Position numbers and translations under genes: made by a program | The notes under the pieces: generated by a model | Database searches by the model: none | Seen by the model: only the letters and a program-made list of their open reading frames with translations | What the model was told of the DNA's origin: nothing | In this document: positions 1 to 64,000 of the stretch, piece by piece | Numbering within the stretch: the stretch's first letter is position 1 | Layout of the letters: each line of letters opens with the position of its first letter | IMG/VR virus record: IMGVR_UViG_3300005056_000001 | Span: 62,001 to 126,000 of that record | Length of the DNA: 64,000 bases | Reading direction: 5' to 3' (one strand)

Positions 1-1328
1 ATAGACTCACTTTGGGTCATTTCTGAAAATGGTGTTGTTATCTTTTTATTCTCTGCGATCTTGCGTGTGATCAGTTTATTGTATGGGTGGTCAAGATCTT
101 TTGTCGGTATAAGGTTGGTACCCAACACCAAGTCGCTAAGGGAATACTTTTTCTTTTGTGCCTTTGGGGCCTTACCCTTGACAACAAAGCCATGACGGTG
201 TTTTACGACTCTTAGAGTCTTGTTGGCCGCCTTTTTATTTTGGGTCTTAACAATTCTTTTTAGATAGGCAAGAACCTTGTTTTCGGTAAGCATTTTCTTG
301 CTCCATTCGCTGTCCTCCATGCCCATTGGCTTGGTCTGTGTATTGAATTTTTCGATATACGAAATCGCACTGTCCAACTTGGCAGATATTTCGCCGTGTT
401 GCTTGATTTCAAAAAGGTATTTCTTGACTCTAAACCCAAAATCATCATTTGTTAGCGACTTGTTAAACTCAAGACGTAACGCCGATTTAATATTGTGGCG
501 CAATGCCAATTTCTTGGAAATTTCTGATTTTGTGCTAACACTATTCGTGTAAGGAACATCCTTGAGATGTTCGGACTTTTTTTGAAGATAGATAACCTTG
601 GTATTATAATTCTTTACCCCCAAGGCACCAAAGGCATCATTTGTCAGTTGATATTGACCCACGAAATTAAACATCCTGTCTAGGTCATTTATTTGAGACT
701 TATAATACATCTCGTCGCCAAGGTACGAAGTCGGAACAATGGCCGCCACAACCCCGCCATTTTTTAACATCTTGGCACACATTTTAAAAAACAGTGCATG
801 GCTTCTGACATGCGTGTTTGTTTCGGTGTCGAACCACTCAAGACTAAAAGGAGGATTGCCCAACACGACATCAAACTTATTTTCGATGGTATTGTTTGGC
901 AGACTTGCCTCGGTAAAGTCTGCATCAGGATACAGACGGTTGGCAACCTGCACAGACTTTGGACAAATATCCATCCCATGAAAAACGGATTCGTTAGGCA
1001 CAAAATTACAAAACACACCCATTCCACATGTCGGATCCACAATCAATTCGTTTGAGGCAAGACCCACGATATCCACAATATCACTTGCAATCATGGCAGG
1101 TGTATAAAATTGGCCATTCTCGACCTCCTTTTTTGCTGCCGAGTACTCATAGTAATTACGATAGTCTTTAAATTCTAAACCATGCAACCCTCCATCACCC
1201 GTATAGGCATTAAAAATTTGCTCATTGCTAATGGCAGCGGAATCCAATTGGATTGCCATTAAGATCTTACTATTGACCGTTTTGCGGTGGTCTTGTGGTA
1301 TTGTATCGGTAAGGATATTGTATTTCAT
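1..1328 (-). CDS. N6-adenine DNA methyltransferase, large protein running off the left edge (probably a methylase-helicase fusion)
   Basis: Absent from the ORF track because it has no stop in the window. ATG at 1326-1328. My translation: MKYNILTDTIPQDHRK..NAYTGDGGLHGLEFKDY..ENGQFYTP..DPTCGMG (motif I)..DVVLGNPPF (motif IV). The helicase part is inferred from recalled family architecture and is not seen here. Confidence 0.85.
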   Translation of the reverse strand, partial: MKYNILTDTIPQDHRKTVNSKILMAIQLDSAAISNEQIFNAYTGDGGLHGLEFKDYRNYYEYSAAKKEVENGQFYTPAMIASDIVDIVGLASNELIVDPTCGMGVFCNFVPNESVFHGMDICPKSVQVANRLYPDADFTEASLPNNTIENKFDVVLGNPPFSLEWFDTETNTHVRSHALFFKMCAKMLKNGGVVAAIVPTSYLGDEMYYKSQINDLDRMFNFVGQYQLTNDAFGALGVKNYNTKVIYLQKKSEHLKDVPYTNSVSTKSEISKKLALRHNIKSALRLEFNKSLTNDDFGFRVKKYLFEIKQHGEISAKLDSAISYIEKFNTQTKPMGMEDSEWSKKMLTENKVLAYLKRIVKTQNKKAANKTLRVVKHRHGFVVKGKAPKAQKKKYSLSDLVLGTNLIPTKDLDHPYNKLITRKIAENKKITTPFSEMTQSES

Positions 1329-1427
1329 GCTATCTGTTTGTTTTTATGATAATGCTAAGGTAGTAATTTTTGGATAGGTGCAAGTGTATTTGGTTATTTT
1401 AACAAAATATTAACACTTGGGATGTGT

Positions 1428-2069
1428 TTAAACGTTTCGAGTTCCGCAATCCTTAACGATAAACCTGTCAACACCCCATAGCTTTGTAAGATGTTTTTTG
1501 AGCATACTCACATTTTTAATTCGATGGCCAATCGTCCATGTCTTTCGTTCACCATTGTAGTCTGCAAAATACTTTGTACAGGTGCTACGTGTTGAACTGT
1601 AAGGTTTTGATTTCCACGACTCACGTATTTTGTACAACACAAGACTTCCATCAAGACTTTCGAATTTTAAATAATTTTTTGCCTCTACATTACCATTTTC
1701 TGCACGTTTTCTGAATTCATTCATAAACATAAGTCTTGAATTCTTTAACGTCCCAAACATAGCAGCAATAAGTTCTATATTTGTCATGTCTCTCACATCT
1801 TCCTTCTGTACAGTGTAATACTTGTATAGTCTATGCTCATTGTCTTCTACCTTGTCAACGTTGTCTACCGAAATTGGGTTACCACGTTCCATCGAAACCA
1901 AAACTAAGCGTGATTCGATTTCCTTGAACGTTTCAAAAAGAATATTTTTATTGCTCCATATTTCAGAAAGACTATCAACAAACTTACATACTTTTCTTAC
2001 TCTACCATCAACCAATGCTGATATTAAAAGAACGTAACCCACAGCCTCCAATATTTCTTGTTTTATCAT
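1428..2069 (-). CDS. hypothetical protein (213 aa)
   Basis: Long ORF co-oriented with neighbours; no recognised motif. Confidence 0.7.
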   Translation of the reverse strand: MIKQEILEAVGYVLLISALVDGRVRKVCKFVDSLSEIWSNKNILFETFKEIESRLVLVSMERGNPISVDNVDKVEDNEHRLYKYYTVQKEDVRDMTNIELIAAMFGTLKNSRLMFMNEFRKRAENGNVEAKNYLKFESLDGSLVLYKIRESWKSKPYSSTRSTCTKYFADYNGERKTWTIGHRIKNVSMLKKHLTKLWGVDRFIVKDCGTRNV

Positions 2070-2270
2070 TTCAATTTTTCTGCTTTAAACAAATTATCCT
2101 TCTTCCATACCATTAATATTTCATCAACAGTCCCTCTCTTGTGTTTTTCGGTGTTGTATGGTATTAGCTTTGGACTCCCTGCACCAAAAAAAATTGTCTC
2201 GAAGGAAATTCCCAAAATCTGAAACCAATAATAAAACCTCTTCTTCTGTGTATGAATCTTTGCCTTTCAT
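2066..2270 (-). pseudogene. small ORF apparently frameshifted at an A8/T8 tract
   Basis: ATG at 2268-2270 follows a promoter module. Removing one base of the A8 run (2186-2193) gives a 67-aa ORF (MKGKDSYTEEEVLLL..FKAEKLK) whose TGA overlaps the ATG at 2069. Confidence 0.45.
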
Positions 2271-2410
2271 TGTGATATGTTTTATATTCTGTTTTGTGAT
2301 AGCATAAAGATATTGAAAACAGTCCGAAATAAAAGAGTATTAAAAATTTTAACAAAATATTAACACTTGGTATAAAGATATATCCTCTTGTAACTAGCCC
2401 ACCCATACGA

Positions 2411-3022
2411 TCACAGGGTTGCTTTGTTCTTCTGAGAGTCAATAAAATCCTTGCTACTCATCCACCCACAATGCTCCATAGAATAAACCTCATCAACAGA
2501 CTCGATCAAAGGAAGACAGTGTGTGGCTATAAATAGTTGTGTGTTTGAATTAATGGCGGTATCAATCGACTTAATCAATTCGTATTGATTTCTCAAAGAC
2601 ATGGCTGATTCGGGTTCGTCAAAAAATGCAATGCAGTCTTTGAGCCTCCCAATGCCATTTACGGTAAATTCCTGAAGACATTCTCCGTGTGACATAAAAC
2701 GGGCACCAAGTGCGGCACCAACCCCAATACCAACACTTTGACCCAACGGATTTGAATAATTCTGCACATCCGCCATTCGTGGATTGTCTTTCTCGGCGTC
2801 AAAATAAAACATATCCACACCAACCGCATTTTCTGTTGAGGCAAATTGTAAAAACTTGGTGTTGTTGATATGTCCATTATCTCGAAGTAGGTGTAGAAGA
2901 CTTGACTTTCCACAGCCTTGGTCACCCACGATAAGGTTCAATTCTTTACAGTCGATTTCTAGGCCCTGTGTGAGGTTTCCGTGGTGGTTTTCTAGTAGTG
3001 TAATTCTTTTAATGTAGATCAT
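2411..3022 (-). CDS. ABC/AAA-type ATPase (COG3910-like)
   Basis: Walker A GDQGCGKS, signature-like MSHGE, Walker B FFDEPE, H-loop IATH. Confidence 0.85.
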   Translation of the reverse strand: MIYIKRITLLENHHGNLTQGLEIDCKELNLIVGDQGCGKSSLLHLLRDNGHINNTKFLQFASTENAVGVDMFYFDAEKDNPRMADVQNYSNPLGQSVGIGVGAALGARFMSHGECLQEFTVNGIGRLKDCIAFFDEPESAMSLRNQYELIKSIDTAINSNTQLFIATHCLPLIESVDEVYSMEHCGWMSSKDFIDSQKNKATL

Positions 3023-3044
3023 GTTTTGTTGTGTTGGTAATTGG

Positions 3045-3911
3045 TTATAGGTTAATTTTAGCTGTTGGGTGTGTTGGTTTTGTGGTTAGGTTGTTGTTGC
3101 TTAATTCTACAAGTTTCAACTTTGTCAGATATTGAATGTTTGGTGGCTTTGTTAATTGGTTGTTATTCAGGAATAACCATTCCAATTTTGCTAAACCTTT
3201 AAGTATTGGAGGATCCGTAAGTTGGTTATTATTCAGGTCTAACCAATCCAAGTTGGCCAAGTAGTTGAGGTTTGGCAGGGTCGTTAGTTGGTTATTTCCT
3301 AAGTCTATACGCTCCAAGCTGACCAACGAATCTAGGTTTGGTGGTGTATTTAGTTGATTGCGGTTCAAGTATAGCGACTTTAATTTGGTTAAATCTTTAA
3401 GATTCGGTGGTTTGGTTAATCGGTTATTATTCAAATTTACATACACCAACTTAGCCAAACCATTAAGATTTGGTGGGGTTGTTAATTGATTATTCTCTAA
3501 TTCTAAAAGGTTCAAATTTATTAATGAATCAATATTCGGTGGGGCTGTTAGTTGTGTACAACTCAAATCTAGATACTCCAAATTAACTAGACCATCAAGA
3601 TTGGGCGGTTTTGTTAGATGGATGTTATTTATATGCAAAACAGTCAAGTTAATCAAACCGTCAAATATTGGTGGGGCTGTTATCTTGGTGTTATTTATAC
3701 ACACTCGCTTTAATTTAAACACCTGCTCAACCTTGGAAAATAATTCGTCTGTGTATTTAACCTCGCCATGCATTAGTAGGAATTGATATGTATTAATTAT
3801 GTCAGGAAATACACTTAGTACATTCACATTCCCGTTACGAATTTCAATCATTGCAATATCAACATTTTCGACACCAATTGTCGAAAGTAACCGTTTTATT
3901 TTATTCTTCAT
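3045..3911 (-). CDS. LRR protein, family A (22-aa modules; 10 modules)
   Basis: N-cap IKRLLST..NIDIAM..RNGNVNVLSVFP; LxxLxLxxNQLTTPPxL repeats; C-cap THPTAKINL. Confidence 0.95.
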   Translation of the reverse strand: MKNKIKRLLSTIGVENVDIAMIEIRNGNVNVLSVFPDIINTYQFLLMHGEVKYTDELFSKVEQVFKLKRVCINNTKITAPPIFDGLINLTVLHINNIHLTKPPNLDGLVNLEYLDLSCTQLTAPPNIDSLINLNLLELENNQLTTPPNLNGLAKLVYVNLNNNRLTKPPNLKDLTKLKSLYLNRNQLNTPPNLDSLVSLERIDLGNNQLTTLPNLNYLANLDWLDLNNNQLTDPPILKGLAKLEWLFLNNNQLTKPPNIQYLTKLKLVELSNNNLTTKPTHPTAKINL

Positions 3912-3963
3912 TTCTGTCTTGTTATATAGTGATGGTATGTCACCGTGGATTAAATTGTCATGC

Positions 3964-4986
3964 TTAGATGTTAATTTTTGCTGTTGGGTGTGTTAGCTGT
4001 ATTTTTAGGTGTGTTAGGTTTGGTGTTAGGCTGTTGTTCTCTAAACCTAAAAACTCTAGATTAGCCAAACTATCAACGTTTGGCGGAGTCGTTAATTGAT
4101 TGCCGTCTAGATATAACCACTTTAAACTTACCAATCCTTCAAGTATTGGTGGCGCAGTTAATTGATTGTCGTCTAAGTGCAAATGTCTTAACATGACCAA
4201 GCCTTCAAGTATCGGTGAAATTGTTAGTCTATTGTGGTTCAGGAATAACCGATCCAACTTTATCAAACCTTCAAGTATTGGTGGGTGATTCAGCTTGTTG
4301 TCCTCTAAATCCAACCTCTCCAAATTGACTAGACCATCAAGTATCGGTGGACGGCTCAAACTGTTGGTTGTTAAATCCAAACGCTTCAACTGTATCAAAC
4401 CTCCAAGTATTGGAGGTTCTATTAGTCGATTGTAGCTCAGATCTAAAGCCTCTAACCTGTACAATCCATTAAGAACAGGCGGGAGTGTTAGTTTGTTGTG
4501 GTTAATGTACACATGCTCTAGATTGACCAACCCCCCAAGAATGGGCGGTGTCGTTAATTTGTTGTTGGTCAAGCTTAATTTCTTCAGCTTGACCAAGCCC
4601 TCGAGGCTTGGTGGTGTAGTTAATCTGTTGTTGCTTAACACCAACCTCTTTAGGTTTACCAAACCGTTAAGAATAGGCGATGTCGATGAGGTTAGTTTAT
4701 TGTTGCTCAGATATAACTGTTCCAAATTAACCAATCCATCAAGAATTACTATGTGCTTTAGGTTGTTGTTTAAGTATAAACGCTTCAGTCTGAAAACTTG
4801 CTCAATCTTACAAAATATATCATCCGTGGCTTTAACCTTGTCATTACACAGTAGGAATTTATAGGTGTCGAGTATGTTCGGAAACACACTCAACACATCC
4901 ACGTTCCCGTTGCGAAAATTAGCCATTGCAAGATCTATATTTACATCGTCGCCTGATACTAGGAGTTGTTTTATTTTATTGTTCAT
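3964..4986 (-). CDS. LRR protein, family A (12 modules)
   Basis: Start reset to the ATG at 4986 (MNNKIKQLL), just after the upstream stop; same caps; ends THPTAKINI. Confidence 0.95.
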   Translation of the reverse strand: MNNKIKQLLVSGDDVNIDLAMANFRNGNVDVLSVFPNILDTYKFLLCNDKVKATDDIFCKIEQVFRLKRLYLNNNLKHIVILDGLVNLEQLYLSNNKLTSSTSPILNGLVNLKRLVLSNNRLTTPPSLEGLVKLKKLSLTNNKLTTPPILGGLVNLEHVYINHNKLTLPPVLNGLYRLEALDLSYNRLIEPPILGGLIQLKRLDLTTNSLSRPPILDGLVNLERLDLEDNKLNHPPILEGLIKLDRLFLNHNRLTISPILEGLVMLRHLHLDDNQLTAPPILEGLVSLKWLYLDGNQLTTPPNVDSLANLEFLGLENNSLTPNLTHLKIQLTHPTAKINI

Positions 4987-4990
4987 TCTT

Positions 4991-5845
4991 TTAATCTTCC
5001 TTAAGGCTATACAAATCAAAAAATTTCACAAAATCAGCACAGTCCTCATTCGTTTTAAATTTTATTTCGGCTCCATTATTCGAGGCAAAAAATCGAATCG
5101 ACTTGACACAACTCTCCTTGTTTTCTAGCTTATAGGTCTGTATTACCATACTATCCCCGCTATTTTTTGGAATATCGGCATATAGTTCCGATATCACAGG
5201 AATCCCTGTCTCATACAGACTCAAGGCCCTAAGCAAGGCACGCAGTCTCCAACAACCGCTACTCTCTAGGGTGCTTTGATAAGTCCAAAGAGAATAAAGC
5301 CATACATCGGTTTTCAATGATTTACCTTTGATGTTCATTCTTTTTTGACTGTGTAAGACAGACTTTAAGTCTTCCTTGCACTTATGTACGCCGCTATCAA
5401 AAAGACCTTGTCCGTTTAATTGTTGGACATACACAGGAAGCAATTCGGTGGACAGATCCCTCATATTCACAAGCGTTGACTTTGTGTCACTGTCAATATT
5501 TAAATCAAGGTTATACGCATGGTTTAAGTATCTTGTGTATCTGTCAATGATGTCATAGACACGACACATGTGTATAATTTCCAAACGCTCGGACAGTTTA
5601 GAAAAATTATATTCCAAGACATCCTCCCTGTCGGAAACATCGTCACCCTTGATCCAAAATTTTTCGGGCGGGCAATTGTACTTGTGGAGCTCCATTAGTT
5701 GGTCAATATACTTTCTGTGGGCATCATTGGACTCGTTCAGCCCGTCCAAGTCGGCCTGAAGAATTGCCAAATATTCACGGTCTGACTTTGAGAAAATTGA
5801 TTTTTCTTCTAATTCAACATTTAAGATGTCGTTTAATAATGTCAT
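4991..5845 (-). CDS. hypothetical protein (284 aa)
   Basis: Long ORF. The C-terminus SIRFFASNNGAEIKF..DCADFVKFF resembles ends of proteins I recall beside methylase-helicase genes (unverified). Confidence 0.7.
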   Translation of the reverse strand: MTLLNDILNVELEEKSIFSKSDREYLAILQADLDGLNESNDAHRKYIDQLMELHKYNCPPEKFWIKGDDVSDREDVLEYNFSKLSERLEIIHMCRVYDIIDRYTRYLNHAYNLDLNIDSDTKSTLVNMRDLSTELLPVYVQQLNGQGLFDSGVHKCKEDLKSVLHSQKRMNIKGKSLKTDVWLYSLWTYQSTLESSGCWRLRALLRALSLYETGIPVISELYADIPKNSGDSMVIQTYKLENKESCVKSIRFFASNNGAEIKFKTNEDCADFVKFFDLYSLKED

Positions 5846-6216
5846 TATTTTTTGTTTTGTGTTGATTCGAAATATGCCATATAAACCGCCTCTTGTTCTC
5901 TGAACGAGGAGTCTTTTAATTTATGGAAAAAGTTTTGGACACGTGTTTCGTGTTGGTTCCGTTTCCATGCCTCGATCTCGGTGTCAGATTCTAGCCTATA
6001 GAATGTTGGGTGCCATCCGTCGCCTCCAATTTGTTTGAATGTGATGGTGTTTTTATGCTCGGTGGGCGTTTCTATACGGTTTATTCTCTCGCCTGCCTTT
6101 GTGATTGCCTGAGTTTTGGTGACACGGTCAATTACATGCTTTTTGATGAATCCGCTTTTTGTTGTTTCGTAAAGAACCTCTCCAAGTTCTAGTATATGTC
6201 TCTTGATTGTGGGCAT
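5845..6216 (-). CDS. hypothetical protein (123 aa)
   Basis: ORF downstream of the promoter repeat; stop overlaps the next start. Confidence 0.75.
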   Translation of the reverse strand: MPTIKRHILELGEVLYETTKSGFIKKHVIDRVTKTQAITKAGERINRIETPTEHKNTITFKQIGGDGWHPTFYRLESDTEIEAWKRNQHETRVQNFFHKLKDSSFREQEAVYMAYFESTQNKK

Positions 6217-6235
6217 TATATGATTTTATATTAAT

Positions 6236-6381
6236 TTGATAGCACTAAGGTATGGAATAACATTCAAAAAACAAAATCGTTTTGTGGGAAATGTTGGTTT
6301 TAACGTTTTGTTAACGTTTTTTTGGTGGCTTTAGAGGGCTTTGTTGTGAACCCATCTTATTCCTTGATGGTGTATTGTGGG
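6236..6381 (-). repeat. about 145-bp direct repeat, copy 1 (promoter module)
   Basis: Near-identical to 6885-7029; contains TTAACGTTTTGTTAAC and, on the minus strand, TACCTTAGTGCTATCA. Confidence 0.95.
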
Positions 6382-6457
6382 GTTGTGCATGGTTTTTTGT
6401 TATGGAGAGTTGACATCCGACGAGATCTAGTCTTGGTTTTGATGTATTAGTCGGTAG

Positions 6458-6865
6458 CTAAAAATTGATATAAAATCCTCCTATAGTTTGGATATGCATA
6501 TCGCCTGAACAGCTAGAATTAAGGTAGTAGCCCTCGGACAGCAGTTCGTTAAAGTAGTCCGTATCCAATGTCTCACCGTCAATAAGTTCCAATAGCTCTA
6601 GTAGTTCCTCTTCGGTTTCTCTTATAATATAGTGTGTATCGTCCCCTGATTCAAACGTCGCCTGAAAACCTTCCCTACTCCATGTTTTAGAATACCCCAA
6701 GTAGGTTATAATTAAATCTTTTTCGGCGGTCTCTGTCTTGAAATCTCTCTGAAATCTCCTAATGTCACATCCCGAAAGGTTTTCATAATTAACCATTTTC
6801 ATATTAGTTTTATGGTCTAACCAAGTATTCCTGTAGTTTTTAAGAGTTGTTTTTATTGTAGTCAT
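6458..6865 (-). CDS. hypothetical protein (135 aa) flanked by direct repeats
   Basis: ORF bracketed by the two 145-bp repeats. Confidence 0.75.
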   Translation of the reverse strand: MTTIKTTLKNYRNTWLDHKTNMKMVNYENLSGCDIRRFQRDFKTETAEKDLIITYLGYSKTWSREGFQATFESGDDTHYIIRETEEELLELLELIDGETLDTDYFNELLSEGYYLNSSCSGDMHIQTIGGFYINF

Positions 6866-6884
6866 TATCTTGATTTATGATTAG

Positions 6885-7029
6885 TTGATAGCACTAAGGT
6901 ATGGAATAACATTAAATAAACAAAATCGTTTTGTGGAAAATATTGGCTTTAACGTTTTGTTAACGTTTTTGGTGGGTGGCTTTAGAGGGCTTTGTTGTGA
7001 ACACATCTTCCTTGATGGTGTATTGTGGG
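6885..7029 (-). repeat. about 145-bp direct repeat, copy 2 (promoter module)
   Basis: Near-identical to 6236-6381. Confidence 0.95.
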
Positions 7030-7030
7030 T

Positions 7031-7972
7031 TTAAATGACGATCTCTGCCGTGGGATGTGTTGGTGGGATGGTTAATTGGTTGTTTTTCAAGTTTAAATAC
7101 CTCAACTTAACCAACCCATCAAGATTGGGAGATGTTGCTAACAGATTGTTTTTTAAATCTATAAACTCCAAGTTGATTAGCGAATCAAGGTTTGGGGGAG
7201 AACTTAATTTGTTGTTTCTCAAAAATAACATCTCCAACTTAACCAAGTCTTCAAGATTCGGTGGGGTCGTTAGTTGGTTGACTCCCAAATTCAAACGCTC
7301 CAAGGTAACCAAACCGTTTAGTGTTGGTGTTTTGGTTAGTTGGTTATGGCTAAGGTATAAAATCTTTAAATTTACCAACCCTGAAGTGTTCGGGGTAATC
7401 GTCAATTGGTTATTGTCCAAGTTTAAATATTCCAACTTAACCAATCCTTCAAGATTTGGTGGGGCTGTCAGTTGATTAATCTTCAAGTTTAAATATTCCA
7501 AGTTTATCAAGCCTTCAAGTATTGGCGGTTTTGTCAAATCATTGTCCTCCAAATTTAAATACTCTAACCGATACAAATTAACCAAACCCTCAAGATTTGG
7601 AGCAATCGTTAATTTATTATTGGTCAAATTTAAAACCCTTAAGCTGACTAGACCTTTTAGTATTGGCGGGGTGGTTAAGTGGTTGTTATACAAAAATAAC
7701 AGCGTCAGGTTCACTAACCCTTCGAGTATTGGCGGGGTTGTTAGTTGCATATTGTCTAAAGATAGTGTTTTTATTTTAAACACCTGCTCAACCTTACAAA
7801 ACAAGTCGTCAGACACATTTACTTTGTTGTGACTTACCAAAAAATCATATGTGTCAAGTATCCTAGGAAAAATACTCAACACATCAACATTCCCGTTACG
7901 AAAATTAGCCATTGCGAGTTCTATGTTTGCATCGTCGCCTGTGGTTAGTAGTTGTTTTATTTGGTTGTGCAT
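7031..7972 (-). CDS. LRR protein, family A (11 modules)
   Basis: MHNQIKQLLTTGDDANIELAMANFRNGNVDVLSIFP cap; 22-aa repeats; ends THPTAEIVI. Confidence 0.95.
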   Translation of the reverse strand: MHNQIKQLLTTGDDANIELAMANFRNGNVDVLSIFPRILDTYDFLVSHNKVNVSDDLFCKVEQVFKIKTLSLDNMQLTTPPILEGLVNLTLLFLYNNHLTTPPILKGLVSLRVLNLTNNKLTIAPNLEGLVNLYRLEYLNLEDNDLTKPPILEGLINLEYLNLKINQLTAPPNLEGLVKLEYLNLDNNQLTITPNTSGLVNLKILYLSHNQLTKTPTLNGLVTLERLNLGVNQLTTPPNLEDLVKLEMLFLRNNKLSSPPNLDSLINLEFIDLKNNLLATSPNLDGLVKLRYLNLKNNQLTIPPTHPTAEIVI

Positions 7973-8001
7973 TGTTTTTTGTTGTTTTGTGTCGCCGTGG
8001 A

Positions 8002-9000
8002 TTAAATATCAATATGTGCCGTAGGGTGTGTTGGTGTACTTGTTAGTTGGTTGTTCTCTAAATCTAAACGATCCAAATTAACTAAAGTATCAATGATTGG
8101 TGATGTCGTCAGTCGGTTGTTGTATAAGTACAAAGCTCTTAGATTGGTCAATAATTTAAGATTAGGTGGTGTAGTTAATTGGTTATCGCCCAAATCCAAC
8201 CACATCAACCCTACCAAACCTTCAATAATTGTTGTGTTGGTTAATCGGTTACAATTCAAATACAAACAAGTCAAGTTAATTACCCCCCTAAGATCAGGAG
8301 AGCTCGTCAATACGTTACTGCTCAAATCTAACCACACTAGGTTAACCAATCCTTCAAGAATTAGTGGTGTCGTCAGTCGGTTCTCGCTCAAATCCAAACG
8401 CTTCAATTTTGCTAAATTCATAAGCTTTGGTGGTGTCGTTAATCGGTTTCTGCCTAGGGTTAAACGCTCCAAATTCACTAACGTATTAAGTGTTGGTGAA
8501 TCTGTTAGTTTGTTACTGCCTAAGTTTAAACCCTTTAAATTAACCAATCCATCAACTATTGGCGGATTAGTCAGTTGGTTATTGGTCAAATATAGAACCT
8601 CTAACCTTACCAACTTATCAAGAATCGGCGAAGTGGTTAACTTGTTATTATTCAAGTATAACCGCTTTAAATTAACCAACCCTTCAAGTATTGGCGGATT
8701 CGTTAATTGGTTCTTCCCCAAGTCCAAAACCTCCAAATTAATCAATCCCTCAAGTATTGGCGGACTAGTTAGTCGGTTACTAACTAAACTTAATCGTTTC
8801 AATCTAAAAACCTGCTCAACCTTAGAAAATAAGTCATCCGTGGATTTTACCTTGGCGTGCCATAGCAAGAATTTATACGTGTCAAATATCCTAGGAAAAA
8901 TACTCAACACATCAACATTCCCATTACGAAAATTAGCCATTGCGAGTTCTATGTTTACATCGTCGCCCGTGGTTAGTAGTTGTTTTATTTGGTTGTGCAT
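8002..9000 (-). CDS. LRR protein, family A (12 modules)
   Basis: First ~125 nt nearly identical to those of the 7031-7972 gene; ends THPTAHIDI. Confidence 0.95.
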   Translation of the reverse strand: MHNQIKQLLTTGDDVNIELAMANFRNGNVDVLSIFPRIFDTYKFLLWHAKVKSTDDLFSKVEQVFRLKRLSLVSNRLTSPPILEGLINLEVLDLGKNQLTNPPILEGLVNLKRLYLNNNKLTTSPILDKLVRLEVLYLTNNQLTNPPIVDGLVNLKGLNLGSNKLTDSPTLNTLVNLERLTLGRNRLTTPPKLMNLAKLKRLDLSENRLTTPLILEGLVNLVWLDLSSNVLTSSPDLRGVINLTCLYLNCNRLTNTTIIEGLVGLMWLDLGDNQLTTPPNLKLLTNLRALYLYNNRLTTSPIIDTLVNLDRLDLENNQLTSTPTHPTAHIDI

Positions 9001-9022
9001 TGTTTTTATTATTTTTGATTTG

Positions 9023-9063
9023 AGGCCCTAGAACACAAGACTCGTTAATGTGTTCTAGGGCCT
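9023..9063. other. perfect 15-bp inverted repeat (11-nt loop)
   Basis: AGGCCCTAGAACACA (9023-9037) / TGTGTTCTAGGGCCT (9049-9063); no U-tract on either strand. Confidence 0.85.
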
Positions 9064-9067
9064 GTGT

Positions 9068-9556
9068 CTATTCGGTGTCTTCAAAAAGTCTTAGATCTTT
9101 TGACTGTACAAGATATTTTAGATCTTTTATCTGTACAAGATGTGGCACATTACCTTTAAGCACAACACATGTCTTGTCAGTCATGAATTTAACAACACAA
9201 ACAGAACCTAATTTCAGCGTGTGAGGTTTCGAACCACTTTCGAAATTGCTATTCCCAATCACCACAACACTATTCCCAATCTCAATCCTCGGAACAACGG
9301 AAACAACGGGAATATTCCCAATAACATCCCCAACACAATCAACCTCCTCAATCATATACTCCCCACCCGTAAACACGGTCTCAATCGCTTGGAGCTTTTC
9401 GATGTAAATCTCAAGATTTGACATCATTGCAACAAGGGCCTCTTTTTGTGTTGCCCCATATCCTCCGATATGTTCGTTTATGTCGGAGAGGTAGGCCTCA
9501 AATGATTGATGCTTTCCTTTGCCGTCGTTGTGTAGTTTGATTTTTATGTTTTCCAT
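9068..9556 (-). CDS. hypothetical protein (162 aa)
   Basis: ORF in operon; the C-terminal part (GNSVVVIG..GSVCVV) looks KOW/SH3-like. Confidence 0.7.
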   Translation of the reverse strand: MENIKIKLHNDGKGKHQSFEAYLSDINEHIGGYGATQKEALVAMMSNLEIYIEKLQAIETVFTGGEYMIEEVDCVGDVIGNIPVVSVVPRIEIGNSVVVIGNSNFESGSKPHTLKLGSVCVVKFMTDKTCVVLKGNVPHLVQIKDLKYLVQSKDLRLFEDTE

Positions 9557-9558
9557 GT

Positions 9559-9891
9559 TTAGTTGCAGTTACTTTCTTTCCAACCTTTTTTATAGGTGGA
9601 TTCGATTAGGTTATTAATATGTTTTTGCACGGATTCAAAGGGTTCAACCCTCAAGACTATTTTGTTTACGACGTCATACACGTCTTGGCTTGTTTTCTTG
9701 GGATCAGAAAAAGTTGATGTTATTATTTGGCCCAATACACCCTTCTTGTTTACGTATACCACCACATCCAAGATACTCACAGAAGGGTCTAGTTTGTAAC
9801 AGACCTCATTGACGAACATGTCCATGTGACACCCGTCTTTTTTAAGGACAGCCCAACCACCTTCTTCTTTACATTCTCCTATTTTAATCAT
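9559..9891 (-). CDS. hypothetical protein (110 aa)
   Basis: ORF in operon. Confidence 0.7.
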   Translation of the reverse strand: MIKIGECKEEGGWAVLKKDGCHMDMFVNEVCYKLDPSVSILDVVVYVNKKGVLGQIITSTFSDPKKTSQDVYDVVNKIVLRVEPFESVQKHINNLIESTYKKGWKESNCN

Positions 9892-9903
9892 TTTTGTATA
9901 ATT

Positions 9904-11649
9904 TTACATATTAAAATTGTGATAAATATTCCCGTCGGGTGCCATTGTAACCTCACCATCAATCACAGGAAGTTCCTTTAATGCAATTGCCATAATACCC
10001 TTTTCACGACACAAATCTGCCGTGTGGTTATAGACAGTCGGGTTGGTACAAATAACCGCCCTGTACCCCTCCAAATCGCTTGGTGACACAACATCCCTCA
10101 TTAATATTTCGGAAGCATCCAATGTAATAACATCATTGCCGCTCAAAAGTATTCCTTTGAATGACGGAATCTTATCTGTGACGAATGTGGACACTTCTAT
10201 ATTGGGCACCACATGGTCAAGCAAAGACTTTGTTATTTTGCCTTGTTGGTAGAGCTCGTTGTAGTAGTTGGCCTTGGCACGGGGCTGTATGTAGGCATCC
10301 TTTATTTGTGTGACAATAATACCGTCTTCTGTTGTGATATACTCGTACACGGTTGGTGCTTGGCGATAATCCTTTAGGGTTTTTGATATCCAATCCACAT
10401 AGTCGCAGGTATTCACATCAAACCTTTCTTCCTTGGTGCCCATATTAAACTCGGTACCGTCACCAAACACATATTCGCCAAACAGACCGATCTTTCCTGT
10501 GAAGGGGTCATGATTATAAATAACACCCGTGGTATTTGCCTCCTTGTACACCTGAATACCCAAGCCAAAACCAAACCCCCATTCCTTGGGAAATGTGTTT
10601 CTGTCCTTATTTTCTTTGATTATACGCACAACCTCATCCTCAAGACAGACCTTTTGGGTGTCAATAACCCATGAGTCCAATAGTCCCGACATAGGACGAA
10701 ATGGGGATGTTCTAAGCATAACAAGATTATTTCCCACCATTTTCTTTGACTTCCCAATTTTTCTTTGTGCAGACAGACATTTTGGATCCGAACCATATAA
10801 ACCGTGCTCGTATATTGCCTCACACTCGTCATAAGACAATGCAATAAATCTAGGAACAGACAAACCACGTTCCTTTGCCTCGGTTAATTTGTTGTACTTG
10901 GCCCCGAATTTCAAAAAATCGTCTCCAAAAACACCAATACCCTCCAACATGTCGTCAAAGTCCATTCCTACACCCTTGGTTTCACTTCCTGTTTTTATGG
11001 CATCCAACAACGGCAAAACCTTCTGACTGTCTCCGAATTCCATGACAATCTCGTCTTTGCCAAGTCTGTTATGGTATTCAATGACCGTCATTAATTGTTC
11101 CATGGTAGGATTTTTTGCACAAAGCTCCCACTTCCATCTACTCAGCTTTATTAGTTGATTCACCTCCCATCCGTCTGACTTGGCGGCAGGATTTAAACTA
11201 TGGGAATGTATGAACGGTGTGGCTGCCCCAACATAAATAGCACCATCAGGAGAAATAACAGCCGAGCCGTAATCCTGTAATTTATTGAGTGGCATATATT
11301 TTATGTCCTCGGCAAAGTGACGCTTGAATTGTCTTGGCAAAAACTCGTTGGTCAAAGAGGTGTTGTATGGGGCAACAAAAGACGTCTTATTGTTTTTGTT
11401 TAGGGTTCTGAGTTCCTTTCTTCTTTTTTTAAGCACGACTTTTTTTGCCTGCCAAGAATCGACATACATTTTGTGCGTGTCGAGGTATTCAATATTTTCG
11501 TCCCTAAGCCTGAAATATTTGTCTTCGTCGAGTTCGATTTTTGTTTGCTTCTTTTGCATGTCCAAATAAAAGTCCAATGTATTCACATCAAATTGTAGAT
11601 CATAGATATTTTGACATATGTCGTGGGCCTGTTGTTCTATTGTTTTCAT
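9904..11649 (-). CDS. PPDK/PEP-synthase-like dikinase (ATP-grasp + phosphohistidine domain, no PEP barrel)
   Basis: GAKYNKLTEAKERGLSVPRF (cf. GGKGANLAEM..GLPVPPGF), VMLRTS..MSGLLDS, TGVIYNHDPFTGKIGLFGEY, C-terminal NHTADLCREKGI (cf. SHAAIVARxxG). Confidence 0.75.
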   Translation of the reverse strand: MKTIEQQAHDICQNIYDLQFDVNTLDFYLDMQKKQTKIELDEDKYFRLRDENIEYLDTHKMYVDSWQAKKVVLKKRRKELRTLNKNNKTSFVAPYNTSLTNEFLPRQFKRHFAEDIKYMPLNKLQDYGSAVISPDGAIYVGAATPFIHSHSLNPAAKSDGWEVNQLIKLSRWKWELCAKNPTMEQLMTVIEYHNRLGKDEIVMEFGDSQKVLPLLDAIKTGSETKGVGMDFDDMLEGIGVFGDDFLKFGAKYNKLTEAKERGLSVPRFIALSYDECEAIYEHGLYGSDPKCLSAQRKIGKSKKMVGNNLVMLRTSPFRPMSGLLDSWVIDTQKVCLEDEVVRIIKENKDRNTFPKEWGFGFGLGIQVYKEANTTGVIYNHDPFTGKIGLFGEYVFGDGTEFNMGTKEERFDVNTCDYVDWISKTLKDYRQAPTVYEYITTEDGIIVTQIKDAYIQPRAKANYYNELYQQGKITKSLLDHVVPNIEVSTFVTDKIPSFKGILLSGNDVITLDASEILMRDVVSPSDLEGYRAVICTNPTVYNHTADLCREKGIMAIALKELPVIDGEVTMAPDGNIYHNFNM

Positions 11650-11658
11650 AATGTTGGT

Positions 11659-12498
11659 TTAAAAAATGACTGTGACATCAGGAAGCAATTTTTGAATCCT
11701 GTCCTGTTCGTCAATGGAAAGGTGACACTCATGAAGGATTAGTCTTGTTAATTTTTTCAATTCCTTGATACTGTTGGGAATTGTGTTTATGGGATTATGA
11801 CTAAGATCCAAAATTTCAAGTGATTCTAGGCCCGATATCGCCTGTGGTATTTCTTTGATGCCATTACCCGACAAATCAAGCAGCTCCAATGATTTTAGCC
11901 CACACAGGCAATTAGGAATAACATTAATATTGTTAGACCCTAGCTCAAGTGCCGCAAGATTGACAAGCTTTTCTATCCCTGAAGGAACAAGCTTTAGGTT
12001 GTTGTGAGATAAACGAATATCTGCCAAGTTTACACAGTCGTATAGCTCAACAGGAAACTCCTCGAATTTATTTCGACTTAGGTCAATCTCCTCCAACCAA
12101 CACAGCGCACTCAAGTCAGGAAGGCTTGCGAGCTTATTTCTTTGTGCCAATAATGTCCTTAGTCCTCCAAACATATTCAACCCATGAGGGAAAGAATCAA
12201 GTCCGCACCTGCTCACGTCCAAACCTTCTTGCTTTCTCAACACATCATAAGAGAGTCCTGTAATCTCGGACAGTTCCCTGTGTTTGTATGCACTTGATAC
12301 ATTTTCGGGATAGACATAATAATCAACCTCCTTTAAATTTGTTGGGTGGTGTATAACAACCTTTCCGTCATACTCGCACAGCTTCCCTATGATATGACTG
12401 CCGTCTTTTAGGTATGCCAATACATTGTCTCCAAAAATAACATTCCATGTGTTACTTTTGTTTAGTACGGGCACGTGTATTTCTATTTTTGCTTTCAT
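11659..12498 (-). CDS. LRR protein, family B (23-aa repeats) with distinct N-terminal domain
   Basis: LxxLxLxxNxxxxxP repeats after a ~95-aa domain shared with the adjacent gene. Confidence 0.9.
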   Translation of the reverse strand: MKAKIEIHVPVLNKSNTWNVIFGDNVLAYLKDGSHIIGKLCEYDGKVVIHHPTNLKEVDYYVYPENVSSAYKHRELSEITGLSYDVLRKQEGLDVSRCGLDSFPHGLNMFGGLRTLLAQRNKLASLPDLSALCWLEEIDLSRNKFEEFPVELYDCVNLADIRLSHNNLKLVPSGIEKLVNLAALELGSNNINVIPNCLCGLKSLELLDLSGNGIKEIPQAISGLESLEILDLSHNPINTIPNSIKELKKLTRLILHECHLSIDEQDRIQKLLPDVTVIF

Positions 12499-12516
12499 TG
12501 TTTTTTTGTTGGGTGG

Positions 12517-13314
12517 TTAAAAATGCACATGAACACTCGGCAACATTTTTTTTATTCGAATAAGTTCGTCGTTCGAAATATTTGTGTGTTCTAGATACAA
12601 ATTCTCTAGCTTATGCAAATTTTTGATACTGTCGGGGAGTGTTGTGAGGGGATTACCACACAAATCCAAGTATACCAAAGACTCTAGGTAGCCAATGCTC
12701 TTAGGAATCTTAACAAGCTTATTATGTCCCAAATCAAGATCCGTCAATTGTTTTAGGTTGCCTATTGACTCAGGCAAAACCTCAAGGACGTTATTGCTCA
12801 AATTTAAATCCTCTAGGTTGTTAATATCACCAATAGAGTCGGGTAATTTTTTTATCTTGTTGCGTTGGAGGTTTAGGCTTGTCAGATCCTTTAGACCCAT
12901 TTCCTCGGGCAAGGTTTCTATGTTGTTATTGGTGACACCAAGATTCCGTAGCCCCTCTAGGTCACAAACACCGTCAGGCAGGCACGTGAGATTTTTGTTA
13001 TGCAAAAACACATCATGTGGTCTTTGTTTGATGTCGGTCATTGTTCTTTGGGTGGCAGACAGTAATTCTTTAAGTTGGAATGCCTCATCAATGTTGTTTA
13101 ATTCGACATAATAAACCACCTCATCCCAATGTGTTGGCGTTCCGACCTTGTCGGTGTCGTTATTTGGAACCAACTCTCCCAATACCGTTTCGCCCTCCTT
13201 GAGGAAGCATATAACATTGGTGTCAAGCGGAAAGTTATAGTCGCCATTGCTTATTATGACAGGTTTTTTGAATTCTATTTCAAGGTTTACCCTGAATGTT
13301 TGCGGATTTTCCAT
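12517..13314 (-). CDS. LRR protein, family B, paralog of 11659-12498
   Basis: Start reset to the ATG at 13314 (MENPQ); shared N-domain (N.ICFLKEG..LG.L..PT..EV.YYV) followed by LPDSIGxL repeats. Confidence 0.9.
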   Translation of the reverse strand: MENPQTFRVNLEIEFKKPVIISNGDYNFPLDTNVICFLKEGETVLGELVPNNDTDKVGTPTHWDEVVYYVELNNIDEAFQLKELLSATQRTMTDIKQRPHDVFLHNKNLTCLPDGVCDLEGLRNLGVTNNNIETLPEEMGLKDLTSLNLQRNKIKKLPDSIGDINNLEDLNLSNNVLEVLPESIGNLKQLTDLDLGHNKLVKIPKSIGYLESLVYLDLCGNPLTTLPDSIKNLHKLENLYLEHTNISNDELIRIKKMLPSVHVHF

Positions 13315-13447
13315 ATTTTGTTTTATATTTTTTTTTTGTATGATTACAAATATAAACAAAAAATCCGTACCAAAGAATTTTGATACGGATTTTAATATAA
13401 AAATGTTTTTTGTGTGGGTTGGTAAAATTGGCAACGAAGGCTTTTAA

Positions 13448-13654
13448 TTAACCAACAACTTCGATTTCCCTGATTTTATCGTCTTTAATAGGAGCCCAAT
13501 AGCTGTCCCACATCAAGTATATATCATCACCTTCAAAGCCTATAATTTCCGCCCTGTATCGGATATGATCACTAAAACCTGCCCAAAAATCAATCACGTC
13601 ACCTTCATTGAATTTTTTGTGAGATTTCGATAGGGTTTTTGCGAATTCAATCAC
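13448..13654 (-). CDS. hypothetical protein (68 aa)
   Basis: Start overlaps the upstream stop. Confidence 0.65.
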   Translation of the reverse strand: MIEFAKTLSKSHKKFNEGDVIDFWAGFSDHIRYRAEIIGFEGDDIYLMWDSYWAPIKDDKIREIEVVG

Positions 13655-14487
13655 CTTTGACTTGGGCGACCTCCAACATAATCGCTATTACTATACCTAT
13701 CAACCAAATCTATAAATAAACCCCTCTCTAACGCTTCACCAAAATTCTTTTTAGCCATCATCTTAGGATCAATAATCTCAAGCGTATAGAAGTCGTTTGA
13801 ATGAAACCTAACACCCACATTGTTTGTTGTATCTTTGTTGTTTCCTGACCACCTAGATGTTGCACTAGGGAATCTATACAAGTCCTTGGCTAAATATAAA
13901 TTTTGACTCAACGGGTCTCTTTGTTTTAAAAAGTCGTCATCATCTGTGTATCGGTCAAATATATAGGACGCTGTTCGTTGTAGCTGAAAGTTGACCAAGC
14001 CTCTAATTACAAGCCAATTAGTCCATTTTTTCGGACGACCATTTAATGGCTTGTATGTTCCTAGAATAGAAAACACACGTTCAGTTTTAAAAAAGCTCAC
14101 GGTTGCTTTCATCATTTCTTCACCAATTTGAAGATCAATAACCTCCCCATCCGAGGCACCATCAACCAAGTCGTTGAAGGCGTTCACAAAGGACGCAATG
14201 GAGTCATACTCCCAATTCATGTTGTTGCACACCTTTAAATCGTCTCGGTTTCTATCGTCTTGGTCGTGGAAACGTATGGTGCTGCCTGTTCCTCGTGTTC
14301 CTGCATCGGTGACGTCGCTCACTACCACAGAACCTCCCCGATTTTTGTCTCTTTTTAATTCAAATCGCTGTCCGTTGTGTACCATAAATTCAAGGGTGTC
14401 TATCACACTGTCTATGTGACAAAAATTCATTTTAACCTTGTTTAAATTCTCGTCGTATGCCCCGTTGGGTATGTTTTTTAAGTTCAT
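13651..14487 (-). CDS. paralog family P member 1 (278 aa), unknown function
   Basis: MNLKNIPNGAYD..LNK start; LVIRGLVNFQLQ; FYTLEIIDPK plus a unique tail. Confidence 0.85.
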   Translation of the reverse strand: MNLKNIPNGAYDENLNKVKMNFCHIDSVIDTLEFMVHNGQRFELKRDKNRGGSVVVSDVTDAGTRGTGSTIRFHDQDDRNRDDLKVCNNMNWEYDSIASFVNAFNDLVDGASDGEVIDLQIGEEMMKATVSFFKTERVFSILGTYKPLNGRPKKWTNWLVIRGLVNFQLQRTASYIFDRYTDDDDFLKQRDPLSQNLYLAKDLYRFPSATSRWSGNNKDTTNNVGVRFHSNDFYTLEIIDPKMMAKKNFGEALERGLFIDLVDRYSNSDYVGGRPSQR

Positions 14488-14526
14488 GTTTTTGTGTTAT
14501 TTCTTTGTTTAGTGTTGCTTTTTGGT

Positions 14527-15243
14527 TTATAACTGAAGGTTGGGGTCAATAATCTCAAGTATGTAAAAATAGTTTTGATCAATACTAACCCTAATAGTGT
14601 TGTTTTGGTCATTATCACCTTCCCACCTTGATCTTGCATCAGGATAATTTGCCAAATCATTGGCCAAATATACATTCTTGGACAATGTGTCTCTACTTTT
14701 TAAATTGTCACCATACACATTAAGTGTGTCGGATTCTACTTGTTGTAACTGAAAGTTTGCCAAGCCTCTAACCACAAGCCAATTGCTCCATTTGCGTGGA
14801 CGTTTTTTCAATGGCGGGTAAGTTCCTAGAATGGAAAATGTACGACCCGTACCAAAATATGTTAGAGTAACATTCATGGACACGCCACCAACCTCAACAA
14901 ATTTAATTGCACCATCTGTTGCGGTGCTTGCCGACGCATTGAAGTAGTTTACAAAAGATGTAATAGAATCAAATTCTAGATTCATCCCGTCGCACACCTT
15001 CAAAGAGTCCTTGCTATTGATGTCATGAAACTTCAATCTAACTCCTGTGCCTCTTACTCCTGCATTGGTAACCTCGGAGCATATTATTGAGCCACGAGAC
15101 GGCTCTTTTTTCAATTCGAAGCGTTGGTTATCGTGGATTATATATTTTAATTTGTTTGTCGAGCTGTCAACACGACAAAAATCAAAATTTGTTTTGTTCA
15201 GATCAACGTCATATGCCCCGTTGGGTATGTTTTTTAAATTCAT
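14527..15243 (-). CDS. paralog family P member 2 (238 aa)
   Basis: Same motifs; ends ILEIIDPNLQL. Confidence 0.85.
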   Translation of the reverse strand: MNLKNIPNGAYDVDLNKTNFDFCRVDSSTNKLKYIIHDNQRFELKKEPSRGSIICSEVTNAGVRGTGVRLKFHDINSKDSLKVCDGMNLEFDSITSFVNYFNASASTATDGAIKFVEVGGVSMNVTLTYFGTGRTFSILGTYPPLKKRPRKWSNWLVVRGLANFQLQQVESDTLNVYGDNLKSRDTLSKNVYLANDLANYPDARSRWEGDNDQNNTIRVSIDQNYFYILEIIDPNLQL

Positions 15244-15264
15244 ATTTTGTTATGATTTGGTTGG

Positions 15265-15996
15265 TTATACCCGAATTTTAGGATCAATGATTTTAAGAAA
15301 ATAAGATTCGTCAGGATAAAACACCACATTAACAAAATTACTGTCGATATTCCCATCCTTCCAACTAGCATACGCATTTGTGTCGATATTTATGTCACTA
15401 GCAAAATCCGTGGTATTTTTCATATTTAATGGTGTCTTTGAGTTGTCCTGTCCGTTATCGAAATTATACAAACGAGATACTTCTTGTAGTTGAAAATTCA
15501 TAAGTCCACGAATCACCAATGCTCGTGTCCATTCTTTTGGTCTATTTCTTATTGGTTCATATAGACCCATAAGGGAAAAATATGAACTAGAATCCTTGAC
15601 GCTTACATTTGTCTTGAATTCGTTTTCGTTTAAAGTGACGGTGTCGCTATTAAATTCCCCTCTTGCACCCTTCGAAAGCTTTTCTAGGAGTTTTACCATA
15701 CCCGATATAAGCATATTACCATCACGATATATTCTGTATATACTATTCATTAATTTCGTACTATCATTCCAAATACCATGAATAGTTAATTCGATAATCT
15801 GCCCTCTTTCCATTCCCGATTCTGTAACGTCCTTTAGTGAGATGCTGCCCAAATTCATATTGGTAAATTCAATCTCGTACCGTCTACCTTTGTGTACAAT
15901 ATATTGCATACCATGATACCTAATATCACCGAGGTCTAGTGTTGTTTTATTTAAATCTTTGTCATAAGAACCGTCAGACACATTCGTTAATTTCAT
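15265..15996 (-). CDS. paralog family P member 3 (243 aa)
   Basis: Same motifs; ends LKIIDPKIRV. Confidence 0.85.
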   Translation of the reverse strand: MKLTNVSDGSYDKDLNKTTLDLGDIRYHGMQYIVHKGRRYEIEFTNMNLGSISLKDVTESGMERGQIIELTIHGIWNDSTKLMNSIYRIYRDGNMLISGMVKLLEKLSKGARGEFNSDTVTLNENEFKTNVSVKDSSSYFSLMGLYEPIRNRPKEWTRALVIRGLMNFQLQEVSRLYNFDNGQDNSKTPLNMKNTTDFASDINIDTNAYASWKDGNIDSNFVNVVFYPDESYFLKIIDPKIRV

Positions 15997-16039
15997 TTTT
16001 TTTAGTTGTAGTTGTTAATATTGTATGGACACAATATAA

Positions 16040-16090
16040 TTAATCACAGTCAACCCGAATTTTAGGATCAACAATTTCGAGAGTGTAATA
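16040..16090 (-). pseudogene. orphan 3' tip of a family P gene
   Basis: Translates YYTLEIVDPKIRVDCD-stop with no start codon; shares ACCCGAATTTTAGGATCAA with sites near 15269 and 16349. Confidence 0.75.
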
Positions 16091-16095
16091 CTAGT

Positions 16096-17076
16096 CTAAT
16101 TTACAACTGCCCAATACTCCTGTATTTCACCAACGGTTCTTAACCATTCCAAGTCTGTTGGTAGATTAATCTCTACTTCATGGTAAGGCAATGCCTCAAT
16201 TTTTTGACGGGCAATACGTGCTTGTTCGTCGGTTCCGATTAATTGAGAAGTGTAACCTGCTCTGTACCATTCAAACTTATCAGTAAATCTTAAGGTGTCA
16301 CCGTCCTTGATAACCCTTCCATTCATATCCATGATTTGGTCGTCGGATACCCGAATTTTAGGATCAATGATCTCTAGTGTGTAGAATTTATTTGAATGAA
16401 AACGAACCCCAACAAAATTGCTGTCATCGTTTCGACCACTCCAATTAACACCTGTACGACCAAAATCGCTGATCTCCTTGGCCAAATCCATATTAAACTT
16501 AACGTCCAATGGTTTCCTTGTGGTCTCCTGTCCGCTATAATCGTCAAATTTGTATGACGAGGTTTGTTGGAGTTGAAAATTCATTAGTCCACGTATCACC
16601 AATACACGTGACCATTTTTTCGGACGATTGACAATTTTCTTGTAGAATCCCATGATAGAAAATGCAGAACCCGAGCCCTCTATACTAATGTTTGTCGAAA
16701 ATTCATGCCCGTCTAGGTTCACGGTACCACGATTGTAGTTGCCACTTGCACCCTTGGCACCCTTTTCGAGTAATTTTATCAGACCCACCATACTTGCAGT
16801 ACCGCCACCAAAAACATTGATGGCATTCATTAGCACAACACTGTCCCCCCACTCACCCTCGATGGTCAGCTCGGTAATTTTGCCCCTTGCCATGCCTGCA
16901 TCCGTGACATCCTTTAGTGATATGCTCCCAATGTTCCAATTGGTAAACTTTATCTCGTAACGACGTCCTTTGTGGACGATATAGTGCATACCATCGTTCC
17001 AAACATCCCCCAAATCAAAAGTGGTCTTATTTAGTTTGCGGTCATAAACACCGTCCGATATATTTTTTAAGTTCAT
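16096..17076 (-). CDS. paralog family P member 4 with YopX-like C-terminal extension
   Basis: Start reset to the ATG at 17076 (MNLKNISDG). After LEIIDPKIRV comes DMNGRVIKDGDTL (cf. YopX DKNGKEIYEGDI). Confidence 0.85.
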   Translation of the reverse strand: MNLKNISDGVYDRKLNKTTFDLGDVWNDGMHYIVHKGRRYEIKFTNWNIGSISLKDVTDAGMARGKITELTIEGEWGDSVVLMNAINVFGGGTASMVGLIKLLEKGAKGASGNYNRGTVNLDGHEFSTNISIEGSGSAFSIMGFYKKIVNRPKKWSRVLVIRGLMNFQLQQTSSYKFDDYSGQETTRKPLDVKFNMDLAKEISDFGRTGVNWSGRNDDSNFVGVRFHSNKFYTLEIIDPKIRVSDDQIMDMNGRVIKDGDTLRFTDKFEWYRAGYTSQLIGTDEQARIARQKIEALPYHEVEINLPTDLEWLRTVGEIQEYWAVVN

Positions 17077-17119
17077 TTTCGTTGCTTTTAAGGTTTGAGT
17101 TAATAGTGTATGTACCAAC

Positions 17120-17332
17120 CTAGTTCATATCCTCGGTTGTGTCAGAAACAGGGGTACACAATAAGTCGGTATCGGCAGGAACTATTCCGTATTTCTCGCC
17201 CATTTCATCCTCGCTCAGCTGAACAATACCATTCTTCGTATTAACAAAGAATATTATTCCTTCCTCTGTATTGTTTGCCCCAATAACCAAGTCTGTACCA
17301 AGAGCAAATGCATTTATTTTTACGATTTTCAT
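17120..17332 (-). CDS. hypothetical protein (70 aa)
   Basis: ORF behind a promoter module. Confidence 0.7.
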   Translation of the reverse strand: MKIVKINAFALGTDLVIGANNTEEGIIFFVNTKNGIVQLSEDEMGEKYGIVPADTDLLCTPVSDTTEDMN

Positions 17333-17376
17333 TATGTTTTTGTTTTGATTAATTTGATAATGTAATACTACAACAA

Positions 17377-17410
17377 AAAGGTCATACCCACAAGTGTGAG
17401 TATGACCTTT
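17377..17410 (-). terminator. rho-independent terminator
   Basis: AAAGGTCATAC..GTATGACCTTT stem with a minus-strand U-tract, after the gene ending at 17428. Confidence 0.75.
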
Positions 17411-17427
17411 AACATTTCCTTAACAGT

Positions 17428-17781
17428 TTAATCCAAGACCGCCGCTGTCGAAAAGATATACCTCCAATGCTTTGGATATTCGGATTTGTCCTTGATAACC
17501 TGAATACATTTCGCCTTTAGGTCATGTGTCACGCTGTTGGCCCAATATGCCAATGTAAAATCACCGTCACAAAAGAAGTGGTCACAGCCTTCCATTTCAA
17601 TTTTATAGGCAATTGACCTTGCAAGTTTGTGGATGTGAAACTGTCGGGTGTTCTTGTCGATATCCACAACCATTTGGTACAACACAGGATGTGTGTCTTT
17701 AAGATAAACAAACTCGGCACCAAGAACATCCCCGAATTTTTTGTCGAATCTGATTTTTGAGCATACAAATACTTTTTTCAT
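17428..17781 (-). CDS. hypothetical protein (117 aa), weak Csx20/CARF-like resemblance
   Basis: Start reset to the ATG at 17781 (MKKVFV); EFVYL and DGDFTLAY motifs. Confidence 0.6.
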   Translation of the reverse strand: MKKVFVCSKIRFDKKFGDVLGAEFVYLKDTHPVLYQMVVDIDKNTRQFHIHKLARSIAYKIEMEGCDHFFCDGDFTLAYWANSVTHDLKAKCIQVIKDKSEYPKHWRYIFSTAAVLD

Positions 17782-17786
17782 GTCTT

Positions 17787-18431
17787 CTATTTTTTGTGTT
17801 TTGACAAAAACATGTCCAATCCGTATACCAAGGCCTTGTCCTGTCCATAGACCTCGGGTGTCATGACCGACAGGTCTTGGTTGTGTGTCTTTAGTACCCA
17901 ATCGGCAGCCTGTTGGAATGTTGGTGCAGGAATAAATGATTTTATGGATAGATAGTTTGTTACCCAATTCTTAGAAATATGGGCAATAGACCAAGAAAAA
18001 CTATCGTCATATGTCTTCGTCTTGTCGTTGAAGACCTTTTTGGTGGGAGTATCGAATCCTATTCTCTTTAAGGCAACCGCCTGTTTGTAGCTCACGGTAT
18101 GGATTTTGTCACACTCGACAGGCAACATATTGACCACGATTTTTTTTGTGTTGTCTCCAATAGTCTCGTGTGAACAAGACAGGCCCTGATCCTCGAATGC
18201 CTTGATTATATCGGTATCATTGCCGTTCCATGCAATGTTTAGTGTCCCGTTCCATAGTGCCGACTTCCAATTGTTGGTATTGAAAATAACATAGGGCTCC
18301 TTTGTGGATACCTTGGATAGCATGGATTCGTTTGATCCACCAACTCTACATTTTGCTTGGTAACCATTTCTTCTCAAATACTTGAAGGCTCTTTTGATGG
18401 CCTCAATCGTTTCTTTGTTTTTGTATTTCAT
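17787..18431 (-). CDS. hypothetical protein
   Basis: Start reset to the ATG at 18431 (MKYKNKE). Confidence 0.7.
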   Translation of the reverse strand: MKYKNKETIEAIKRAFKYLRRNGYQAKCRVGGSNESMLSKVSTKEPYVIFNTNNWKSALWNGTLNIAWNGNDTDIIKAFEDQGLSCSHETIGDNTKKIVVNMLPVECDKIHTVSYKQAVALKRIGFDTPTKKVFNDKTKTYDDSFSWSIAHISKNWVTNYLSIKSFIPAPTFQQAADWVLKTHNQDLSVMTPEVYGQDKALVYGLDMFLSKHKK

Positions 18432-18436
18432 AACTA

Positions 18437-18910
18437 TTATTTTTTTGGTATTAAATATCCTGTATAGTGTCCACAGTAGTTTTCGTTGGGACAAGGAGAA
18501 ATATTCGATGAGCACCTATTGCAATAACCATTTTCTTTGGCATTCCCATAGGTTCCGACCTCCCAATCAATCTTTTCCTTGGGGTCACGGATTTCGGCAA
18601 AGTCGTCCTCGTCTAACAGGTCGATTCTAATCTCTTCCTGTAAATTGAAAGGATTGCGAAATTTTAAACTGACATAAACAGACAGCACACCATCGAAAAA
18701 TCCACGGTTGGGACAGATGACACATTTTGTGATAGTCACCCACATCTGACCAATATGCCTTGTGTTGGATAGTAGGTTCTTTTTGAGGGCGAATTTATAT
18801 TCCTTGTTTTTGCCCTTGGATTGTTGCACCCAAACCGCCAACTCAAAACCGCTCAATGAATCTGCTGCATGTTCCAACACAGGCTTCTTTACTATTTTAA
18901 TTTTGTCCAT
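18437..18910 (-). CDS. hypothetical protein (157 aa) with C-terminal Cys cluster
   Basis: CxxC..C..C at the C-terminus. Confidence 0.7.
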   Translation of the reverse strand: MDKIKIVKKPVLEHAADSLSGFELAVWVQQSKGKNKEYKFALKKNLLSNTRHIGQMWVTITKCVICPNRGFFDGVLSVYVSLKFRNPFNLQEEIRIDLLDEDDFAEIRDPKEKIDWEVGTYGNAKENGYCNRCSSNISPCPNENYCGHYTGYLIPKK

Positions 18911-19019
18911 AATATTTTTGGTGTTGTTTAATACTTACAATACTACGACCAATAAAATTAAAAAACAACAAAAACCGTTATTTTAACATTATTTTAACGG
19001 TTGTAAAAGTAAAAGAAAC

Positions 19020-19412
19020 ATGAAAAGAATACTAAACGTAAACAAAGAGGGTCGTTCCCTCACTAGGTTCGAGACTGAACGCCTATGCTTTTTGTTAAGA
19101 TGCAAACACGAACATTTGGATATCATCGGCGGAAGCACGGTATTGGAGGGAGTATTAACACCGTTTAGTGTTGTGAATGGTGATACACGTACCACCTTTG
19201 GTTCACTGACAAGAATTGCCAATAATTATGATGTAATAATCACAATAGGATTTTCAAAACATTTGGTCGATGGTTTGTTGGACATTGTCGAGGACACCCT
19301 GTTGTTGCATCCCAACTATGAAATGAAACCAAAATCCATGTACGAGTATGGCAAACAGTTGTCATTCACGGGGTGGCAGAGATGGAAAAAATATACCCTT
19401 GTGGATTTATAG
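19020..19412 (+). CDS. hypothetical protein (130 aa)
   Basis: Divergent ORF with A-rich leader. Confidence 0.7.
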   Translation: MKRILNVNKEGRSLTRFETERLCFLLRCKHEHLDIIGGSTVLEGVLTPFSVVNGDTRTTFGSLTRIANNYDVIITIGFSKHLVDGLLDIVEDTLLLHPNYEMKPKSMYEYGKQLSFTGWQRWKKYTLVDL

Positions 19413-19448
19413 TACATATGTCATTACAAAAACAAACCGAAAAACCAA

Positions 19449-19745
19449 ATGAAACGAGTATTAAAAAAAAGATTAGACGAGGCTTCTGTGGTAGATTTTA
19501 ACGAATTGGATCCAAAAATTCAACAACAAGTATTTAATGTTTCGAAAATATTAAAGGCTGATGTCGATGTTATTTTTGATGGTCTACATGGTGTTATTGC
19601 TATATATTCCTACTCACAAGCAACAAGAGGGATGGCATATACGTTCATGCCTGACATACTAGAAAAGTTGTTACAACAAAACATTCGTTGGGTTAATAGC
19701 AACAGTGAAAAAGGTAATATTTCAGTCGCATTCAAGCATAGATAG
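19449..19745 (+). CDS. hypothetical protein (98 aa)
   Basis: ORF with A-rich leader. Confidence 0.7.
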   Translation: MKRVLKKRLDEASVVDFNELDPKIQQQVFNVSKILKADVDVIFDGLHGVIAIYSYSQATRGMAYTFMPDILEKLLQQNIRWVNSNSEKGNISVAFKHR

Positions 19746-19791
19746 CACTATTAAGCAGCATGGATATTTTTACATACCACACATCCCTCAT

Positions 19792-19845
19792 TGTACGACA
19801 AAAGTCGCATGTACGTTCCTAACATACATGCGACTTTATCGTACA
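19792..19845. terminator. long hairpin between convergent genes
   Basis: TGTACGACAAAAGTCGCATGTA / TACATGCGACTTTATCGTACA; ~21-bp stem with one bulge/mismatch. Confidence 0.7.
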
Positions 19846-19865
19846 GATTATATTCCCCAATGTTT

Positions 19866-20618
19866 TTAGACAATCATCAGCTTTGGGTCTGTTATTGTTA
19901 GGGTGTATACGTACATCCCATATATGGTACTCAGTCTTATCTTGTTGGGGTCACTATCATCGTAGCCAAAATATAAACCCTTTATGTCGTCATTTTTTAC
20001 CTGAACAGCCACAGGATAGTTTTGTGCCACACCCGCCGAATAATTGCTTTCTGCATCCCTTGAATAGTCGTCTGTGTAATGTCCCTTTAGGTAGGAACTT
20101 ACCTGATTATTCATAAGCATATTAATAATATGATTACGATTTAGCTTGTCTGCCATTGGTCGGGTCTTTATAGGCTTGTAGTGTCCAAAAATATCAATCA
20201 CATCACTTGCCTTGTAGTCTGTGGCATAGACCCTAATTTCTCCAACATCCTGTGTTTGTTTGACTGCCTCATCAAAAAAGAACGTAAAGGTTGTCCAAAA
20301 ATCATTCTTGTCCCAAATCTTGGAATCGAAAAAATTATACCCCTCACTATCATTGTCGGAATATCTCCATGTAAACGCTACTTGCGGCGCAGACTTTCCA
20401 CGTTTGTTTGCGTGTGTCATTTCCTGCATTCTTACTTGCTGTGTAGAGTGATTGATTCTACAGACTCGATTTTGGTTAATCAAATAAATTGTGTTGCCCA
20501 AGGTTAAATATTTTCGGAAGTCGTTTCCTAGATACTCCAATTCCTCTGAATATACACCATCCCTCATTTTGTCGGCCAAGCCTTCGAATAATTGTCCTGT
20601 GCTATATGTTCTTCTCAT
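19866..20618 (-). CDS. hypothetical protein (250 aa), distant family P relative
   Basis: C-terminal half ..INMLMNNQ..GHYTDDYS..YTLTITDPK matches the family P C-terminal domain. Confidence 0.7.
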   Translation of the reverse strand: MRRTYSTGQLFEGLADKMRDGVYSEELEYLGNDFRKYLTLGNTIYLINQNRVCRINHSTQQVRMQEMTHANKRGKSAPQVAFTWRYSDNDSEGYNFFDSKIWDKNDFWTTFTFFFDEAVKQTQDVGEIRVYATDYKASDVIDIFGHYKPIKTRPMADKLNRNHIINMLMNNQVSSYLKGHYTDDYSRDAESNYSAGVAQNYPVAVQVKNDDIKGLYFGYDDSDPNKIRLSTIYGMYVYTLTITDPKLMIV

Positions 20619-20740
20619 TATATTGTGTTAATTTGGTTCATTGTATGTACATTTCGAAAAAGATACAACATTTATTATAAAAAACCAATTCTTTTTTGTA
20701 TGTTTGTGTGCATAATTTATACCACCAAAAAATATTTAAT

Positions 20741-21076
20741 ATGTGTGCAATGCAACTAAGGCCCGAAATCAAGGCAAATATAGACAACTACTTTGACAAT
20801 GTAACAGCAGAAGAGCTGTTGGAAAAGTCACTAAAACACGGATTTGATGTTGTTACGGTCGAGGATACCAAACAACAAGCCGAGGTTTTAATATCATCTG
20901 TGCGACATTTGCTCCAACAAGGAGTAAGAATGTATAATGTCGATCATGTCCTAGGCTTTGATGAAACCCTTGACAGCAAAGAACTGATAATGCTTTCTGA
21001 CAGAAACGACAAACAAACAATGACAAGCAAACTTGATGTCGATATATTGATAAAGATATTTTTGGATATTAGGTAA
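20741..21076 (+). CDS. hypothetical protein
   Basis: Start reset to the ATG at 20741. Confidence 0.65.
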   Translation: MCAMQLRPEIKANIDNYFDNVTAEELLEKSLKHGFDVVTVEDTKQQAEVLISSVRHLLQQGVRMYNVDHVLGFDETLDSKELIMLSDRNDKQTMTSKLDVDILIKIFLDIR

Positions 21077-21138
21077 CACACAAGTAATACGAGTAATACA
21101 CGAAAACAACACACAAGTAATACAAGAAAATAACTACA

Positions 21139-21294
21139 ATGAATACAAGTAACACAACACCACACAACCCAAACAATATAGACTCGGAAGGGTCTGTAAG
21201 AGATGCAAATGATGCAAATGTTTTGTCGAATAAGCCCACCATAGACACCTTCCCAAATTGGGATTGGTTGGGACTCCTGAGACGTATTTTATAA
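21139..21294 (+). CDS. small hypothetical protein (51 aa)
   Basis: Below the track cutoff; MNTSNTTPHNP..WDWLGLLRRIL fills the gap in the run. Confidence 0.4.
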   Translation: MNTSNTTPHNPNNIDSEGSVRDANDANVLSNKPTIDTFPNWDWLGLLRRIL

Positions 21295-21310
21295 AATAAA
21301 AATAAAAACC

Positions 21311-21670
21311 ATGAAAGAATACAAAAAAATCGCAACCGCCAACATGTCAAAAGTCTTTTTGTCCTATCGGGAACGATTAAAGAAGCAGGACGACAACAAG
21401 ACAAGAAGCAGTCTTACCGATGCCACCGACTCGGCAATTTTGCATAATGACATCAAGGAGTCACTTCGTGAAAGCCTGTCTATGTATTTTGAACAATACA
21501 TTGGTCAAGTAATGAGCACAGAAATAAAAGAAGACATGAAACTTTTCGTAAAAATGTTGCTTGATTTTATCCAAATGAAGAATTTAGAGCATAAGATTAA
21601 CGCAAGTATCAAAAAAGGAATCAAGGACGGTGATTTACTTTCGCCTCTTACCGATAATATATGGTGTTAA
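21311..21670 (+). CDS. hypothetical protein (119 aa)
   Basis: ORF with A-rich leader. Confidence 0.7.
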   Translation: MKEYKKIATANMSKVFLSYRERLKKQDDNKTRSSLTDATDSAILHNDIKESLRESLSMYFEQYIGQVMSTEIKEDMKLFVKMLLDFIQMKNLEHKINASIKKGIKDGDLLSPLTDNIWC

Positions 21671-21763
21671 GGTTGTGTTAAATAATACAATCAAGAATGT
21701 GTTTCGGAAATATATTCGTAATATTGCATATTATCAAAACATAATAAAAGAACATCAATCATA

Positions 21764-22585
21764 ATGAAGAGCAAGAAAACACTAATAAAAGAATATATTG
21801 AACAGGATTATACAATAGGCGATCATGTCACTGTGCGTGGTTTAGACGTTAGCAATAAAGCGGCATGGGGACATTCTACGGATATCGTTGGTATTGGTTA
21901 TTGTGGCGTTTTTGTGCAACCATTTCCATACAAGGAGCCTATGTTTGTCAAGCTGTGCGACGTAATGAAAACAACCCGCCATATCGGCTATAACCCATTC
22001 CCCAAAAAACCTATTCGGGTTAGAAGCTTTGATATAGATATCGACATGCTGCTAAAGAGGTGTATGCCCGACACCACGAGCGAATATTTCACGGAAAAAA
22101 CAAATATGCCGATTCGTGTATGTAACCATGACCCTATTGTTATCGACAAGGATGGCAAGATCGTGACCTACCAAAGAGAGCTTTGTTGGAAACCATGGCA
22201 AAAAAAGGGTCTGATTGATTCTGTTTATGACGGAATGGATATCGGACTGTTTACTGTACGAAAACGTTTTTTCGATGAGCTCGATGTTCTTGCAAAAAGA
22301 GGTGTGGATGTTCTTGCGTTTAGCGATGTCGTGGACGGGAAGCAGCGTCTTAACACCCTCAAAGAATTTGTGGACGGGAAATTTAAGGACAATAACGGCA
22401 TGTATTACCATCAAATGTCCGACAATTCACAACACAAATTTATGAGCTGTATGAATTTTACATATGCAGAATTACCCGAAAATTCATTGGACAAGGATGT
22501 TATCGAACAGTTCCTTAAGGTCAACAACACGGGCGTTCCTGTGTCAAAGAAGCACATAAATTATGTCAAGGAAATAAATATATAG
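21764..22585 (+). CDS. DUF262 (ParB-like superfamily) domain protein
   Basis: YQRELCW..QKKGLIDSV..VVDGKQRLNTL, the DUF262 QR and DGQQR motifs. Confidence 0.85.
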   Translation: MKSKKTLIKEYIEQDYTIGDHVTVRGLDVSNKAAWGHSTDIVGIGYCGVFVQPFPYKEPMFVKLCDVMKTTRHIGYNPFPKKPIRVRSFDIDIDMLLKRCMPDTTSEYFTEKTNMPIRVCNHDPIVIDKDGKIVTYQRELCWKPWQKKGLIDSVYDGMDIGLFTVRKRFFDELDVLAKRGVDVLAFSDVVDGKQRLNTLKEFVDGKFKDNNGMYYHQMSDNSQHKFMSCMNFTYAELPENSLDKDVIEQFLKVNNTGVPVSKKHINYVKEINI

Positions 22586-22586
22586 G

Positions 22587-22895
22587 ATGCACCAAGAAAT
22601 ACAGGGTTCGCATAAACTAACAAAACACCAACTAGATGTCCTTGGATGTCTAGTTGGTGTTTTTGATTGTCCAAAAATAGGATACAACACGAAATACGCC
22701 TTTAGTGATGACGACGAACTCCTGATATATCGCCAAAGTCACAACGGCTTGGTTAATATCATAATACACGAGGAGGACAGCTTTGCACTGTCATATATAG
22801 ACAATCATTACAAAAGAAATGACGAGTTCCTGTTTTACGAAAAACAAGACGGTGTTTGCTATGACTTGGTTGTTTATCGGTTTTTAAACTATTGA
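22587..22895 (+). CDS. hypothetical protein (102 aa)
   Basis: Coupled to the DUF262 gene. Confidence 0.7.
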   Translation: MHQEIQGSHKLTKHQLDVLGCLVGVFDCPKIGYNTKYAFSDDDELLIYRQSHNGLVNIIIHEEDSFALSYIDNHYKRNDEFLFYEKQDGVCYDLVVYRFLNY

Positions 22896-22908
22896 GACGT
22901 GGGGCAAC

Positions 22909-23286
22909 CTACCCAATCAGGACATCAATTTCTTTTTTAATATAACTGTCCCAATTGCCGCATTGTTCACACACAGACTCGTCCCTTTCCGACACCAACC
23001 CGATTTTTCCAAACAAATCCTTTAGCAATTCCTCTATAATATGCCTGTCCTCAATGGCATATTTTTTGATATTTAAAACCATTTGTGTCGTGTCTAAAAC
23101 AGGACAGTCATCTTCTAGCTGTTGATAATCAAAAACAATCTCCCATACCTCCTTTGTGTGACAAGGATATTTTTCGAGTATGGCACAGATAATCGAAATA
23201 CATTTTTCGCTTGGTAAAACATCAAAATCTCTGCCGTCTATTCTTAAAACTTTGCTCATGCAGAAGTCTCCTATTTCGACTATCAT
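22909..23286 (-). CDS. hypothetical protein
   Basis: Start reset to 23286 (ATGA overlap); CEQC near the C-terminus. Confidence 0.7.
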   Translation of the reverse strand: MIVEIGDFCMSKVLRIDGRDFDVLPSEKCISIICAILEKYPCHTKEVWEIVFDYQQLEDDCPVLDTTQMVLNIKKYAIEDRHIIEELLKDLFGKIGLVSERDESVCEQCGNWDSYIKKEIDVLIG

Positions 23287-23591
23287 ACCTTCTCCTTTTC
23301 CTTTTCCATTGTTACATAACAACCATTCTTTCCGTATCCCGAACCACTGATCATGTATCTGTCCTCAGACCAAACAATCCAAAATACATAATCCATCTCC
23401 CATCCATTGATGTCTTTTTCGTCAATGTCTATGGCACCAAGACTCGTGACATATTCGATCACCTGAGAAGGTGTCACATAGGGTATTGTTATTTCTGTAC
23501 AAGTCCCCTGAAAAAGGTCTAGTATAAGGTGCCACATGTTTTGGTCAATCTCTTCTTGTATGAGCAATCTTCTTTCTTTTGTTATAATCAT
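23283..23591 (-). CDS. hypothetical protein
   Basis: Start reset to the ATG at 23591 (MIITKERR). Confidence 0.7.
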   Translation of the reverse strand: MIITKERRLLIQEEIDQNMWHLILDLFQGTCTEITIPYVTPSQVIEYVTSLGAIDIDEKDINGWEMDYVFWIVWSEDRYMISGSGYGKNGCYVTMEKEKEKV

Positions 23592-23657
23592 GTTGTTTGT
23601 TTTTAAAATCAAGAGGACGACATGTTGTTGTGCCATCCTCTTTGTTAATGTTTCTGT

Positions 23658-23903
23658 TTATAGCCAACCAAAAAACGAGGCAGCAACCTCGCCTATGTGC
23701 TCGAGTCCCAAATCTTCATCCATATCCTCTGTATAAAAGGCTCCGATTTTATTGTCCAATGTATCATATCTGTCGGCCTTGGCCTTGTATTTTTGGGCCT
23801 TGGCTTCGAGGTCGTCGAAGCGTGTGTTTAGTGTGTCGTTGATCTCCTCGTAAGACATTTTCTTTAGGGTCTCAATCTCGATTTGTTTTTTAATGTTTTG
23901 CAT
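23658..23903 (-). CDS. hypothetical protein (81 aa, coiled coil)
   Basis: Overlaps the methyltransferase stop. Confidence 0.7.
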   Translation of the reverse strand: MQNIKKQIEIETLKKMSYEEINDTLNTRFDDLEAKAQKYKAKADRYDTLDNKIGAFYTEDMDEDLGLEHIGEVAASFFGWL

Positions 23904-24681
23904 TGTTTGGTTTTTTATTGAACAAGAATAGTCGCTTGTTCATTGTTTCGAAATGTTGCTCATCCTTTTCTATTAGCAGGAACTCTCTATTTGTGTTCAA
24001 ACATGCCATACCAACAGTTCCACTACCCGCAACATTATCCAATACGATTTCTCCTTCTTTGGTATATGTGTTTATTAGATATTCGCATAACTCCAAAGGT
24101 TTTTGTGTGGGATGTAACTGACCAACATTGTGTTGTGAGTATTCTAGTATTTGTCTTGGGTAATTTGTATACTCGATTCTACGTTCTAGTTTATGACTTT
24201 CCCTTGTTGAATTAACCCCCTTTCCGTCACCATACAGCTTTGGACGCTTCCATGTTTTATTTACTTCAACTAGGTCTTGTGGGTAATACGGCATATTGTT
24301 CTTGCTACCATTGGCAGTTTTCCCGCTGCTAAACACGGCTATTTCCTCTATATCCTTTAGGGGTTTTAATTTTGCATTGACAAACCCCGATGGTCTTGAC
24401 TTTTTCCAATACCACATATATTTAAATTCGTCTATATTGCTACCGACCAATAATGATGTAAATGGTTGTTGGCAAAACAGAACGATAGGCCCGTTTGGCT
24501 TGATTATTCGTTGATACTGCTCCCATAACGGAACAAATGGGAGGATAGTATCCCATTTGCATGCTGTTGTTCCGTATGGCAAGTCTGCAAATATCATGTC
24601 AATACTCTGACTTTTAATGTTTTTCATCAATTCAAGCGAGTCGCCTAGCCATGCCTCGCTTGATCCGTATTTCTTAATCAT
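23890..24681 (-). CDS. orphan DNA methyltransferase, N6/N4 beta class
   Basis: Motif IV DLPY near the N-terminus, HPTQKP, motif I DNVAGSGT; no adjacent endonuclease. Confidence 0.93.
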   Translation of the reverse strand: MIKKYGSSEAWLGDSLELMKNIKSQSIDMIFADLPYGTTACKWDTILPFVPLWEQYQRIIKPNGPIVLFCQQPFTSLLVGSNIDEFKYMWYWKKSRPSGFVNAKLKPLKDIEEIAVFSSGKTANGSKNNMPYYPQDLVEVNKTWKRPKLYGDGKGVNSTRESHKLERRIEYTNYPRQILEYSQHNVGQLHPTQKPLELCEYLINTYTKEGEIVLDNVAGSGTVGMACLNTNREFLLIEKDEQHFETMNKRLFLFNKKPNNAKH

Positions 24682-24699
24682 AATTTATTGTTTTCTATT

Positions 24700-27600
24700 T
24701 TAAATATGATAGCCCCCAAAATCACCCATCAAAAACTCGATCGAATTGTCTCCAATATCCGTGAGAACATGGTCAACCACAATGAGATTTTTCCTTTGTG
24801 AAATAGAAAGTAATAATTTTTTGTATAACTCCCTGAAGTCAACGGCATGTTTGTTCTTTAGGTCTTCGCCCGAACTTAGTTGTCCTGATAACTCGTCAAT
24901 AAAACGAAGGTTTATGTTCCATTCGTCGTTTAGTGAGTCGATAACTTCCATTAATGACAGTGCCCCCATGTTTATCTCCATCCCGCTAATGTGGTCAATC
25001 GGAAGTTCTTTGACCTGACCATTTCTTTTGTCTACCTTTACCAATTCTCCGTTGGCAAATCTGAGCGCAAACGGGAACATTTCAAGCATGTCTGCCATTC
25101 GCTTGTTTATGATATTGGCAATGTTGTTAAACACATATAGTGGCAATCCGTTGCCCGAAACAATTTTCTTGAATAGATTCATTGTCTTTTTGCCAATCGA
25201 ACGGGCATCAAGCTGTTTAATGAAATTCTTGCACCTTCCAAGTTCGTTCTCGTTCTCGGTTATTTTGACTTCCAACAACTCGTTGTTGTGGACAAGGTTT
25301 GTTATCTGTTCCTCGCCGTCTTTGATTTTGGTTTCCAACACATTGCAAGTTTCTTTTACCTCTTTAATCTTGTCCTCGAGACGCTTGTTAAAATTGTAAC
25401 TGTGTGTAACCGTCTCGAATTCTTTGGCAGACTCCTTGATTTCCACAAGAACCTCTGTTTTTCTGTTCTCTAGGAGCGTCTTTTGGTCTCCACGACTCAA
25501 CCAAAGGTTGGACAGCTTTTCTTGCTCTGTCAGCAACTTTTGGGCCTTTGTTAGTCCGTCCTCGGTGGTCAAAAGTTCTTCTTCGTATTTGGCGATTAAA
25601 TTTTCGTGATCAACAACACTTTCACTGACCCTTTTGTATTCGGAAGAGATTTTTTGTATAGACACATCGTTTGTTCGGGCCTTGTTGATCATATCCTTTA
25701 GATTGATTTTTTCTAGCTCGGTCTCGACTGTTTTTTTGTTTAGTTTCAGTTGGTTTATTTCGTCTGTGTGGACGACCAACAAAAACTTGTCTAGTACAGC
25801 CTGTCTTCTGTTTATTTCCTGAGTCAATTCCTTGGATTGATTTCTTAGTTCGATAATCTTGTCCGATGTTATGATCCCTAGTATTGCCTCAATTTTGTCG
25901 AATTGCTTTGATTTGACAATGTCCTTCAGAACCGTGATTGTATTTTTAGTCTCGGTCTTTTTGGTGTCATGAACAACAAGAACATAATCATTTACCAAGG
26001 ATGATTTTGTGTCCATGTCTGCCTTGAGTCGAACGATGTGTTCTTCAATTTTTAGCAGCTCGGTTGTTTCGATACCATGCGGATCCCCACAATTTTTACA
26101 CAACTCGTTTTTGTACATCTCGACCTTCGAAGTCTCTGACGCAATTAGTTTTTCGACATCATCCAATTCTCGGTTGTGGGTATCCAATCCTTTTTGGCTC
26201 GAAGATTCCTCTTTCTCCAATTTAGAATAATACTCGTTCAGCTCCTCCAACTTGTCAAGCTGCATTCTTGATGCTGTTTGATACATTTCGGATTGTATCA
26301 AAGACTTGTTCTGAGTAGAATTATTTAGGTACGTTTCGTATTCACGCTCTAATATACTCAGGGATTTGACTGATTCTTCTTGTTCACTTTCCAATACATG
26401 AATTGATTTTTCAATCTCGACAATCTTTTTTGACTGACCAACATATATAACATTATAGGACTCGGTTTCTTCCTCGCTTATTTCACGTTTTCTGTCGGTT
26501 CCTTGTGTGTGCCAATATCCTTGCTTTTTAATGCTGTCACTATGTTTTGTTCTTGCAGACAACAGCCTTGTTTTTATGACAGGCAAACCCTCTACATACC
26601 CATCAACCTCTTCTGTGTACTTGTCAAACAGTTTTCTGTCGAACGAGTCCTGACCCTCATACATGTCAATTTTTCCGTTGATTGTGTCCAAGTCGTTGTT
26701 GAGCGATTCTAGTCTGCCCTGAAAAGAGAAATACTTTTGGGCAATCTCTTTGTTTATTTGTTGTTCTTGGTCTTCCAAGTACTCGTCGAATTCCTTGAGT
26801 TCTTCTGATAATGAATCAATCTCCGAAAATATCTCAAGATGTTTTTTGTTGTTGTCGGCTACCTGATCATTAATTGACAATATTTCGCTTGTACATGTGG
26901 CAATTTTCGATTCATAGAAAGTTTGTTTGCCTTCGGGATTCGGAAACTTTTCCATATACTTGTCCTGTACCACACTAAAGTTTTCGCCAAGTTTTTCAAT
27001 GGCACCAATCCCGACTCTCCTTAGTATTTCGGTCTGTAACTTGTCGGATGGTTGGTGCAGAAACAAGTCAAGCGATGCAATATTTTGATAAATATCCTTG
27101 ATTTCCGCAAACGGGAACAATTGGTCAAGATACTCCTGTGCATCTTCGTATGTTTCGACAGACCCGTTCTTGGTTATTGTAATGGTCTCGACAGGTTTTT
27201 TGCCTTCAAATGTGACCACACGATCCACCACATACGTATCCCCGTTCAGAACAGAGGTTGTACACACTCTCATTTGGTCGTCGTTGAGGTAATTGCGTAT
27301 TCTGTTTAGGTTGTATGCCTTTCTGTTGCTGCGTTCCTTGCCTGTTATTTTTCCGCTCTTACACCAAGACAGTGCCTTTATGACAGTGGACTTTCCTGCA
27401 CCATTAGTGCCCCTAATTGTTGTGAGTGGTTTGTTTAGCGGAACATTGGCCTCTCGGATACCCAAGAAATTATATATTTCTATATTCAGGAATGTAAGAC
27501 TTTTCTTTGGCTTGGTCAATAGTATTTCTTTGAATGACTCGGATACCAAGTCACGAAGAATTTCTTTTGCCTTGTCTTTGTCGTCTAACCCCCTTGATGT

Positions 27601-28830
27601 GTCCACGATTCTGTCCACAAAAGAAAGCGATGCCTCCAATAGCTCCTGTTTTGAGAACTCTGATTTTTCGTCAAAATTCTGTTCTTCCTCATTAAACACA
27701 ACCTCGTAATTACCCTCCATCTTAACACTTAGACAGTTTGTATTTTCTTCGATGCGTTGTTTCATAATAATTGTGTCGGCAGACGACAGCGAAGACTTAA
27801 TCTTTACATGTGAAGGTATCGGCAACGGCAACGAATCAAAAAGCTTTGTCATATTAACCGTCACACGATTTATGCAGGGTTCGATTGCTGTAAAATTACA
27901 GGTTACTGTCTCGCCTAGATTGTTGAGTTCCCATACCATGTAACCATGCTGTTTGCGTCCTTCTTGGTAACACCAATCATTGGCATAATAATCACCCTCC
28001 CCAAAACCACGCATGGTAACAGACGAAGAGTATGCAAAAATCTTGGGTTGTCCACTTGGTGTGGTGCCAATGTCATGAATCTGCGGTGCATGAATGTCTC
28101 CCGCAAGAACACTGTTTACGTTGTCAAAAGACTTGATGTCAACGGTTCCGATCTTGTCATGTACCTTGCTGTCAAAGCCAATCGAATGACCAATGGTTGC
28201 ATCATGGTACAGTGACACATTGGCCACATTGGGGTCGGTTGGTTCTGTGTAGATGTAGGGCTGCTCAAGGAAAGGCAATTGTTTGTTATAATGGGAATGA
28301 ACAATGAAATTGTACACAACACCATTTACCTCCTTTGGGTAAATATCGGTATACTTGTAATAGTTCACACGAGGGTTGTTGAGCGTGTTTACCACATTGT
28401 CAATTTCGTCAATCGGTGCCAATATCTTTCCGTCTGTTGCCAAACATTGTATATTGGACGATTTTTGCATCTCATGGTTCCCGTTGATGATTATAATTAT
28501 ACCCTCGAATGCCTTTAATATCCTGCCCAAAAGGCTAATGAACACCCCGACCTCGTTTGAGTTGATGGTGCCCCGATTCCCGTTCTCGAATATGTCGCCT
28601 GTTATAACAACAATATCGGGCTGCTCTTTTCGAATAGCCGATTCTAATTTTTTGTTGGTGTATTCGTATTCGTCATATCTGTCATGGCGATTTGACACAA
28701 CCTCGATCTGTTGGTCACCGAACTGAAATATCTTTATGTGTGCATTAAGGTTTGGATTTTTATAGTTTAATAGAACATCTACTTTTTCGTTAATGGCTTC
28801 CATGTAAAATTTTGTTGATGAGATAATCAT
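24700..28830 (-). CDS. Mre11/SbcD nuclease - Rad50/SbcC ATPase fusion
   Basis: Phosphoesterase motifs TGDIFE, NGNHE, LYHD, GDIH; Walker A GTNGAGKST; long coiled coil with CKNC zinc hook; ISGME signature; FIDE Walker B. Start is 28830 or 28803 rather than the TTG at 28866. Confidence 0.92.
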   Translation of the reverse strand: MIISSTKFYMEAINEKVDVLLNYKNPNLNAHIKIFQFGDQQIEVVSNRHDRYDEYEYTNKKLESAIRKEQPDIVVITGDIFENGNRGTINSNEVGVFISLLGRILKAFEGIIIIINGNHEMQKSSNIQCLATDGKILAPIDEIDNVVNTLNNPRVNYYKYTDIYPKEVNGVVYNFIVHSHYNKQLPFLEQPYIYTEPTDPNVANVSLYHDATIGHSIGFDSKVHDKIGTVDIKSFDNVNSVLAGDIHAPQIHDIGTTPSGQPKIFAYSSSVTMRGFGEGDYYANDWCYQEGRKQHGYMVWELNNLGETVTCNFTAIEPCINRVTVNMTKLFDSLPLPIPSHVKIKSSLSSADTIIMKQRIEENTNCLSVKMEGNYEVVFNEEEQNFDEKSEFSKQELLEASLSFVDRIVDTSRGLDDKDKAKEILRDLVSESFKEILLTKPKKSLTFLNIEIYNFLGIREANVPLNKPLTTIRGTNGAGKSTVIKALSWCKSGKITGKERSNRKAYNLNRIRNYLNDDQMRVCTTSVLNGDTYVVDRVVTFEGKKPVETITITKNGSVETYEDAQEYLDQLFPFAEIKDIYQNIASLDLFLHQPSDKLQTEILRRVGIGAIEKLGENFSVVQDKYMEKFPNPEGKQTFYESKIATCTSEILSINDQVADNNKKHLEIFSEIDSLSEELKEFDEYLEDQEQQINKEIAQKYFSFQGRLESLNNDLDTINGKIDMYEGQDSFDRKLFDKYTEEVDGYVEGLPVIKTRLLSARTKHSDSIKKQGYWHTQGTDRKREISEEETESYNVIYVGQSKKIVEIEKSIHVLESEQEESVKSLSILEREYETYLNNSTQNKSLIQSEMYQTASRMQLDKLEELNEYYSKLEKEESSSQKGLDTHNRELDDVEKLIASETSKVEMYKNELCKNCGDPHGIETTELLKIEEHIVRLKADMDTKSSLVNDYVLVVHDTKKTETKNTITVLKDIVKSKQFDKIEAILGIITSDKIIELRNQSKELTQEINRRQAVLDKFLLVVHTDEINQLKLNKKTVETELEKINLKDMINKARTNDVSIQKISSEYKRVSESVVDHENLIAKYEEELLTTEDGLTKAQKLLTEQEKLSNLWLSRGDQKTLLENRKTEVLVEIKESAKEFETVTHSYNFNKRLEDKIKEVKETCNVLETKIKDGEEQITNLVHNNELLEVKITENENELGRCKNFIKQLDARSIGKKTMNLFKKIVSGNGLPLYVFNNIANIINKRMADMLEMFPFALRFANGELVKVDKRNGQVKELPIDHISGMEINMGALSLMEVIDSLNDEWNINLRFIDELSGQLSSGEDLKNKHAVDFRELYKKLLLSISQRKNLIVVDHVLTDIGDNSIEFLMGDFGGYHI

Positions 28831-28862
28831 CGGGTGTAAGATAATAATAATTTTTTGTTTAT

Positions 28863-29210
28863 TCAAACTTTATTGTCCCGAACAGTTCTTTTGTTTTCAA
28901 TGGTGCTCATTTTAATAATAACACTGTCGCTCTGTGTTTCCACATCGGATACCAAGTACAATAAATCATTGTTCACAACCCTCACATGTTTATGGAGTTC
29001 CTTTGGGAAGGTTGTGCCCTTTCTGAAGAAATCAAGATTCTTTAAGAATGCCCCACATTCTATTTCGAACCTCAGCGTAGTCACAATTGCCCCACTCTTG
29101 CAGGAAAAGTATTGATTGTACCTGACGCTTTCAATTGTTGTCTCATTAAAAGAGTTGTATAGAACAGAATCAACTGTCAGACTCCTGTTGTTTTTAAGTG
29201 TTAGTCGCAT
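28863..29210 (-). CDS. hypothetical protein (115 aa)
   Basis: In operon with the SbcCD fusion. Confidence 0.7.
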   Translation of the reverse strand: MRLTLKNNRSLTVDSVLYNSFNETTIESVRYNQYFSCKSGAIVTTLRFEIECGAFLKNLDFFRKGTTFPKELHKHVRVVNNDLLYLVSDVETQSDSVIIKMSTIENKRTVRDNKV

Positions 29211-29761
29211 TTGTACTCTTTTTCTTCCGTGAATAAAAGATCTATATATTCCCTGTCCAAGTCAACAGGGCTAAATAGCGACATCAAAGGACTATTATTA
29301 TACGAAAGACTTTCCAAGAGTTCTTTCGGAACATCAATGGCGCAATTTAGAAACAGGTTCATGTTGTCCAAAAAGGCCTGTTTTGGGATGCTTATAATTA
29401 GTGTTGTGCAAATCTTCTTGGTGGATGGGTATAGCATCTGTTTTAGTATGGGGTTGCGGCGATACACATTGTCTTTTTTGCTTGGGTCGTTTTTTGGTGG
29501 GTTGCCTACGTTCACGATAATTGTTGTCTTGTTATCCTTGGCAGTCTCCGATTCTGTATTGTCCTCGCCCGTCTTCGTATAGAAATTCAATGTTAATTGT
29601 TCGATCATAATGTTAATATGTTGTTGATTAATAAATCTTTTTTTTGATGTAGTATTGTTTGTTTTAGAAACGAGTAATTCGGTTAGGGCACTAGAAAAGT
29701 CCTTGTCCAACACGAATGGTGTGTCTGTGATTCCAATGGTATTTTTTGGTTTCATGTTCAT
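29201..29761 (-). CDS. hypothetical protein
   Basis: Start reset from TTG 29848 to ATG 29761. Confidence 0.6.
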   Translation of the reverse strand: MNMKPKNTIGITDTPFVLDKDFSSALTELLVSKTNNTTSKKRFINQQHINIMIEQLTLNFYTKTGEDNTESETAKDNKTTIIVNVGNPPKNDPSKKDNVYRRNPILKQMLYPSTKKICTTLIISIPKQAFLDNMNLFLNCAIDVPKELLESLSYNNSPLMSLFSPVDLDREYIDLLFTEEKEYKCD

Positions 29762-29882
29762 GGTAACAGGATTTGGTTTTTTTGTATGCTCATTATGACA
29801 ATAAACGTTTTTGTTTTTATTATGAAACAAATGTGTGTATCGAAACAAAAACGTGTTCGTATATAAAAATATCTAATGCTTA

Positions 29883-29920
29883 CTGTTATTAGGCTTTTTG
29901 CCCAAAAACCCTAATAACAG
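29883..29920. terminator. hairpin in non-coding region
   Basis: CTGTTATTAGG..CCTAATAACAG stem extended by TTTTTG/CAAAAA. Confidence 0.55.
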
Positions 29921-30306
29921 CTATGCCACTCAACGCCTTTATGTATCGTATGTTCAGCATGTATTCTTGGTCGTTCATTTGTCAACGAAAAATGCGTAAA
30001 TATGGCAAAATACTCGATTCGAAACAAAAACGTGCATGAAAATGACAAAAAAAATGAAAATGACACCGAAAAAATGCACGAGCTTCAATGTGTCTGACGG
30101 TAAATATAGGGCTACACATACGATATATAAAGGCGTTGAGGCTTGTGATTGTGGAGCTGCAAAAATAGGTGTGTACCATTAAAACAAAAAATACTTATAG
30201 TGAGCCATTTTTGAGAGTAAGACAATCTAAAAAAATAGTAACACTTTTCCAAATGATAGTAATACTATCAAAACTAATTGTGTTACTATTTTTTGCAATA
30301 CTCTTA

Positions 30307-31698
30307 CTATTCATCGCCTATCATAATACTGTCACCGACACCATCACCATCTTTGTCACGTCCGTTGTGTCTCATAACAAACTCCTTCTCGCCTTTTTTG
30401 GTATAGAATGTAACCATTTGCTTCTCACCTTCTTTAACGCTTTGTTTGTCCAATGATTTGATGGCACTGTCGTTGTTACGGACATTTTCCTTGATGTGCA
30501 TCATTGTATTCTTTAGACGCCCTATTTCGTGATTGTCCAAGTCCTGTTTTTGTATCTTGTGCATAACGTTTTTAATGATATCCTCCTTGTCCACCAATCC
30601 TGCAACCATGTCTTCAACATAAACCCCGACGTCGGACTTAGTCTTGGCAAGTGCACGTTCTTGTACCTCTGTGGTCATGCGTTCCGATTTAGACTCAAGA
30701 ACCTTGGCAAGTTGTTTCGTGTGTTCATACAACATTTTCTCTTGTGCTATAGCCTGTACATTGAACGTTCTTGCCATTTCTTTAATTTTATCCACGGACT
30801 TGGTGTCCATGTTTTGTTCTAGCATCATTTCATAGGCAAACATTATACGCTCTATGTCATTGATTAGCCCTTCTGATATCGGAATATCTGACTCTGTATT
30901 AATAACCCCTATCTGTACATCATCCAATGCCTGTTGTGCCAACATATAGGAGTCCATGGCCGTCATTTTTGTGTCGGCAAGATCATCAACAAGATCATAA
31001 ACCCTGTTTTCAAGCCTGTCAATCTCGTCTCCTATAAATATATACATGGAATTGTTCATATTTTCAATAATACCATACAACTTCTCGATTTCATTTTCTT
31101 GGGCCTCATAATCGAGTGTGTATCCTCTCAGCCTTGTATCAATCATTTTGTCAATGTCTCCTGATATCATGAGCATGTCGGACTTGCTCAAGTTATGTTT
31201 TTCGCCAATAACAGGCTCCAATGCCCTTACTTGCGTGGCATAACCCTTGATTGCAATAGGAATGAATATTGCCAATATACCCCCCATTAGGATTGCAGGA
31301 AAGTTAAGTTCATAAAAGCCGACATTATCCTCCACAAGAGGTTTATATATTAATTTGTCCAAATAAAAAATCAGACCCAAACCAATTTCAAGATACGTAA
31401 ACATCTTGACTGAATATATTGCAGATACGTTGTCTTCGCTCGATCGTCCCACATAATATAGTAGTGCCCCGCTCAAAAACATTGCACCCAACAAGGAGAT
31501 TAGAAAACTTGCCACGACATTCTCAAACGGGTTCACGATGGTAAATGCCAAAAACATATGGGCACCCTGAACCAAGACCCCCAAGACCGCCAACGCAAAG
31601 CCCATTCCACGGGAAGAATATGAGATTGCCCATTTCATCAGGGGCATTATTTCCCTGTTGATTCCCGAGTCTTTTGTTATAGATTCTTTCTTATCCAT
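30307..31698 (-). CDS. membrane protein (about 4 N-terminal TM helices) with long coiled-coil C-terminus
   Basis: Hydrophobic segments in residues ~30-150, then an acidic heptad-rich region. Confidence 0.8.
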   Translation of the reverse strand: MDKKESITKDSGINREIMPLMKWAISYSSRGMGFALAVLGVLVQGAHMFLAFTIVNPFENVVASFLISLLGAMFLSGALLYYVGRSSEDNVSAIYSVKMFTYLEIGLGLIFYLDKLIYKPLVEDNVGFYELNFPAILMGGILAIFIPIAIKGYATQVRALEPVIGEKHNLSKSDMLMISGDIDKMIDTRLRGYTLDYEAQENEIEKLYGIIENMNNSMYIFIGDEIDRLENRVYDLVDDLADTKMTAMDSYMLAQQALDDVQIGVINTESDIPISEGLINDIERIMFAYEMMLEQNMDTKSVDKIKEMARTFNVQAIAQEKMLYEHTKQLAKVLESKSERMTTEVQERALAKTKSDVGVYVEDMVAGLVDKEDIIKNVMHKIQKQDLDNHEIGRLKNTMMHIKENVRNNDSAIKSLDKQSVKEGEKQMVTFYTKKGEKEFVMRHNGRDKDGDGVGDSIMIGDE

Positions 31699-31865
31699 TT
31701 TATTTTAATGATTAGTGAAAAATGTTATTTATTTTATGTAAAGATACTAATTTATTGTCTTTTATTGTATTATATGTAGCTAAAAAATTATTTTTAAGGA
31801 TTATTATTCATTTTCAAATATTATGTTTATATTGTGACAAATCATAATCACAAAAACAAATTGTA

Positions 31866-31911
31866 TTGCAGGATTCCTGCAAACATCATGTCTATTGCAA
31901 TAGTCCTGCAA
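31866..31911. promoter_or_regulatory. paired operator-like TTGCA-N7-TGCAA sites
   Basis: TTGCAGGATTCCTGCAA (31866-31882, perfect arms) and TTGCAATAGTCCTGCAA (31895-31911) in the main divergent intergenic region. Confidence 0.5.
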
Positions 31912-32162
31912 TAACAATCAAAAAAGTACAAGTATGAACAAAACGACATATTAGACTACGACGAGCCCATTAATATTCCTGTATATAAAACACTAAAATT
32001 CTATGTCGGACTAGTGAAAATAACATTGGAATTTAATATAATTTTCTGTTTTTGTAGTTCTGTGTTATACGCCTTGTGGGGCAGCGACAGATGGCTGTGT
32101 AGGCTGTGTATATGTATAGGGCTTGCTGTGTTATATCTCATATTTATAACTATTAGAAATAA

Positions 32163-32351
32163 ATGGACAAGTTTGAAGTTTTAGACGATATGGATTTAGG
32201 GAATGACTCGGTTTACAAATCGAGGGCTGAACAACTAATGGAAATTCTATTAACTGTTATGCTTGGTATTGGTATCGTCACCCCTTTTGCCTGTATTTTA
32301 TTCCCCTATGTCTTTGACTTGGTTTTGTATATTTACGGATTGCAAAAATAA
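32163..32351 (+). CDS. small membrane protein (62 aa)
   Basis: One hydrophobic helix. Confidence 0.55.
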   Translation: MDKFEVLDDMDLGNDSVYKSRAEQLMEILLTVMLGIGIVTPFACILFPYVFDLVLYIYGLQK

Positions 32352-32440
32352 ACAACAGTTTGTCAAAAATTTATACATTCATACAAAAATCCAAGATATT
32401 ATGCTTATGTTTGTGTCGAACAATAACCAAAAACAACAAA

Positions 32441-32641
32441 ATGGGAATTAATATTAAACTAGGAAGGGATTACTATTCATTCGAGACAGGCGACACACTC
32501 ACACTGAGTTCGAATCACAAAAGCTTTGCATTAAAAAGAGGAGAAGAAGGATTGGGTTCGGTCAGTCATCAGGTAGTAGACAGTATCCTTGATGATCTGA
32601 ACAAAACATGTCCATACCCATTGACTTTTGTGGTTAAGTAG
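32441..32641 (+). CDS. hypothetical protein (66 aa)
   Basis: Start reset to ATG 32441 after an A-rich leader. Confidence 0.6.
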   Translation: MGINIKLGRDYYSFETGDTLTLSSNHKSFALKRGEEGLGSVSHQVVDSILDDLNKTCPYPLTFVVK

Positions 32642-32653
32642 ACAGTATATTCT

Positions 32654-32718
32654 AAAACAAAACAAAACAAAACAAAACAAAACAAAACAAAACAAAACAA
32701 AACAAAACAAAACAAAAC
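32654..32718 (+). repeat. (AAAAC)13 microsatellite
   Basis: 13 perfect units, ending 10 nt before the ATG at 32729. Confidence 0.97.
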
Positions 32719-32728
32719 AACACAAGCA

Positions 32729-33010
32729 ATGAAAGCAAAATTCGAAGAAGACGACAGAGTGGTATACGACGGTTTGGTTGCTATTGTTGACCGAGTGAAT
32801 ACACATGGTGGCCGTATTAGTTACGACCTAACATCCGATGTGGATCCTGAATTGACATGTACAGCAAACGAGGTCGATTGCGAGAAGTACGACTGTGATA
32901 ACGACTTGGAACAAGAAAACACCCTAAAGCGTATCGGAATCAACAACAGACTAATGACACAAAGAATTGCCTCCACAACATACAAGCACCTAAGAGACGG
33001 TACCCATTGA
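32729..33010 (+). CDS. hypothetical protein (93 aa)
   Basis: KFEEDDRVVY..AIV, KOW/SH3-like start. Confidence 0.7.
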   Translation: MKAKFEEDDRVVYDGLVAIVDRVNTHGGRISYDLTSDVDPELTCTANEVDCEKYDCDNDLEQENTLKRIGINNRLMTQRIASTTYKHLRDGTH

Positions 33011-33029
33011 TCATATCACAACACAACAA

Positions 33030-33365
33030 ATGAAACCCAATCCGAACATATTTGAGTTATGCAAGAAGGCATTCGCCGAAAACGAGTTTGTACTATATCA
33101 AATGGGCACGGAGGTCAAGCTGACTCGGTACTATGGGTTCATACTTCTTCGATACAACAAGAAAACCAAGAACACACATGTCATAAGGGTTGCCAATATC
33201 AGAAACCTGATTAATCTTTGTCACAAAAAAGGTTTCACCACCCACAACCCCTGCGGAATCTCCAAAAAACATTACACTTTTCAGAAAGGGGCAATTCTTA
33301 ACGAATACTACAAGGGTGATCGAAGAACCGATTTGGTTGATTTAAAATATACCAAGAAACAATAA
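33030..33365 (+). CDS. hypothetical protein (111 aa)
   Basis: ORF in run. Confidence 0.7.
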   Translation: MKPNPNIFELCKKAFAENEFVLYQMGTEVKLTRYYGFILLRYNKKTKNTHVIRVANIRNLINLCHKKGFTTHNPCGISKKHYTFQKGAILNEYYKGDRRTDLVDLKYTKKQ

Positions 33366-33394
33366 CAGAAACAATAACCAAGAAACAACAACAC

Positions 33395-33916
33395 ATGATG
33401 ACAACATACGGGGTAATCACCAACCCACAACCCGAACTAAACGACGATGGAACACCGATATACTTCGACAAGAATGGCTTCGTAACAATCGGATATCACA
33501 CAGAAAACAATGGCATATCAAAGGTTACATGGGCCAATGATGTGGCCAAGTTCCTGCCCGACTATCAACGTATCTATCCTTTACACAAGCCTGCCAATGG
33601 CATCAAGACCATTGGCGACCTAAAGAGAAGCGTCGAGGCAAAGCCCAAGGGTTTAATCACAAAATGTTTCGTAGAGACTCCGCTGTCGTCCCGACTTTGG
33701 GCCATCTTTTATTGTGAGGCTGTTGATGAGGCAGCAAAGCAGAAAGAAAGCGGACTTCTGACCCAAGAAGAAGATTTTGAATGTCAAAGATTGTCAAGAA
33801 AATTGGTTCCTGAGATTGAAAGCTCTGTTTTGACATGGATACAACACGGAATGCCACACATAGAAAAAATATTGGAGCAACAAAAAATCGAAAATGAGCA
33901 ACAAAAAGATATATGA
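33395..33916 (+). CDS. hypothetical protein (173 aa)
   Basis: ORF in run. Confidence 0.7.
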   Translation: MMTTYGVITNPQPELNDDGTPIYFDKNGFVTIGYHTENNGISKVTWANDVAKFLPDYQRIYPLHKPANGIKTIGDLKRSVEAKPKGLITKCFVETPLSSRLWAIFYCEAVDEAAKQKESGLLTQEEDFECQRLSRKLVPEIESSVLTWIQHGMPHIEKILEQQKIENEQQKDI

Positions 33917-34208
33917 ATTTATAAAAATTGAGTCCGAGTCGATTGGTGAGGACATTGTGTTGGAGCCATACAACGAAGAATGGAATTATCTTGTTCCTGT
34001 ATGGCAAATGTGCGACGGGATTATAAAAGAATATTACCTAGACTCTCGACTTGATGCTCCACACACCGACACAATTGAGAATATTAGCGTGGCGATTATG
34101 TGTGACAAAGACGAATGTTACAAATACATCTGCGATTTCGTTTGTTTGTGGTTAGATATTCGGGAGGACGTGATTGGTTCCCAAGTAAATCAAAAAATAA
34201 ATTATTAA
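33894..34208 (+). CDS. hypothetical protein (104 aa)
   Basis: ORF in run. Confidence 0.7.
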   Translation: MSNKKIYEFIKIESESIGEDIVLEPYNEEWNYLVPVWQMCDGIIKEYYLDSRLDAPHTDTIENISVAIMCDKDECYKYICDFVCLWLDIREDVIGSQVNQKINY

Positions 34209-34224
34209 CATTATAATCATAAAA

Positions 34225-36384
34225 ATGATAGACATAAAGATGGTGAGAATGCAAGAGTGGTCTGTGGGCGACAAGCCCTTGCGACACGTCACTAAAGTAC
34301 TAGGAAAGGTTGGAGTCCTGAATATCACACAGGCAGAAAACCTGATATGGAATCTGACACAGGTCATTAAATCTCACAATTGGTGCTATTCGGTAAAAAA
34401 TAGCCCTGTGATTTCGGATTCCGAATATGACGTGTTGTTTAACCGCCTTGTTGAGTTGGAACAAAAATATCCGTCATTGCTAAAGTCAGACTCTCCGACA
34501 CAAGGCGTTTCCGACGACAGCAATAACACCGACAAGTTCAAACATTTGAGTCCTATTTTGTCCCTTAAAAACTCTTATAACGAGGAAGACCTAAACAATT
34601 TCGACGACACCATAAGAAACATGGTAGGGTTTTCGGAGTTGCCTGTTATTGAATATTGTGTGGAACCAAAGTTTGATGGTGGCACAATCGTATTGGTATA
34701 CGAAAACGACGATTTGTTGCGTGGTGCCACAAGAGGTGACGGTATCAGCGGCGACAATATTAGTGTGACGGCAAATGCCATTGAGTCTATTCCTATGAAG
34801 GCATTGTTCTCCAAGTACGGAATACACAAGGCCGAGTTAAGGGGCGAGGCCATTATACAAAAAGACTTGTTTGTTGTCATAAACGAAAAAAGGGCAACAA
34901 AAGGAAAACAAATCTTTGCCAATCCACGAAATGCTGCCACAGGAGGACTACAGCTCAAGACATCTGCCGAGGTAAAAGAAAGAGGACTAACAGCATTTAT
35001 TTTCCAACTGAGCCATGCCGAGGACATAAACGGGAAGTGTATGCTTAATAAGTTCGGAACACACAACGAACTTGTGGATATGTTGTCTGATTTGGGATTT
35101 AAAGTGCCTGTGTATGGCATGGAGCGTCAGGTGTATAACAACATAACAGACGTCAACAAACATTGCCAAGAATGGGAACGTAAGCGTGAGGAATATCCGT
35201 TTGAGATTGATGGCATGGTCATAAAGGTTAATCTGTTGGGTCATCAAAAAACCTGTGGACACACCAATCACCACCCACGTTGGGCAATCGCCTATAAATT
35301 CAAGGCAAAGCAGGCAACCACAACATTGTTGGATGTCGAATACCAAATCGGACGAACAGGAGCAATAACCCCTGTCGGAAAACTAGAACCTGTTCAGTTG
35401 GCGGGTGTTACTATTTCGAGCGTGTCACTACACAATGCCGATTTCATACTCAAAAAAGGCTTGTTGATTGGCGACAAGATATTATTGGAACGTGCAGGCG
35501 ATGTGATTCCATACGTTGTCAAGCCACTGACAAAAATGCGTGACGGTACCGAAAAAGAAATTGTATTCCCCACGAATTGTATAAAATGCGACAGTGTTTT
35601 GGTGCGTCCAACGGGTGAGGCAATTTGGAGGTGTGAAAATACTTCCTGTGAAGGCAAAGTAATTAACAGCCTAATACATTTTGTGTCAAAGGATGCAATG
35701 GATATACAGGGCTTTGGGAAAAGCTATATCGAACGATTCTACAAGGAGGGCCTGTTGTCCAATATTACCGATATCTACAAATTGGACTATGTCGCCATCG
35801 AGTCTTTGTCGGGTTTTGGCAAAAAGTCGGTCGATAAATTAAAAATTGCCATCGAGCAAAGCAAATCAAAGACTTCTGCCCGATTATTATATGCACTAGG
35901 AATCAGATTCATAGGACGCACGGTTTCCAAGATACTAATGGGAGAGGTAAAACGAATTCAAGACCTCGAACATCTAACCATAGAGCAATTGATGTCTTTG
36001 GAGGATATTGGACATGTTGTGGGAGGACAAATAATCGAACACATGCGCAATCCACAAATATTGGACACCATCAACCAACTCGAACGGCTCGGTGTCAATG
36101 TATGGCAATTAGAGTCTGAAATGCCCGTGGTTGTCAATGTGGATGATCCTTTTAATGGTCTAACATTTTTGTTCACAGGGAAATTTGAAAAGATGTCCCG
36201 TGTCGAGGCAAAGAAGATGGTCGAGGACTTGGGCGGGAAAGCCTCTAGCGGTGTCAGTAAAAGCCTGAGTTATTTGGTTGTCGGCGAAAAGGCAGGATCA
36301 AAACTAAAAAAAGCAAAGGCACTTGGTGTGGATATTTTGTCGGAGTCCGAGTTTTTGGACATGATCACAAAACAAGGCAAATAA
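34225..36384 (+). CDS. ligA: NAD-dependent DNA ligase
   Basis: ISDSEYD (domain Ia), EPKFDG adenylation motif, ATRGDG, NPRNAA, EIDGMVIK, zinc finger, HhH repeats, C-terminal BRCT (FLFTGK..GEKAGSKLKKA). Confidence 0.98.
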   Translation: MIDIKMVRMQEWSVGDKPLRHVTKVLGKVGVLNITQAENLIWNLTQVIKSHNWCYSVKNSPVISDSEYDVLFNRLVELEQKYPSLLKSDSPTQGVSDDSNNTDKFKHLSPILSLKNSYNEEDLNNFDDTIRNMVGFSELPVIEYCVEPKFDGGTIVLVYENDDLLRGATRGDGISGDNISVTANAIESIPMKALFSKYGIHKAELRGEAIIQKDLFVVINEKRATKGKQIFANPRNAATGGLQLKTSAEVKERGLTAFIFQLSHAEDINGKCMLNKFGTHNELVDMLSDLGFKVPVYGMERQVYNNITDVNKHCQEWERKREEYPFEIDGMVIKVNLLGHQKTCGHTNHHPRWAIAYKFKAKQATTTLLDVEYQIGRTGAITPVGKLEPVQLAGVTISSVSLHNADFILKKGLLIGDKILLERAGDVIPYVVKPLTKMRDGTEKEIVFPTNCIKCDSVLVRPTGEAIWRCENTSCEGKVINSLIHFVSKDAMDIQGFGKSYIERFYKEGLLSNITDIYKLDYVAIESLSGFGKKSVDKLKIAIEQSKSKTSARLLYALGIRFIGRTVSKILMGEVKRIQDLEHLTIEQLMSLEDIGHVVGGQIIEHMRNPQILDTINQLERLGVNVWQLESEMPVVVNVDDPFNGLTFLFTGKFEKMSRVEAKKMVEDLGGKASSGVSKSLSYLVVGEKAGSKLKKAKALGVDILSESEFLDMITKQGK

Positions 36385-36469
36385 AACTTGTGTTTTATTT
36401 TGTTCCTATGAAATAATACCCTAGATTGTGCATTCAAAATATATATATTAACAAAAACGTAAGATCGTA

Positions 36470-37405
36470 ATGGAAATTAATCAAAGTAATAGCACCCTAA
36501 ATAACAAAGAGATTGAAAGCGTATTTTTTACCCCATCAAAGAAGCCCCAAGTGTTTTGGACTACAATGACACCAATCATTGCCAAGCGTTTGTATGAGCA
36601 GATTACCCCAAACACACCACAGCGCAGATTTGACAAAAGATTTGCCAAATTCCTGTCATATCTAATGAAAGAAGGGTTGTGGATGTTTAATGGCGACACA
36701 TTCAGACAAGACAGCGACGGCAACACGGCGGATGCCCAACACAGAACATGGGCATGTGTTGATTCGGGGGTCTCGTTTCCTTGTATTTTTGTAAAGGGAT
36801 TGCATCCCAACGCAATTAAAACAATTGACACAGGACAAAAGGTTCGAACACTTGCCGATGTTCTTGAGATTGAGATGGGTGACCGTATAAAATACTACAA
36901 AGAGACCGCTGCTGCTGCCTGTTTTATTATGGATTACGAACAGAAAGGTTTGGAATCGTTTAGTTCAAACGGGAATAGCGATGTGCACTCAATCAACTTC
37001 ACGGATTGGGTTTTGAACAACCGAAGTATCGTGCAATTCGTGGAGACCGAAATGAATGAATACAAAAAGGGCTATAAAAAAATTCGTTCAAAGTTACACC
37101 TTGGGTTAAAATGGATCCTAACGGACTTCAACAGCCAAAACAAGGATGAGGCCGCAGACTTCTTTAACAAGCTATCAACAGGTCTAATTTCTGACGAAAC
37201 AAGTCCTCTGTACATCCTAAAAAGAAAGTTGGATTCAAACAGCGATGTAAGCGACAAAAGAATGCGCCTGAGTCCGAGAGAGGTTATCTTTTGTATAATT
37301 CGGACATGGAATGCAATGGTTGATGGCGAGACCATTAAACGGTTGACCATTAAAACCGATGTTGTGATTCCTGCGATTAAGTCTTTTAATACAGACAAGA
37401 AGTAA
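36470..37405 (+). CDS. ParB-like N-terminal domain DNA-binding protein
   Basis: W.FNGDTF..DG...DAQHR..A..SG..ID.G..RTLADVL pattern of phage ParB-like proteins. Confidence 0.75.
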   Translation: MEINQSNSTLNNKEIESVFFTPSKKPQVFWTTMTPIIAKRLYEQITPNTPQRRFDKRFAKFLSYLMKEGLWMFNGDTFRQDSDGNTADAQHRTWACVDSGVSFPCIFVKGLHPNAIKTIDTGQKVRTLADVLEIEMGDRIKYYKETAAAACFIMDYEQKGLESFSSNGNSDVHSINFTDWVLNNRSIVQFVETEMNEYKKGYKKIRSKLHLGLKWILTDFNSQNKDEAADFFNKLSTGLISDETSPLYILKRKLDSNSDVSDKRMRLSPREVIFCIIRTWNAMVDGETIKRLTIKTDVVIPAIKSFNTDKK

Positions 37406-37413
37406 GATGTGAT

Positions 37414-37452
37414 ACACCCTCCTGCTATATTTTTTTGTGGGAGGGTGTTTTG
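37414..37452 (+). terminator. rho-independent terminator
   Basis: ACACCCTCCTGC / GTGGGAGGGTGT stem followed by TTTG. Confidence 0.7.
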
Positions 37453-37511
37453 TTTTATGGGTTGGACTAAAAACCGTGCTTGGTGTTATTAAATAATCAA
37501 AAAATAATATA

Positions 37512-38198
37512 ATGAAAACAACGAACAAAATAAATACTACCATTCTAAAATTACTTACATCAGGAAGTCGCAAAGACATAGATCATGCAATGTCAGTGTT
37601 TCGTGATGAAGATGTGGATGTGTTATGCATGTTCCCAAAAATAGTTGACACGTTCGAATTTCTGCTAGGTCATGGCAAGGTAAACCCCACGGACGATTTG
37701 CTTTTTAAGGCCGAGCAGGTCTTTAGGGTGGAGGGTTTATATTTAGTGAATAAACAATTGACGAGTCCCCCAATACTTGATGGTTTGGTGAATCTAGATT
37801 CGCTATTTTTATCGAATAATCAATTGACGATTCCTCCAATACTTGACGGGTTAGTAAACCTAACATATTTAGGGTTAGAGAACAATCAATTGACGATTCC
37901 CCCAATACTTCATGGGTTAAATAACTTGATATATTTATATCTAGAGAACAACCAACTAACCACACCACCGATTTTTGACGGTTTAGTGAACCTAAAATCT
38001 TTATGGTTGAATAATAACCAACTAGCTAACACTCCATCACTCGAAGGGTTGGTAAAGTTGGAGTTTTTGCATTTAAGCGACAATAAACTAAAAACACCGC
38101 CAAATCTTGATGGCTTGGTCAAGTTACAGGAGATATACTTAAGCCGCAATCCACTAGGTAACCCACCAACCCACAAAAGCGCAGTAATTCATATTTAA
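37512..38198 (+). CDS. LRR protein, family A (7 modules)
   Basis: Cap LKLLTSGSRKDIDHAM..DVLCMFP; ends THKSAVIHI. Confidence 0.95.
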   Translation: MKTTNKINTTILKLLTSGSRKDIDHAMSVFRDEDVDVLCMFPKIVDTFEFLLGHGKVNPTDDLLFKAEQVFRVEGLYLVNKQLTSPPILDGLVNLDSLFLSNNQLTIPPILDGLVNLTYLGLENNQLTIPPILHGLNNLIYLYLENNQLTTPPIFDGLVNLKSLWLNNNQLANTPSLEGLVKLEFLHLSDNKLKTPPNLDGLVKLQEIYLSRNPLGNPPTHKSAVIHI

Positions 38199-38201
38199 GA
38201 C

Positions 38202-38284
38202 AAGTGTTAAAATTTTGTTAAAATATCCATTATTCTTTGATGGTGTCTAAATAAACACGTACTTGGTGTTATTAAATAATCAAA
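38202..38284 (+). repeat. 83-bp direct repeat, copy 1 (promoter module)
   Basis: Near-identical to 40319-40401; its 3' part (CTTGGTGTTATTAAATAATCAAA) also precedes the gene at 37512. Confidence 0.95.
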
Positions 38285-38295
38285 TAGTAAATATC

Positions 38296-39050
38296 ATGAA
38301 AACTCGGAAAGAAATCGGCGAATCCATCATTATTGAATTACTTACACTAGGAAATCGTGATGATATAACCCGTGCAATGGATATATTTCGTAATGGAAAA
38401 GTGAATATATTAAGTATGTTCCCGAAAATACTCGACACCTTTGAGCTTCTGCTAAGCCATAACAAGGTAAACCCCACAGACGATTTGTTTTCAAAGACCG
38501 AGCAGGTATTTAGGTTGGAGTATTTATACTTGAACTACATTCAACTAACGACCCACCAATACTTGATGGTTTGGTAAACCTACAGGATCTTTATCTGAAC
38601 AACAACCAACTAACCACACCTCCAATACTTGATGGATTGGTAAACATAAGGTTGTTAGACCTAGAGTACAACCAATTAACCACACCACCGAATCTTAAAT
38701 CTTTGATAAACTTGGAGTTTTTAGAACTGAACGACAACCAACTAACGACACTACCGAATCTTGAAGGTTTATTAAAGTTAAAGAGGTTAGACTTGGACTA
38801 CAACCAATTAACGAACCCGCCACTGCTTAATGGTTTGGTAAATCTAAGACAGCTATTGTTGGGCGACAACCAATTGACTACACCGCCAATACTCGAAGGT
38901 TTGGTAAGGTTAGAGCATTTGGATTTAGATAATAACCAATTAATCACACCGCCGAATCTTGACGGATTACTCGATTTACAGGATGTGTATTTGAGCGGTA
39001 ACCAATTTACCACTCCACCAAGCCACCCACACGCCGAAATACGCATTTAA
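38296..39050 (+). pseudogene. LRR gene, family A, split by a 1-bp deletion (8 modules when rejoined)
   Basis: ACG ACC CAC CAA at 38548-38559 versus the consensus ACC CCA CCA: one C is missing from a C-run at 38552-38554. This joins ORFs 38296-38577 and 38571-39050. Confidence 0.85.
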
Positions 39051-39073
39051 ACATATCAAAACAGTACCACATT

Positions 39074-39649
39074 ATGAAAAATCAAAAACATATACTAGAA
39101 ATATATAATTTTTTACTCAATTATGGAGAAGTCAAGCCAACAGACGACCTGTCCGCCAAGGTCGAAGAGCTCGAAAAAATAACAATTTTGGACTTGAGAT
39201 ATAGAAAATTGACTAGTATACCAAGCCTAGAGGCATTGGTGAATTTAGAACTCTTGGATTTGGACAATAACGACCTGACCGATCCTCCAATACTCAAGGG
39301 CTTGGTAAATCTAAAGCAGTTGTATTTGGGCCATAACCAACTTGAAACCCCTCCAAATCTTGAAGGATTGGTAAAATTAAATGTTTTAGCCTTAAACGAC
39401 AACCAACTAACAACCCCACCAAACCTAGAAGGGTTATCAATACTGAACGTTTTATATTTAGACAACAATAAACTGATGACGACACCCAATCTTGATGGGC
39501 TGTCAAACCTAGAGCGTGTACATTTAAACGGTAATCACCTAAGCACACCACCGAACCTAGAAGGCTTAAACAGATTAACATGGGCACGTTTTGAGAACAA
39601 CCCACTAACAACCCCACCAACACACCCAACAGCGACAATTGATATTTAA
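39074..39649 (+). CDS. LRR protein, family A, short-cap type (7 modules)
   Basis: Begins at the ILE.Y.FLL..G.VK.TDDL part of the cap; ends THPTATIDI. Confidence 0.95.
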   Translation: MKNQKHILEIYNFLLNYGEVKPTDDLSAKVEELEKITILDLRYRKLTSIPSLEALVNLELLDLDNNDLTDPPILKGLVNLKQLYLGHNQLETPPNLEGLVKLNVLALNDNQLTTPPNLEGLSILNVLYLDNNKLMTTPNLDGLSNLERVHLNGNHLSTPPNLEGLNRLTWARFENNPLTTPPTHPTATIDI

Positions 39650-39672
39650 GGATATATTAAAAACATTACACC

Positions 39673-40320
39673 ATGGTTACAAAAAAAAGCATACTAGAAA
39701 CATACGATTTTCTTCTTAAACACGACAAGGTCAAAGCAACAGTCGATGTGTCTGCCAAGATTAAGGAAGTCAAAAAAATCGTTGTGTTAGAGTTGGGTTC
39801 TGAAGAGTTGACCAACATACCGAGCCTTGCAGGCTTGGTTAATTTGTTGATTTTAGATTTGGGCTGTAACGAACTCACCACACTTCCGAGTCTAGAAGGA
39901 TTGGTAAAATTGGAGATTTTAGATTTAGCCAACAACAAAATAACTACACCGCCAATACTAGAAGGATTGGTAAGATTAAGCACCTTATTCTTGGACAACA
40001 ACGATCTAAACACACCGCCAAATCTTGAAGGCTTAATTAGATTGGAGACCTTGCACCTGAGCTCTAATAAACTAAAAACACCACCAAATCTTGAAGGCTT
40101 AATTAGATTGGAGACCTTGCACCTGAGCTCTAATAAACTAAAAACACCACCCAATCTTAAGGGTGTGCCGATTCTAGTAATGTTGGTATTAAACGACAAC
40201 AAATTAACAACTCCGCCAAACCTTGAAGGATTGTCCAATTTGAGAGATGTATACTTATACAACAACCCACTAACAAGCATACCAACCCACCCAACCGCAT
40301 CAATTAATATTGAAGATTAA
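39673..40320 (+). CDS. LRR protein, family A, short-cap type (8 modules)
   Basis: Contains a perfect 66-bp duplication; ends THPTASINIED. Confidence 0.95.
   Translation: MVTKKSILETYDFLLKHDKVKATVDVSAKIKEVKKIVVLELGSEELTNIPSLAGLVNLLILDLGCNELTTLPSLEGLVKLEILDLANNKITTPPILEGLVRLSTLFLDNNDLNTPPNLEGLIRLETLHLSSNKLKTPPNLEGLIRLETLHLSSNKLKTPPNLKGVPILVMLVLNDNKLTTPPNLEGLSNLRDVYLYNNPLTSIPTHPTASINIED
40018..40149 (+). repeat. perfect 2 x 66-bp tandem duplication of one LRR module
   Basis: 40018-40083 is identical to 40084-40149. Confidence 0.97.
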
Positions 40321-40401
40321 GTGTTAATATTTTGTTAAAATTGTCATTATTCTTTGATGGTGTCTAAATAAACACGTACTTGGTGTTATTAAATAATCAA
40401 A
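40319..40401 (+). repeat. 83-bp direct repeat, copy 2 (promoter module)
   Basis: Near-identical to 38202-38284. Confidence 0.95.
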
Positions 40402-40412
40402 CGGTAATTATC

Positions 40413-40850
40413 ATGAAATCGCAAAAAATAAAAGTCAACGGTATTGTTGTCCTAGAATTAGAATCGCCTCCGAAAATAGGTACCTATTACCTAAATTTCA
40501 GAGAAAGTGGAGACTTTAATTATACCATAAAGGTTGTGTCAAGCCAAACACAGATTAGTATTGTTTGTGCGTCTCGTCATGACATAACCAAGAAAATCTT
40601 CAGTGTGGAAGACATTATCCGAAAATGTTGTAGAGCAGACCTAGCCAACAACGAATTGGACTATGCAAAAATAACACAAAGCTTTTGGTTTTGGGATGTT
40701 TTTGATTATTGGCTTTTGGGCATAAAGACGTCTAGAATCTTCACGGTCACAAAGGAGAACTTTGATGATGAGGTAAATTTCTTCGTCTCCGACACGACTA
40801 GTTCCATGATCTTGTCATGTACAGACACCATTAAACGTAGCTACAAGTAA
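40413..40850 (+). CDS. hypothetical protein
   Basis: Start reset to ATG 40413 after the repeat. Confidence 0.7.
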   Translation: MKSQKIKVNGIVVLELESPPKIGTYYLNFRESGDFNYTIKVVSSQTQISIVCASRHDITKKIFSVEDIIRKCCRADLANNELDYAKITQSFWFWDVFDYWLLGIKTSRIFTVTKENFDDEVNFFVSDTTSSMILSCTDTIKRSYK

Positions 40851-41224
40851 TGGAAATATCAAAAAAAGTTAGAGACTTGTATAAGGAATTATTACACCAC
40901 AAGCGTCACACGTCTGAATACAACACGGCATTCAAGGAATTGCTACACCTAAGCAAAACAGACAGTGTGGCATTGTCTTACCTAGAACACGGAACCCCCG
41001 ACAATATCCTGAAGCTATTTAAAACTACTTATATCACGAAAGGTGAGGGTGTGACAAAAACGTTTCAAAATGTTCAATACTCACATTTTTATATGTGCGA
41101 AAATATTTTGTTCAAAATGGGCAAAGAATTAAAAAACGTCACACAGGTCAAGAAATATTTGGAGAAAAAGTACAATATCAATGGTATTATAATAAGCGAC
41201 ATGGGTGTGCACGGGAACCGATAA
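40850..41224 (+). CDS. hypothetical protein (124 aa)
   Basis: TAATG stop/start overlap. Confidence 0.7.
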   Translation: MEISKKVRDLYKELLHHKRHTSEYNTAFKELLHLSKTDSVALSYLEHGTPDNILKLFKTTYITKGEGVTKTFQNVQYSHFYMCENILFKMGKELKNVTQVKKYLEKKYNINGIIISDMGVHGNR

Positions 41225-41290
41225 TAGATTCCAAAGACAATCAAAAAAAATAACAAAGTCTTCCAATAAAAACGAGAGGGCTGCAATATA

Positions 41291-41590
41291 TTGAACATGA
41301 ACAAATGTAACGGATGCAATCGTTGTGTCAATTATAAAAGTGAGGCGACTATAAATAAAAACGTTGAGCCATGGGGTACAGACACCACCACCACCTGTAA
41401 GATTGGCAACACGACACAGATGTTGGAATGGTGGGAGAATAATGGAACGAAGATGGTTGGGGACAAATTGGACGACATGCCATGCTTTCAACAAACAGAA
41501 TTTGCAAAGAGACTTGAAAATATGTCGTCTATATTAGATGAAATCAAAGTCTCTATAATAAATGAAGGTGGTAAAAGTGCCAAAATCTAG
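41291..41590 (+). CDS. hypothetical protein (99 aa), Cys-rich N-terminus
   Basis: CNGCNRC..C..C motifs. Confidence 0.7.
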   Translation: MNMNKCNGCNRCVNYKSEATINKNVEPWGTDTTTTCKIGNTTQMLEWWENNGTKMVGDKLDDMPCFQQTEFAKRLENMSSILDEIKVSIINEGGKSAKI

Positions 41591-41660
41591 ATTGGTGGTG
41601 TCGCTGTGTTTTAATACTGTGACACATCATGGGAATGCATAGGAACCGATAATATCTTTA

Positions 41661-41737
41661 ATGGATATTTTTAATATATTGCGCTTTCATGGATATTTTT
41701 AGTATCTTGTGGTTTAGGAATATTTTTCATATCTTAC
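41661..41737 (+). promoter_or_regulatory. three tandem promoter-like units (~27-28-bp period)
   Basis: GGATATTTTTAATATATTGC / GGATATTTTTAGTATCTTGT / GGAATATTTTTCATATCTTAC upstream of the ATG at 41748. Confidence 0.55.
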
Positions 41738-41747
41738 AACATAAAAA

Positions 41748-42194
41748 ATGGACACAACAAGAATAGGTATGGGGTTCCCGTATCAAGAAATCAAAAAGGA
41801 CTTGGACGAATTATGCTCTATCAGCAACACAACCAAAGACACCAAAGACTTTTACGTGCCTAGCATAACCAAAAACCTTGTACTTATTTTTGATCACAAC
41901 AAAGACAAGGATTTGGCATGGGTCAAGGAACATTTTCCAAAGAATCAAGGGAGTGGCGACCTGTCTTTTATAGAGAATCTATTACCTCCCGACATGAAGG
42001 CGTACCACATTCATAGCTATAATTTTGTTGACCCACAAGGAGGAGAGAACAACAGAAGATTTCAGGGTGTGTTTTATTGGCCCGAATATGATGCAATAGT
42101 AAACACGCCTCCGATAGAGGTGCTAAAGAATGCCAAGAGTTTCAAGATAGACCCCTATAGCAAGGATGCTGTATTGTGGACTATTTGGTTTTAG
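41748..42194 (+). CDS. hypothetical protein (148 aa)
   Basis: ORF in run. Confidence 0.7.
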   Translation: MDTTRIGMGFPYQEIKKDLDELCSISNTTKDTKDFYVPSITKNLVLIFDHNKDKDLAWVKEHFPKNQGSGDLSFIENLLPPDMKAYHIHSYNFVDPQGGENNRRFQGVFYWPEYDAIVNTPPIEVLKNAKSFKIDPYSKDAVLWTIWF

Positions 42195-42247
42195 GTTCTT
42201 GTGTCGATATTAAACCATATTATAATTTAATTACTAAAAAAGAACCT

Positions 42248-42667
42248 ATGTACTTTGGAGAATATACAATAAATAGCAATGGTCGTTTAGAAAGTAAGTG
42301 TACCTCTATACATTTCGACATCGAAGAACTTAATGGTCGTTGGGTATCCAATCGAGACGATACTGACTCCTACATTCCTCATCAATATTCCAATGGAGAA
42401 TGCGGGGATTGGACGGCAAATTCCGACAGACTCAGCCAAGAGAATTATAAATTGTCTGACGAATTGAAACAAAAGCACTTTGGCAACAAGGGCGACTATT
42501 GGAATGGTCGTAGCAAGAAAGACATAGAGGCTTTTTTGCAAGATTTTATCGGAAACGAGACCCTTGTTTTATGCAGGGTTATTGAGTACGAAAATGCCTC
42601 TAACGGATATCCGTATTGGAGATTTGATTACTACCTTAACAACAATAGAAGAAATGAAAATAAGTAA
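42248..42667 (+). CDS. hypothetical protein
   Basis: Start reset to ATG 42248. Confidence 0.65.
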   Translation: MYFGEYTINSNGRLESKCTSIHFDIEELNGRWVSNRDDTDSYIPHQYSNGECGDWTANSDRLSQENYKLSDELKQKHFGNKGDYWNGRSKKDIEAFLQDFIGNETLVLCRVIEYENASNGYPYWRFDYYLNNNRRNENK

Positions 42668-42848
42668 CTTTTTGGAATATTTAGTGAGCGGCAAGGACAC
42701 CATGCCTACAGACAGGTCTAGGTACACATCAAAAATGTCGCAGATAAACAACAAAGAAACAAACAACGAAGATGTACTAGACAGGTCTATGTATACCTCT
42801 TTGATGTCAAAGATAAACAATGAAAAATCGAAACCGAAAGAAGCTTAG
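42654..42848 (+). CDS. small protein with a 23-aa internal repeat
   Basis: DRSRYTSKMSQINN / DRSMYTSLMSKINN; start reset to 42654. Confidence 0.6.
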   Translation: MKISNFLEYLVSGKDTMPTDRSRYTSKMSQINNKETNNEDVLDRSMYTSLMSKINNEKSKPKEA

Positions 42849-43524
42849 AAATTTAGTGTATAAAATCACACCCAATGAACTCTGTCCAATTTCAATCAAA
42901 AAAATTAGTCTATTAGAAAAGGCTAAAGCGACCGTTGTTAAATATCTCGACAGAAAACAGCCACCATACGGAATAGTACACAATGACCTTGTTGCAATTA
43001 ATCCTCTCCTAAAGGAGGTTGGAGAATCGGATTTCAATACTATAATTGGCGAAGTAAGGCTCATGATCCAAAATTCTATGGTTTACAGACCAAAGACACA
43101 GAGTTGTAACAACAATAAGTGTGGCAATCAATATAGTCATAAATATGCCAATTCCAATTATCCAAAAAAGGCACCCAAAAACCTGACACAAATTGTTTAT
43201 GATTATCTGAGCACAAAAGAAATTTCAGATTTAGGTGTCACAATAGAGAATATTTGTTATGATTTGACTATATTGCACAAACACATATTCGGACTCTTCC
43301 AAAACTTGGACAAAAAGAATATTGTATGGATGAGCAAGCGTGATTTTTCGGCATCTTATGGGGATTTTGAGGGCGGTCTTGTATTGGATAGACCCGTAAT
43401 GAAATACAGTCGTCCTGTGTGGCGTTCGATGGACTCCTATCAAGACGGTAGTCGAACATCAAGACGTTGGAATGTTAGCATGAACAAATTCAAAGAATAT
43501 ATTGACTCAAAAAATAAATCGTGA
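42820..43524 (+). CDS. hypothetical protein (234 aa)
   Basis: ORF in run. Confidence 0.7.
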   Translation: MKNRNRKKLRNLVYKITPNELCPISIKKISLLEKAKATVVKYLDRKQPPYGIVHNDLVAINPLLKEVGESDFNTIIGEVRLMIQNSMVYRPKTQSCNNNKCGNQYSHKYANSNYPKKAPKNLTQIVYDYLSTKEISDLGVTIENICYDLTILHKHIFGLFQNLDKKNIVWMSKRDFSASYGDFEGGLVLDRPVMKYSRPVWRSMDSYQDGSRTSRRWNVSMNKFKEYIDSKNKS

Positions 43525-43940
43525 AAAAGACAGACTTTATTAAAAATTTGTGTAAACTGACCCCACAAGAAGATGACGGAGGGGCATTAGGCTATTACCC
43601 GTTTAATGTATATTTTAAATCGGGCTTGGATGGGAAAGACATTCTAATGTCTATTGCATCCGTAGAGAATTCGCAGGCTGTATATTTGGGCACATCAAAA
43701 ACATACAGAGCAAATGAGTGTACAGAGGGATTTATAGCCTTGGACTTTCCGTGTCTTCTTGAGGATTGTCCTTATGACTTTATTGCGATTTTTTCAATAG
43801 CAGGCGGTAAGATCTCTATTGAGGCAATGCCATATAATACAGGAGGCGAATTTCAGCCCACGATTTACTCGGACAGCAGCAATGTACTCACACAAATTTT
43901 GACCGATATTAATAGATGTTTTAATCTCACTGTTGCCTAG
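43521..43940 (+). CDS. hypothetical protein (139 aa)
   Basis: GTGA overlap with the upstream stop. Confidence 0.7.
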   Translation: MKKTDFIKNLCKLTPQEDDGGALGYYPFNVYFKSGLDGKDILMSIASVENSQAVYLGTSKTYRANECTEGFIALDFPCLLEDCPYDFIAIFSIAGGKISIEAMPYNTGGEFQPTIYSDSSNVLTQILTDINRCFNLTVA

Positions 43941-43942
43941 TA

Positions 43943-44269
43943 TTGTGGCAGGTAAACCAAGACGTTATGACAAAGGTAATTACAATACTAACCGAACAAT
44001 ATCTCATAGACCATCCTTTATTTGAAAAGGTATTCAGGAATGATTATGAATCCGACAAACTTTTTAGTTATTTGATAAAACTATCCGAAAACACAAAAAT
44101 GCGGGTTCACTATGCAAGAACATGTGAATTTTTACCCTGCTATGTTGGTATTGACATACTCAGGAATGGTGGGTATTACCACCGATACCACTTTGGATCT
44201 TTATTCCTAGAGGATGCCTATGACACCATACAGACTTATCTTAGTGAGTATAATATTGATCAGGTATAG
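43943..44269 (+). CDS. hypothetical protein (108 aa)
   Basis: ORF in run. Confidence 0.65.
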   Translation: MWQVNQDVMTKVITILTEQYLIDHPLFEKVFRNDYESDKLFSYLIKLSENTKMRVHYARTCEFLPCYVGIDILRNGGYYHRYHFGSLFLEDAYDTIQTYLSEYNIDQV

Positions 44270-44330
44270 ACTTTTCTGAAACCCATAAAACAATCGAATA
44301 ATAACTAATTTTTAAAATATAACAAAAGTA

Positions 44331-45422
44331 ATGGAAACCAACACAAAAACACCGACAGTAACAGTAAACCTAGACAGCAGCGAAATGTCAAATGTTATCC
44401 TGCACAAGGTAGGAAACAAGTCAATGGACGAGGGAATGCGTATTGCAACAAACGAGCTAAAAATGACCGATGGTCTGAATGAGTCGTTGTTTAGCTATTT
44501 TGTAGGAGGATTTAAATTCGACACATTGTATGAGTTTACGGATGAGCACGACCTTTCTATGAATTCGGTATTCAAGATTTGCAAGAGAATCTTTGAAGAA
44601 ACAGACAAGGAACAAAATTTTTACAAAGGCTCTATTGATATCCTTAGACACCTCTATGATATGTCAAACAATCCCACCATTAAAGGAGGCGATCTGTATG
44701 TTGCATATTTCAATAATTGCGACTGTGACGGTGAATCGACTGATGCTATCGGAATTTTCAAGGCCGACAAGCGTGTCAATTTTGTTAATCCGAAATTTGA
44801 CGAGGACGAGAATGAATGGGCCGTGGATATTCGTGAGGGATTCGACATGACAAAAATCGACAAGGGTTGTATTATCTTCAACACCCAAGCCGAAACAGGA
44901 TATCGTATTGCCAACATCAAACTAAAAGGATTAATGGCAAGTGCATGGAATTTGGATTTCATGAACATTTCCCGTGTACAGGACGATTCTTACCAAACAC
45001 AGGTCTACATGGATATGTGCAAAGATTTTGCCAACAAGGCCTACAAAGAAGACAACAAAGACGTAAAGGTTGACTTCCTGAATCGTACCAAGGATTATTT
45101 CGAAAACTACAAAGAACATACCGACGAGGATTTCAAGGAAGTGGTGTTCGAGGACTCTGAAAAGAAAGAAGCCTTTGCGGAGCATGTCACCGAGACACGT
45201 GACAGCCTAGAACTTGAGGACGAAGACAACGGCGAATTCTTGATCTGTGCCAACACGGTAAAGAAGGCCAAAAAAGGATTCAAAAACAATATTCTGCTAG
45301 ACACCGAGGTGGAGATTAAAATCTTGTCTTCACAGGCGGTTTCTGATGGGTATGTTGAGCGTGGACACGACGACGAAAAGGACATGGACTTCTACAAGGT
45401 TTATTTTAACAGCGAGAAATAG
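44331..45422 (+). CDS. nucleoid-associated protein (37-kDa NdpA/YejK-like, Bacteroidota type)
   Basis: ILHKVGNK, LYDMSNNPTIKGGDLYVAYF, AIGIFK.D, IDKGCIIFN, W..DF, I.LD..IEIKI..ERGHDDEK..FYKVYF. Confidence 0.85.
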   Translation: METNTKTPTVTVNLDSSEMSNVILHKVGNKSMDEGMRIATNELKMTDGLNESLFSYFVGGFKFDTLYEFTDEHDLSMNSVFKICKRIFEETDKEQNFYKGSIDILRHLYDMSNNPTIKGGDLYVAYFNNCDCDGESTDAIGIFKADKRVNFVNPKFDEDENEWAVDIREGFDMTKIDKGCIIFNTQAETGYRIANIKLKGLMASAWNLDFMNISRVQDDSYQTQVYMDMCKDFANKAYKEDNKDVKVDFLNRTKDYFENYKEHTDEDFKEVVFEDSEKKEAFAEHVTETRDSLELEDEDNGEFLICANTVKKAKKGFKNNILLDTEVEIKILSSQAVSDGYVERGHDDEKDMDFYKVYFNSEK

Positions 45423-45522
45423 TTCTCGGTGTGTGCTTAAATTTTATAAAATCCTGTGTCAATATTTGTTGGTGTAGGATTTTATTTTTATATTGTGGAA
45501 ATTGATAACAAAAAAATATATT

Positions 45523-45795
45523 ATGAAAAATTTGGATTATAATGGGGCACTTAAGTTGATGACTAAATTGTCTAAGAAGAAAAACAGTGACATTGCCGTA
45601 TTTACAGACCGAGGTTGGGGAGACGACCATTCGGTAGAGAGAACATATGAAATTATCGAAGGCGGGGATGGTCAAAAGCCTTTGGGAAGTATTTCGAAAG
45701 GGACATTCGACAAACTTAGAGAAGTAGGGGTGTTGGGCGAGAATACGCTTATGTCATTTAAGGCCCGAACACTACACGACTTTAAAGGCAAGTAA
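45523..45795 (+). CDS. hypothetical protein
   Basis: Start reset to ATG 45523. Confidence 0.7.
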   Translation: MKNLDYNGALKLMTKLSKKKNSDIAVFTDRGWGDDHSVERTYEIIEGGDGQKPLGSISKGTFDKLREVGVLGENTLMSFKARTLHDFKGK

Positions 45796-45821
45796 TAAAC
45801 CGAATTATTAAAAATAAAATA

Positions 45822-46367
45822 ATGGAAAAACTAAAAATGTCCGACATATCAAAACCGCTAGATTTTAATGTCGGCTCTGTCCAATGTTTGGCACACCATG
45901 GCTCAAAACTCCTCTCGGGTCGTTACGATTTCGATTTTAATGTTTATTTACCCACAAGGGAAATGAATCTACAGCGTGAATTGGTTTGGACAGATCACCA
46001 AAAAAGTGAATTTATTAAGTCTATAATAAAAGGCATAAAGATACCACCGTTTTGTCTGATAGAAAATACCCACGAGGATGGGACTTCGTACTATGAGGTA
46101 ATCGACGGCAAACAACGCCTGAGTACCTACATTTCATTCATTAAAGGAGAATTTAATATAATGAACAATGGTATTGAATACTCAATAGATGGCTTGGACA
46201 GTAAAACATGCAATCGTGTGGAACAATGGGGAATACATGCACACATCGCATTTAGCGACCCCGAAAACAGAATCACAGACGATCAAAAAATCGCATGGTT
46301 TAGGCTAATTAATTACACCTCGACTCCACAGGAGGACATTCATCTACAGAACCTCGAAAAACAGTAG
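45822..46367 (+). CDS. stand-alone DUF262 domain protein
   Basis: LQRELVWTDHQKSEFIKSIIKG..IPPF..VIDGKQRLST. Confidence 0.88.
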   Translation: MEKLKMSDISKPLDFNVGSVQCLAHHGSKLLSGRYDFDFNVYLPTREMNLQRELVWTDHQKSEFIKSIIKGIKIPPFCLIENTHEDGTSYYEVIDGKQRLSTYISFIKGEFNIMNNGIEYSIDGLDSKTCNRVEQWGIHAHIAFSDPENRITDDQKIAWFRLINYTSTPQEDIHLQNLEKQ

Positions 46368-46399
46368 TGGTTTATAACCAAAAATATAATAAAAAGCAC

Positions 46400-46624
46400 A
46401 TGAAAAAGCTAAAAAAGGAGTTTATTGCAAAGTTAAAAAGTATTTCTATACCCGACGATGAACCCGACACATATGATTTGTTGTGGGGTGTTATTGACGA
46501 GCTCCCAAATTGTTTTGCCAAGGGTTATTTGGAGGCCCTGTTTCAGGCAGACAGTGACGAGAACGGATTGAAAGGATTAAAAAGTCGCATGTTGGACTGT
46601 GCCAAGACAAAGATATGGAAGTAA
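46400..46624 (+). CDS. hypothetical protein
   Basis: ATG 46400 (or GTG 46367). Confidence 0.65.
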   Translation: MKKLKKEFIAKLKSISIPDDEPDTYDLLWGVIDELPNCFAKGYLEALFQADSDENGLKGLKSRMLDCAKTKIWK

Positions 46625-46727
46625 TTGTTGGAACAATTGAGAATATATGCATATTGTTTTGTTGATGTGAGATTTTATGATTACATTGTGTGACTGTTAA
46701 TAACGAAATCAAGAAGTATTGAATAAT

Positions 46728-47462
46728 ATGAACGATAAAATTAAGCAATTGCTTGCATCAGGCGACGATGCAAATATAGAACTTGCAATGGCTAATTTTC
46801 GTAACGGGAATGTGGATGTACTGAGTGTTTTCCCGAATATACTGAAGACGTTCGAACTTTTGCTTTTTCACTGTATGGTTGACCATACAGATGACTTGCT
46901 TTTTAAGGTTGAGCAGGTGTTTAACATTAAGCAGTTATACTTGGATAACTTCCAACTAATTAGTCCGCCAATACTAGAAGGTTTGGTTAGGTTGGAGCGT
47001 TTGGATTTACGAAACAACCAACTGACCCAAACACCAAATCTTGAAGGATTGTTTAGGTTGGAGTGTTTGGATTTACAAAATAACCAACTGACAACCCCAC
47101 CAAATATAAAAGGATTGGTAAATTTAGAGTATTTATACCTGTGTGACAACCGACTGAAAAAGCCGCAAAACATTAAAGGATTGGTAAATTTGGAGTGGTT
47201 GTATTTGGGTAATAACCAATTGACTACTCCACCAATACTTGATGGTTTAGTAAAGCTGAAGGTATTAGATTTGAATCATAACAATTTAATCACTCCACCA
47301 ATGCTAGATGGTTTAGTAAAGCTGAAGGCATTATTTTTGGAGAATAACCAACTAACAAAACCGCTAAGTATAAAGGGATTGGTAGAACTGAAATTTTTAC
47401 ATTTACAGAACAACCCACTCAAAACAAAACCATCCCACCCAACAGCCGAAATATACATTTAA
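46728..47462 (+). CDS. LRR protein, family A (8 modules)
   Basis: MNDKIKQLLASGDDANIELAMANFRNGNVDVLSVFP; ends SHPTAEIYI. Confidence 0.95.
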   Translation: MNDKIKQLLASGDDANIELAMANFRNGNVDVLSVFPNILKTFELLLFHCMVDHTDDLLFKVEQVFNIKQLYLDNFQLISPPILEGLVRLERLDLRNNQLTQTPNLEGLFRLECLDLQNNQLTTPPNIKGLVNLEYLYLCDNRLKKPQNIKGLVNLEWLYLGNNQLTTPPILDGLVKLKVLDLNHNNLITPPMLDGLVKLKALFLENNQLTKPLSIKGLVELKFLHLQNNPLKTKPSHPTAEIYI

Positions 47463-47483
47463 AATACCAAAAAATACAATAAC

Positions 47484-48526
47484 ATGAAACCTCAAAAAAC
47501 AATCAACATACTAAATACCTACGAATTCCTACTAAAGCACGGCAAGGTCAAAGCAACAGACGATTTGTCTGTTAAGATAAAAGTACTCGAAATGGTCGTG
47601 TCGTTAGATTTAGCCTCTAAGCAGCTAACACTCATACCGTGTCTTGAGGGTTTGGTGAACTTGGTACGTTTAGACCTTAGCTACAACCAACTGACCACTC
47701 CGCCAATACTCAAAGGTTTGTGTGGCTTGAAGGTTTTACTTTTGCATAATAATCAATTGACTACGGCACCAAATCTTGAAGGTGTTGTAAGGTTAGAGTG
47801 GTTACACTTGAGTGATAATCAACTGACCTCACCACCAAACCTTGAAGGCTTGGTGAAGTTGGAGCTGTTATACTTAGACGACAATCAATTAACTGCGCCA
47901 CCAATACTTGAAGGATTGGTAAATTTAAAGTGGTTATATCTAGACGGCAATCAATTAACTACTCCGCCAATGCTTAATGGTTTGGTAAATTTGGAGCGAT
48001 TACATCTAGACGGCAATCAATTAACAACTCCGCCAATACTTAATGGATTGGTAAATTTGGAGCTGTTATACTTAGACGGCAATCAATTAACTGCGCCACC
48101 AATGGTTTGGTAAATTTGGAGCGATTACATCTAGACGGCAATCAATTAACAACTCCGCCAATACTTAATGTTTTGGTAAATTTAGAGCGATTGAAATTAA
48201 ACAGTAACAGCCTAGACAAAACACCAAATCTAGAAGGTTTAGTAAACTTGGCTTTTTTGGATCTCGGTCACAACAAATTGACGTTACAGCCAATACTAGA
48301 AGGTTTGGTTTACTTGAGAGGTTTAAGTTTGTGTCACAACCAACTAACAACCCCACCAATCCTTAAAGGTTTGGTTAATTTGGAGCGTTTATACCTGAGT
48401 CACAACAGACTAGACAGATCACCAACGCTCGATGGATTGTTGAAATTGAAGTGGTTAGACCTAGGCAACAACCCACTTAAGACAAAAACAAAACCATCCC
48501 ACCCAACAGCAGAAATTAACATTTAA
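47484..48526 (+). pseudogene. LRR gene, family A, short-cap type, split by a 7-bp deletion (14 modules when rejoined)
   Basis: CCAATGGT at 48099-48106 versus the consensus CCAATACTTAATGGT; joins ORFs 47484-48113 and 48107-48526. Confidence 0.88.
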
Positions 48527-48539
48527 AATAAAACGCAGA

Positions 48540-48815
48540 ATGTTTAATATTATAATAGCTTTCATATTTGGTGCAATCGCAGCCACGATCATCCAACACA
48601 TTAAAAAGACCGACACAAGACCCAAACCCCCTGTCATTAAAAACGACATATTGGAACTTGGAATAAGGTTACGGTCAAAACACATAACAGAGGAGGCGAT
48701 TAAGGACATGTACTCACTAAAGCCGTTTATATCAGAGGAAGAATTTACGTATCTTCAGAATAAGGTAAGACCGTCTGTTATAGCAAGATTCAACAAAACA
48801 TTAAATAATTTTTAA
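48540..48815 (+). CDS. small membrane-anchored protein (91 aa)
   Basis: N-terminal hydrophobic helix. Confidence 0.7.
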   Translation: MFNIIIAFIFGAIAATIIQHIKKTDTRPKPPVIKNDILELGIRLRSKHITEEAIKDMYSLKPFISEEEFTYLQNKVRPSVIARFNKTLNNF

Positions 48816-48827
48816 ATAACAAAAAGA

Positions 48828-49187
48828 ATGAGTGAATTAAAATTAGAAGGAAAGATTGTTGCCATAATGGAAAAGAAGCAAGTCACCGACACATTTGCCA
48901 CACGTGAGTTTGTGATTGAAACAGATGAACAATATCCACAAATGGTCAAATTCCAACTGACCCAAGCCAAATGTGAGGACATCGACAATCACAAGGTTGG
49001 TGACGAGCTTAATGTCCATTTTAATATGCGTGGGCGCAAATGGACAAACAGAGAAAATGAGGACGTATATTTCATTAGTGCAAATGCATGGCGATTGGAG
49101 GCCCTGAACACTGCACCAACCCAATCTGCACCAACGCCCGAAAGCGAGCCGCCTGCCGATAGTTTTGCGGACGACTTGCCGTTTTAG
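48828..49187 (+). CDS. DUF3127 family OB-fold (SSB-like) protein
   Basis: FATREFVIET.EQYPQMVKFQLTQ..GDELNVHFNMRGRKW..AWRLE, acidic tail DDLPF; typical of Bacteroidota. Confidence 0.92.
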   Translation: MSELKLEGKIVAIMEKKQVTDTFATREFVIETDEQYPQMVKFQLTQAKCEDIDNHKVGDELNVHFNMRGRKWTNRENEDVYFISANAWRLEALNTAPTQSAPTPESEPPADSFADDLPF

Positions 49188-49194
49188 GAAAGGT

Positions 49195-49236
49195 AATAAA
49201 CCATGCTCTACTCGGGGGTATGGTTTATTTCTTTTT
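49195..49236 (+). terminator. rho-independent terminator
   Basis: AATAAACCATGCTC / GGGTATGGTTTATT stem followed by TCTTTTT. Confidence 0.75.
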
Positions 49237-49310
49237 AAGACTTATTGAATAATGTGAGGATGTTGTGATTTTTTTGTATATTACGACATTGCTTCATTTA
49301 AATATATATT

Positions 49311-49835
49311 ATGACATGTAGATTATTAAAGCTAAAGGATGATATGACAAAAAATCATATTGATTCAGAAGGTATATCATCTAGAATTTTTAAAAACAAC
49401 CTTACTGCACAATATAGCATTAGATCATTATTCCGAAATGTTGTTGCATTGGAGGTGTACGTCAACCTAAACACAAGCTTTGTGGTTGAATTTCATATTC
49501 CACAGACATATATAGGTAGCGTTCCGCTTGAAGTAGAATTCTGTATTAATGAGATATATCAAAACCCCCTGAGTAAGGAACTCGTATCGTGTATTAATGA
49601 CACCGAAGTTCCTCTAATAAAATCTTACAAGGTAGTGCGTGGTGTTGCGTCTCGTTATGGTTCAAACGTGTCCGAACTACTTAAGGGTATTGACGAGAAA
49701 ATGCCCATGTTAGAAAACATACTAATGGCGGCACTTAGGAGCAGAATCGAAATAAACACACGAAAAGAATCCATAAAAAGTAATCTTGAAAGATTGGAAA
49801 AAGAATATTGTGTTTTAAAATTGAAAAAACAATAA
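49311..49835 (+). CDS. hypothetical protein (174 aa)
   Basis: ORF in run. Confidence 0.7.
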   Translation: MTCRLLKLKDDMTKNHIDSEGISSRIFKNNLTAQYSIRSLFRNVVALEVYVNLNTSFVVEFHIPQTYIGSVPLEVEFCINEIYQNPLSKELVSCINDTEVPLIKSYKVVRGVASRYGSNVSELLKGIDEKMPMLENILMAALRSRIEINTRKESIKSNLERLEKEYCVLKLKKQ

Positions 49836-49836
49836 A

Positions 49837-50379
49837 ATGACAAAGAAAAACTTTAAAAAACCTATACACCTTGCCGCAAGTGATGGGAACGAATACAGGG
49901 CAATGGATTATCTCCATTTTGAGGACGGCAACATTGTGGCCACAGACGGACATGTGATTGTTGTTCAGGCATTGTCTTTGCATGGGTTCACAGAGGACGA
50001 GGTTCTGCTTATGGAGGGTATGGCCATACATCGCAAGGAATTCAAGGGTCTCATGGGATATACACATGTGACTGTAACCAAAAATGGTTTTGTGTGTTTA
50101 AAGGGCGAGACCGAGACCATTATCCCACTCAAGCCATTGTCCGAACAAACAGACGAAAGGTTTGTCAATTACAAAAATCAGTTCTATGGTGTTAGGGCAG
50201 ATGAAAAGATTAGCGAAATAGGACTAAATTTGGACTTGTTGTCACGCATTAAAAAAATGACAATGAACAATCTTGGACATGTAAATATTACCTTTAAGCA
50301 CAACGGAAAGGTTTGTTTGATTAAGGGCGTGGACATAGAAGGAGAGCAATTTCTGCTAATGTCGCTTGAGCCGCAATAG
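49837..50379 (+). CDS. DNA polymerase III beta-clamp-like protein (partial domain set)
   Basis: IVATDGHVIV, FVNYKNQF, IGLNLDLL motifs echo beta-clamp domains 2-3; only 180 aa. Confidence 0.55.
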   Translation: MTKKNFKKPIHLAASDGNEYRAMDYLHFEDGNIVATDGHVIVVQALSLHGFTEDEVLLMEGMAIHRKEFKGLMGYTHVTVTKNGFVCLKGETETIIPLKPLSEQTDERFVNYKNQFYGVRADEKISEIGLNLDLLSRIKKMTMNNLGHVNITFKHNGKVCLIKGVDIEGEQFLLMSLEPQ

Positions 50380-50423
50380 CTTTGGTATTTATCGTATAAT
50401 TAAACAGTAACAAAAAACAAAAA

Positions 50424-51254
50424 ATGAAAACACTTAAAAAGATGTTATGGCACCTGCTTGGGATTATTAGTCAAGAGGTGCGCTTGTGCAAAGTCCTAGA
50501 AATTACACCACAGCATATTGCCATTGCGATGTTATTGGACAAGGAAAAAGGATTGTTCCAAACACGAATGTTTGAACACGAAATCCTGACAAAGCTCTGT
50601 CTAAAAGATGGTGACCTGCTACGTCTTACACTCACTAGATACCACGGAGAAATCAGGTTTAGATTCGATGGAATGATACTTGGGTATTTCTTGAGAAAAG
50701 AAGACAAGAAGTTATACGAGATGGTCAAGAATTACTCCGAGAAGCCGCATGATGTGGTTATTAAGGATGTTCTTTCTGATCCTATGTTTGATGTGCTGAA
50801 GGGCGAGAAGGCACATATCGAGGACGAATCAAAGCCTTTGTTTGATAGTGATGGTACTGATAGAATGTTCTCTGACCCGCCGTTTGAAAGTTGTAAAATG
50901 ATTGATACTAAGAGTGCTTTTTATAAAGGCAAAAAAACCATGCAAAACACTGTTTCCCTAGGAGTCTTAAACGAGGAGCAGAAAGGGTTCGTGGCGTTCT
51001 GTAATAAGTTGGGCTTTTTTGTTTCGACACTGAGCAATACAGAAGGGAGTAATGTATATTATACAACCCTTAAATATAATTGGAAATTGTACAATGTCCC
51101 GAAAGAAAGTAAAGAAATCACAAACGGATATCGTGGCTTTGGGGGTACAATCGAATTCTTAATGGAGGCGATAACCATATTTCATGAGAACGAGGATAGT
51201 CACTTTCAGATATTCGACAGTGTTTATTTAAAAAACAACCAAGACAATGTTTAA
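50424..51254 (+). CDS. hypothetical protein (276 aa)
   Basis: ORF in run. Confidence 0.7.
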   Translation: MKTLKKMLWHLLGIISQEVRLCKVLEITPQHIAIAMLLDKEKGLFQTRMFEHEILTKLCLKDGDLLRLTLTRYHGEIRFRFDGMILGYFLRKEDKKLYEMVKNYSEKPHDVVIKDVLSDPMFDVLKGEKAHIEDESKPLFDSDGTDRMFSDPPFESCKMIDTKSAFYKGKKTMQNTVSLGVLNEEQKGFVAFCNKLGFFVSTLSNTEGSNVYYTTLKYNWKLYNVPKESKEITNGYRGFGGTIEFLMEAITIFHENEDSHFQIFDSVYLKNNQDNV

Positions 51255-51711
51255 GTATACAGAAAAAGTTAAAGTAAAACACACGGCAAGTATAAAGACT
51301 ATTGTTTCGGCATGTCTTGTGGATTGTCAGTTTAAGATAACCCAAGACCTTGTCGAGTCCTTGGGCTCCGAAAGTGTGTGCGACAACATTAAATTATTGC
51401 AGAACATATGCAACACACACGAGTTGGCAGAGGGTTTTGACATTGCCTCACACATGAAAGATTTTGACTGTTTTTCAAATTCGTTACTCGAAATAGTAAA
51501 ACATGCAATCCCTGCTTATTTAAACCATCTACTCGGATTGTTAGAATGGACAAGTTTTCAGGACAAAAAAGTCCATGATGCACTGTTCGAATCCTTGTAT
51601 GATGTAAATACCATAAACCATCTTGGTGCATCTTGTCTTTTGGCTACTATACGTGAAAGTCATCACACACTTCAGGTATTCGAGCTAGAGCAAATTACAT
51701 TGGGTGAATAA
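51247..51711 (+). CDS. hypothetical protein (154 aa)
   Basis: Overlaps the upstream stop. Confidence 0.7.
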   Translation: MFKYTEKVKVKHTASIKTIVSACLVDCQFKITQDLVESLGSESVCDNIKLLQNICNTHELAEGFDIASHMKDFDCFSNSLLEIVKHAIPAYLNHLLGLLEWTSFQDKKVHDALFESLYDVNTINHLGASCLLATIRESHHTLQVFELEQITLGE

Positions 51712-51753
51712 AACAACAATAAATAACTTTCCACAAAACGTTAAAATTATGTT

Positions 51754-51788
51754 AAAGTCCTGCACATTTATTGTGTAGGACTTTTTTT
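51754..51788 (+). terminator. rho-independent terminator embedded in a promoter module
   Basis: AAAGTCCTGCACA / TGTGTAGGACTTT stem followed by a T-run. Confidence 0.8.
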
Positions 51789-51846
51789 ATTCGGATTTTA
51801 TTTGTAATATTGGGGTATCAATTAATAACGACATTAAACAACAACA

Positions 51847-52410
51847 ATGAGAATTAAAATAGACGGCAATTATTTTGATATTCCTAGTGAAGGAATGATT
51901 ACATTTAAAACGATTGACATAAGAAATCATTTTAATTATTCCACGTGTGATATTGATATGCACGTGGATAAGGGTGCGATATATAAATGTGACATATATA
52001 GCATAAGAAATATATCCCTACGAAGAACAAGGCTACGGAATGTGTTGTTGGGTCAGATCATTGAACAGGGTATTTTTGTTGAGGTTATTGAGCCAACAAC
52101 CAAGGGTAGCGAGTTTACTATCCGATACAGCAACAATAACCCATATGCCGATTTAATTGCCGACTTGATGGAGGTCGAGAAATACAACAAGAGCAGAGGC
52201 TTTAGAAGGTTCCTGTCAATGGACTCCGACACTATCGAATTTGAATTCTATGGAAGTCAGGGGTGCCGTAATTATGCCTCGGCTATGCATGCAAGTGACA
52301 TCATAGATTGCATCAAAGACAAAACAGGCAAGACTCCACAATGGAACCGCCAAAAAAGTTGGGACAGCAACAGCCTAACACATGCATATAATTTTAAAAT
52401 TACGCTATAA
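51847..52410 (+). CDS. hypothetical protein (187 aa)
   Basis: First gene after a promoter module. Confidence 0.7.
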   Translation: MRIKIDGNYFDIPSEGMITFKTIDIRNHFNYSTCDIDMHVDKGAIYKCDIYSIRNISLRRTRLRNVLLGQIIEQGIFVEVIEPTTKGSEFTIRYSNNNPYADLIADLMEVEKYNKSRGFRRFLSMDSDTIEFEFYGSQGCRNYASAMHASDIIDCIKDKTGKTPQWNRQKSWDSNSLTHAYNFKITL

Positions 52411-53075
52411 TGAAAAATCCACACAAGCAGGCAGACATGAACAGGCTATCCGAACTCCTAAAGTCGGGAAACAAGGAGAATATAGAGCTCGCCTTTCAAT
52501 TAACCGAATCAAACAACATCGGACTAGATTTATTTGGATGGTGCATGCTATCGGAGTGGCTATACAGGTTTTGGGTTATCGGACACTATAAACCCCTAGA
52601 GGAGGCAATTATCATGATCGGTGAAATTCGGGAGTTGGTAATCGTAGACGAGAACCTGTTAAAAGTCCCTCGTTATATTGGTCTCATGTCCAATTTAACA
52701 TCCATACATTTTAGGTCTAGCCGTCTTAATAAATTGCCAAAAGAAATAGGAGATTTGCCTAACATCAAAGATTTAACTGTGGTGGGTGGCAGCTTTTCCG
52801 AATTTCCTTCCACATTTTCCAATATGAATAATTTGGAGCATCTTTGTTTAAACGATCTTGGACTAGATGTGGTTCCTGATTTTATTTGCAAGACTCCTAG
52901 TATAAAAAGGTTGTTTTTGGAAACCAACAAAATAACCGAGATACCAAAAGACATCGAAAATATTACATCCTTGGAAGAACTATTTTTGCATGGTAATCTT
53001 ATTAAAGAATTTCCAAGGACTATAGGCAGTCTTAAATGTATTGGTGCAAACAAAGGCAGTTATTCGAATTATTAG
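52410..53075 (+). CDS. LRR protein, family B with helical N-cap
   Basis: LLKSGNKENIELAFQL cap; 23-aa LP.EIG.L repeats. Confidence 0.92.
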   Translation: MKNPHKQADMNRLSELLKSGNKENIELAFQLTESNNIGLDLFGWCMLSEWLYRFWVIGHYKPLEEAIIMIGEIRELVIVDENLLKVPRYIGLMSNLTSIHFRSSRLNKLPKEIGDLPNIKDLTVVGGSFSEFPSTFSNMNNLEHLCLNDLGLDVVPDFICKTPSIKRLFLETNKITEIPKDIENITSLEELFLHGNLIKEFPRTIGSLKCIGANKGSYSNY

Positions 53076-53111
53076 AACAACTGTCCCTAACCATTTAATA
53101 CCTAGTAAAAT

Positions 53112-53804
53112 ATGAAGGACTCCGACAAGCTACTCAATCTAATAAATTCGGGTGTAAAGGAAAATATTGAGCTCGCCTTTCAGTTGCACAAATCCAATGG
53201 TATACCATTGGATTTGTGGGCATGGTCAGAACTTGCCGAATGGCTGTATAAATATCGACTAATAAAATCCTACAAGTCGTTGGAAGAGGCGATTGTTAAG
53301 ATTTTCGACATACGAGAGGTATATGTGACAAGTGATTTACTAGAAAACATAACAGAGCATATCGGTCTTATGGTCGGCTTGGAATGTATTAGTTTTATAT
53401 CCAAGAAGGTAACCACACTGCCCGATAGTATATCAAAACTAACACACCTAAAATATATCATCCTATACGGTTGCAATATAAAAACCCTGCCAAAATCCAT
53501 GTCAATGCTCACGAATCTTGTTAGTATTGACATGGATAGCAATGGAATGAAAGATCTACCCTCCGAAGTCTGTGATATCCCTAACCTTGAGAATTTGGAG
53601 ATTAGGTTCAACGATTTAACAACACTCCCCAAGAACATTGGAAATTTAAAAAAGCTAAAAAAGCTAAAACTTCAGGGCAATAAAATGGCGGTTCTTCCGA
53701 AATCTATTTGTATGCTACAATCACTAAAAGGACTTATGGCCAACGATACCTATATCACAATTGACGAGTTGGTACCCGATCAGGATGTGATTCTATTGTG
53801 TTAA
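53112..53804 (+). CDS. LRR protein, family B
   Basis: LINSGVKENIELAFQL cap; 23-aa repeats. Confidence 0.92.
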   Translation: MKDSDKLLNLINSGVKENIELAFQLHKSNGIPLDLWAWSELAEWLYKYRLIKSYKSLEEAIVKIFDIREVYVTSDLLENITEHIGLMVGLECISFISKKVTTLPDSISKLTHLKYIILYGCNIKTLPKSMSMLTNLVSIDMDSNGMKDLPSEVCDIPNLENLEIRFNDLTTLPKNIGNLKKLKKLKLQGNKMAVLPKSICMLQSLKGLMANDTYITIDELVPDQDVILLC

Positions 53805-53901
53805 TGTTTTGTTAAGACGCATTGGTTTTGGTGATATATTTTGTTTATTCGGATTTTATTTGTAATATTGTACTATCAATTAATGATTAACAAACAAGGA
53901 T

Positions 53902-54615
53902 ATGGTAACCACGGAACAACAAGAAGACATAGACAAGATAACATCACTCTTAAAATCGGGTGATAGTGCCAATATAGAGCTTGCATTCATGCTTATAAGT
54001 TCTAATAAATTAAGGATTTGTTTGTGGGCATGGGGCGACCTATCTGTGTATTTGCGAAACCATGGCGATTTGGGCAAATACAAAACATTCAATGATGGCA
54101 TTAGGAGAATAGGAGAAATGCGTGAACTCGCATTAAGACAAGGAAACCTTCACGGATTAGGTTCTTGTTTTTCATTCATGCCTTATTTGACAGGGCTTCA
54201 TTTGACACAATACAAGGACATAACACTTCCCGAAAATATAACAGAAATACACAATCTTAAATATATCGTTTTTGATGGATGTATAATAGAATCCTTGCCC
54301 AAAGGAATATCCACATTAAAAAACATTGTTCGTATAGACATTGACTGTCATAATATGAATGCGCTCCCGAAAGGAATATGCACCATCCCCAATCTTGAGA
54401 CATTGACCATTAGATTTAGCAAGCTCACAAGCCTCCCAAATAATATTGGAGACCTAAAACACCTTAAAAAGTTGGTGATTGACGGCAAACAAATCGAGTC
54501 ACTTCCTGAATCCATCAACCGCCTAGGAAACTTGACGGAAATTATTGTCAAGAATGGCATTGTCGATATTAGTAATTTGGCTCCTAATATAATTGACTTG
54601 ATTAAAACTGCTTAG
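53902..54615 (+). CDS. LRR protein, family B
   Basis: LLKSGDSANIELAFML cap; 23-aa repeats. Confidence 0.92.
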   Translation: MVTTEQQEDIDKITSLLKSGDSANIELAFMLISSNKLRICLWAWGDLSVYLRNHGDLGKYKTFNDGIRRIGEMRELALRQGNLHGLGSCFSFMPYLTGLHLTQYKDITLPENITEIHNLKYIVFDGCIIESLPKGISTLKNIVRIDIDCHNMNALPKGICTIPNLETLTIRFSKLTSLPNNIGDLKHLKKLVIDGKQIESLPESINRLGNLTEIIVKNGIVDISNLAPNIIDLIKTA

Positions 54616-54618
54616 AAC

Positions 54619-55320
54619 ATGAAGGACACACAAAAGATATGGGACTTGATCTATACGGCCCAAGAAGTAAATATAAACCTTGCGTTTACCTTGGCAGAGG
54701 CCAAAGGAATAGCATTAGATTTAAGTGCGTATCACGAGATTTTCGGGTGGTTACAGACCCATGAAACCGAGACTACAGAACATAAATCAGACCTAGAAAT
54801 ATTGATATATGTATTGACACTAGAAACGGTGACAGTGCCCTGTAAAGGACTGACCGAAATACCAAAATCAATAGGAAAACTTAGATCGCTTAAATGTCTT
54901 ATTTTGGGGTGGAATAAATTGACATACCTTCCTGATTCAATCGGAGAATTGAGCAACCTAGGAATGTTGCATGTCTTAGGAAACAAACTCACAAACCTGC
55001 CCGACACAATCGGGAATCTAACATTATTAGAATATCTATACGTTGGCGGTAACCAATTAACAGAACTTCCCGAAACGATTGGTGGTCTTAAAAATCTAAC
55101 AGAATTGTGCGTCAATAATAATAGATTGGAAACCATTCCAAAGACTATACTAAACCTAAAATATTTAGAAAAGATTGACATCAAAATGAACAACATAAAA
55201 GATATTCCTGACAGGCTTGGTTATCTTCCAAACCTGCGATGGTTACATCTTGGCAAAAAAGTATCCGAGAAGGTGAAAAACAACCTTACAAGCAACAAGA
55301 ACACAAATTGGTATGACTGA
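54619..55320 (+). CDS. LRR protein, family B
   Basis: LIYTAQEVNINLAFTL cap; LPDSIGEL-type repeats. Confidence 0.92.
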   Translation: MKDTQKIWDLIYTAQEVNINLAFTLAEAKGIALDLSAYHEIFGWLQTHETETTEHKSDLEILIYVLTLETVTVPCKGLTEIPKSIGKLRSLKCLILGWNKLTYLPDSIGELSNLGMLHVLGNKLTNLPDTIGNLTLLEYLYVGGNQLTELPETIGGLKNLTELCVNNNRLETIPKTILNLKYLEKIDIKMNNIKDIPDRLGYLPNLRWLHLGKKVSEKVKNNLTSNKNTNWYD

Positions 55321-56437
55321 TCAACAAAAGATAATGTGTCTTATTAAGACAGGAGATTTGACCAACATAAAAATGGGTCTTATGATGGCCAAATCAAACA
55401 AAATTGATTTGGACTTGTCCGAATATTGGGCCATACATCATTTTTTGGTTGTGTACAAAGAGTTGAAGCCTGCAAAAAATGATTACCACATGCTTGTATT
55501 GTTAATGGGCGTGACACACCTACACTTACACGATATCAGGATACTGCATATTCCTGAATCCTTTGGTTGTCTTCATAATCTAAAAACTTTTGGTATTAGA
55601 AACGCAGGAATTAGTAGCCTTCCTGATTCTATCGGTAATCTCAAAAACTTGGACAGTATTAGGATATCACGCACAAACCTAACACATCTCCCTGAATCAA
55701 TATGCGCAATCACAGGGTTGGTCACTATATTTATAGAGGACAATAGTCTGTCTTGTCTGCCAAAAGACATTGGTAATCTGACCAATATTAAACGCCTGAT
55801 GATTATTGAGGAAAATATCAAAACGCTTCCCGAATCCATAGGGAATATGTCGGCATTGGAAAATCTGTCAATTCAAAATTGCTTTCTTGAAAGTCTTCCT
55901 GAATCAATAGGCGATTTACAGGGCTTGTGTGTGTTGTATTTAGAAGGAAATAAACTCACAACAATACCCAAAACCATAGGCAAATTACAAAAATTGGAAT
56001 TATTAAAAGTTTCTGATAATTTGTTACAATCGCTTCCTGATACGTTATTCGACCTAATTAATTTGCGTCATTTAAGCGCAATGAAATGTGGTTTAGAAGA
56101 CCTACCAAAAGACATTGGCAGACTAATCAATCTTGAGTATCTAGGGCTTGGTGGTAATAAACTAACTTCCTTGCCAAAAAGCATTGCCAAGCTGTCTAAA
56201 ATGGAGACTCTGATTTTGGCAAGGAACGAAATAAGCATGTTCCCCAAGGAAATAACCTCACTAAGCAAACTAAAATATCTAAGACTCCGTTTTAACAACA
56301 TAAAACAATTCCCAAAAGAAATAGTCAATTTAAAAGAATTAATTAGTCTATCGGTAGACATGAATCCTGCAACATACGAACATATATGTTGGCTCATAGA
56401 TATATTGCCACACACAAATATTAATTACAGAAACTAA
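55313..56437 (+). CDS. LRR protein, family B (longest, ~13 repeats)
   Basis: LIKTGDLTNIKMGL cap; LPESIGxL repeats. Confidence 0.93.
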   Translation: MTDQQKIMCLIKTGDLTNIKMGLMMAKSNKIDLDLSEYWAIHHFLVVYKELKPAKNDYHMLVLLMGVTHLHLHDIRILHIPESFGCLHNLKTFGIRNAGISSLPDSIGNLKNLDSIRISRTNLTHLPESICAITGLVTIFIEDNSLSCLPKDIGNLTNIKRLMIIEENIKTLPESIGNMSALENLSIQNCFLESLPESIGDLQGLCVLYLEGNKLTTIPKTIGKLQKLELLKVSDNLLQSLPDTLFDLINLRHLSAMKCGLEDLPKDIGRLINLEYLGLGGNKLTSLPKSIAKLSKMETLILARNEISMFPKEITSLSKLKYLRLRFNNIKQFPKEIVNLKELISLSVDMNPATYEHICWLIDILPHTNINYRN

Positions 56438-56443
56438 AAAAAT

Positions 56444-56845
56444 ATGAAATATAAAATTCTTACAGAAAGCGTCCATAACGGCCATGGTAAATTAATCGAG
56501 ACTAAGTTCACCATCCAACAGTCACGTATTTTTGGACTATTTAAACGAGTATCAAAATTTGCCGAATATAAATACAAACTAGGAAGTGTGGGCCCGCACG
56601 AAAATTCTATACATTTTTACCCCACAAGATTTGACTCCATAGAAAAGGCAGAGCGGTGTCTTGAATATCTCGAAAACCCGTATTGGAAGGATTACAAAGG
56701 GGAGACGATCTTCAAGATATTAAACAGAATTACGGTAGTGGAGGCGTATTCTGTCTACAGAAACGGTGATTATACGATGTGTAAAAGTATTAAGGAGGCC
56801 CAAGATTTGATTGATACTTGGGTCAGAACCTCAAAGTTTGTGTAG
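56444..56845 (+). CDS. hypothetical protein (133 aa)
   Basis: ORF in run. Confidence 0.7.
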   Translation: MKYKILTESVHNGHGKLIETKFTIQQSRIFGLFKRVSKFAEYKYKLGSVGPHENSIHFYPTRFDSIEKAERCLEYLENPYWKDYKGETIFKILNRITVVEAYSVYRNGDYTMCKSIKEAQDLIDTWVRTSKFV

Positions 56846-56884
56846 TTTCCACCCGAAAGAAAATCAAATTTACAATAGGCCCTT

Positions 56885-58189
56885 GTGTCTCAAAATATAA
56901 ATATGTTCAAAGGAAGAGAATACAACAAAAAATCAAAACCGTATGTTTATTATCATGCCCGATTTGTCTCCAACGATAATGCATGGTGTGTGCAGGCATA
57001 CAACCGTGACCACATGGACGAGATTATTTGTAGAAACAAGAAAAATGAGGAGGCCTATATAAAAGGACGGACTCATTCGTTTAAAACAGACGAAAATTAT
57101 GAATGGCGTTATCTGAGGATCCCGCATATCTATACGTTTTCCATGGAAAAATGTCTGATAGTACACAAACGGGTATTGTTTGAAACCGAGGAAGAGGCAA
57201 AAAGCTTTATAATCGAATATGAAAACTTTTGTGGGCCTCTTGACTCGATTTGTCCAAGGTATAATCGTGGATCAAAAATAGTGGATGACAACATCAGGTC
57301 AAGTATGTTCCTGTACTTGGATTATGACATTAACCACAACAAATTTTTGGTGGACAATAATTTGTCAAGCGAAGACGAATTTACAAACCACAACAAAAAA
57401 CTTTTCTCGGTTGCCCTGCTTGGTGGAAGGCTTGTTTATGTGAACCTGACGGATGTTGTTGGATACAACATTGATGGGGGGAAAATGCTTCCGTATTTTA
57501 TGTGGAGCGAAGACCTCGACCGTTTGGTTGCTATGTCATACGACAGCCCGCTACTTCGAGAGACCGTTTATTACAAAACCAAACAAAGGGAAGGATTTTT
57601 CAACAGGCTGTTTGGTATCAAAGAAAAAATTGCCACAAAATTCAGGGGGTATTATATTAAACATACTCCAACCTTCCTAGAAGATCCATTAAGCTTTACG
57701 GGTGACACAAGGATGTGTGAATTTATACGTTGTGCCTACAAGTTTAAGGATTTTAAGGACTATGAGGGGTATGGTCTAACGTGTGGGTACGAAGGTTTTA
57801 ATGAGTCGGTACAGACGCTTTATACGGACATAGGAAACCTTCAACAATTATTGACCAACATTCAGCTATGTGAGCGTTTTAATTCATCCGAAGTAATCTA
57901 TAATAGTTGTAGGATATATGCGGCCATGGGACAGTCGGGTGGTTGCCATATAAACCAAGAAATTAGTTACTACACAAAAAACTTTAGTAAGCCCGTCAAG
58001 GAGCATGGTATAAAGTTCATTTTTGATGTTGGGAGTCCTAGATACAAGGATGTCTGTTCGGGCAAGCAAGGCATAAACACAACAGGAGAACTAGATTTCA
58101 AATACGGCACCGAGGCATATCTGTACAGGGACACTCTTGACGAGCTGTATAGAATTATTGACGAAAAAAAATTTAATATATTACAATAA
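56885..58189 (+). CDS. hypothetical protein (434 aa)
   Basis: Long ORF; no motif recognised. Confidence 0.75.
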   Translation: MSQNINMFKGREYNKKSKPYVYYHARFVSNDNAWCVQAYNRDHMDEIICRNKKNEEAYIKGRTHSFKTDENYEWRYLRIPHIYTFSMEKCLIVHKRVLFETEEEAKSFIIEYENFCGPLDSICPRYNRGSKIVDDNIRSSMFLYLDYDINHNKFLVDNNLSSEDEFTNHNKKLFSVALLGGRLVYVNLTDVVGYNIDGGKMLPYFMWSEDLDRLVAMSYDSPLLRETVYYKTKQREGFFNRLFGIKEKIATKFRGYYIKHTPTFLEDPLSFTGDTRMCEFIRCAYKFKDFKDYEGYGLTCGYEGFNESVQTLYTDIGNLQQLLTNIQLCERFNSSEVIYNSCRIYAAMGQSGGCHINQEISYYTKNFSKPVKEHGIKFIFDVGSPRYKDVCSGKQGINTTGELDFKYGTEAYLYRDTLDELYRIIDEKKFNILQ

Positions 58190-58249
58190 AATTTAATATA
58201 TTACAATAAATTTAATATATTACAATAAATTTAATATATTACAATAAAA
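58172..58249 (+). repeat. 4 x 19-20-bp tandem repeat TTTAATATATTACAATAAA(A)
   Basis: Copies start at 58172, 58192, 58211 and 58230; the first spans the stop codon of the upstream gene. Confidence 0.95.
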
Positions 58250-58257
58250 TTAAAATT

Positions 58258-58839
58258 ATGATAGACAGGATATATTCTAGCCATTGGATGTTTATGGTGT
58301 TTTTCTTATTATTCATGAGCAACCCAATGTTCTTGGGTGTCAATAGTGATTGGACATTAAATAATGTTTTTTGGGTATGTATGATCGTAAACATCATTTT
58401 TTTTATATACACACGGAACGAATGGAGGAATAATCTAAGACCCGAAAAGCGAATAGTAATAGTTAAGGCCATGGCTAGTATATCCATTGTGTTTTCAATA
58501 GGATTTATTTGTTATAGCATAATTCATTTACCTATTGCACCACTAGGACTATACGTTTTTATACCCTTTACTTTTGTGTATTATATGATATATCATGTGT
58601 GTCTGACATGGGATATATTTAAAGCGAATATAACATATGCTCATGGCAAGATATTTATAATTTCATGTTTTCTTATTTGTTGGTATATATTCAGGATACG
58701 TTTTTTCTTTCCGCCCTTTGAATACAAGTCAAGCCTGATTTTTTCAATACTAAATATATTATTACTTCTTTTTTTGATATATCCTATTACATTGGTACCA
58801 CCAAAAGAAATAGAACTGATTGATCATTTGGTCGAGTAA
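58258..58839 (+). CDS. integral membrane protein (193 aa, ~6 TM)
   Basis: Almost entirely hydrophobic helices. Confidence 0.8.
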   Translation: MIDRIYSSHWMFMVFFLLFMSNPMFLGVNSDWTLNNVFWVCMIVNIIFFIYTRNEWRNNLRPEKRIVIVKAMASISIVFSIGFICYSIIHLPIAPLGLYVFIPFTFVYYMIYHVCLTWDIFKANITYAHGKIFIISCFLICWYIFRIRFFFPPFEYKSSLIFSILNILLLLFLIYPITLVPPKEIELIDHLVE

Positions 58840-58933
58840 TCATTAATGAAATGTTAAAAATTATCAAAAGGAGCCCAATAATTTGGTTTATAACTCTTGT
58901 TGTTGTAATATTGTTCTAACAAAAACAAACAAC

Positions 58934-59380
58934 ATGTCTTTAAAGGATTTAATCAACACAGGCAATCACAATAATATTATCCTTGCCTTTACATTGGCAA
59001 AGAGTAATAATACTGCGATTATTGGAAAATGTAGACCGTGTTTCGGGCTTCTGTTGTATGTCCTCATGCAACACCATGACAACCATACCATGGATTGGAA
59101 GATATACAGAAATTGTTTTCTGTATTTAGAATATGACAAACAGATCCTTGGGCAATTGGTCACTATCGGTTTTGATGCAGAGGTTAGATACAAAAACAAC
59201 TCAAAACGAAAGACTGACCGTGTTATTTTGGTGAATTGTACCGATTTTATCGAGACAATCTTTAATCTAGTAACTGTTGAGGGGGATATTGTCGAATACA
59301 GGAGGGGTTTGTTTGGATATAGAAACTATAACAGCAACAAGTTTATTGCTGTCAAAACAACATTTGAAAAACACATTTAG
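58934..59380 (+). CDS. protein with the LRR-family N-cap but no LRRs
   Basis: Start reset to ATG 58934: MSLKDLINTGNHNNIILAFTLAKSNN, then an unrelated domain. Confidence 0.7.
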   Translation: MSLKDLINTGNHNNIILAFTLAKSNNTAIIGKCRPCFGLLLYVLMQHHDNHTMDWKIYRNCFLYLEYDKQILGQLVTIGFDAEVRYKNNSKRKTDRVILVNCTDFIETIFNLVTVEGDIVEYRRGLFGYRNYNSNKFIAVKTTFEKHI

Positions 59381-59392
59381 TATAAAAATATT

Positions 59393-59602
59393 ATGGCAAA
59401 ATTTGAATTGGTAGGGAAAATCACGATTTCTGTTTATACAACAGTAGAGGCGGACACCTTGGAAGAGGCTATTGCGAAACAAAAAATCGAAAGACGTAGT
59501 GTTGAAATGTCGCATACGACAGATACCAAAGAGCAAGAAGAAGAGGTTTGGGTTTATGAGGAATGTATGGACGGTGAGGTTTATGGTGTTCGTAAAGCCT
59601 AA
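59393..59602 (+). CDS. hypothetical protein (69 aa)
   Basis: TVEADTLEEAI, a common small phage protein pattern. Confidence 0.7.
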   Translation: MAKFELVGKITISVYTTVEADTLEEAIAKQKIERRSVEMSHTTDTKEQEEEVWVYEECMDGEVYGVRKA

Positions 59603-59743
59603 TTTCATGAACAAGATATTGATAGTATTGGTGTCCATGGAGTTTATGAAGAAAGCGATATGTAATACTAGAACTTCACATACGGGAACAAAAGTTGGAT
59701 TATTTTTTATATAAATATTTTCAAATTAAAACACAACACCAAA

Positions 59744-60082
59744 ATGTACACACTAACGACAAAGGATAAACAAGAATTATTAGATCAAAAATCAGTTTCA
59801 TTATATGGAACGATACAATACGTCACACGAGAAGATGTGTCGGTGGTATCTGATGCTATTGATTGGTTGACAGAAGATACACTCATAACACTTATGTCTT
59901 ACGGGACTGTTTGTGTTGAGTGGGAATGCTACGGTGACTATACGTATGCAAGAACTTTGTATATCGAAACGAACGAAAAGTTTCATACAGAGCCGATGGG
60001 ACTGATGCTGCTGATTTTTGATTTAAACCTAAGAGAATTTACGGAAATTAAAAAAGATACCATTCGTTTGTACAGTAAATAA
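59744..60082 (+). CDS. hypothetical protein (112 aa)
   Basis: ORF in run. Confidence 0.7.
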   Translation: MYTLTTKDKQELLDQKSVSLYGTIQYVTREDVSVVSDAIDWLTEDTLITLMSYGTVCVEWECYGDYTYARTLYIETNEKFHTEPMGLMLLIFDLNLREFTEIKKDTIRLYSK

Positions 60083-60086
60083 AAAT

Positions 60087-60311
60087 ATGAGCAACAGCAA
60101 AGGAAGAAGGCTTTTTCGTGAGTACGCCCAAAACAAGGGTAAAGAAGCAAAGGAATTTATACAAATTAAAAAAGATGGTTATGGATATACAGATATCCTT
60201 GTCACAAAAGACAATAATGGTCAGTTGGAAAACACGGATCTTAACTATGAAAACATGCTCATTTGGGCAATAAAAACAAATAGAATATGCCAACCCAACA
60301 AGAAAATCTAG
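60087..60311 (+). CDS. hypothetical protein (74 aa)
   Basis: ORF in run. Confidence 0.65.
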   Translation: MSNSKGRRLFREYAQNKGKEAKEFIQIKKDGYGYTDILVTKDNNGQLENTDLNYENMLIWAIKTNRICQPNKKI

Positions 60312-60892
60312 AGGAATTTAATACAGGAAACGACACACTTGATTGTTTCTGTATTTTAATGGCAATGTCAAAGGCAGACATTAGCCTTGGCGAAAATCAG
60401 ACCGAGCGTATTATTAAATCGCCTCTTATTGATGTGAGACTCTTACATGATGTTTGGTCAGAAAGCTCACGTGGGAACTTTAGAGACCGCAATGGTGATA
60501 TTATTAAACTCCCTGCAAATATTCAATTACTGATGTTTCAACGCTTCCTTATAAAGGCAGAGCAGGACTATAAGGAGCAGAACTGTCCCAACCCCACTGA
60601 TTTGGACAGGTACCACACACCAAGCTCACCACACAGACACAGATTGGATTGTGAGTATAATGTAAACGATAATCATGAGTTGTCATGGCTTTTAAGCAGC
60701 ATTATGTTTGACCACGAAATCATTAATAATCCACAAACCAAGTCGATTAGTCTTCACGCAATCATGAGTCGTTCACAGGCAGGGGACATTAGATTCAGGT
60801 CTGAAAACTATGCGGTTCCTAATAAGGTGCTGTGTAAAATCAGCGAAAGGCTAATTCGTGATGGTGTGTTAAAAACAAATCCATATACATGA
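60287..60892 (+). CDS. hypothetical protein (201 aa)
   Basis: ORF in run. Confidence 0.7.
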   Translation: MPTQQENLEEFNTGNDTLDCFCILMAMSKADISLGENQTERIIKSPLIDVRLLHDVWSESSRGNFRDRNGDIIKLPANIQLLMFQRFLIKAEQDYKEQNCPNPTDLDRYHTPSSPHRHRLDCEYNVNDNHELSWLLSSIMFDHEIINNPQTKSISLHAIMSRSQAGDIRFRSENYAVPNKVLCKISERLIRDGVLKTNPYT

Positions 60893-61527
60893 ACAAAGAA
60901 GAAATGCAAGTAATAATAGGGAATAAAACGCCCCTTCCATCAACACCATTCGAACGTGTAGGGTCAGAGGCCTCGATCGAACATGTGGCAAGATATGTTG
61001 AATGGTTGAATGCAGAAAAAATTGATTTCTTAATGGGTCTCGGCGAGTTGTATGTTGAATGGGACGACGAGGACAAGAAGTTTGCGTCATTGTTGCATTT
61101 TAGAATGACCAAAAATTTAAGTGCATGGTGGGTTGTGATAAATCTTATGTTGTTTTTTGATGATCTTGGTTTAATATGCAAAGGGAGTAACACAGACGGT
61201 ATTGTTTGGCTCTATGGAGAAACGAAATGTGAGTATGTCATTAAGGACAATCCCGAAGCAACCAAACTTTGCAATGTCATATGTCGGAGGTTTTTCCTTG
61301 ACGACAAGACTACTATTATGCATGGAGAAGGTTTTTCTAAGTGTCTTTACGAGTCTGCCCAAATGATAAAGAATCCGAACACTGACCGTAACCTTCTTAA
61401 TGAGATATTGACGGCAAGCACAGTCGGTTGGGTCATGAATAAAAAAGGTGATGTTGTGGAGATCCCTTCGGTATTATCTACCTATATTTTTAATATTTTA
61501 TCAGAGGAAGGAATAATAGAACGTTAA
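60889..61527 (+). CDS. hypothetical protein (212 aa)
   Basis: ATGA overlap. Confidence 0.7.
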   Translation: MNKEEMQVIIGNKTPLPSTPFERVGSEASIEHVARYVEWLNAEKIDFLMGLGELYVEWDDEDKKFASLLHFRMTKNLSAWWVVINLMLFFDDLGLICKGSNTDGIVWLYGETKCEYVIKDNPEATKLCNVICRRFFLDDKTTIMHGEGFSKCLYESAQMIKNPNTDRNLLNEILTASTVGWVMNKKGDVVEIPSVLSTYIFNILSEEGIIER

Positions 61528-61548
61528 CACATATAAAAATAAACAATC

Positions 61549-62286
61549 ATGAAAATAGTCATAAGCAAACGCAATAACGATCTAGTAAATGCATGTAGGT
61601 CAACGGATATTAACTGCCTAATCGAGCACTTTAATGATGGTGTGTCTCCAAGTATAGTGTTCAAAGATTCTGATGTCCCACATCTCATACGACGAATCAC
61701 ACGGGTTTATATGATGTGCGTGGATTCGGAACATTTTTTGGATATGCTTTTTGAGGCCTCTGTCTGTAGATACTCCCACCTTTTGGATGATGAACGTTGT
61801 AAGCAAGACACACAACTTGGTAAGTTGTATTGTCAGCTATATTTTTGGATGTTAAAGTTGGAGTCTATTGACTATGACACATTTATTGTCGGGGAACACA
61901 ATGCCATTTTTCTTGACACGCAAGACAATTCCCTAAGAACTGCATGTAAAGGTCGTTTTGATTCGGGCTTGGGGATTATTGACTGTCTCATTAAGGATTG
62001 GAAGATCTATTGTGATGTTAGTGTGGATTTTGAGCCACAATGGATACCCAACATCATTGCCCGTATACAAAAAATATATTTAGATGTTGTTGGACAAAAA
62101 CACTTCATGTCTGTACTAGAACAATCCTACTCAGACAGACACAAAAGCGGAGGAGGTTCGTGCGATGATCGTTGTAACGGAAATTCCGAGACCGCCGTCA
62201 ACTATTCACACCTTTTGTTTTGGGCAAAAAAGTTGAGATGGTTAGGAGAGAATTGTTTTGTTGTTTTGGAAGAGGAGAACGTTTAA
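61549..62286 (+). CDS. hypothetical protein (245 aa) with two internal repeats
   Basis: Both halves carry I.CLI..-P..I.RI..(V/I)Y..-HF...L..S-D.RC..-Y..L.FW..KL. Confidence 0.75.
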   Translation: MKIVISKRNNDLVNACRSTDINCLIEHFNDGVSPSIVFKDSDVPHLIRRITRVYMMCVDSEHFLDMLFEASVCRYSHLLDDERCKQDTQLGKLYCQLYFWMLKLESIDYDTFIVGEHNAIFLDTQDNSLRTACKGRFDSGLGIIDCLIKDWKIYCDVSVDFEPQWIPNIIARIQKIYLDVVGQKHFMSVLEQSYSDRHKSGGGSCDDRCNGNSETAVNYSHLLFWAKKLRWLGENCFVVLEEENV

Positions 62287-62310
62287 TGTATCATAGCAAA
62301 ATAAAACCCA

Positions 62311-62601
62311 ATGGTAAAGATGTATTTTAAGGGAGGTTCAGGAATTGTGGCTCCTGTTGATTTTAATGGAACACCAATCAAGGAAGGTGACATATTAACA
62401 CATTGTTGGTTCGAGAATGATTATACATCTTTCTTTGAGCGTCACACAAATATACACACACCGCAAGAAATCGAAAAAGAGGTTCATAAGCCCTCCGTGG
62501 TGGTCAGGTTCGACAAAGAAAAATGCATATTCTATGGAGAAGGAATCACACAAAAACTCTATATGCACGACTTTAGGTTTAAGTGTGCAAAAATAGTATA
62601 G
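62311..62601 (+). CDS. hypothetical protein, YopX-like motif
   Basis: DFNGTPIKEGDIL. Confidence 0.65.
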   Translation: MVKMYFKGGSGIVAPVDFNGTPIKEGDILTHCWFENDYTSFFERHTNIHTPQEIEKEVHKPSVVVRFDKEKCIFYGEGITQKLYMHDFRFKCAKIV

Positions 62602-62602
62602 T

Positions 62603-62827
62603 ATGTATGCGGAAAAATATATTCAAGTAATTTCAATGTTTACATGTACAGAAATGCCACTTTCGATTGTTGATGGTTACCTTTCAGGAACCGATGATGG
62701 TGCTCAGGTCATAGTGGACGAAATTAATAAAACATTAAAGACAGAATTTTATTGGTGTACAGGTATCTCGATCCTAGAAATTGTTGAGCACTTGGTAAAG
62801 GAATCAATAGACAATGAAAACATATAA
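62603..62827 (+). CDS. hypothetical protein (74 aa)
   Basis: ORF in run. Confidence 0.65.
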   Translation: MYAEKYIQVISMFTCTEMPLSIVDGYLSGTDDGAQVIVDEINKTLKTEFYWCTGISILEIVEHLVKESIDNENI

Positions 62828-63170
62828 GATGAAAAACCTAAGCAACATTATAAAGGATTGTACGTCCATGTTACATTACACAGCAACAAAAAGGTTGGCC
62901 AATGACGGATTTAATCAAGTCGGATACGACAAGCATTACACCTTCTTAAAATTGGGTAAATTGCTTGTTCACATATATGTATTTACGGATTCTATTGTGG
63001 TTAAAAAAGAATGTATGTCGGTAGAGGGCGAAAGTAAAACATTCTGCCGTGTATTCAAATTGAATGTCAACAATTTCGATGATGTGTATGACTTCGACGA
63101 TGTGTATGATTCTGTGCTCGAATATATTGAAAAACTTGTAAAAGAAAACAGCAAGGGATGTGTACAATAA
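62814..63170 (+). CDS. hypothetical protein (118 aa)
   Basis: ORF in run. Confidence 0.65.
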   Translation: MKTYKMKNLSNIIKDCTSMLHYTATKRLANDGFNQVGYDKHYTFLKLGKLLVHIYVFTDSIVVKKECMSVEGESKTFCRVFKLNVNNFDDVYDFDDVYDSVLEYIEKLVKENSKGCVQ

Positions 63171-64000
63171 TCATTAATCTAAAGCCTGAAATGGCAATGG
63201 AAGTATTGAAAGGCAAGGTTACCGACATATTCCGTAAAAGACATCCAAAGGAGGTGGTCACAAAAATATTGGTATATGTGCCCTACCCTGTTCGTAAACT
63301 TCTCATGATATTGGAGGTGTCTCCCCATAGAGTAGTGACGATGAAACAATACCACACCAACAAAACATTCGAAACAAATGCATTCGGTATAACCAAGGTT
63401 ACAGCCCTTAAAAATCCGATTGGACTCGATATGTTGGGGCGTCTCTTAAAGTTTTGGGGGGTTCATGGTGTCGGTTTCGTTTACCTCAAGGACAGGCCCA
63501 ATTTTGTCAAGTATTTAGACGACGAAGGAATCCTTAAACAGGCACCTGATTTCTTGGACGTGGTAAAACCAAGGATTAAGTGTAAGGCCACCACAAACAA
63601 CGGTAATAATTGTCGCAATTATGCCAAGATTAATGGTTATTGTATGACACATGCCCGAATCGTGCTTGATTACCGTGACGAGAATCGTTGTAGTGCAGGA
63701 ACATGTACCCAATACAGATTTCAGGAGCACGATGTTTGTTTGTCGCATCTTGGACAACGAACCCGACTAGAGGAAGAACGTAGGCACGAAGACAACCTAC
63801 TCAATAACGACAAATGCCTCATACAAACTTTTTTCGAGTTTTCCTATTATGAAATGTTTCATGTAGAGGAAGATTCAGAGCTTAGGGAAATTGGCATCTA
63901 TGATCAGGATATCAAATACCTAAAAAACGAGATGAGAAGTTTTACGTTTAATGAACTAGACGTACTATTTCTGACACCATTTTTGGACATGTATCCAAGG
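63158..64000 (+). CDS. ASCH/PUA-like domain + Cys/His zinc-finger protein, running off the right edge
   Basis: Not in the track. ATG 63158: IIINLKPEMAMEVLKGKVTDIFRKR..ILVYVPYPV (ASCH-like); CKATTNNGNNCRNYAKINGYCMTH (DUF5763-like); a second C-C-C-H cluster. Confidence 0.75.
   Translation, partial: MCTIIINLKPEMAMEVLKGKVTDIFRKRHPKEVVTKILVYVPYPVRKLLMILEVSPHRVVTMKQYHTNKTFETNAFGITKVTALKNPIGLDMLGRLLKFWGVHGVGFVYLKDRPNFVKYLDDEGILKQAPDFLDVVKPRIKCKATTNNGNNCRNYAKINGYCMTHARIVLDYRDENRCSAGTCTQYRFQEHDVCLSHLGQRTRLEEERRHEDNLLNNDKCLIQTFFEFSYYEMFHVEEDSELREIGIYDQDIKYLKNEMRSFTFNELDVLFLTPFLDMYPR

What the first reader, a model, noticed from the sequence alone, without database searches (positions are those of the whole stretch)
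1399..58857. Twelve-site GTTAA-N6-GTTAA box phased to promoters: a likely phage regulon
Seen: 11-bp-period direct repeats at 1399, 2349, 6300, 6949, 17409 and 18983 (minus sense) and at 21666, 38206, 40323, 51740, 53800 and 58842 (plus sense; the last has ATTAA as first half). They always lie upstream of and co-oriented with a gene. They sit 37-39 or 48-50 bp (one helical turn more) before a TAnn(A/T)TT-like element often followed by nnnTATCA. Established: Bacteroidota housekeeping promoters use TAnnTTTG at -7, and OmpR/PhoB-family dimers bind 11-bp-period direct repeats (cyanobacterial Pho boxes contain TTAA cores). Inference: one host or phage activator, possibly nutrient-responsive, controls these accessory modules, including several LRR genes.
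Basis: partly seen in the sequence, partly recalled or inferred. Interest (0 to 1): 0.62.

Follow-up and report, generated by a model that had tools for sequence, protein, structure and literature searches.

The report
Phased GTTAA-repeat upstream promoter element
The repeated GTTAA-N6-GTTAA box is a real upstream part of host-type promoters in a 368-kb Bacteroidota jumbo phage, and the same box occurs in many unrelated Bacteroidota phages and in front of bacterial RprY-like two-component operons, so it is most likely a docking site for a host response regulator, not a phage-specific regulon.

Summary
There are 11 exact sites and 1 near-exact site in the window (0.47 expected). The whole 368-kb phage genome has 32 exact sites, and only the N6 spacing is enriched. 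Thirty-one sites are intergenic and co-oriented with the next gene. They end 36-38 or 47-49 nt before a Bacteroidota -7 box (TAnnTTTG-like).

The element is not specific to this phage. The same box at the same distances occurs in hundreds of unrelated viral contigs, with counts peaking at gaps of about 25, 36 and 47 nt and dropping at about 30 and 41. One of these phages is Bacteroides phage B124-14, whose promoter is a standard constitutive tool in uninfected Bacteroides.

In Bacteroidota chromosomes the box is rare. It is strikingly concentrated at the promoters of histidine-kinase/response-regulator operons whose regulator is RprY-like (OmpR family): 16 of 28 loci carry it upstream and 0 of 28 downstream.

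Best reading: an upstream activating site for a host RprY-clade response regulator, which phages use to build strong promoters. The main rival is an UP element read by the RNA polymerase alpha subunit. A Pho or nutrient regulon and a phage-encoded activator are not supported. No binding or transcript-start data were available.

The parts
1355..1414 (-). Promoter module: box 1399-1414, -7 box TACCTTAG 1355-1362, ATG at 1328 (gene of 988 aa in the whole genome)
   Evidence: gap 36, TTG 21 nt before the box
2305..2364 (-). Promoter module: box 2349-2364, -7 box TATCTTTA 2305-2312, ATG at 2270 (48-aa ORF)
   Evidence: gap 36
6245..6315 (-). Promoter module: box 6300-6315, -7 box TACCTTAG 6245-6252, ATG at 6216 (123 aa). 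Paralogous with the 6949 module
   Evidence: gap 47
6894..6964 (-). Promoter module: box 6949-6964, -7 box 6894-6901, ATG at 6865 (135 aa)
   Evidence: gap 47
17363..17424 (-). Promoter module: box 17409-17424, -7 box TAGTATTA 17363-17370, ATG at 17332 (70 aa)
   Evidence: gap 38
17374..17408 (-). Terminator-like hairpin (30 nt, -20.1 kcal/mol) plus T-run, lying between the box and the -7 box. The loop holds the -33 TTG
18938..18998 (-). Promoter module: box 18983-18998, -7 box TAGTATTG 18938-18945, ATG at 18910 (157 aa). The upstream neighbour is divergent
   Evidence: gap 37
21666..21726 (+). Promoter module: box 21666-21681, -7 box TAATATTG 21719-21726, ATG at 21764 (273 aa, GmrSD_N domain)
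   Evidence: gap 37
38206..38267 (+). Promoter module: box 38206-38221, -7 box TACTTGGT 38260-38267, ATG at 38296 (93 aa). Paralogous with the 40323 module
   Evidence: gap 38
40323..40384 (+). Promoter module: box 40323-40338, -7 box 40377-40384, ATG at 40413 (145 aa)
   Evidence: gap 38
51740..51812 (+). Promoter module: box 51740-51755, -7 box TAATATTG 51805-51812, ATG at 51847 (187 aa)
   Evidence: gap 49
51756..51789 (+). Terminator-like hairpin (27 nt, -17.1 kcal/mol) plus T-run, directly after the box
53800..53870 (+). Promoter module: box 53800-53815 (its first TAA is the stop codon of the upstream gene), -7 box TAATATTG 53863-53870, ATG at 53902 (237 aa, LRR)
   Evidence: gap 47
58842..58913 (+). 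Promoter module with a degenerate box ATTAA-N6-GTTAA at 58842-58857, -7 box TAATATTG 58906-58913, ATG at 58934 (148 aa)
   Evidence: gap 48. It is the only 1-mismatch site in the genome that lies in register

Best explanation
Each box is the upstream activating element of a host-type (Bacteroidota sigma-A, -33 TTG / -7 TAnnTTTG) promoter. It consists of two head-to-tail units (consensus about AAnTGTTAAA) spaced 11 bp apart. Taking the -7 'TA' as about -11, the units are centred near -51 and -62 in this phage, or one helical turn further upstream (about -62 and -73). In other phages the positions run from -40/-51 to -62/-73.

The most likely reader is a host OmpR/PhoB-family response regulator of the RprY clade, which binds as a tandem dimer on one face of the helix and recruits or stabilises RNA polymerase. 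The phage has placed this site in front of about 31 transcription units. Most of these are small ORFan or accessory genes, and the site often shares the short intergenic gap with the terminator of the preceding gene.

Shown: the site statistics, the phasing, conservation across phages and bacteria, and the association with RprY-like operons. Inferred: that the regulator binds the box, that binding activates transcription, and where transcripts start.
For: Site statistics.

Phasing to the -7 box in this genome.

Independent sites inside the fetched viral loci show the same pattern: N6 spacing 65 times against 2-19 for other spacings, and gaps peaking at 26-27 and 37. A relative with 70% identical terminase keeps the box 36 nt before TATATTTG.

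The pentamers are invariant (2.0 bits at 9 of the 10 pentamer positions, 1.8 at the first G) across 24 sequence clusters. Some phages carry 3-4 tandem units at 11-bp period. A unit of 7 conserved plus 4 variable bp is what is established for OmpR/PhoB winged-helix regulators. The E. coli ArcA box is ATGTTAAAAA repeated at 11 bp centre to centre, with 2-5 repeats (PMC4173790).

The bacterial sites are concentrated at RprY-like two-component operons. Five of 26 in-register sites in five genomes lie there. Seven of 10 RprY-like operons in those genomes carry tandem GTTAA, one of them spaced N5, and four further genomes-worth of operons do too. In 28 fresh RprY-like loci, 16 have a same-strand tandem GTTAA (N5-6) 1.3-2.0 kb upstream of the regulator gene, which is where the promoter of a preceding kinase gene would lie; the upstream gene was confirmed as a kinase only in the earlier loci. 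None of the 28 has one in the 2.5 kb downstream.

From the literature: RprY binds its own promoter (PMC5706477), and rprXY was the only two-component system scored essential in B. fragilis (PMC4072883). This fits a promoter that behaves as constitutive.

No phage factor is needed: a B124-14 promoter carrying the box drives sgRNAs in uninfected B. thetaiotaomicron, and this phage has no OmpR-type domain and no detectable multisubunit RNA polymerase.
Against: The two highest-scoring true RprY operons (Hallella L435/L451 and G038 L463) lack a tandem repeat. The nqrA promoters, a published RprY target, show no tandem repeat in two genomes. Units at two-component operons are often GGTTAAT and spaced N5, whereas the phage uses YGTTAA(A) spaced N6 only, so a paralogue or a different reader is possible. 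The RprY-clade recognition helix (RSMDV[YF]I..LRK) differs from that of ArcA, so the ArcA resemblance does not transfer specificity. Bacterial genes behind TGTTAAA-type boxes are diverse, and many are autoregulated repressors, which also fits a general promoter-strength element. Others have labelled this region of the B124-14 promoter 'UP elements'.
Confidence: 0.5

Rival explanations
1. The box is a Bacteroidota version of the UP element. The two units are subsites for the two alpha-subunit C-terminal domains of host RNA polymerase, giving strong factor-independent promoters.
For: The unit positions (-40/-51, -51/-62, -62/-73) step by one helical turn, as alpha-CTD subsites do in E. coli (established knowledge). 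The B124-14 promoter is constitutive in several Bacteroides species, and its upstream region has been called 'UP elements'. Bacterial instances precede unrelated genes, many with their own operator between the box and the -7 box.
Against: It does not explain why tandem GTTAA repeats concentrate at RprY-like two-component operon promoters. rRNA promoters in five genomes lack the canonical box; the only case, a Flavobacterium with GTTAA-N5-GTTAA, is half a turn out of register. Invariant G-containing pentamers and arrays of up to 4 units are atypical for alpha-CTD minor-groove recognition. The exact box is very rare in bacterial genomes: 22 of 201 genomes, about 41 sites.
Confidence: 0.28
2. A phage-encoded transcription factor or polymerase recognises the box and defines a temporal class private to this phage (the 'phage regulon' reading).
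For: All 31 sites precede phage genes, mostly ORFans. The genome has at least one other conserved promoter class, so temporal classes probably exist.
Against: The same box and register occur in hundreds of unrelated phage contigs with GC from 25 to 43% and in bacterial chromosomes. The promoters have host-type -7 boxes. The genome has no OmpR-type domain and no multisubunit RNA polymerase. A promoter carrying the box works without any phage.
Confidence: 0.05
3. The box is a Pho box or another nutrient-responsive response-regulator site, so these modules respond to starvation.
Against: None of the 25 Pfam families listed for the 87 bacterial downstream proteins is phosphate-related; the singleton families beyond that list were not shown. 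The associated regulators are RprY-like, not PhoB-like, and none of the 10 non-RprY OmpR-family loci (PhoB-, CopR- and RpaB-like) carried the repeat within the DNA fetched. A promoter carrying the box is used as a constitutive promoter in rich medium.
Confidence: 0.04
4. The box belongs to the terminator of the upstream gene, or is an RNA-level signal at transcript 3' ends, and is not a promoter element.
For: In this phage the box starts 0-50 nt after the upstream stop codon. In about 14 of 32 sites a strong hairpin plus T-run follows it immediately.
Against: The distance to the -7 box is fixed whether or not a hairpin is present. One site has a divergent upstream gene. In other phages the terminator lies upstream of the box. 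Bacterial instances have no upstream co-directional gene requirement.
Confidence: 0.03

Closest known systems
Bacteroides phage B124-14 promoter (the engineered P_BfP1E6 family and the sgRNA promoter used in B. thetaiotaomicron)
   Same: B124-14 has four promoters with GTTAA-N6-GTTAA 36-37 nt before T(T)ATATTTG. One of them is printed as the sgRNA promoter in PMC13634575. It has the same box, the same register and the same host-type -7 box.
   Different: In the literature the upstream region is only labelled 'UP elements' (the original paper was not held here). No reader protein, consensus or helical phasing is given in anything I could read. This window adds 12 members, 31 genome-wide, in a jumbo phage, many of them fused to a terminator hairpin.
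E. coli ArcA-P binding sites (OmpR/PhoB family)
   Same: The consensus is ATGTTAAAAA repeated at 11 bp centre to centre, with 2-5 direct repeats at 11- or 22-bp steps (PMC4173790). That is almost the same unit, period and array behaviour.
   Different: ArcA is a gammaproteobacterial protein and acts mostly as a repressor that overlaps promoters. The Bacteroidota RprY-like regulators have a different recognition helix. Here the sites lie upstream of the core promoter.
RprX/RprY two-component system of Bacteroides and Porphyromonas
   Same: It is an OmpR-family regulator conserved in the phylum. It binds its own promoter (PMC5706477) and is essential in B. fragilis (PMC4072883). RprY-like operons in Flavobacteriia, Sphingobacteriia and other groups carry tandem GTTAA at their promoters.
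   Different: I could read no published RprY recognition sequence. In P. gingivalis RprY is described both as a repressor and as an activator of nqrA. The two best RprY orthologue operons examined lack the tandem repeat.
UP element of E. coli rrnB P1 (alpha-CTD subsites)
   Same: It is an upstream element with two subsites one helical turn apart, and it boosts strong promoters, including phage early promoters (established knowledge).
   Different: The UP element is degenerate and A/T-rich, whereas this box has invariant GTTAA pentamers. It is not found at Bacteroidota rRNA promoters in register.
PeSL (promoter-early stem-loop) cassettes of T4-type phages (from memory, not checked here)
   Same: These are short repeated intergenic cassettes that combine a stem-loop terminator and a host-type promoter between small ORFan genes. 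A five-member and a two-member cluster of near-identical cassettes exist here.
   Different: Here the order is box, then hairpin, then -7 box, with the -33 TTG inside the hairpin loop. No evidence for cassette-mediated recombination was sought.

Membership tests
Bacteroidota sigma-A promoter (-33 TTG / -7 TAnnTTTG) | A TAnnTTTG-like box shortly upstream of a gene and co-oriented with it | tested here: met
   All 12 window sites have such a box 20-37 nt before the ATG. Genome-wide result.
Bacteroidota sigma-A promoter (-33 TTG / -7 TAnnTTTG) | TTG about 19-23 nt upstream of the -7 box | tested here: met
   A TTG lies 21-23 nt upstream (26 in one) in 9 of 12 window sites. In hairpin-bearing cassettes it sits in the loop.
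Bacteroidota sigma-A promoter (-33 TTG / -7 TAnnTTTG) | Transcript start a few nt downstream of the box | not testable with these tools
The only indirect evidence is the design of the B124-14 sgRNA promoter.
OmpR/PhoB-family response-regulator site | Head-to-tail direct repeats with a 10-11 bp period, each unit having a conserved core followed by variable bases | tested here: met
   N6 spacing only; information profile; 3-4-unit arrays in other phages.
OmpR/PhoB-family response-regulator site | Fixed helical register relative to the core promoter | tested here: met
   Gaps of about 25, 36 and 47 nt are enriched, and gaps of about 30 and 41 nt are depleted by at least 12- to 60-fold.
OmpR/PhoB-family response-regulator site | The same repeat at the regulator's own operon (autoregulation signature) | tested here: met
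   For RprY-like operons, 16 of 28 carry it upstream and 0 of 28 downstream. None was seen at the 10 other OmpR-family loci, but the promoters were not fully covered there.
OmpR/PhoB-family response-regulator site | Direct binding of the regulator to the box | not testable with these tools
   Needs EMSA, DAP-seq or ChIP.
Pho box / phosphate regulon | Sites precede phosphate-acquisition genes and the regulator is PhoB | tested here: not met
   None of the 25 families listed for the 87 downstream proteins is Pho-related. The window genes are ORFans, LRR or GmrSD_N. The linked regulators are RprY-like, not PhoB-like.
UP element (alpha-CTD) | Present in register at the strongest housekeeping promoters (rRNA) | tested here: not met
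   No canonical box is found upstream of 16S genes in five genomes. The Flavobacterium P1 promoter has GTTAA-N5-GTTAA at gap 42, out of register.
UP element (alpha-CTD) | Stimulation by RNA polymerase alone through alpha-CTD | not testable with these tools
   Needs in vitro transcription with wild-type and alpha-CTD-truncated polymerase.
ArcA regulon site | An ArcA orthologue with the same recognition helix in the host phylum | tested here: not met
   The best Bacteroidota hits are 28-36% identical, and the helix differs: RSMDV[YF]I against RTVDVTI.
T4-type PeSL cassette | A repeated stem-loop plus host promoter cassette between small genes | tested here: inconclusive
   Hairpins of -10 to -22 kcal/mol occur at about 14 of 32 sites. 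There is one cluster of five near-identical cassettes. Recombination junctions were not examined.

The most novel reading that the evidence does not exclude
GTTAA direct repeats at 10-11 bp period are the so far undescribed recognition box of the RprY clade of response regulators, conserved across the whole phylum Bacteroidota. Phages of many unrelated lineages, from 30-kb siphoviruses to this 368-kb jumbo phage, have converged on placing this box one to four helical turns upstream of the -7 box, so that their transcription depends on an essential host signalling protein. The 'UP elements' of the widely used Bacteroides phage promoter would then be RprY sites.
Probability: 0.4. Interest if true: 0.72.

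Novelty: new member of a known kind. Interest (0 to 1): 0.55.

Why it matters
Transcription signals of Bacteroidota are poorly charted beyond the -33/-7 elements, and no binding motif for the essential RprXY system appeared in anything I could read. A defined, strictly phased 16-bp box would have three uses. It would give a handle for annotating phage promoters in gut and marine viromes. It would explain why the B124-14 promoter is so strong, and how to tune it. It would also make the RprY regulon directly testable. For this phage it marks about 31 transcription units, probably a common, strongly expressed class of accessory genes.

Tried and rejected
- DNA similarity of the window to known phages gave no match.
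- Literature: no paper held here links GTTAA or TGTTAAA to Bacteroidota promoters. The original P_BfP1E6 paper (PMC5576361) is not held. The RprY papers that could be read give no motif.
- The rRNA promoter test for a general UP element was negative or ambiguous.
- nqrA promoters, as known RprY targets, showed no tandem repeat.
- An ArcA-like recognition helix in Bacteroidota was not found.
- The conserved Sphingobacteriia leader behind motif promoters has no Rfam family.
- Rejected readings: a phage-encoded OmpR-type factor or RNA polymerase, a Pho box, a terminator-linked or RNA-level signal, and pure DNA curvature, because the N6 spacers are A-rich in some sites and T-rich in others while the pentamers stay invariant.
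- Not used, because the question did not depend on them: the large protein searches, structure prediction and complex prediction.


Full report
**What the window is.** The window is bases 62,001-126,000 of a single 368,109-bp contig. IMG/VR classes the contig as a complete virus with direct terminal repeats. It has 38% GC, uses the standard genetic code and is about 89% coding. It encodes a large terminase. Inside the window it encodes an SbcCD-like nuclease-ATPase, an NAD-dependent DNA ligase, a 37-kD nucleoid-associated protein homologue and several leucine-rich-repeat proteins. So it is a jumbo phage. Its promoters are of the Bacteroidota type, as shown below.

**The observation.** GTTAA-N6-GTTAA occurs 11 times in the window against 0.47 expected, and none of 100 shuffles reached 11. 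With one mismatch allowed, the count (19) is near chance (11.6 expected).
- In the whole genome there are 32 exact sites at spacing N6 and 0-3 at every other spacing from 0 to 15.
- Thirty of the 32 are intergenic and point at the next gene, whose ATG follows 70-117 nt later.
- In 29 of those 30 the preceding gene is co-directional and ends 0-50 nt (up to about 140 nt in the 6300/6949 paralogue pair) before the box.
- The remaining two exact sites (genome 141547 and 319567, both outside the window) have no promoter context.

**Register with the core promoter.** A TAnnTTTG-like box starts 36-38 nt (25 sites) or 47-49 nt (6 sites) after the box. A TTG lies about 21-23 nt before it in most sites.
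- About 14 sites have a strong hairpin (-10 to -22 kcal/mol) plus a T-run wedged between the box and the -7 box, and the TTG sits in the hairpin loop. This reads as the terminator of the upstream gene overlapping the next promoter.
- The spacing from the box to the -7 box is the same with or without a hairpin. One site has a divergent upstream neighbour. In other phages the terminator lies upstream of the box. The box therefore belongs to the promoter and not to the terminator.
- The 31 sites fall into 24 clusters by their downstream 75 nt. Across them the pentamers are invariant, while the spacer and flanks vary.

**Not private to this phage.**
- A relative with a 70% identical terminase has the box 36 nt before TATATTTG at three sites.
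It gave 44 stretches at 46-48, but only 2 at 29-31 and 10 at 40-42. That is a clear 11-bp helical periodicity.
- The contigs range from 25 to 43% GC and from 30 kb to 380 kb. Some carry three or four tandem units.
- Sites in those loci other than the ones used to fetch them show the same N6 preference and the same gaps.
- One of the contigs is Bacteroides phage B124-14, which has four such promoters. One of these four is printed as the sgRNA promoter of a B. thetaiotaomicron CRISPRi library (PMC13634575). A preprint describes 'UP elements' in the derived P_BfP1E6 promoter.
- A promoter carrying the box is thus strong in uninfected cells. That sgRNA construct places the transcript start about 3-4 nt after the -7 box, which puts the units of this phage near -51/-62 or -62/-73.

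**In bacteria.**
- The exact box is nevertheless rare per genome. Twenty-two of 201 sampled genomes have it in register, with about 41 sites against about 8 for the backwards control. This phage has about 30 in 0.37 Mb.
- In five genomes, 13 of 26 box-plus-(-7-box) matches have a gap of 37-38 nt.
- The downstream genes are diverse: 86 Pfam families in 87 proteins. The commonest are autoregulated repressors (TetR, PadR, DeoR, GntR), which have their own palindromic operator between the box and the -7 box.
- No listed family is phosphate-related. rRNA promoters do not carry the box in register.

**The lead to a reader protein.** Five of the 26 sites in those five genomes lie at the promoters of histidine-kinase plus OmpR-family regulator operons.
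- The best NCBIfam match of these regulators is RprY, at 208-306 bits, below the 370-bit equivalog cut-off, so they are RprY-like and not proven orthologues.
- Seven of the 10 RprY-like operons in those genomes carry two or three tandem GTTAA units ending 25-37 nt before a -7 box. One is a Pedobacter operon with TGTTAAA units spaced N5.
- None of the 10 other OmpR-family loci did, within the DNA fetched.
- Four more such operons turned up in three other genomes.
- In a fresh set of 28 RprY-like loci from 17 genomes, 16 have a same-strand tandem GTTAA (N5 or N6) 1.3-2.0 kb upstream of the regulator gene, where the promoter of a preceding kinase gene would lie. None has one in the 2.5 kb downstream, and opposite-strand hits occur in only one locus.
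- This is the classical signature of an autoregulated response regulator. RprY is reported to bind its own promoter (PMC5706477). rprXY was the only two-component system found essential in B. fragilis (PMC4072883).
- The unit and period also match the E. coli ArcA box (PMC4173790). The RprY-clade recognition helix differs from ArcA's, so that resemblance is only an analogy.

**Caveats.**
- The two best true RprY orthologue operons and two nqrA promoters lack a tandem repeat.
- Units at two-component operons are often GGTTAAT and spaced N5, whereas the phage uses YGTTAA(A) spaced N6.
- The diversity of bacterial targets also fits a general promoter-strength element.
- The alpha-CTD (UP element) reading therefore remains a serious rival.
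- A phage-encoded reader is unlikely: this genome has no OmpR-type domain and no multisubunit polymerase, the box is shared by unrelated phages, and a promoter carrying it is active without any phage.
- No reads could be laid, so transcript starts, terminator function and timing are all inferred.

**Verdict.** The finding is real and well described. The 'phage regulon' and 'nutrient-responsive' parts are not supported. The window's sites are new members of an upstream-element promoter class already in practical use through the B124-14 promoter. The wider claim, a phylum-wide RprY box adopted by phages, is the novel and testable part.

Noticed in passing
G000:C1 11088(-), 11476(-), 157652(+), 158975(+), 173834(-), 175324(-), 176349(-), 177331(-); all outside the window: A second conserved promoter class in the same phage. 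The palindrome TTACGTAAAACTTGCGTAA is centred on the -33 TTG and followed by CTTGTTGTAGATT(T/C)G. There are eight near-identical copies, which probably form a separately regulated (operator-controlled) temporal class.
   Followed up: partly
window 17374-17408 and 51756-51789; genome-wide about 14 sites: Terminator-like hairpins lie between the box and the -7 box, with the -33 TTG in the hairpin loop. One cluster of five near-identical cassettes of about 75 nt ends in TATATTTGTAAGGCAATCA. This resembles the T4-type promoter-early stem-loop cassettes.
   Followed up: partly
L147, L209, L214 (Bacteroidales MAG contigs): Runs of 8-11 G lie directly between the box and the -7 box. Slipped-strand changes there would shift the box out of helical register, so these may be phase-variable promoters.
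   Followed up: no
L127, L132, L150, L157, L176, L188, L190, L195, L197, L217, L218, L226, L235 (Sphingobacteriia): Directly after motif-bearing promoters lies a conserved short transcript or leader, AGGTTTATAATTGGTTAG followed by a terminator hairpin. Ten of these loci were searched and none matches an Rfam family. It may be an undescribed small RNA or attenuator.
   Followed up: partly
L248-L252 (Flavobacterium sp. W1B, upstream of five of its six 16S genes): The most upstream rRNA promoter has GTTAA-N5-GTTAA followed by an A-run, 42 nt before TAGTTTTG. That is half a helical turn off the phage register. Its meaning is unclear.
   Followed up: partly
G003:C1:1893433 and similar sites in G019, G029, G054, G058, G102, G130, G154, G194: A conserved Flavobacteriaceae promoter has the box followed by two copies of the palindrome TTAAACA-N3-4-GTTTAA before a TAnnTTTG box. 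The downstream gene was not identified.
   Followed up: no
window 24700-28866(-), 34225-36384(+), 44331-45422(+), 3964-5019(-), 8002-9000(-), 53902-54615(+), 55313-56437(+), 21764-22585(+): Gene content of the window: a 1388-aa Metallophos + AAA_23 (SbcCD-like) fusion, an NAD-dependent DNA ligase, a 37-kD nucleoid-associated protein homologue, four leucine-rich-repeat proteins and a GmrSD_N-domain protein.
   Followed up: partly
G000:C1:260799-261152(-): A 117-aa ORF gives a weak Sigma70_r2 match (19.6 bits, below the cut-off). It may be a small phage sigma-like factor.
   Followed up: no
window 6245-6315 with 6894-6964, and 38206-38267 with 40323-40384: These are pairs of near-identical promoter modules, including the 3' end of the preceding gene. 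They indicate recent tandem duplication of gene-plus-promoter units.
   Followed up: partly
L454 (G007 nqrA upstream): The palindrome GTTAATTAAC lies just downstream of the -7 box of the nqrA promoter. It could be a repressor-type site for the same regulator family.
   Followed up: no

What the first reader, a model, noticed from the sequence alone, without database searches (positions are those of the whole stretch)
3045..48526. Phage-borne, VLR/antibody-like repertoire of variable LRR proteins (family A, 10 loci, about 97 modules)
Seen: ten genes (3045, 3964, 7031, 8002 on minus; 37512, 38296, 39074, 39673, 46728, 47484 on plus) share one design. Each has a constant helical N-cap, then 7-14 modules of 22 aa/66 bp, then a constant C-cap of the HP(T/H)AxIxI type. 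The scaffold NQLTTPPxLEGLVxL is nearly fixed, while the x positions of LxxLxLxx differ in almost every module and are rich in Y/W/F/R/D/E/H (e.g. LEYLNLEDN, LVWLDLSSN, LTCLYLNCN, LKSLWLNNN). There are no signal peptides. Established: those x positions form the concave ligand-binding face of LRR solenoids, and capped variable LRR arrays are how jawless-fish VLRs work. Inference: the phage keeps an evolvable library of intracellular protein binders, for example inhibitors or decoys of host anti-phage proteins. I know of no described phage system like this, but I could not search.
Basis: partly seen in the sequence, partly recalled or inferred. Interest (0 to 1): 0.92.

Follow-up and report, generated by a model that had tools for sequence, protein, structure and literature searches.

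The report
LRR binder gene family, jumbo phage
A 368-kb phage of Bacteroidota from sub-seafloor crustal fluid carries ten genes (of at least nineteen leucine-rich-repeat genes on the contig) for small proteins without signal peptides; they are an old, fixed family of paralogs that probably bind proteins, not an antibody- or VLR-like diversifying system.

Summary
Ten loci at the stated coordinates encode a helical N-cap, 7-14 repeats of 22 residues (97 modules in all) and a short C-cap ending THPTAxIxI. None has a signal peptide or a membrane segment.

The contig is a jumbo phage. It is IMG/VR UViG 3300005056_000001 (368 kb), from North Pond crustal fluid, and it shares four large genes with Bacteroidota jumbo phages such as PTm1 and PAU.

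The VLR/antibody reading is not supported:
- All ten are complete genes, each with its own caps. No cassette arrays, reverse transcriptase or deaminase turned up.
- Synonymous sites between modules are saturated, so the modules are old.
- The contrast between variable x positions and a fixed scaffold is the same in 60 unrelated LRR proteins.
- In the few recent module pairs pN/pS is below 1.
- Three assemblies agree exactly over the stretches compared (A5-A8; the two long ones also A9-A10), apart from N-gaps.

The family changes by ordinary birth-and-death: tandem module duplication, gene-conversion tracts and pseudogenes.

The N-terminal domain has no detectable relative elsewhere, but a second LRR family on the same contig shares it.

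Most likely these are germline-encoded cytoplasmic binders of host proteins, comparable to the repeat-protein families of large eukaryotic viruses. That function is inferred, not shown.

The parts
3045..3911 (-). A1: long N-cap, 10 LRR modules, C-cap
3964..4986 (-). A2: long N-cap, 12 modules, C-cap. The start is the ATG at 4986, as in the IMG gene call of 340 aa; the ORF lister extends it to a TTG at 5019.
7031..7972 (-). A3: long N-cap, 11 modules (one of 25 residues), C-cap
8002..9000 (-). A4: long N-cap, 12 modules, C-cap. Modelled as a capped solenoid with 13 strands.
37512..38198 (+). A5: long N-cap, 7 modules, C-cap
38296..39050 (+). A6: long N-cap plus 8 modules, broken by a 1-nt frameshift near 38553 into ORFs 38296-38577 and 38571-39050. 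Probable pseudogene or truncated product. The same sequence appears in three assemblies.
39074..39649 (+). A7: short N-cap, 7 modules, C-cap
39673..40320 (+). A8: short N-cap, 8 modules, C-cap. Modules 5 and 6 are a 94%-identical tandem duplicate, and the ENA reassembly has a 100-N gap there (about 40139).
46728..47462 (+). A9: long N-cap, 8 modules, C-cap
47484..48526 (+). A10: short N-cap plus 14 modules, split at 48100 by a module 7 nt short into ORFs 47484-48113 and 48107-48526. It contains recent module duplicates, and the ENA reassembly has a 100-N gap at 48155/48156.
11659..13434 (-). Two family-B LRR genes (11659-12498 and 12517-13434) with longer repeats of the LPxxIGxL type and a different N-terminal region
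52410..56437 (+). Five tandem family-B LRR genes (52410-53075, 53112-53804, 53902-54615, 54619-55320, 55313-56437). Their N-terminal domain is homologous to the family-A N-cap.
37479..37501 (+). Conserved 23-nt element directly upstream of A5. Identical copies lie at 38262-38284 (upstream of A6) and 40379-40401. Candidate shared promoter or leader.
38202..38224 (+). Conserved 23-nt element after A5. Copies lie at 40319-40341 (after A8) and at 2346-2368(-) and 1396-1418(-) (after the A2-A1-ATPase unit). Candidate operon boundary signal.

Best explanation
Family A is a multigene family, specific to this lineage, of small LRR solenoid proteins encoded by a 368-kb jumbo phage of a Bacteroidota host (probably Saprospiraceae-like). 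Each gene is a complete, germline-fixed unit made of a helical N-terminal domain, 7-14 repeats of the 22-residue SDS22/internalin class, and a one-strand C-cap.

The genes sit in short co-directional units (A2-A1, A4-A3, A5, A6-A7-A8, A9-A10) on both arms of a divergently transcribed region. That region is full of genes without known relatives, not of recognisable structural genes.

The family grew by old gene and module duplication, since synonymous sites are saturated. It still turns over by ordinary homologous processes: tandem module duplication (A8, A10), short gene-conversion tracts (the 5' ends of A3 and A4; A2 modules 10-11 against A10 modules 5-6), and loss by frameshift (A6, A10).

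No two arrays are colinear, and isoelectric points range from 4.3 to 9.2. So the ten proteins present ten different concave faces.

Inferred, not shown: they stay in the infected cell's cytoplasm. Each binds a different host (or phage) protein through its concave face, to redirect or block it. They would then be a fixed panel of binders for host takeover or counter-defence, working like the ankyrin, LRR and kelch families of poxviruses and giant viruses.

The N-terminal domain is shared with a second LRR family, so it may be a common handle rather than only a cap.
For: LRR identity and fold:
- Pfam LRR_4/LRR_8 match all ten.
- The AlphaFold2 model has pLDDT 94.9 and pTM 0.90, with five N-terminal helices and 13 strands.
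- Best structural matches are SDS22, Leptospira LIC10831 and the internalins.
- The sequence aligns without gaps to internalin A across the repeats.

No export signal.

Phage origin:
- The window lies on IMG/VR contig 3300005056_000001, with an offset of 62000.
- The 1388-aa metallophosphoesterase matches phrog_35725 over its full length, with homologues in PAU, PTm1 and MA9V.
- The 988-aa methylase-helicase matches phrog_24008 at E 1e-279.
- A 1070-aa protein matches phrog_29329 at E 2e-230, with homologues in PTm1, pT24, PAU, MA9V, the Lak phages and LR756500.1.
- PTm1 ORF-047 has a homologue in the window.

Bacteroidota host:
- Only 6 of 74 genes have a Shine-Dalgarno-like motif, and the leaders are A-rich.
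- The ligase is 55-60% identical to those of Saprospiraceae and Aureispira.

Age and turnover:
- pS between modules is 0.67-0.81.
- Mean module identity is 57% at the DNA level, and only 10 of 4656 pairs reach 80%.
- No colinear diagonals exist between any two genes.
- The N-caps of A3 and A4 have dS 0.28, and the first ~105 coding nt are 97% identical.
- Frameshifts in A6 and A10.

Shared N-domain: hhalign gives probability 92% and E 6e-7 over 69 columns between the N-termini of family A and family B.
Against: No experiment or expression data bears on function.
- No binding partner is known.
- Family A and B proteins match no PADLOC model, so no link to defence systems was seen. PADLOC holds defence, not anti-defence, proteins.
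- Location in the virion cannot be excluded.
- Two of the ten genes are broken, which could mean the family is partly dispensable.
- No relative genome exists for comparison, so selection on the concave faces could not be measured.
Confidence: 0.6

Rival explanations
1. A VLR/antibody-like or otherwise actively diversifying repertoire. Modules would be reshuffled or hypermutated (cassette copy-choice, a DGR, or programmed recombination) to produce new binders quickly.
For: - The capped variable LRR design looks superficially like VLRs.
- A few recent module duplications and conversion tracts exist.
- Assemblers break at the duplicated modules of A8 and A10, which could hide copy-number heterogeneity.
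Against: - All genes are complete, with their own caps and start and stop codons. There is no incomplete acceptor gene and no array of uncapped cassettes.
- Synonymous sites between modules are saturated, so most modules are old and are not being exchanged.
- No reverse transcriptase or deaminase appears in the Pfam results for the window and its flanks.
- No template/variable repeat pair exists.
- The caps hold 0-3 cysteines, unlike the disulphide-rich LRRNT/LRRCT caps.
- Three assemblies are 100% identical over A5-A8.
- The entropy profile is generic for LRRs.
- pN/pS is below 1 in recent pairs.
Confidence: 0.03
2. Virion-associated proteins. They would be either host-recognition parts or proteins packed in the head and ejected with the DNA, with the shared N-terminal domain acting as the packaging or assembly signal.
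For: - A constant N-terminal domain on many otherwise different proteins, in two LRR families, is the pattern expected of a targeting signal.
- In the jumbo phage Goslar, LRR or beta-helix domains occur on virion proteins proposed to act in host recognition.
- Another member with this N-domain lies beside a conserved 1070-aa jumbo-phage core gene.
Against: - The genes lie among replication genes and genes without relatives (ligase, methylase, helicase, nucleoid-associated protein), not in a recognisable structural block.
- The proteins are small (190-350 aa) and have no tail-fibre or baseplate domain.
- Three members lack the N-terminal extension.
Confidence: 0.15
3. Proteins aimed at a eukaryote (a grazer, host or prey of the bacterium) and exported by a host secretion system that needs no signal peptide.
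For: - The closest viral structural matches are giant-virus LRR proteins.
- The only bacterial genome with the same repeat motif is a Dependentiae MAG. My own knowledge, not a tool result: Dependentiae are known as associates of protists.
Against: - There is no signal peptide, no T9SS C-terminal domain and no recognisable secretion-system marker.
- The similarity to giant-virus proteins is generic LRR similarity at 19-35% identity.
Confidence: 0.07
4. The region is bacterial chromosome or plasmid carrying ordinary LRR paralogues, wrongly binned as viral.
For: - Tandem LRR gene arrays exist in Bacteroidota chromosomes, for example 15-23 consecutive genes in Flavobacterium psychrophilum.
- The ligase and the nucleoid-associated protein are of bacterial type.
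Against: - Four large genes are full-length members of families found only in Bacteroidota jumbo and mega phages.
- Most ORFs have no relatives.
- No tRNA genes were found and no housekeeping gene was recognised in the window.
- Two assemblies give the same 368-kb length from different start points, as expected of a complete phage genome.
Confidence: 0.02

Closest known systems
SDS22-like / internalin-class LRR proteins (22-residue repeats with an N-terminal helical cap)
   Same: - The 22-residue period.
- A gapless sequence alignment to internalin A over the repeats.
- Best fold matches are SDS22, LIC10831 and the internalins.
- A helical cap precedes the first repeat.
   Different: - No signal peptide, no Ig-like inter-repeat domain and no cell-wall anchor.
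- The N-terminal domain has no sequence or fold relative.
- The C-cap is a single strand with the THPTAxIxI motif.
- The genes are encoded by a phage.
Variable lymphocyte receptors of jawless fish
   Same: Capped LRR arrays whose concave-face residues differ from module to module.
   Different: - VLRs are assembled somatically from uncapped cassettes into one incomplete gene, with cytidine deaminases, and carry cysteine-rich caps.
- Here there are ten complete germline genes with old modules, no cassettes and no deaminase, and the sequence is identical across assemblies.
Repeat-protein multigene families of large eukaryotic viruses (the entomopoxvirus 'LRR gene family', giant-virus LRR proteins, poxvirus ankyrin/F-box host-range genes)
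   Same: - Many paralogues of a binder fold in a large viral genome, clustered in variable, non-core regions.
- The best viral fold matches are these proteins.
- The entomopoxvirus annotation is cited.
   Different: - The host is a bacterium, so no ubiquitin ligase is there to be hijacked.
- There is no F-box or PRANC domain; an orphan N-terminal helical domain takes that position.
- Function is unknown in both the LRR cases.
LRR paralogues in other phages: huge phage LR756500.1 (462 kb), Leptospira LE1-like phages, PHROG families 6688, 21719 and 7816
   Same: - LR756500.1 belongs to the same assemblage of Bacteroidota huge phages.
- It has 25 places matching family B, including LRR proteins of about 250 aa with no evident signal peptide.
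- The PHROG families match family A and B repeats.
   Different: - Those use 23-residue repeats of the LPxEIGxL type and other termini.
- Family A's repeat motif (NQLTTPPxLxGL) and its N-cap occur in no other IMG/VR contig.
- None of these phage families has a known function or a published description that I could find.
Tandem LRR gene arrays of Bacteroidota chromosomes (Flavobacterium psychrophilum)
   Same: Consecutive LRR genes whose number varies between strains, in the same host phylum.
   Different: By my own knowledge, not a tool result, those are chromosomal surface proteins discussed in relation to virulence. The genes here are phage genes without export signals.

Membership tests
Leucine-rich repeat superfamily | Tandem repeats carrying the LxxLxLxxN(x)L motif | tested here: met
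   Pfam LRR_4, LRR_8 and LRR_1 match all ten, above the curated cut-offs. 97 modules are in register.
Leucine-rich repeat superfamily | Curved solenoid with one beta-strand per repeat on the concave face | tested here: met
   AlphaFold2 model with pLDDT 94.9 and one strand every 22 residues. Foldseek matches to solved LRR structures at E about 1e-13.
SDS22-like / internalin-class LRR | 22-residue repeat length | tested here: met
   Spacing is 22 in 83 of 85 steps between consecutive repeat anchors within an ORF. Gapless alignment to internalin A. SDS22 is the top fold match.
Internalin family proper | Signal peptide, Ig-like inter-repeat domain, surface anchoring | tested here: not met
   No N-terminal hydrophobic region. 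The proteins end about 10 residues after the last repeat.
VLR-type assembled receptor system | One incomplete germline gene flanked by many uncapped donor cassettes | tested here: not met
   All ten loci have a start codon, an N-cap, a C-cap and a stop codon. No uncapped module arrays appear in the window.
VLR-type assembled receptor system | Cysteine-rich LRRNT and LRRCT caps | tested here: not met
   0-3 cysteines per protein. The N-cap is helical and the C-cap is a single strand.
VLR-type assembled receptor system | AID/APOBEC-like deaminase and sequence variation between cells or genomes | tested here: not met
   No deaminase domain among the Pfam results for the window and its flanks. Assemblies are identical over A5-A8. 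Variation at read level could not be tested.
Diversity-generating retroelement target | Reverse transcriptase plus a template/variable repeat pair differing at adenines | tested here: not met
   No reverse transcriptase domain was found (same calls). Only a few module pairs are near-identical, and their differences are not adenine-specific. The rest of the contig was not scanned.
Bacteroidota jumbo/mega phage assemblage (PTm1, pT24, PAU, MA9V, Lak, LR7565xx) | Shared large core genes | tested here: met
   Full-length matches to phrog_35725, phrog_24008 and phrog_29329, with tblastn homologues in those phages. Capsid and terminase genes were not located.
Phage anti-defence proteins | Demonstrated binding or inhibition of a host defence component | not testable with these tools
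   No homology to any characterised inhibitor was seen. There is no PADLOC match. An experiment is needed.

The most novel reading that the evidence does not exclude
The phage carries a germline panel of at least nineteen LRR binders in two repeat classes. At least thirteen of them share an orphan N-terminal helical domain. Each binder would recognise a different host protein, for example a defence sensor or effector. The common N-domain would couple them to one shared partner, such as a packaging route into the capsid or a degradation or sequestration machine. That would make the panel an innate, hard-wired counter-immunity repertoire in a bacterial virus.
Probability: 0.2. Interest if true: 0.8.

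Novelty: new variant of a known kind. Interest (0 to 1): 0.45.

Why it matters
Large viruses of eukaryotes are known to expand families of repeat-protein binders that deal with their hosts. In phages such families have hardly been described and none has a known function.

Here is a clean case: a complete 368-kb phage genome in which about 13% of a 64-kb stretch is one LRR family. It sits beside a second family that shares the same orphan N-terminal domain.

If these proteins bind host defence or housekeeping proteins, they would offer:
- a set of natural, compact, cysteine-poor cytoplasmic binders;
- a route to finding the host targets that matter to jumbo phages of Bacteroidota.

It does not provide a new mechanism for generating diversity.

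Tried and rejected
- Relatives of the N-cap. I tried a word-based search of 5.8 billion proteins, a full HMMER profile search of 1.84 billion representatives, IMG/VR, JGI metagenome contigs, PDB by sequence and PDB by fold with the isolated domain. The profile search returned only the window's own A6 fragment, plus chance matches to ankyrin and low-complexity repeats. IMG/VR returned only the own contig. The others returned nothing.
- The family-A repeat motif as a DNA pattern. It hits only the own contig in IMG/VR. In 596 Gb of bacterial genomes it gives three single hits, of which one (of the two examined) is a real LRR protein, in a Dependentiae MAG.
- Close relatives of the phage, sought through the 1388-aa protein: only the contig itself. 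Megablast of 25 kb against isolated phages: nothing.
- An alignment of three-module blocks was too variable to seed a locus search.
- dN/dS across all modules is not computable, because synonymous sites are saturated.
- I checked whether the contig belongs to the asfarvirus-like giant-virus MAG from the same metagenome. That MAG has 19 contigs, N50 38 kb and GC 29%, so it cannot contain a 368-kb contig of 38% GC.
- Walking along the contig in search of capsid or terminase genes found only genes without relatives, replication genes and more LRR genes.
- Similarity of the short N-cap to the N-terminus of the LR756500.1 LRR proteins is inconclusive (E 0.04 and no hit).
- Ribosomal frameshifting at the A6 and A10 breaks: I saw no slippery heptamer on reading the sequence and did not pursue it.

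Full report
**1. The observation**

The ORF list and direct translation show the ten loci at the stated coordinates. Each protein has three parts: a helical N-terminal region, a run of 22-residue leucine-rich repeats, and a short tail ending in THPTAxIxI or a close variant.

Anchoring on the LxxLxLxxNxL core gives a spacing of exactly 22 residues, with two exceptions: a 24-residue module in A2 and a 25-residue module in A3. Slicing in register yields 97 modules, distributed 10, 12, 11, 12, 7, 8, 7, 8, 8 and 14.

Pfam LRR_4, LRR_8 and LRR_1 match all the proteins far above their cut-offs. Three PHROG families of unknown function also match.

Over 75 internal modules the core positions carry 0.1-0.4 bit of entropy. 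The five x positions of LxxLxLxx carry 2.6-3.7 bits and are rich in aromatic and charged residues.

There is no N-terminal hydrophobic region and no membrane-spanning segment.

- A6 is broken by a single-base frameshift in a short C run near 38553.
- A10 is broken by a module that is 7 nt short at 48100, next to a 97%-identical copy of the preceding module.

**2. Where the sequence comes from**

The window is positions 62001-126000 of IMG/VR contig UViG_3300005056_000001, which is 368,109 bp long. The metagenome is Ga0071102: cold oxic crustal fluid from IODP Hole U1383C (shallow horizon) at North Pond on the Mid-Atlantic Ridge flank, sampled in 2012 (PMC4776111).

The same genome is present in two other assemblies:
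- An ENA reassembly gives a 368,684-bp scaffold that starts at a different point. That fits a complete genome that is circular or circularly permuted.
- A JGI reassembly gives a 9.5-kb contig.

Several large genes tie the contig to the jumbo and mega phages of Bacteroidota:
- A 1388-aa metallophosphoesterase covers the whole of phrog_35725, with homologues in PAU, PTm1/PTm5, MA9V and pT24.
- A 988-aa methylase-helicase covers phrog_24008 at E 1e-279.
- A 463-aa protein is homologous to PTm1 ORF-047.
- A 1070-aa protein at about contig position 307 kb covers phrog_29329 at E 2e-230. It has homologues in PTm1, pT24, PAU gp264, MA9V, MaF61, the Lak phages and several huge phages from metagenomes.

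The host is probably a member of the Bacteroidota:
- Only 6 of 74 genes have a Shine-Dalgarno-like motif, and the leaders are A-rich and G-poor. That this is typical of Bacteroidota is established knowledge.
- The NAD-dependent ligase is 55-60% identical to those of Saprospiraceae and Aureispira.

The asfarvirus-like giant-virus MAG from the same metagenome cannot include this contig. I did not locate capsid or terminase genes.

**3. Fold**

An AlphaFold2 model of A4, built on the eight intact paralogues, has mean pLDDT 94.9 and pTM 0.90. It shows five N-terminal helices and then one short strand every 22 residues, thirteen in all.

The best solved matches are human SDS22, Leptospira LIC10831/LIC12759 and the Listeria internalins. 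By sequence, the repeats align to internalin A in one gapless stretch. The repeats therefore belong to the SDS22/internalin class.

The best matches among predicted viral structures are LRR proteins of giant viruses and entomopoxviruses. No phage protein appears in the top 50.

**4. Is the variability special?**

It is not.

I extracted repeats from 60 unrelated LRR proteins returned by the homology search and computed the same three entropies for each protein:

| Positions | 60 unrelated LRR proteins | Family A, per gene |
|---|---|---|
| Concave | 1.6-2.9 bits | 1.7-2.3 bits |
| Core | 0-1.1 bits | 0-0.4 bits |
| Remaining | 0.3-2.6 bits | 0.8-1.5 bits |

A fixed scaffold with variable x positions is simply what an LRR is.

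At the DNA level the modules are old:
- The mean pairwise identity of 4656 module pairs is 57%, and only ten pairs reach 80%.
- The proportion of synonymous differences is 0.67-0.81 in every partition. That is saturation, so dN/dS cannot be estimated for the family.
- The scaffold is therefore kept by purifying selection on the protein, not by recent copying.
- No pair of genes shows a colinear run of related modules.

In the seven recent module pairs, pN/pS is 0.66 at concave positions and 0.39 elsewhere. These figures rest on 14 and 32 changes, so they suggest relaxed constraint and give no evidence for positive selection.

**5. How the family changes**

The recent events are of the ordinary kind:
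- Tandem duplication of a module in A8 (94% identity), and of several modules in A10.
- A two-module tract shared at 85-89% identity between A2 and A10, which lie 43 kb apart on opposite strands.
- A tract of about 105 nt at the 5' ends of the neighbours A3 and A4 that is 97% identical, after which identity falls to background. The N-cap dS is 0.28, against saturation in the repeats.
- Two frameshifted members.

Together this is birth-and-death evolution with occasional unequal crossing-over and gene conversion.

The ENA scaffold carries 100-N gaps exactly inside the duplicated modules of A8 and A10. Those two spots are ambiguous for assemblers, and copy number there could vary within the population. 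Outside those gaps the assemblies are identical, including the A6 frameshift. Because at least two of the assemblies use the same reads, this is not evidence from independent samples.

**6. What is missing for a diversifying system**

- Every locus is a complete gene with its own caps.
- There is no acceptor gene, no array of uncapped cassettes, and no template/variable repeat pair.
- No reverse transcriptase or deaminase appears among my Pfam scans or the precomputed Pfam hits for the window and about 10 kb on each side.
- The caps are not the cysteine-rich caps of VLRs.

**7. The N-terminal domain**

Seven genes have the full domain of about 66 residues. Three keep only its last two helices, which form the minimal cap.

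No relative was found anywhere:
- A word-based search of 5.8 billion proteins found nothing.
- An exhaustive profile search of 1.84 billion representatives found only the window's own A6 fragment and chance hits to ankyrin-like and low-complexity repeats.
- IMG/VR returned only the own contig.
- JGI metagenome contigs returned nothing.
- PDB by sequence gave no meaningful match.
- PDB by fold with the isolated domain gave no match with E below 3.

A profile-profile comparison does show that the domain is homologous to the N-terminal domain of the five tandem family-B LRR genes at 52410-56437 (probability 92%, E 6e-7 over 69 columns). A further protein with this N-domain lies at about contig position 307 kb.

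Family B uses a different, longer repeat type. One N-terminal domain thus heads two classes of LRR array. This is the most unusual feature of the locus. It suggests the domain does more than cap the solenoid.

**8. Context**

Family A occupies 8.3 kb, or 13% of the window. With family B, the window holds 17 LRR genes. One more lies just upstream of the window and one at about 307 kb, so the contig has at least nineteen.

The genes sit in short co-directional units on both arms of a strand switch at about 31.7-33.0 kb. Their neighbours are genes without relatives plus a ligase, a methylase, a nucleoid-associated protein and ParB/GmrSD_N-like proteins.

Two conserved 23-nt intergenic elements flank several of the units.

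Neither LRR family matches a PADLOC defence model.

**9. Comparison with what is known**

- LRR multigene families are a recognised feature of entomopoxviruses and giant viruses.
- In phage sequence databases they exist but I found no study that examines them. LR756500.1 is a 462-kb phage of the same broad assemblage. It has 25 places matching family B, including LRR proteins of about 250 aa with no evident signal peptide.
- Leptospira LE1-like phages have up to 14 such places.
- PTm1, PAU, MA9V, pT24 and the Lak phages gave no LRR match, so the expansion is specific to certain lineages.
- Tandem LRR arrays also occur in Bacteroidota chromosomes.
- Literature searches found no functional study of a phage LRR family. 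They found only passing annotations and a proposed host-recognition role for LRR-bearing virion proteins of phage Goslar.

**10. Verdict**

The feature is real, phage-borne and unusual in scale. It is a conventional germline paralogue family, not a VLR-like system.

The most likely role is a fixed panel of cytoplasmic protein binders acting on host proteins during infection. This is inferred from the fold, the lack of export signals, the differing concave faces, the position of the genes in the genome, and analogy with large eukaryotic viruses. A counter-defence role is possible but untested, and delivery through the virion is the main rival.

I rate it a new variant of a known kind, with moderate interest.

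Noticed in passing
window 11659-13434 (-) and 52410-56437 (+); L018:16637-17554; L020:4980-5873: A second LRR family (family B) with longer repeats of the LPxxIGxL type. Seven genes lie in the window and at least two more elsewhere on the contig. The five tandem plus-strand genes and the one at about contig position 307 kb share the family-A N-terminal domain.
   Followed up: partly
window 38545-38577 and 48095-48113: Frameshifts split A6 (three C where the frame needs four) and A10 (a module 7 nt short). Both are reproduced in the reassemblies, but these come at least partly from the same reads.
   Followed up: partly
window 7868-7972 and 8896-9000 (-): The first ~105 coding nt of the neighbours A3 and A4 are 97% identical, while the rest of the two genes is at background identity. 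This is a short gene-conversion tract.
   Followed up: yes
window 2411-3022 (-): A 203-aa ORF 22 nt downstream of A1 on the same strand. It matches only the two ends (Walker A and the C-terminal motifs) of AAA_15 / AriA / PtuA / GajA-type defence ATPases, like a miniature or truncated copy.
   Followed up: partly
window 21764-22585 (+) and 45822-46367 (+): Two paralogous ORFs with a GmrSD_N (DUF262, ParB-like) domain, also matching the PADLOC model NsnA. The second lies just upstream of A9.
   Followed up: no
window 13651-17118 (-): Four tandem paralogues (278, 238, 243 and 340 aa). The two scanned had no Pfam or PHROG match. This is another family expanded in this lineage, next to family B.
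   Followed up: no
window 1396-1418, 2346-2368 (-); 38202-38224, 40319-40341 (+); 37479-37501, 38262-38284, 40379-40401 (+): Two conserved 23-nt intergenic elements, with 4 and 3 copies against fewer than 0.01 expected by chance. All are oriented with local transcription. They may be phage promoter or boundary signals.
   Followed up: partly
window 34225-36384 (+): A full-length NAD-dependent DNA ligase whose nearest cellular relatives (55-60% identity) are from Saprospiraceae and Aureispira. This is a hint to the host lineage.
   Followed up: partly
window 24700-28866 (-): A 1388-aa metallophosphoesterase with an SbcC-like region, conserved over its full length in Bacteroidota jumbo phages (phrog_35725).
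   Followed up: partly
window 31698-33030; 30216-30308: A strand switch between a minus-strand block (1-31698) and a plus-strand block (33030-64000). Nearby is a 46-nt imperfect palindrome with adjacent arms, just downstream of the 463-aa gene. An A-rich simple repeat at about 32619 is a gap in the ENA scaffold.
   Followed up: no
L008:2991-4631 (-), Dependentiae MAG JAHDWT010000013.1: A 546-aa LRR protein with an N-terminal hydrophobic segment that looks like a signal peptide. Its 22-residue repeats carry the same NQLTTPPxLxGL-type motif as family A. It was the only hit found to be an LRR protein (two of the three hits were examined) in 596 Gb of bacterial genomes.
   Followed up: partly
L011 (LR756500.1 178908-219447): This 462-kb huge phage (this stretch 24% GC) carries dispersed LRR genes of about 250 aa with conserved N- and C-terminal regions. 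It is an independent LRR expansion in a related phage.
   Followed up: partly

What the first reader, a model, noticed from the sequence alone, without database searches (positions are those of the whole stretch)
3045..59380. A portable N-terminal cap (L[LI]x[ST]GxxxNIxLA) unites both LRR families and one non-LRR protein
Seen: the motif heads family A long-cap genes (LLTTGDDANIELAM), the five family B genes at 52410-56437 (LLKSGNKENIELAF) and the 58934 gene (LINTGNHNNIILAF), which has no LRRs. Three family A genes (39074, 39673, 47484) lack exactly this segment and sit 21-23 nt behind another family A gene. Inference: the cap may be a docking or targeting tag, analogous to the F-box in F-box-LRR adaptors, delivering variable target binders to a common partner. 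Cap-less versions would then be free binders. It may instead be only a solenoid-capping element.
Basis: partly seen in the sequence, partly recalled or inferred. Interest (0 to 1): 0.68.

Follow-up and report, generated by a model that had tools for sequence, protein, structure and literature searches.

The report
Portable helical hairpin capping phage LRRs
A conserved helix-turn-helix hairpin of about 30 residues heads most leucine-rich-repeat proteins of this 368-kb jumbo phage and one unrelated protein. It also occurs on other protein types in other phages, so it is a real, mobile, undescribed module, but nothing yet shows it is more than a structural end-cap.

Summary
The strict motif occurs 8 times in the window, against about 0.00015 expected. 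A profile finds it at the head of 18 ORFs in the whole 368-kb phage: 7 family A, 5 family B, 5 outside the window, and the non-LRR gene at 58934. Family A and family B caps are homologous (hhalign 94.8%). The 58934 match is not chance (33 bits when left out of the profile) and is kept at the protein level.

The three cap-less family A genes start exactly at helix 3, and sit 21 to 23 nt behind another A gene.

AlphaFold places the motif as helices 1-2 of a rigid four-helix cap on the first LRRs (pLDDT 97.5, pTM 0.89). The fold resembles the internalin cap only weakly.

A profile search of 1.84 billion proteins gave 89 real hits:
- at least 52 are followed by LRRs
- two are pentapeptide-repeat proteins
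- one small non-LRR phage family
- one about 400-aa protein with the hairpin at its C-terminus
- one BRCT protein with internal copies

No Pfam, NCBIfam, PHROG or PDB family matches the hairpin. Portability is therefore supported. A docking role like an F-box is untested, and no partner was found. The best reading is a mobile end-cap hairpin of Bacteroidota-associated phage and bacterial proteins.

The parts
3045..3911 (-). Family A LRR gene with a degenerate cap; hairpin H1-H2 at about 3819-3911
   Evidence: Cap profile E 1.7e-13; LRR motifs; aligned in A1 and A6
3964..4986 (-). Family A LRR gene, capped; hairpin at about 4894-4986 (ATG at 4986, not the upstream TTG at 5019)
7031..7972 (-). 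Family A LRR gene, capped; hairpin at about 7880-7972
   Evidence: (LRR_4 1.8e-30)
8002..9000 (-). Family A LRR gene, capped; hairpin at about 8908-9000
37512..38198 (+). Family A LRR gene with a divergent cap behind a 6-residue extension; hairpin at about 37530-37622
38296..39050 (+). Family A gene, capped (hairpin at about 38317-38409), broken by a frameshift near 38550-38577 into ORFs 38296-38577 and 38571-39050
39074..39649 (+). Cap-less family A LRR gene; starts at helix 3, 23 nt behind the previous A gene
39673..40320 (+). Cap-less family A LRR gene; starts at helix 3, 23 nt behind 39074-39649
46728..47462 (+). Family A LRR gene, capped; hairpin at about 46728-46820
47484..48526 (+). Cap-less family A LRR gene, 21 nt behind 46728-47462; broken by a frameshift near 48100 into ORFs 47484-48113 and 48107-48526
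52410..53075 (+). Family B LRR gene, capped; hairpin at about 52434-52526
53112..53804 (+). Family B LRR gene, capped; hairpin at about 53118-53210. Residues 1-122 were modelled: H1 3-12, H2 16-29, H3 36-47, H4 57-65, then LRR strands
53902..54615 (+). Family B LRR gene, capped; hairpin at about 53926-54018
54619..55320 (+). Family B LRR gene with a degenerate cap (no Gly in the turn); hairpin at about 54625-54717
55313..56437 (+). Family B LRR gene with a degenerate cap; hairpin at about 55319-55411
58934..59380 (+). Orphan 148-aa gene. The hairpin (residues 2-29, nt 58934-59020) is followed by a non-LRR sequence with no homologue
   Evidence: in-frame coding score like its neighbours

Best explanation
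The motif is a real, homologous helix-turn-helix hairpin of about 30 residues.
- Helix 1 carries K-[IL]-x-x-L-[IL].
- The turn is [TS]-G-D-x-x-N.
- Helix 2 carries N-I-x-L-A-[FLY]-x-L-A-K-S.

**Where it sits.** In the LRR proteins it forms the outer two helices of a four-helix N-terminal cap. That cap packs as one rigid body on the first repeats. These proteins have no signal peptide, so they are presumably cytoplasmic. They belong to Bacteroidota-associated phages and some Bacteroidota bacteria.

**How it probably works (inferred).** Helix 2 has two hydrophobic faces. One packs on helix 1 and the other on whatever follows, so the hairpin shields the exposed end of a solenoid or small domain. 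It acts as a self-contained end-cap or clip.

**Its evolution.** Because it is self-contained, it has been shuffled:
- combined with at least three kinds of helix 3-4
- lost once in family A
- placed on pentapeptide solenoids and on a few non-repeat proteins, including the orphan gene at 58934

**The LRR bodies.** They are variable binders. The concave-face positions are the most variable, and repeat numbers differ among paralogues. The phage has expanded them to roughly 25 genes.

**Shown:** homology, distribution, portability, predicted cis packing, and dispensability for keeping an LRR reading frame open.
**Inferred:** the capping role. An additional partner-binding role is not excluded.
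For: - Motif statistics and genome census.
- A and B caps are homologous.
- Conservation is at the protein level: about half of the identical residues use different codons.
- AlphaFold2 model of residues 1-122 of the 53112 protein with a 71-sequence alignment: pLDDT 97.5, pTM 0.89, four helices then LRR strands.
- Structural neighbours are LRR proteins. Internalins align from model residue 8-12 onward, including their own helical caps, at Z 5.6-7.2. A Bacteroidota LRR cluster in the ESM Atlas aligns over residues 1-122 at TM 0.60.
- Public profile search: 89 real hits. 75 have the hairpin within the first 12 residues and at least 52 have Pfam LRRs.
- In three hit proteins that carry two LRR blocks (P0003, P0024, P0030), a hairpin precedes each block. 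The second copy in P0030 is seen by eye only.
- In the two pentapeptide proteins the hairpin abuts the first repeat directly.
- The best-conserved columns are hydrophobic or turn positions: L10 97%, N18 100%, I19 91%, L21 94%, A22 92%.
- Other LRR genes of this phage carry degenerate versions of the hairpin, as expected of a structural element drifting freely.
Against: - The hairpin also occurs where no solenoid needs capping: the P0073/P0074 family, P0068, P0083, the 58934 protein, the C-terminal end of P0061 and P0035, and between BRCT domains in P0063, more than 130 residues from the LRRs.
- Cap-less paralogues show that helices 3-4 can head an LRR protein without it.
- Some polar, probably exposed positions are fairly conserved (K6 80%, E20 56%, Q24 49%, K/E27 82%). 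The hits were selected with this very profile, so these figures are inflated.
- No model coordinates were available, so packing and exposure are read from secondary structure, pTM and helical periodicity only.
- No stability or expression data exist.
Confidence: 0.55

Rival explanations
1. Docking or targeting tag. The hairpin binds one common partner, either a host (Bacteroidota) protein or a phage protein. It thereby delivers variable binders (LRR, pentapeptide and others) or small effectors to that partner, in the way an F-box delivers LRR adaptors to Skp1. The cap-less paralogues would then be free binders.
For: - It is portable across unrelated downstream domains and positions: N-terminal, C-terminal and internal.
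- It is found in very different phages: this 368-kb phage, G002 (an incomplete 135.8-kb record with 13 matches, 12 of them distinct genes), a 110-kb contig with three capped genes of different types, a T7-like 30-kb contig, and an integrase-bearing element.
- It is kept by protein-level selection on the orphan 58934 protein.
- It is dispensable for an LRR reading frame.
- Polar positions K6, E20, Q24 and K27 are semi-conserved.
Against: - No partner is known.
- There is no F-box, HEAT or other adaptor family match.
- The predicted packing on the LRR is rigid and in cis.
- Most conserved residues are core or turn residues.
- In some viruses the hairpin is preceded by another N-terminal tag, so it is not itself the terminal signal.
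- A cap+LRR gene also lies in an ordinary Bacteroidota-like chromosomal context.
Confidence: 0.25
2. Virion-packaging or ejection signal. The hairpin targets the proteins into the capsid, like the capsid-targeting sequences of T4 internal proteins, so that binders are injected with the DNA.
For: - It is usually at the extreme N-terminus (75 of 89 hits start within 12 residues).
- It heads many paralogous proteins of a jumbo phage.
- Jumbo phages are known to package paralogous internal proteins. This last point rests on general knowledge and was not tested here.
Against: - The hairpin also occurs in a T7-like replication-gene block, in a bacterial chromosomal context, at a C-terminus and internally.
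- Residue 20 is only 56% Glu, so there is no conserved protease-site pattern.
- It is predicted to be a folded part of the cap, not a cleavable leader.
Confidence: 0.07
3. Not a protein module at all. The motif would be a chance or convergent pattern, or a conserved nucleotide element (a 5' regulatory or recombination site) shared by the genes, with the 58934 match a recent fusion remnant.
For: - The motif is short (about 30 residues).
- The 58934 protein has no homologue, and its single-sequence fold prediction is poor (pLDDT 39).
Against: - The strict pattern is seen 8 times against 0.00015 expected.
- Leave-one-out and foreign-only profiles still find 58934.
- 8 of the 14 residues identical between 58934 and 53112 use different codons.
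- No LRR remnant follows in any frame.
- The in-frame coding score of 58934 is like that of its neighbours.
- 89 hits appear in unrelated metagenomes.
Confidence: 0.03

Closest known systems
Internalin N-terminal helical cap (Listeria InlB, InlC, InlH, InlF, InlJ, InlK; Pfam Internalin_N)
   Same: It is a small helical bundle directly preceding LRRs. Family A has 22-residue repeats, which is the internalin repeat length from general knowledge, not tested here. The model of the 53112 protein aligns to internalin residues about 36-131, cap included, at Z 5.6-7.2, rmsd 2.9-3.7 A, 81-90 residues.
   Different: - There is no sequence match to Internalin_N or to any PDB chain.
- Z lies in the range the tool itself calls a common arrangement.
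- The phage cap has an extra outer helix.
- The phage proteins have no signal peptide or cell-wall anchor.
- The outer hairpin occurs on non-LRR proteins, which is not known for the internalin cap.
F-box-LRR (FBXL) substrate adaptors
   Same: Both have an N-terminal helical motif of about 40-50 residues in front of a variable LRR binder. Both come as large paralogous expansions, and the motif also occurs on other binder domains.
   Different: - There is no F-box Pfam match.
- No Skp1/cullin-like partner is known for phage or Bacteroidota.
- The hairpin is predicted to be packed in cis on the cap.
- The resemblance is an analogy of architecture only.
Bacterial cytoplasmic LRR proteins of the LRR_14/LRR_8 type (Leptospira LIC proteins; uncharacterised Bacteroidota LRR proteins)
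   Same: - Family B repeats match these Pfam families.
- Leptospira LRR structures are the top Foldseek rows.
- A Bacteroidota Atlas cluster matches the model over its full length.
- One cap+LRR hit lies in a Bacteroidota-like chromosome.
   Different: The hairpin itself has no Pfam, NCBIfam or PHROG model. It is far commoner in phage-like contigs among the hits whose context was examined.
Short adaptor domains fused to diverse effectors in prokaryotic conflict systems (effector-associated or Death-like adaptor domains; recalled from the literature, see the abstract of PMC8195603)
   Same: The concept is the same: a small helical module shared by otherwise unrelated proteins.
   Different: No sequence relation was tested or shown. 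Those adaptors pair with a copy on a core NTPase, and no such second carrier was found in this phage.

Membership tests
Leucine-rich repeat proteins (Pfam LRR_4, LRR_8, LRR_14) | Tandem LxxLxLxxN-type repeats recognised by the Pfam LRR models | tested here: met
   Met for the six family A and B genes scanned (E 1e-13 to 1e-46); the others are assigned by the LRR motif. Not met for the 58934 protein (0 families; no remnant).
F-box | Match to the F-box sequence profile (Pfam F-box and F-box-like) | tested here: not met
   No Pfam hit on cap segments even at E <= 10, nor on whole proteins at E <= 0.1.
F-box | Binds Skp1 and recruits a cullin ligase | not testable with these tools
   No Skp1-like partner is known in the phage or its presumed hosts. 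No partner candidate was available to co-fold.
Internalin N-terminal cap (Internalin_N) | Match to the Internalin_N profile or to internalin sequences | tested here: not met
   No Pfam hit. The profile search of PDB sequences found only one chance 13-residue match.
Internalin N-terminal cap (Internalin_N) | Helical cap of the same fold packed on the first LRR | tested here: inconclusive
   VIA-align Z 5.6-7.2 over 81-90 residues including the cap. Foldseek found nothing at E <= 0.001. The Z values are within the tool's stated background range.
HEAT-like or ARM-like helical repeats | Match to HEAT, HEAT-like or ARM profiles | tested here: not met
   No such Pfam hit on cap segments. The resemblance of the pattern is my recollection only. 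A profile-profile search against Pfam was not available.
Pentapeptide-repeat proteins (only for foreign carriers P0031 and P0058) | Match to the Pfam Pentapeptide model after the hairpin | tested here: met
   P0031 2.3e-25 and P0058 3.8e-11.
T4-type capsid targeting sequence | Short N-terminal leader removed by the prohead protease at a conserved site | not tested
   No virion proteome exists. Position 20 is Glu in only 56% of sequences, and the segment is predicted to be folded, which argues against this family.

The most novel reading that the evidence does not exclude
The hairpin is a previously undescribed docking module of Bacteroidota phages. It recruits interchangeable binder or effector domains (LRR, pentapeptide and small orphan domains such as that of the 58934 protein) to one conserved host or phage partner. 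That would make it a prokaryotic-virus counterpart of F-box-type modular adaptors. The cap-less paralogues would act as untethered binders or competitors.
Probability: 0.22. Interest if true: 0.78.

Novelty: new variant of a known kind. Interest (0 to 1): 0.5.

Why it matters
Leucine-rich-repeat expansions are unusual in phages. This one carries roughly 25 LRR genes, and a second large phage (G002) carries a dozen with the same hairpin.

The hairpin is an undescribed sequence family. It marks a whole class of presumably cytoplasmic phage binder proteins in Bacteroidota-associated viruses, so it could serve as a handle to find them in metagenomes.

If it is only a cap, it is a compact, transferable capping unit of interest for repeat-protein engineering. 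If it docks to a common partner, it would reveal a modular adaptor system in phage-host conflict. That idea can be tested directly with a 30-residue bait.

Tried and rejected
**Searches for the 58934 protein**
- No match in GenBank phages (tblastn) or IMG/VR.
- No homologue of its C-terminal 119 residues among 5.8 billion proteins.
- No paralogue in the genome.
- The single-sequence AlphaFold model was unusable (pLDDT 39).

**Searches with the cap**
- A word-indexed search with the cap region of the 53112 protein returned only itself.
- Cap alignments A1 and A2 were too variable for the search for related loci on genome contigs.
- A strict back-translated pattern in 185,579 species genomes gave one hit, a chance internal match in an archaeal enzyme. 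This says little about looser variants.
- The metagenome contig scan gave one locus, L031, which was not examined.
- ESM Atlas look-ups of the cap and of the P0096 C-terminal domain gave nothing usable.
- A homologue search with the C-terminal domain of P0096 found only close, equally capped relatives.

**Partner tests**
- Complex prediction of the cap-less 39074 protein (residues 1-110) with the hairpin end of the 58934 protein (residues 1-60) tested the idea of trans-complementation. It gave no verdict (score 0.02, controls not run). This is no evidence either way.
- A search for a gene shared by all cap-bearing contigs, as a candidate partner, found none.

**Expression**
- Sequencing runs gave only small shares in subsurface metagenomes and no RNA.

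**Other points**
- Rejected ideas: a recent frameshifted LRR remnant at 58934, and a nucleotide-level element.


Full report
**Setting.** The window is bases 62,001-126,000 of a 368,109-bp IMG/VR virus record with direct terminal repeats, that is, a complete jumbo phage. Recognisable neighbours are replication and repair genes: a helicase/methylase, an SbcC-like protein, an NAD-dependent DNA ligase and an NA37 nucleoid protein. Gene starts have A-rich leaders without Shine-Dalgarno sites. This fits a Bacteroidota host, but that is an inference.

**The observation.**
None appeared in 200 shuffles, and composition predicts 0.00015.
- A 31-residue profile finds 18 ORFs in the whole genome at E <= 2e-9. 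These are seven family A genes, five family B genes, the 58934 gene, and five cap+LRR genes outside the window.
- Several further LRR genes carry degenerate versions. Only two LRR genes (11659-12498 and 12517-13434) have a different, strand-rich N-terminal domain.
- Family A and family B caps are homologous by profile-profile comparison: 94.8%, E 4.8e-8, 31 columns.
- The three cap-less family A genes begin exactly at the third helix. They lie 23, 23 and 21 nt behind the preceding family A stop codon. They share derived residues, so one loss followed by duplication is likely.

**The 58934 gene.**
- Its first 29 residues match the hairpin. With itself left out of the profile it scores 33.1 bits. 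With a profile built only from foreign metagenome proteins it scores 35.6 bits, E 1e-9 against the genome's ORFs.
- Of the 14 residues identical to the 53112 protein, 8 use different codons. The match is therefore old and kept at the protein level.
- The remaining 119 residues have no LRR and no LRR remnant in another frame. They have no paralogue and no homologue anywhere searched.
- The codon-usage score in frame resembles that of neighbouring genes. It looks like a real orphan gene, though its fold could not be predicted.

**Structure.**
- Residues 1-122 of the 53112 protein were folded with a 71-sequence alignment. The model has pLDDT 97.5 and pTM 0.89.
- Its elements are helix 1 (3-12), helix 2 (16-29), helix 3 (36-47) and helix 4 (57-65), then LRR strands.
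- The motif is therefore helices 1-2 of a four-helix cap, predicted as one rigid body with the first repeats.
- Foldseek finds only weak LRR matches.
- The exhaustive aligner ranks LRR proteins first. Internalins align from model residue 8-12 through their own helical caps at Z 5.6-7.2, a range the tool describes as possibly just a common arrangement.
- A Bacteroidota LRR cluster of the ESM Atlas matches residues 1-122 at TM 0.60.

**Is it a described family?** No. There is no Pfam hit on the cap even at E <= 10. NCBIfam, PHROGs and a profile search of PDB sequences also give nothing.

**Distribution elsewhere.** A profile of 19 caps was searched against 1.84 billion representative proteins and gave 92 hits at E <= 0.001. 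Three are repeat artefacts.
- Of the 89 real hits, 75 have the hairpin within the first 12 residues. At least 52 have Pfam LRRs, and 23 are shorter than 110 residues, probably fragments.
- Three proteins hold two LRR blocks, each preceded by a hairpin. The second copy in P0030 is seen by eye only.
- The exceptions are:
  - two pentapeptide-repeat proteins, P0031 and P0058, confirmed by Pfam;
  - the P0073/P0074 family of about 142-aa non-LRR proteins, which has many close members;
  - P0068 and P0083, which are non-LRR singletons;
  - P0061 and P0035, where the hairpin ends an about 400-aa protein;
  - P0063, where two copies lie beside BRCT domains, far from the C-terminal LRRs.
- Most contexts are phage-like:
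  - a 110-kb contig with three capped genes of different kinds;
  - a T7-like replication block;
  - contigs with few known genes;
  - an integrase-bearing element;
  - a contig with lysis genes and Dnd-associated genes.
- One cap+LRR gene sits in a Bacteroidota-like chromosomal context.
- IMG/VR record G002, an incomplete 135.8-kb phage, carries 12 or more cap+LRR genes. Their helices 3-4 are of a third, unrelated type.

**Interpretation.** The evidence for function still favours a structural role:
- rigid cis packing;
- conservation mainly of hydrophobic and turn positions (these figures are inflated because the hits were selected with the same profile);
- position directly in front of solenoids in most cases;
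- free degeneration in some paralogues.

Against a purely structural role stand the non-solenoid carriers, the C-terminal and internal positions, and the cap-less paralogues. No partner could be proposed. A co-fold testing trans-complementation between a cap-less LRR protein and the 58934 hairpin gave no verdict. No gene is shared by all cap-bearing contigs.

I therefore rate 'mobile end-cap hairpin' at about 0.55 and 'docking tag' at about 0.25.

**The LRR bodies.** They behave as variable binders. In the 22-residue family A unit, the most variable positions are 3, 5 and 7 of the strand, and repeat numbers differ among paralogues.

**Limits.**
- No coordinates, PAE or contacts were available.
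- The host is unknown and no RNA data exist.
- The public census rests on one profile search with a 45-column model, so weaker or shorter relatives are missed.

Noticed in passing
window 38296-39050 and 47484-48526: Two family A genes are each split into two overlapping ORFs by a frameshift inside a repeat, near 38550-38577 and near 48100. Relative to intact repeats they differ in length by 1 nt and 7 nt. Both upstream ORFs end with the same three residues. These could be pseudogenes, assembly errors or repeat-mediated deletions.
   Followed up: partly
L013 (ENA contig, about 29 kb), genes between 3295 and 15723: Nine consecutive genes of unrelated length begin with the same N-terminal peptide of about 12 residues (MK-x-YIKKLLRE-[SG]). 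Two of them also carry the hairpin, one before LRRs and one at its C-terminus. A related N-terminal peptide heads the capped LRR genes in L015 and proteins P0019, P0045 and P0086. This second tag is absent from the window's phage.
   Followed up: partly
G002 (IMG/VR 135.8-kb record; loci L016, L018-L028): A second large phage carries 12 or more hairpin+LRR genes, many in tandem. Their helix 3-4 segment is of a third type that is conserved within that phage.
   Followed up: partly
window 11659-12498 and 12517-13434 (- strand): Two adjacent LRR genes lack the hairpin and have instead a shared, strand-rich N-terminal domain of about 100 residues. It was not identified.
   Followed up: no
window family A genes, last 10 codons: All complete family A genes end with a conserved tail (T/S-H-P-T-A-x-I-x-I), presumably a C-terminal capping strand.
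   Followed up: no
genome C1: 143218-143931, 187840-188775, 212904-213875, 213865-214581, 254772-255812: Further LRR genes outside the window have N-termini that look like eroded versions of the hairpin and fall below or near the profile threshold.
   Followed up: partly
window 44331-45422: A homologue of the bacterial 37-kDa nucleoid-associated protein (Pfam NA37, 1.5e-28) lies between the two family A clusters.
   Followed up: no
genome C1: 235289-236062: The phage has its own pentapeptide-repeat protein, related (37% identity) to the hairpin-bearing pentapeptide protein of L011, but without the hairpin.
   Followed up: partly
window 58000-60000: G+C falls to 0.327 around the 58934 gene, against about 0.38 elsewhere.
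   Followed up: no
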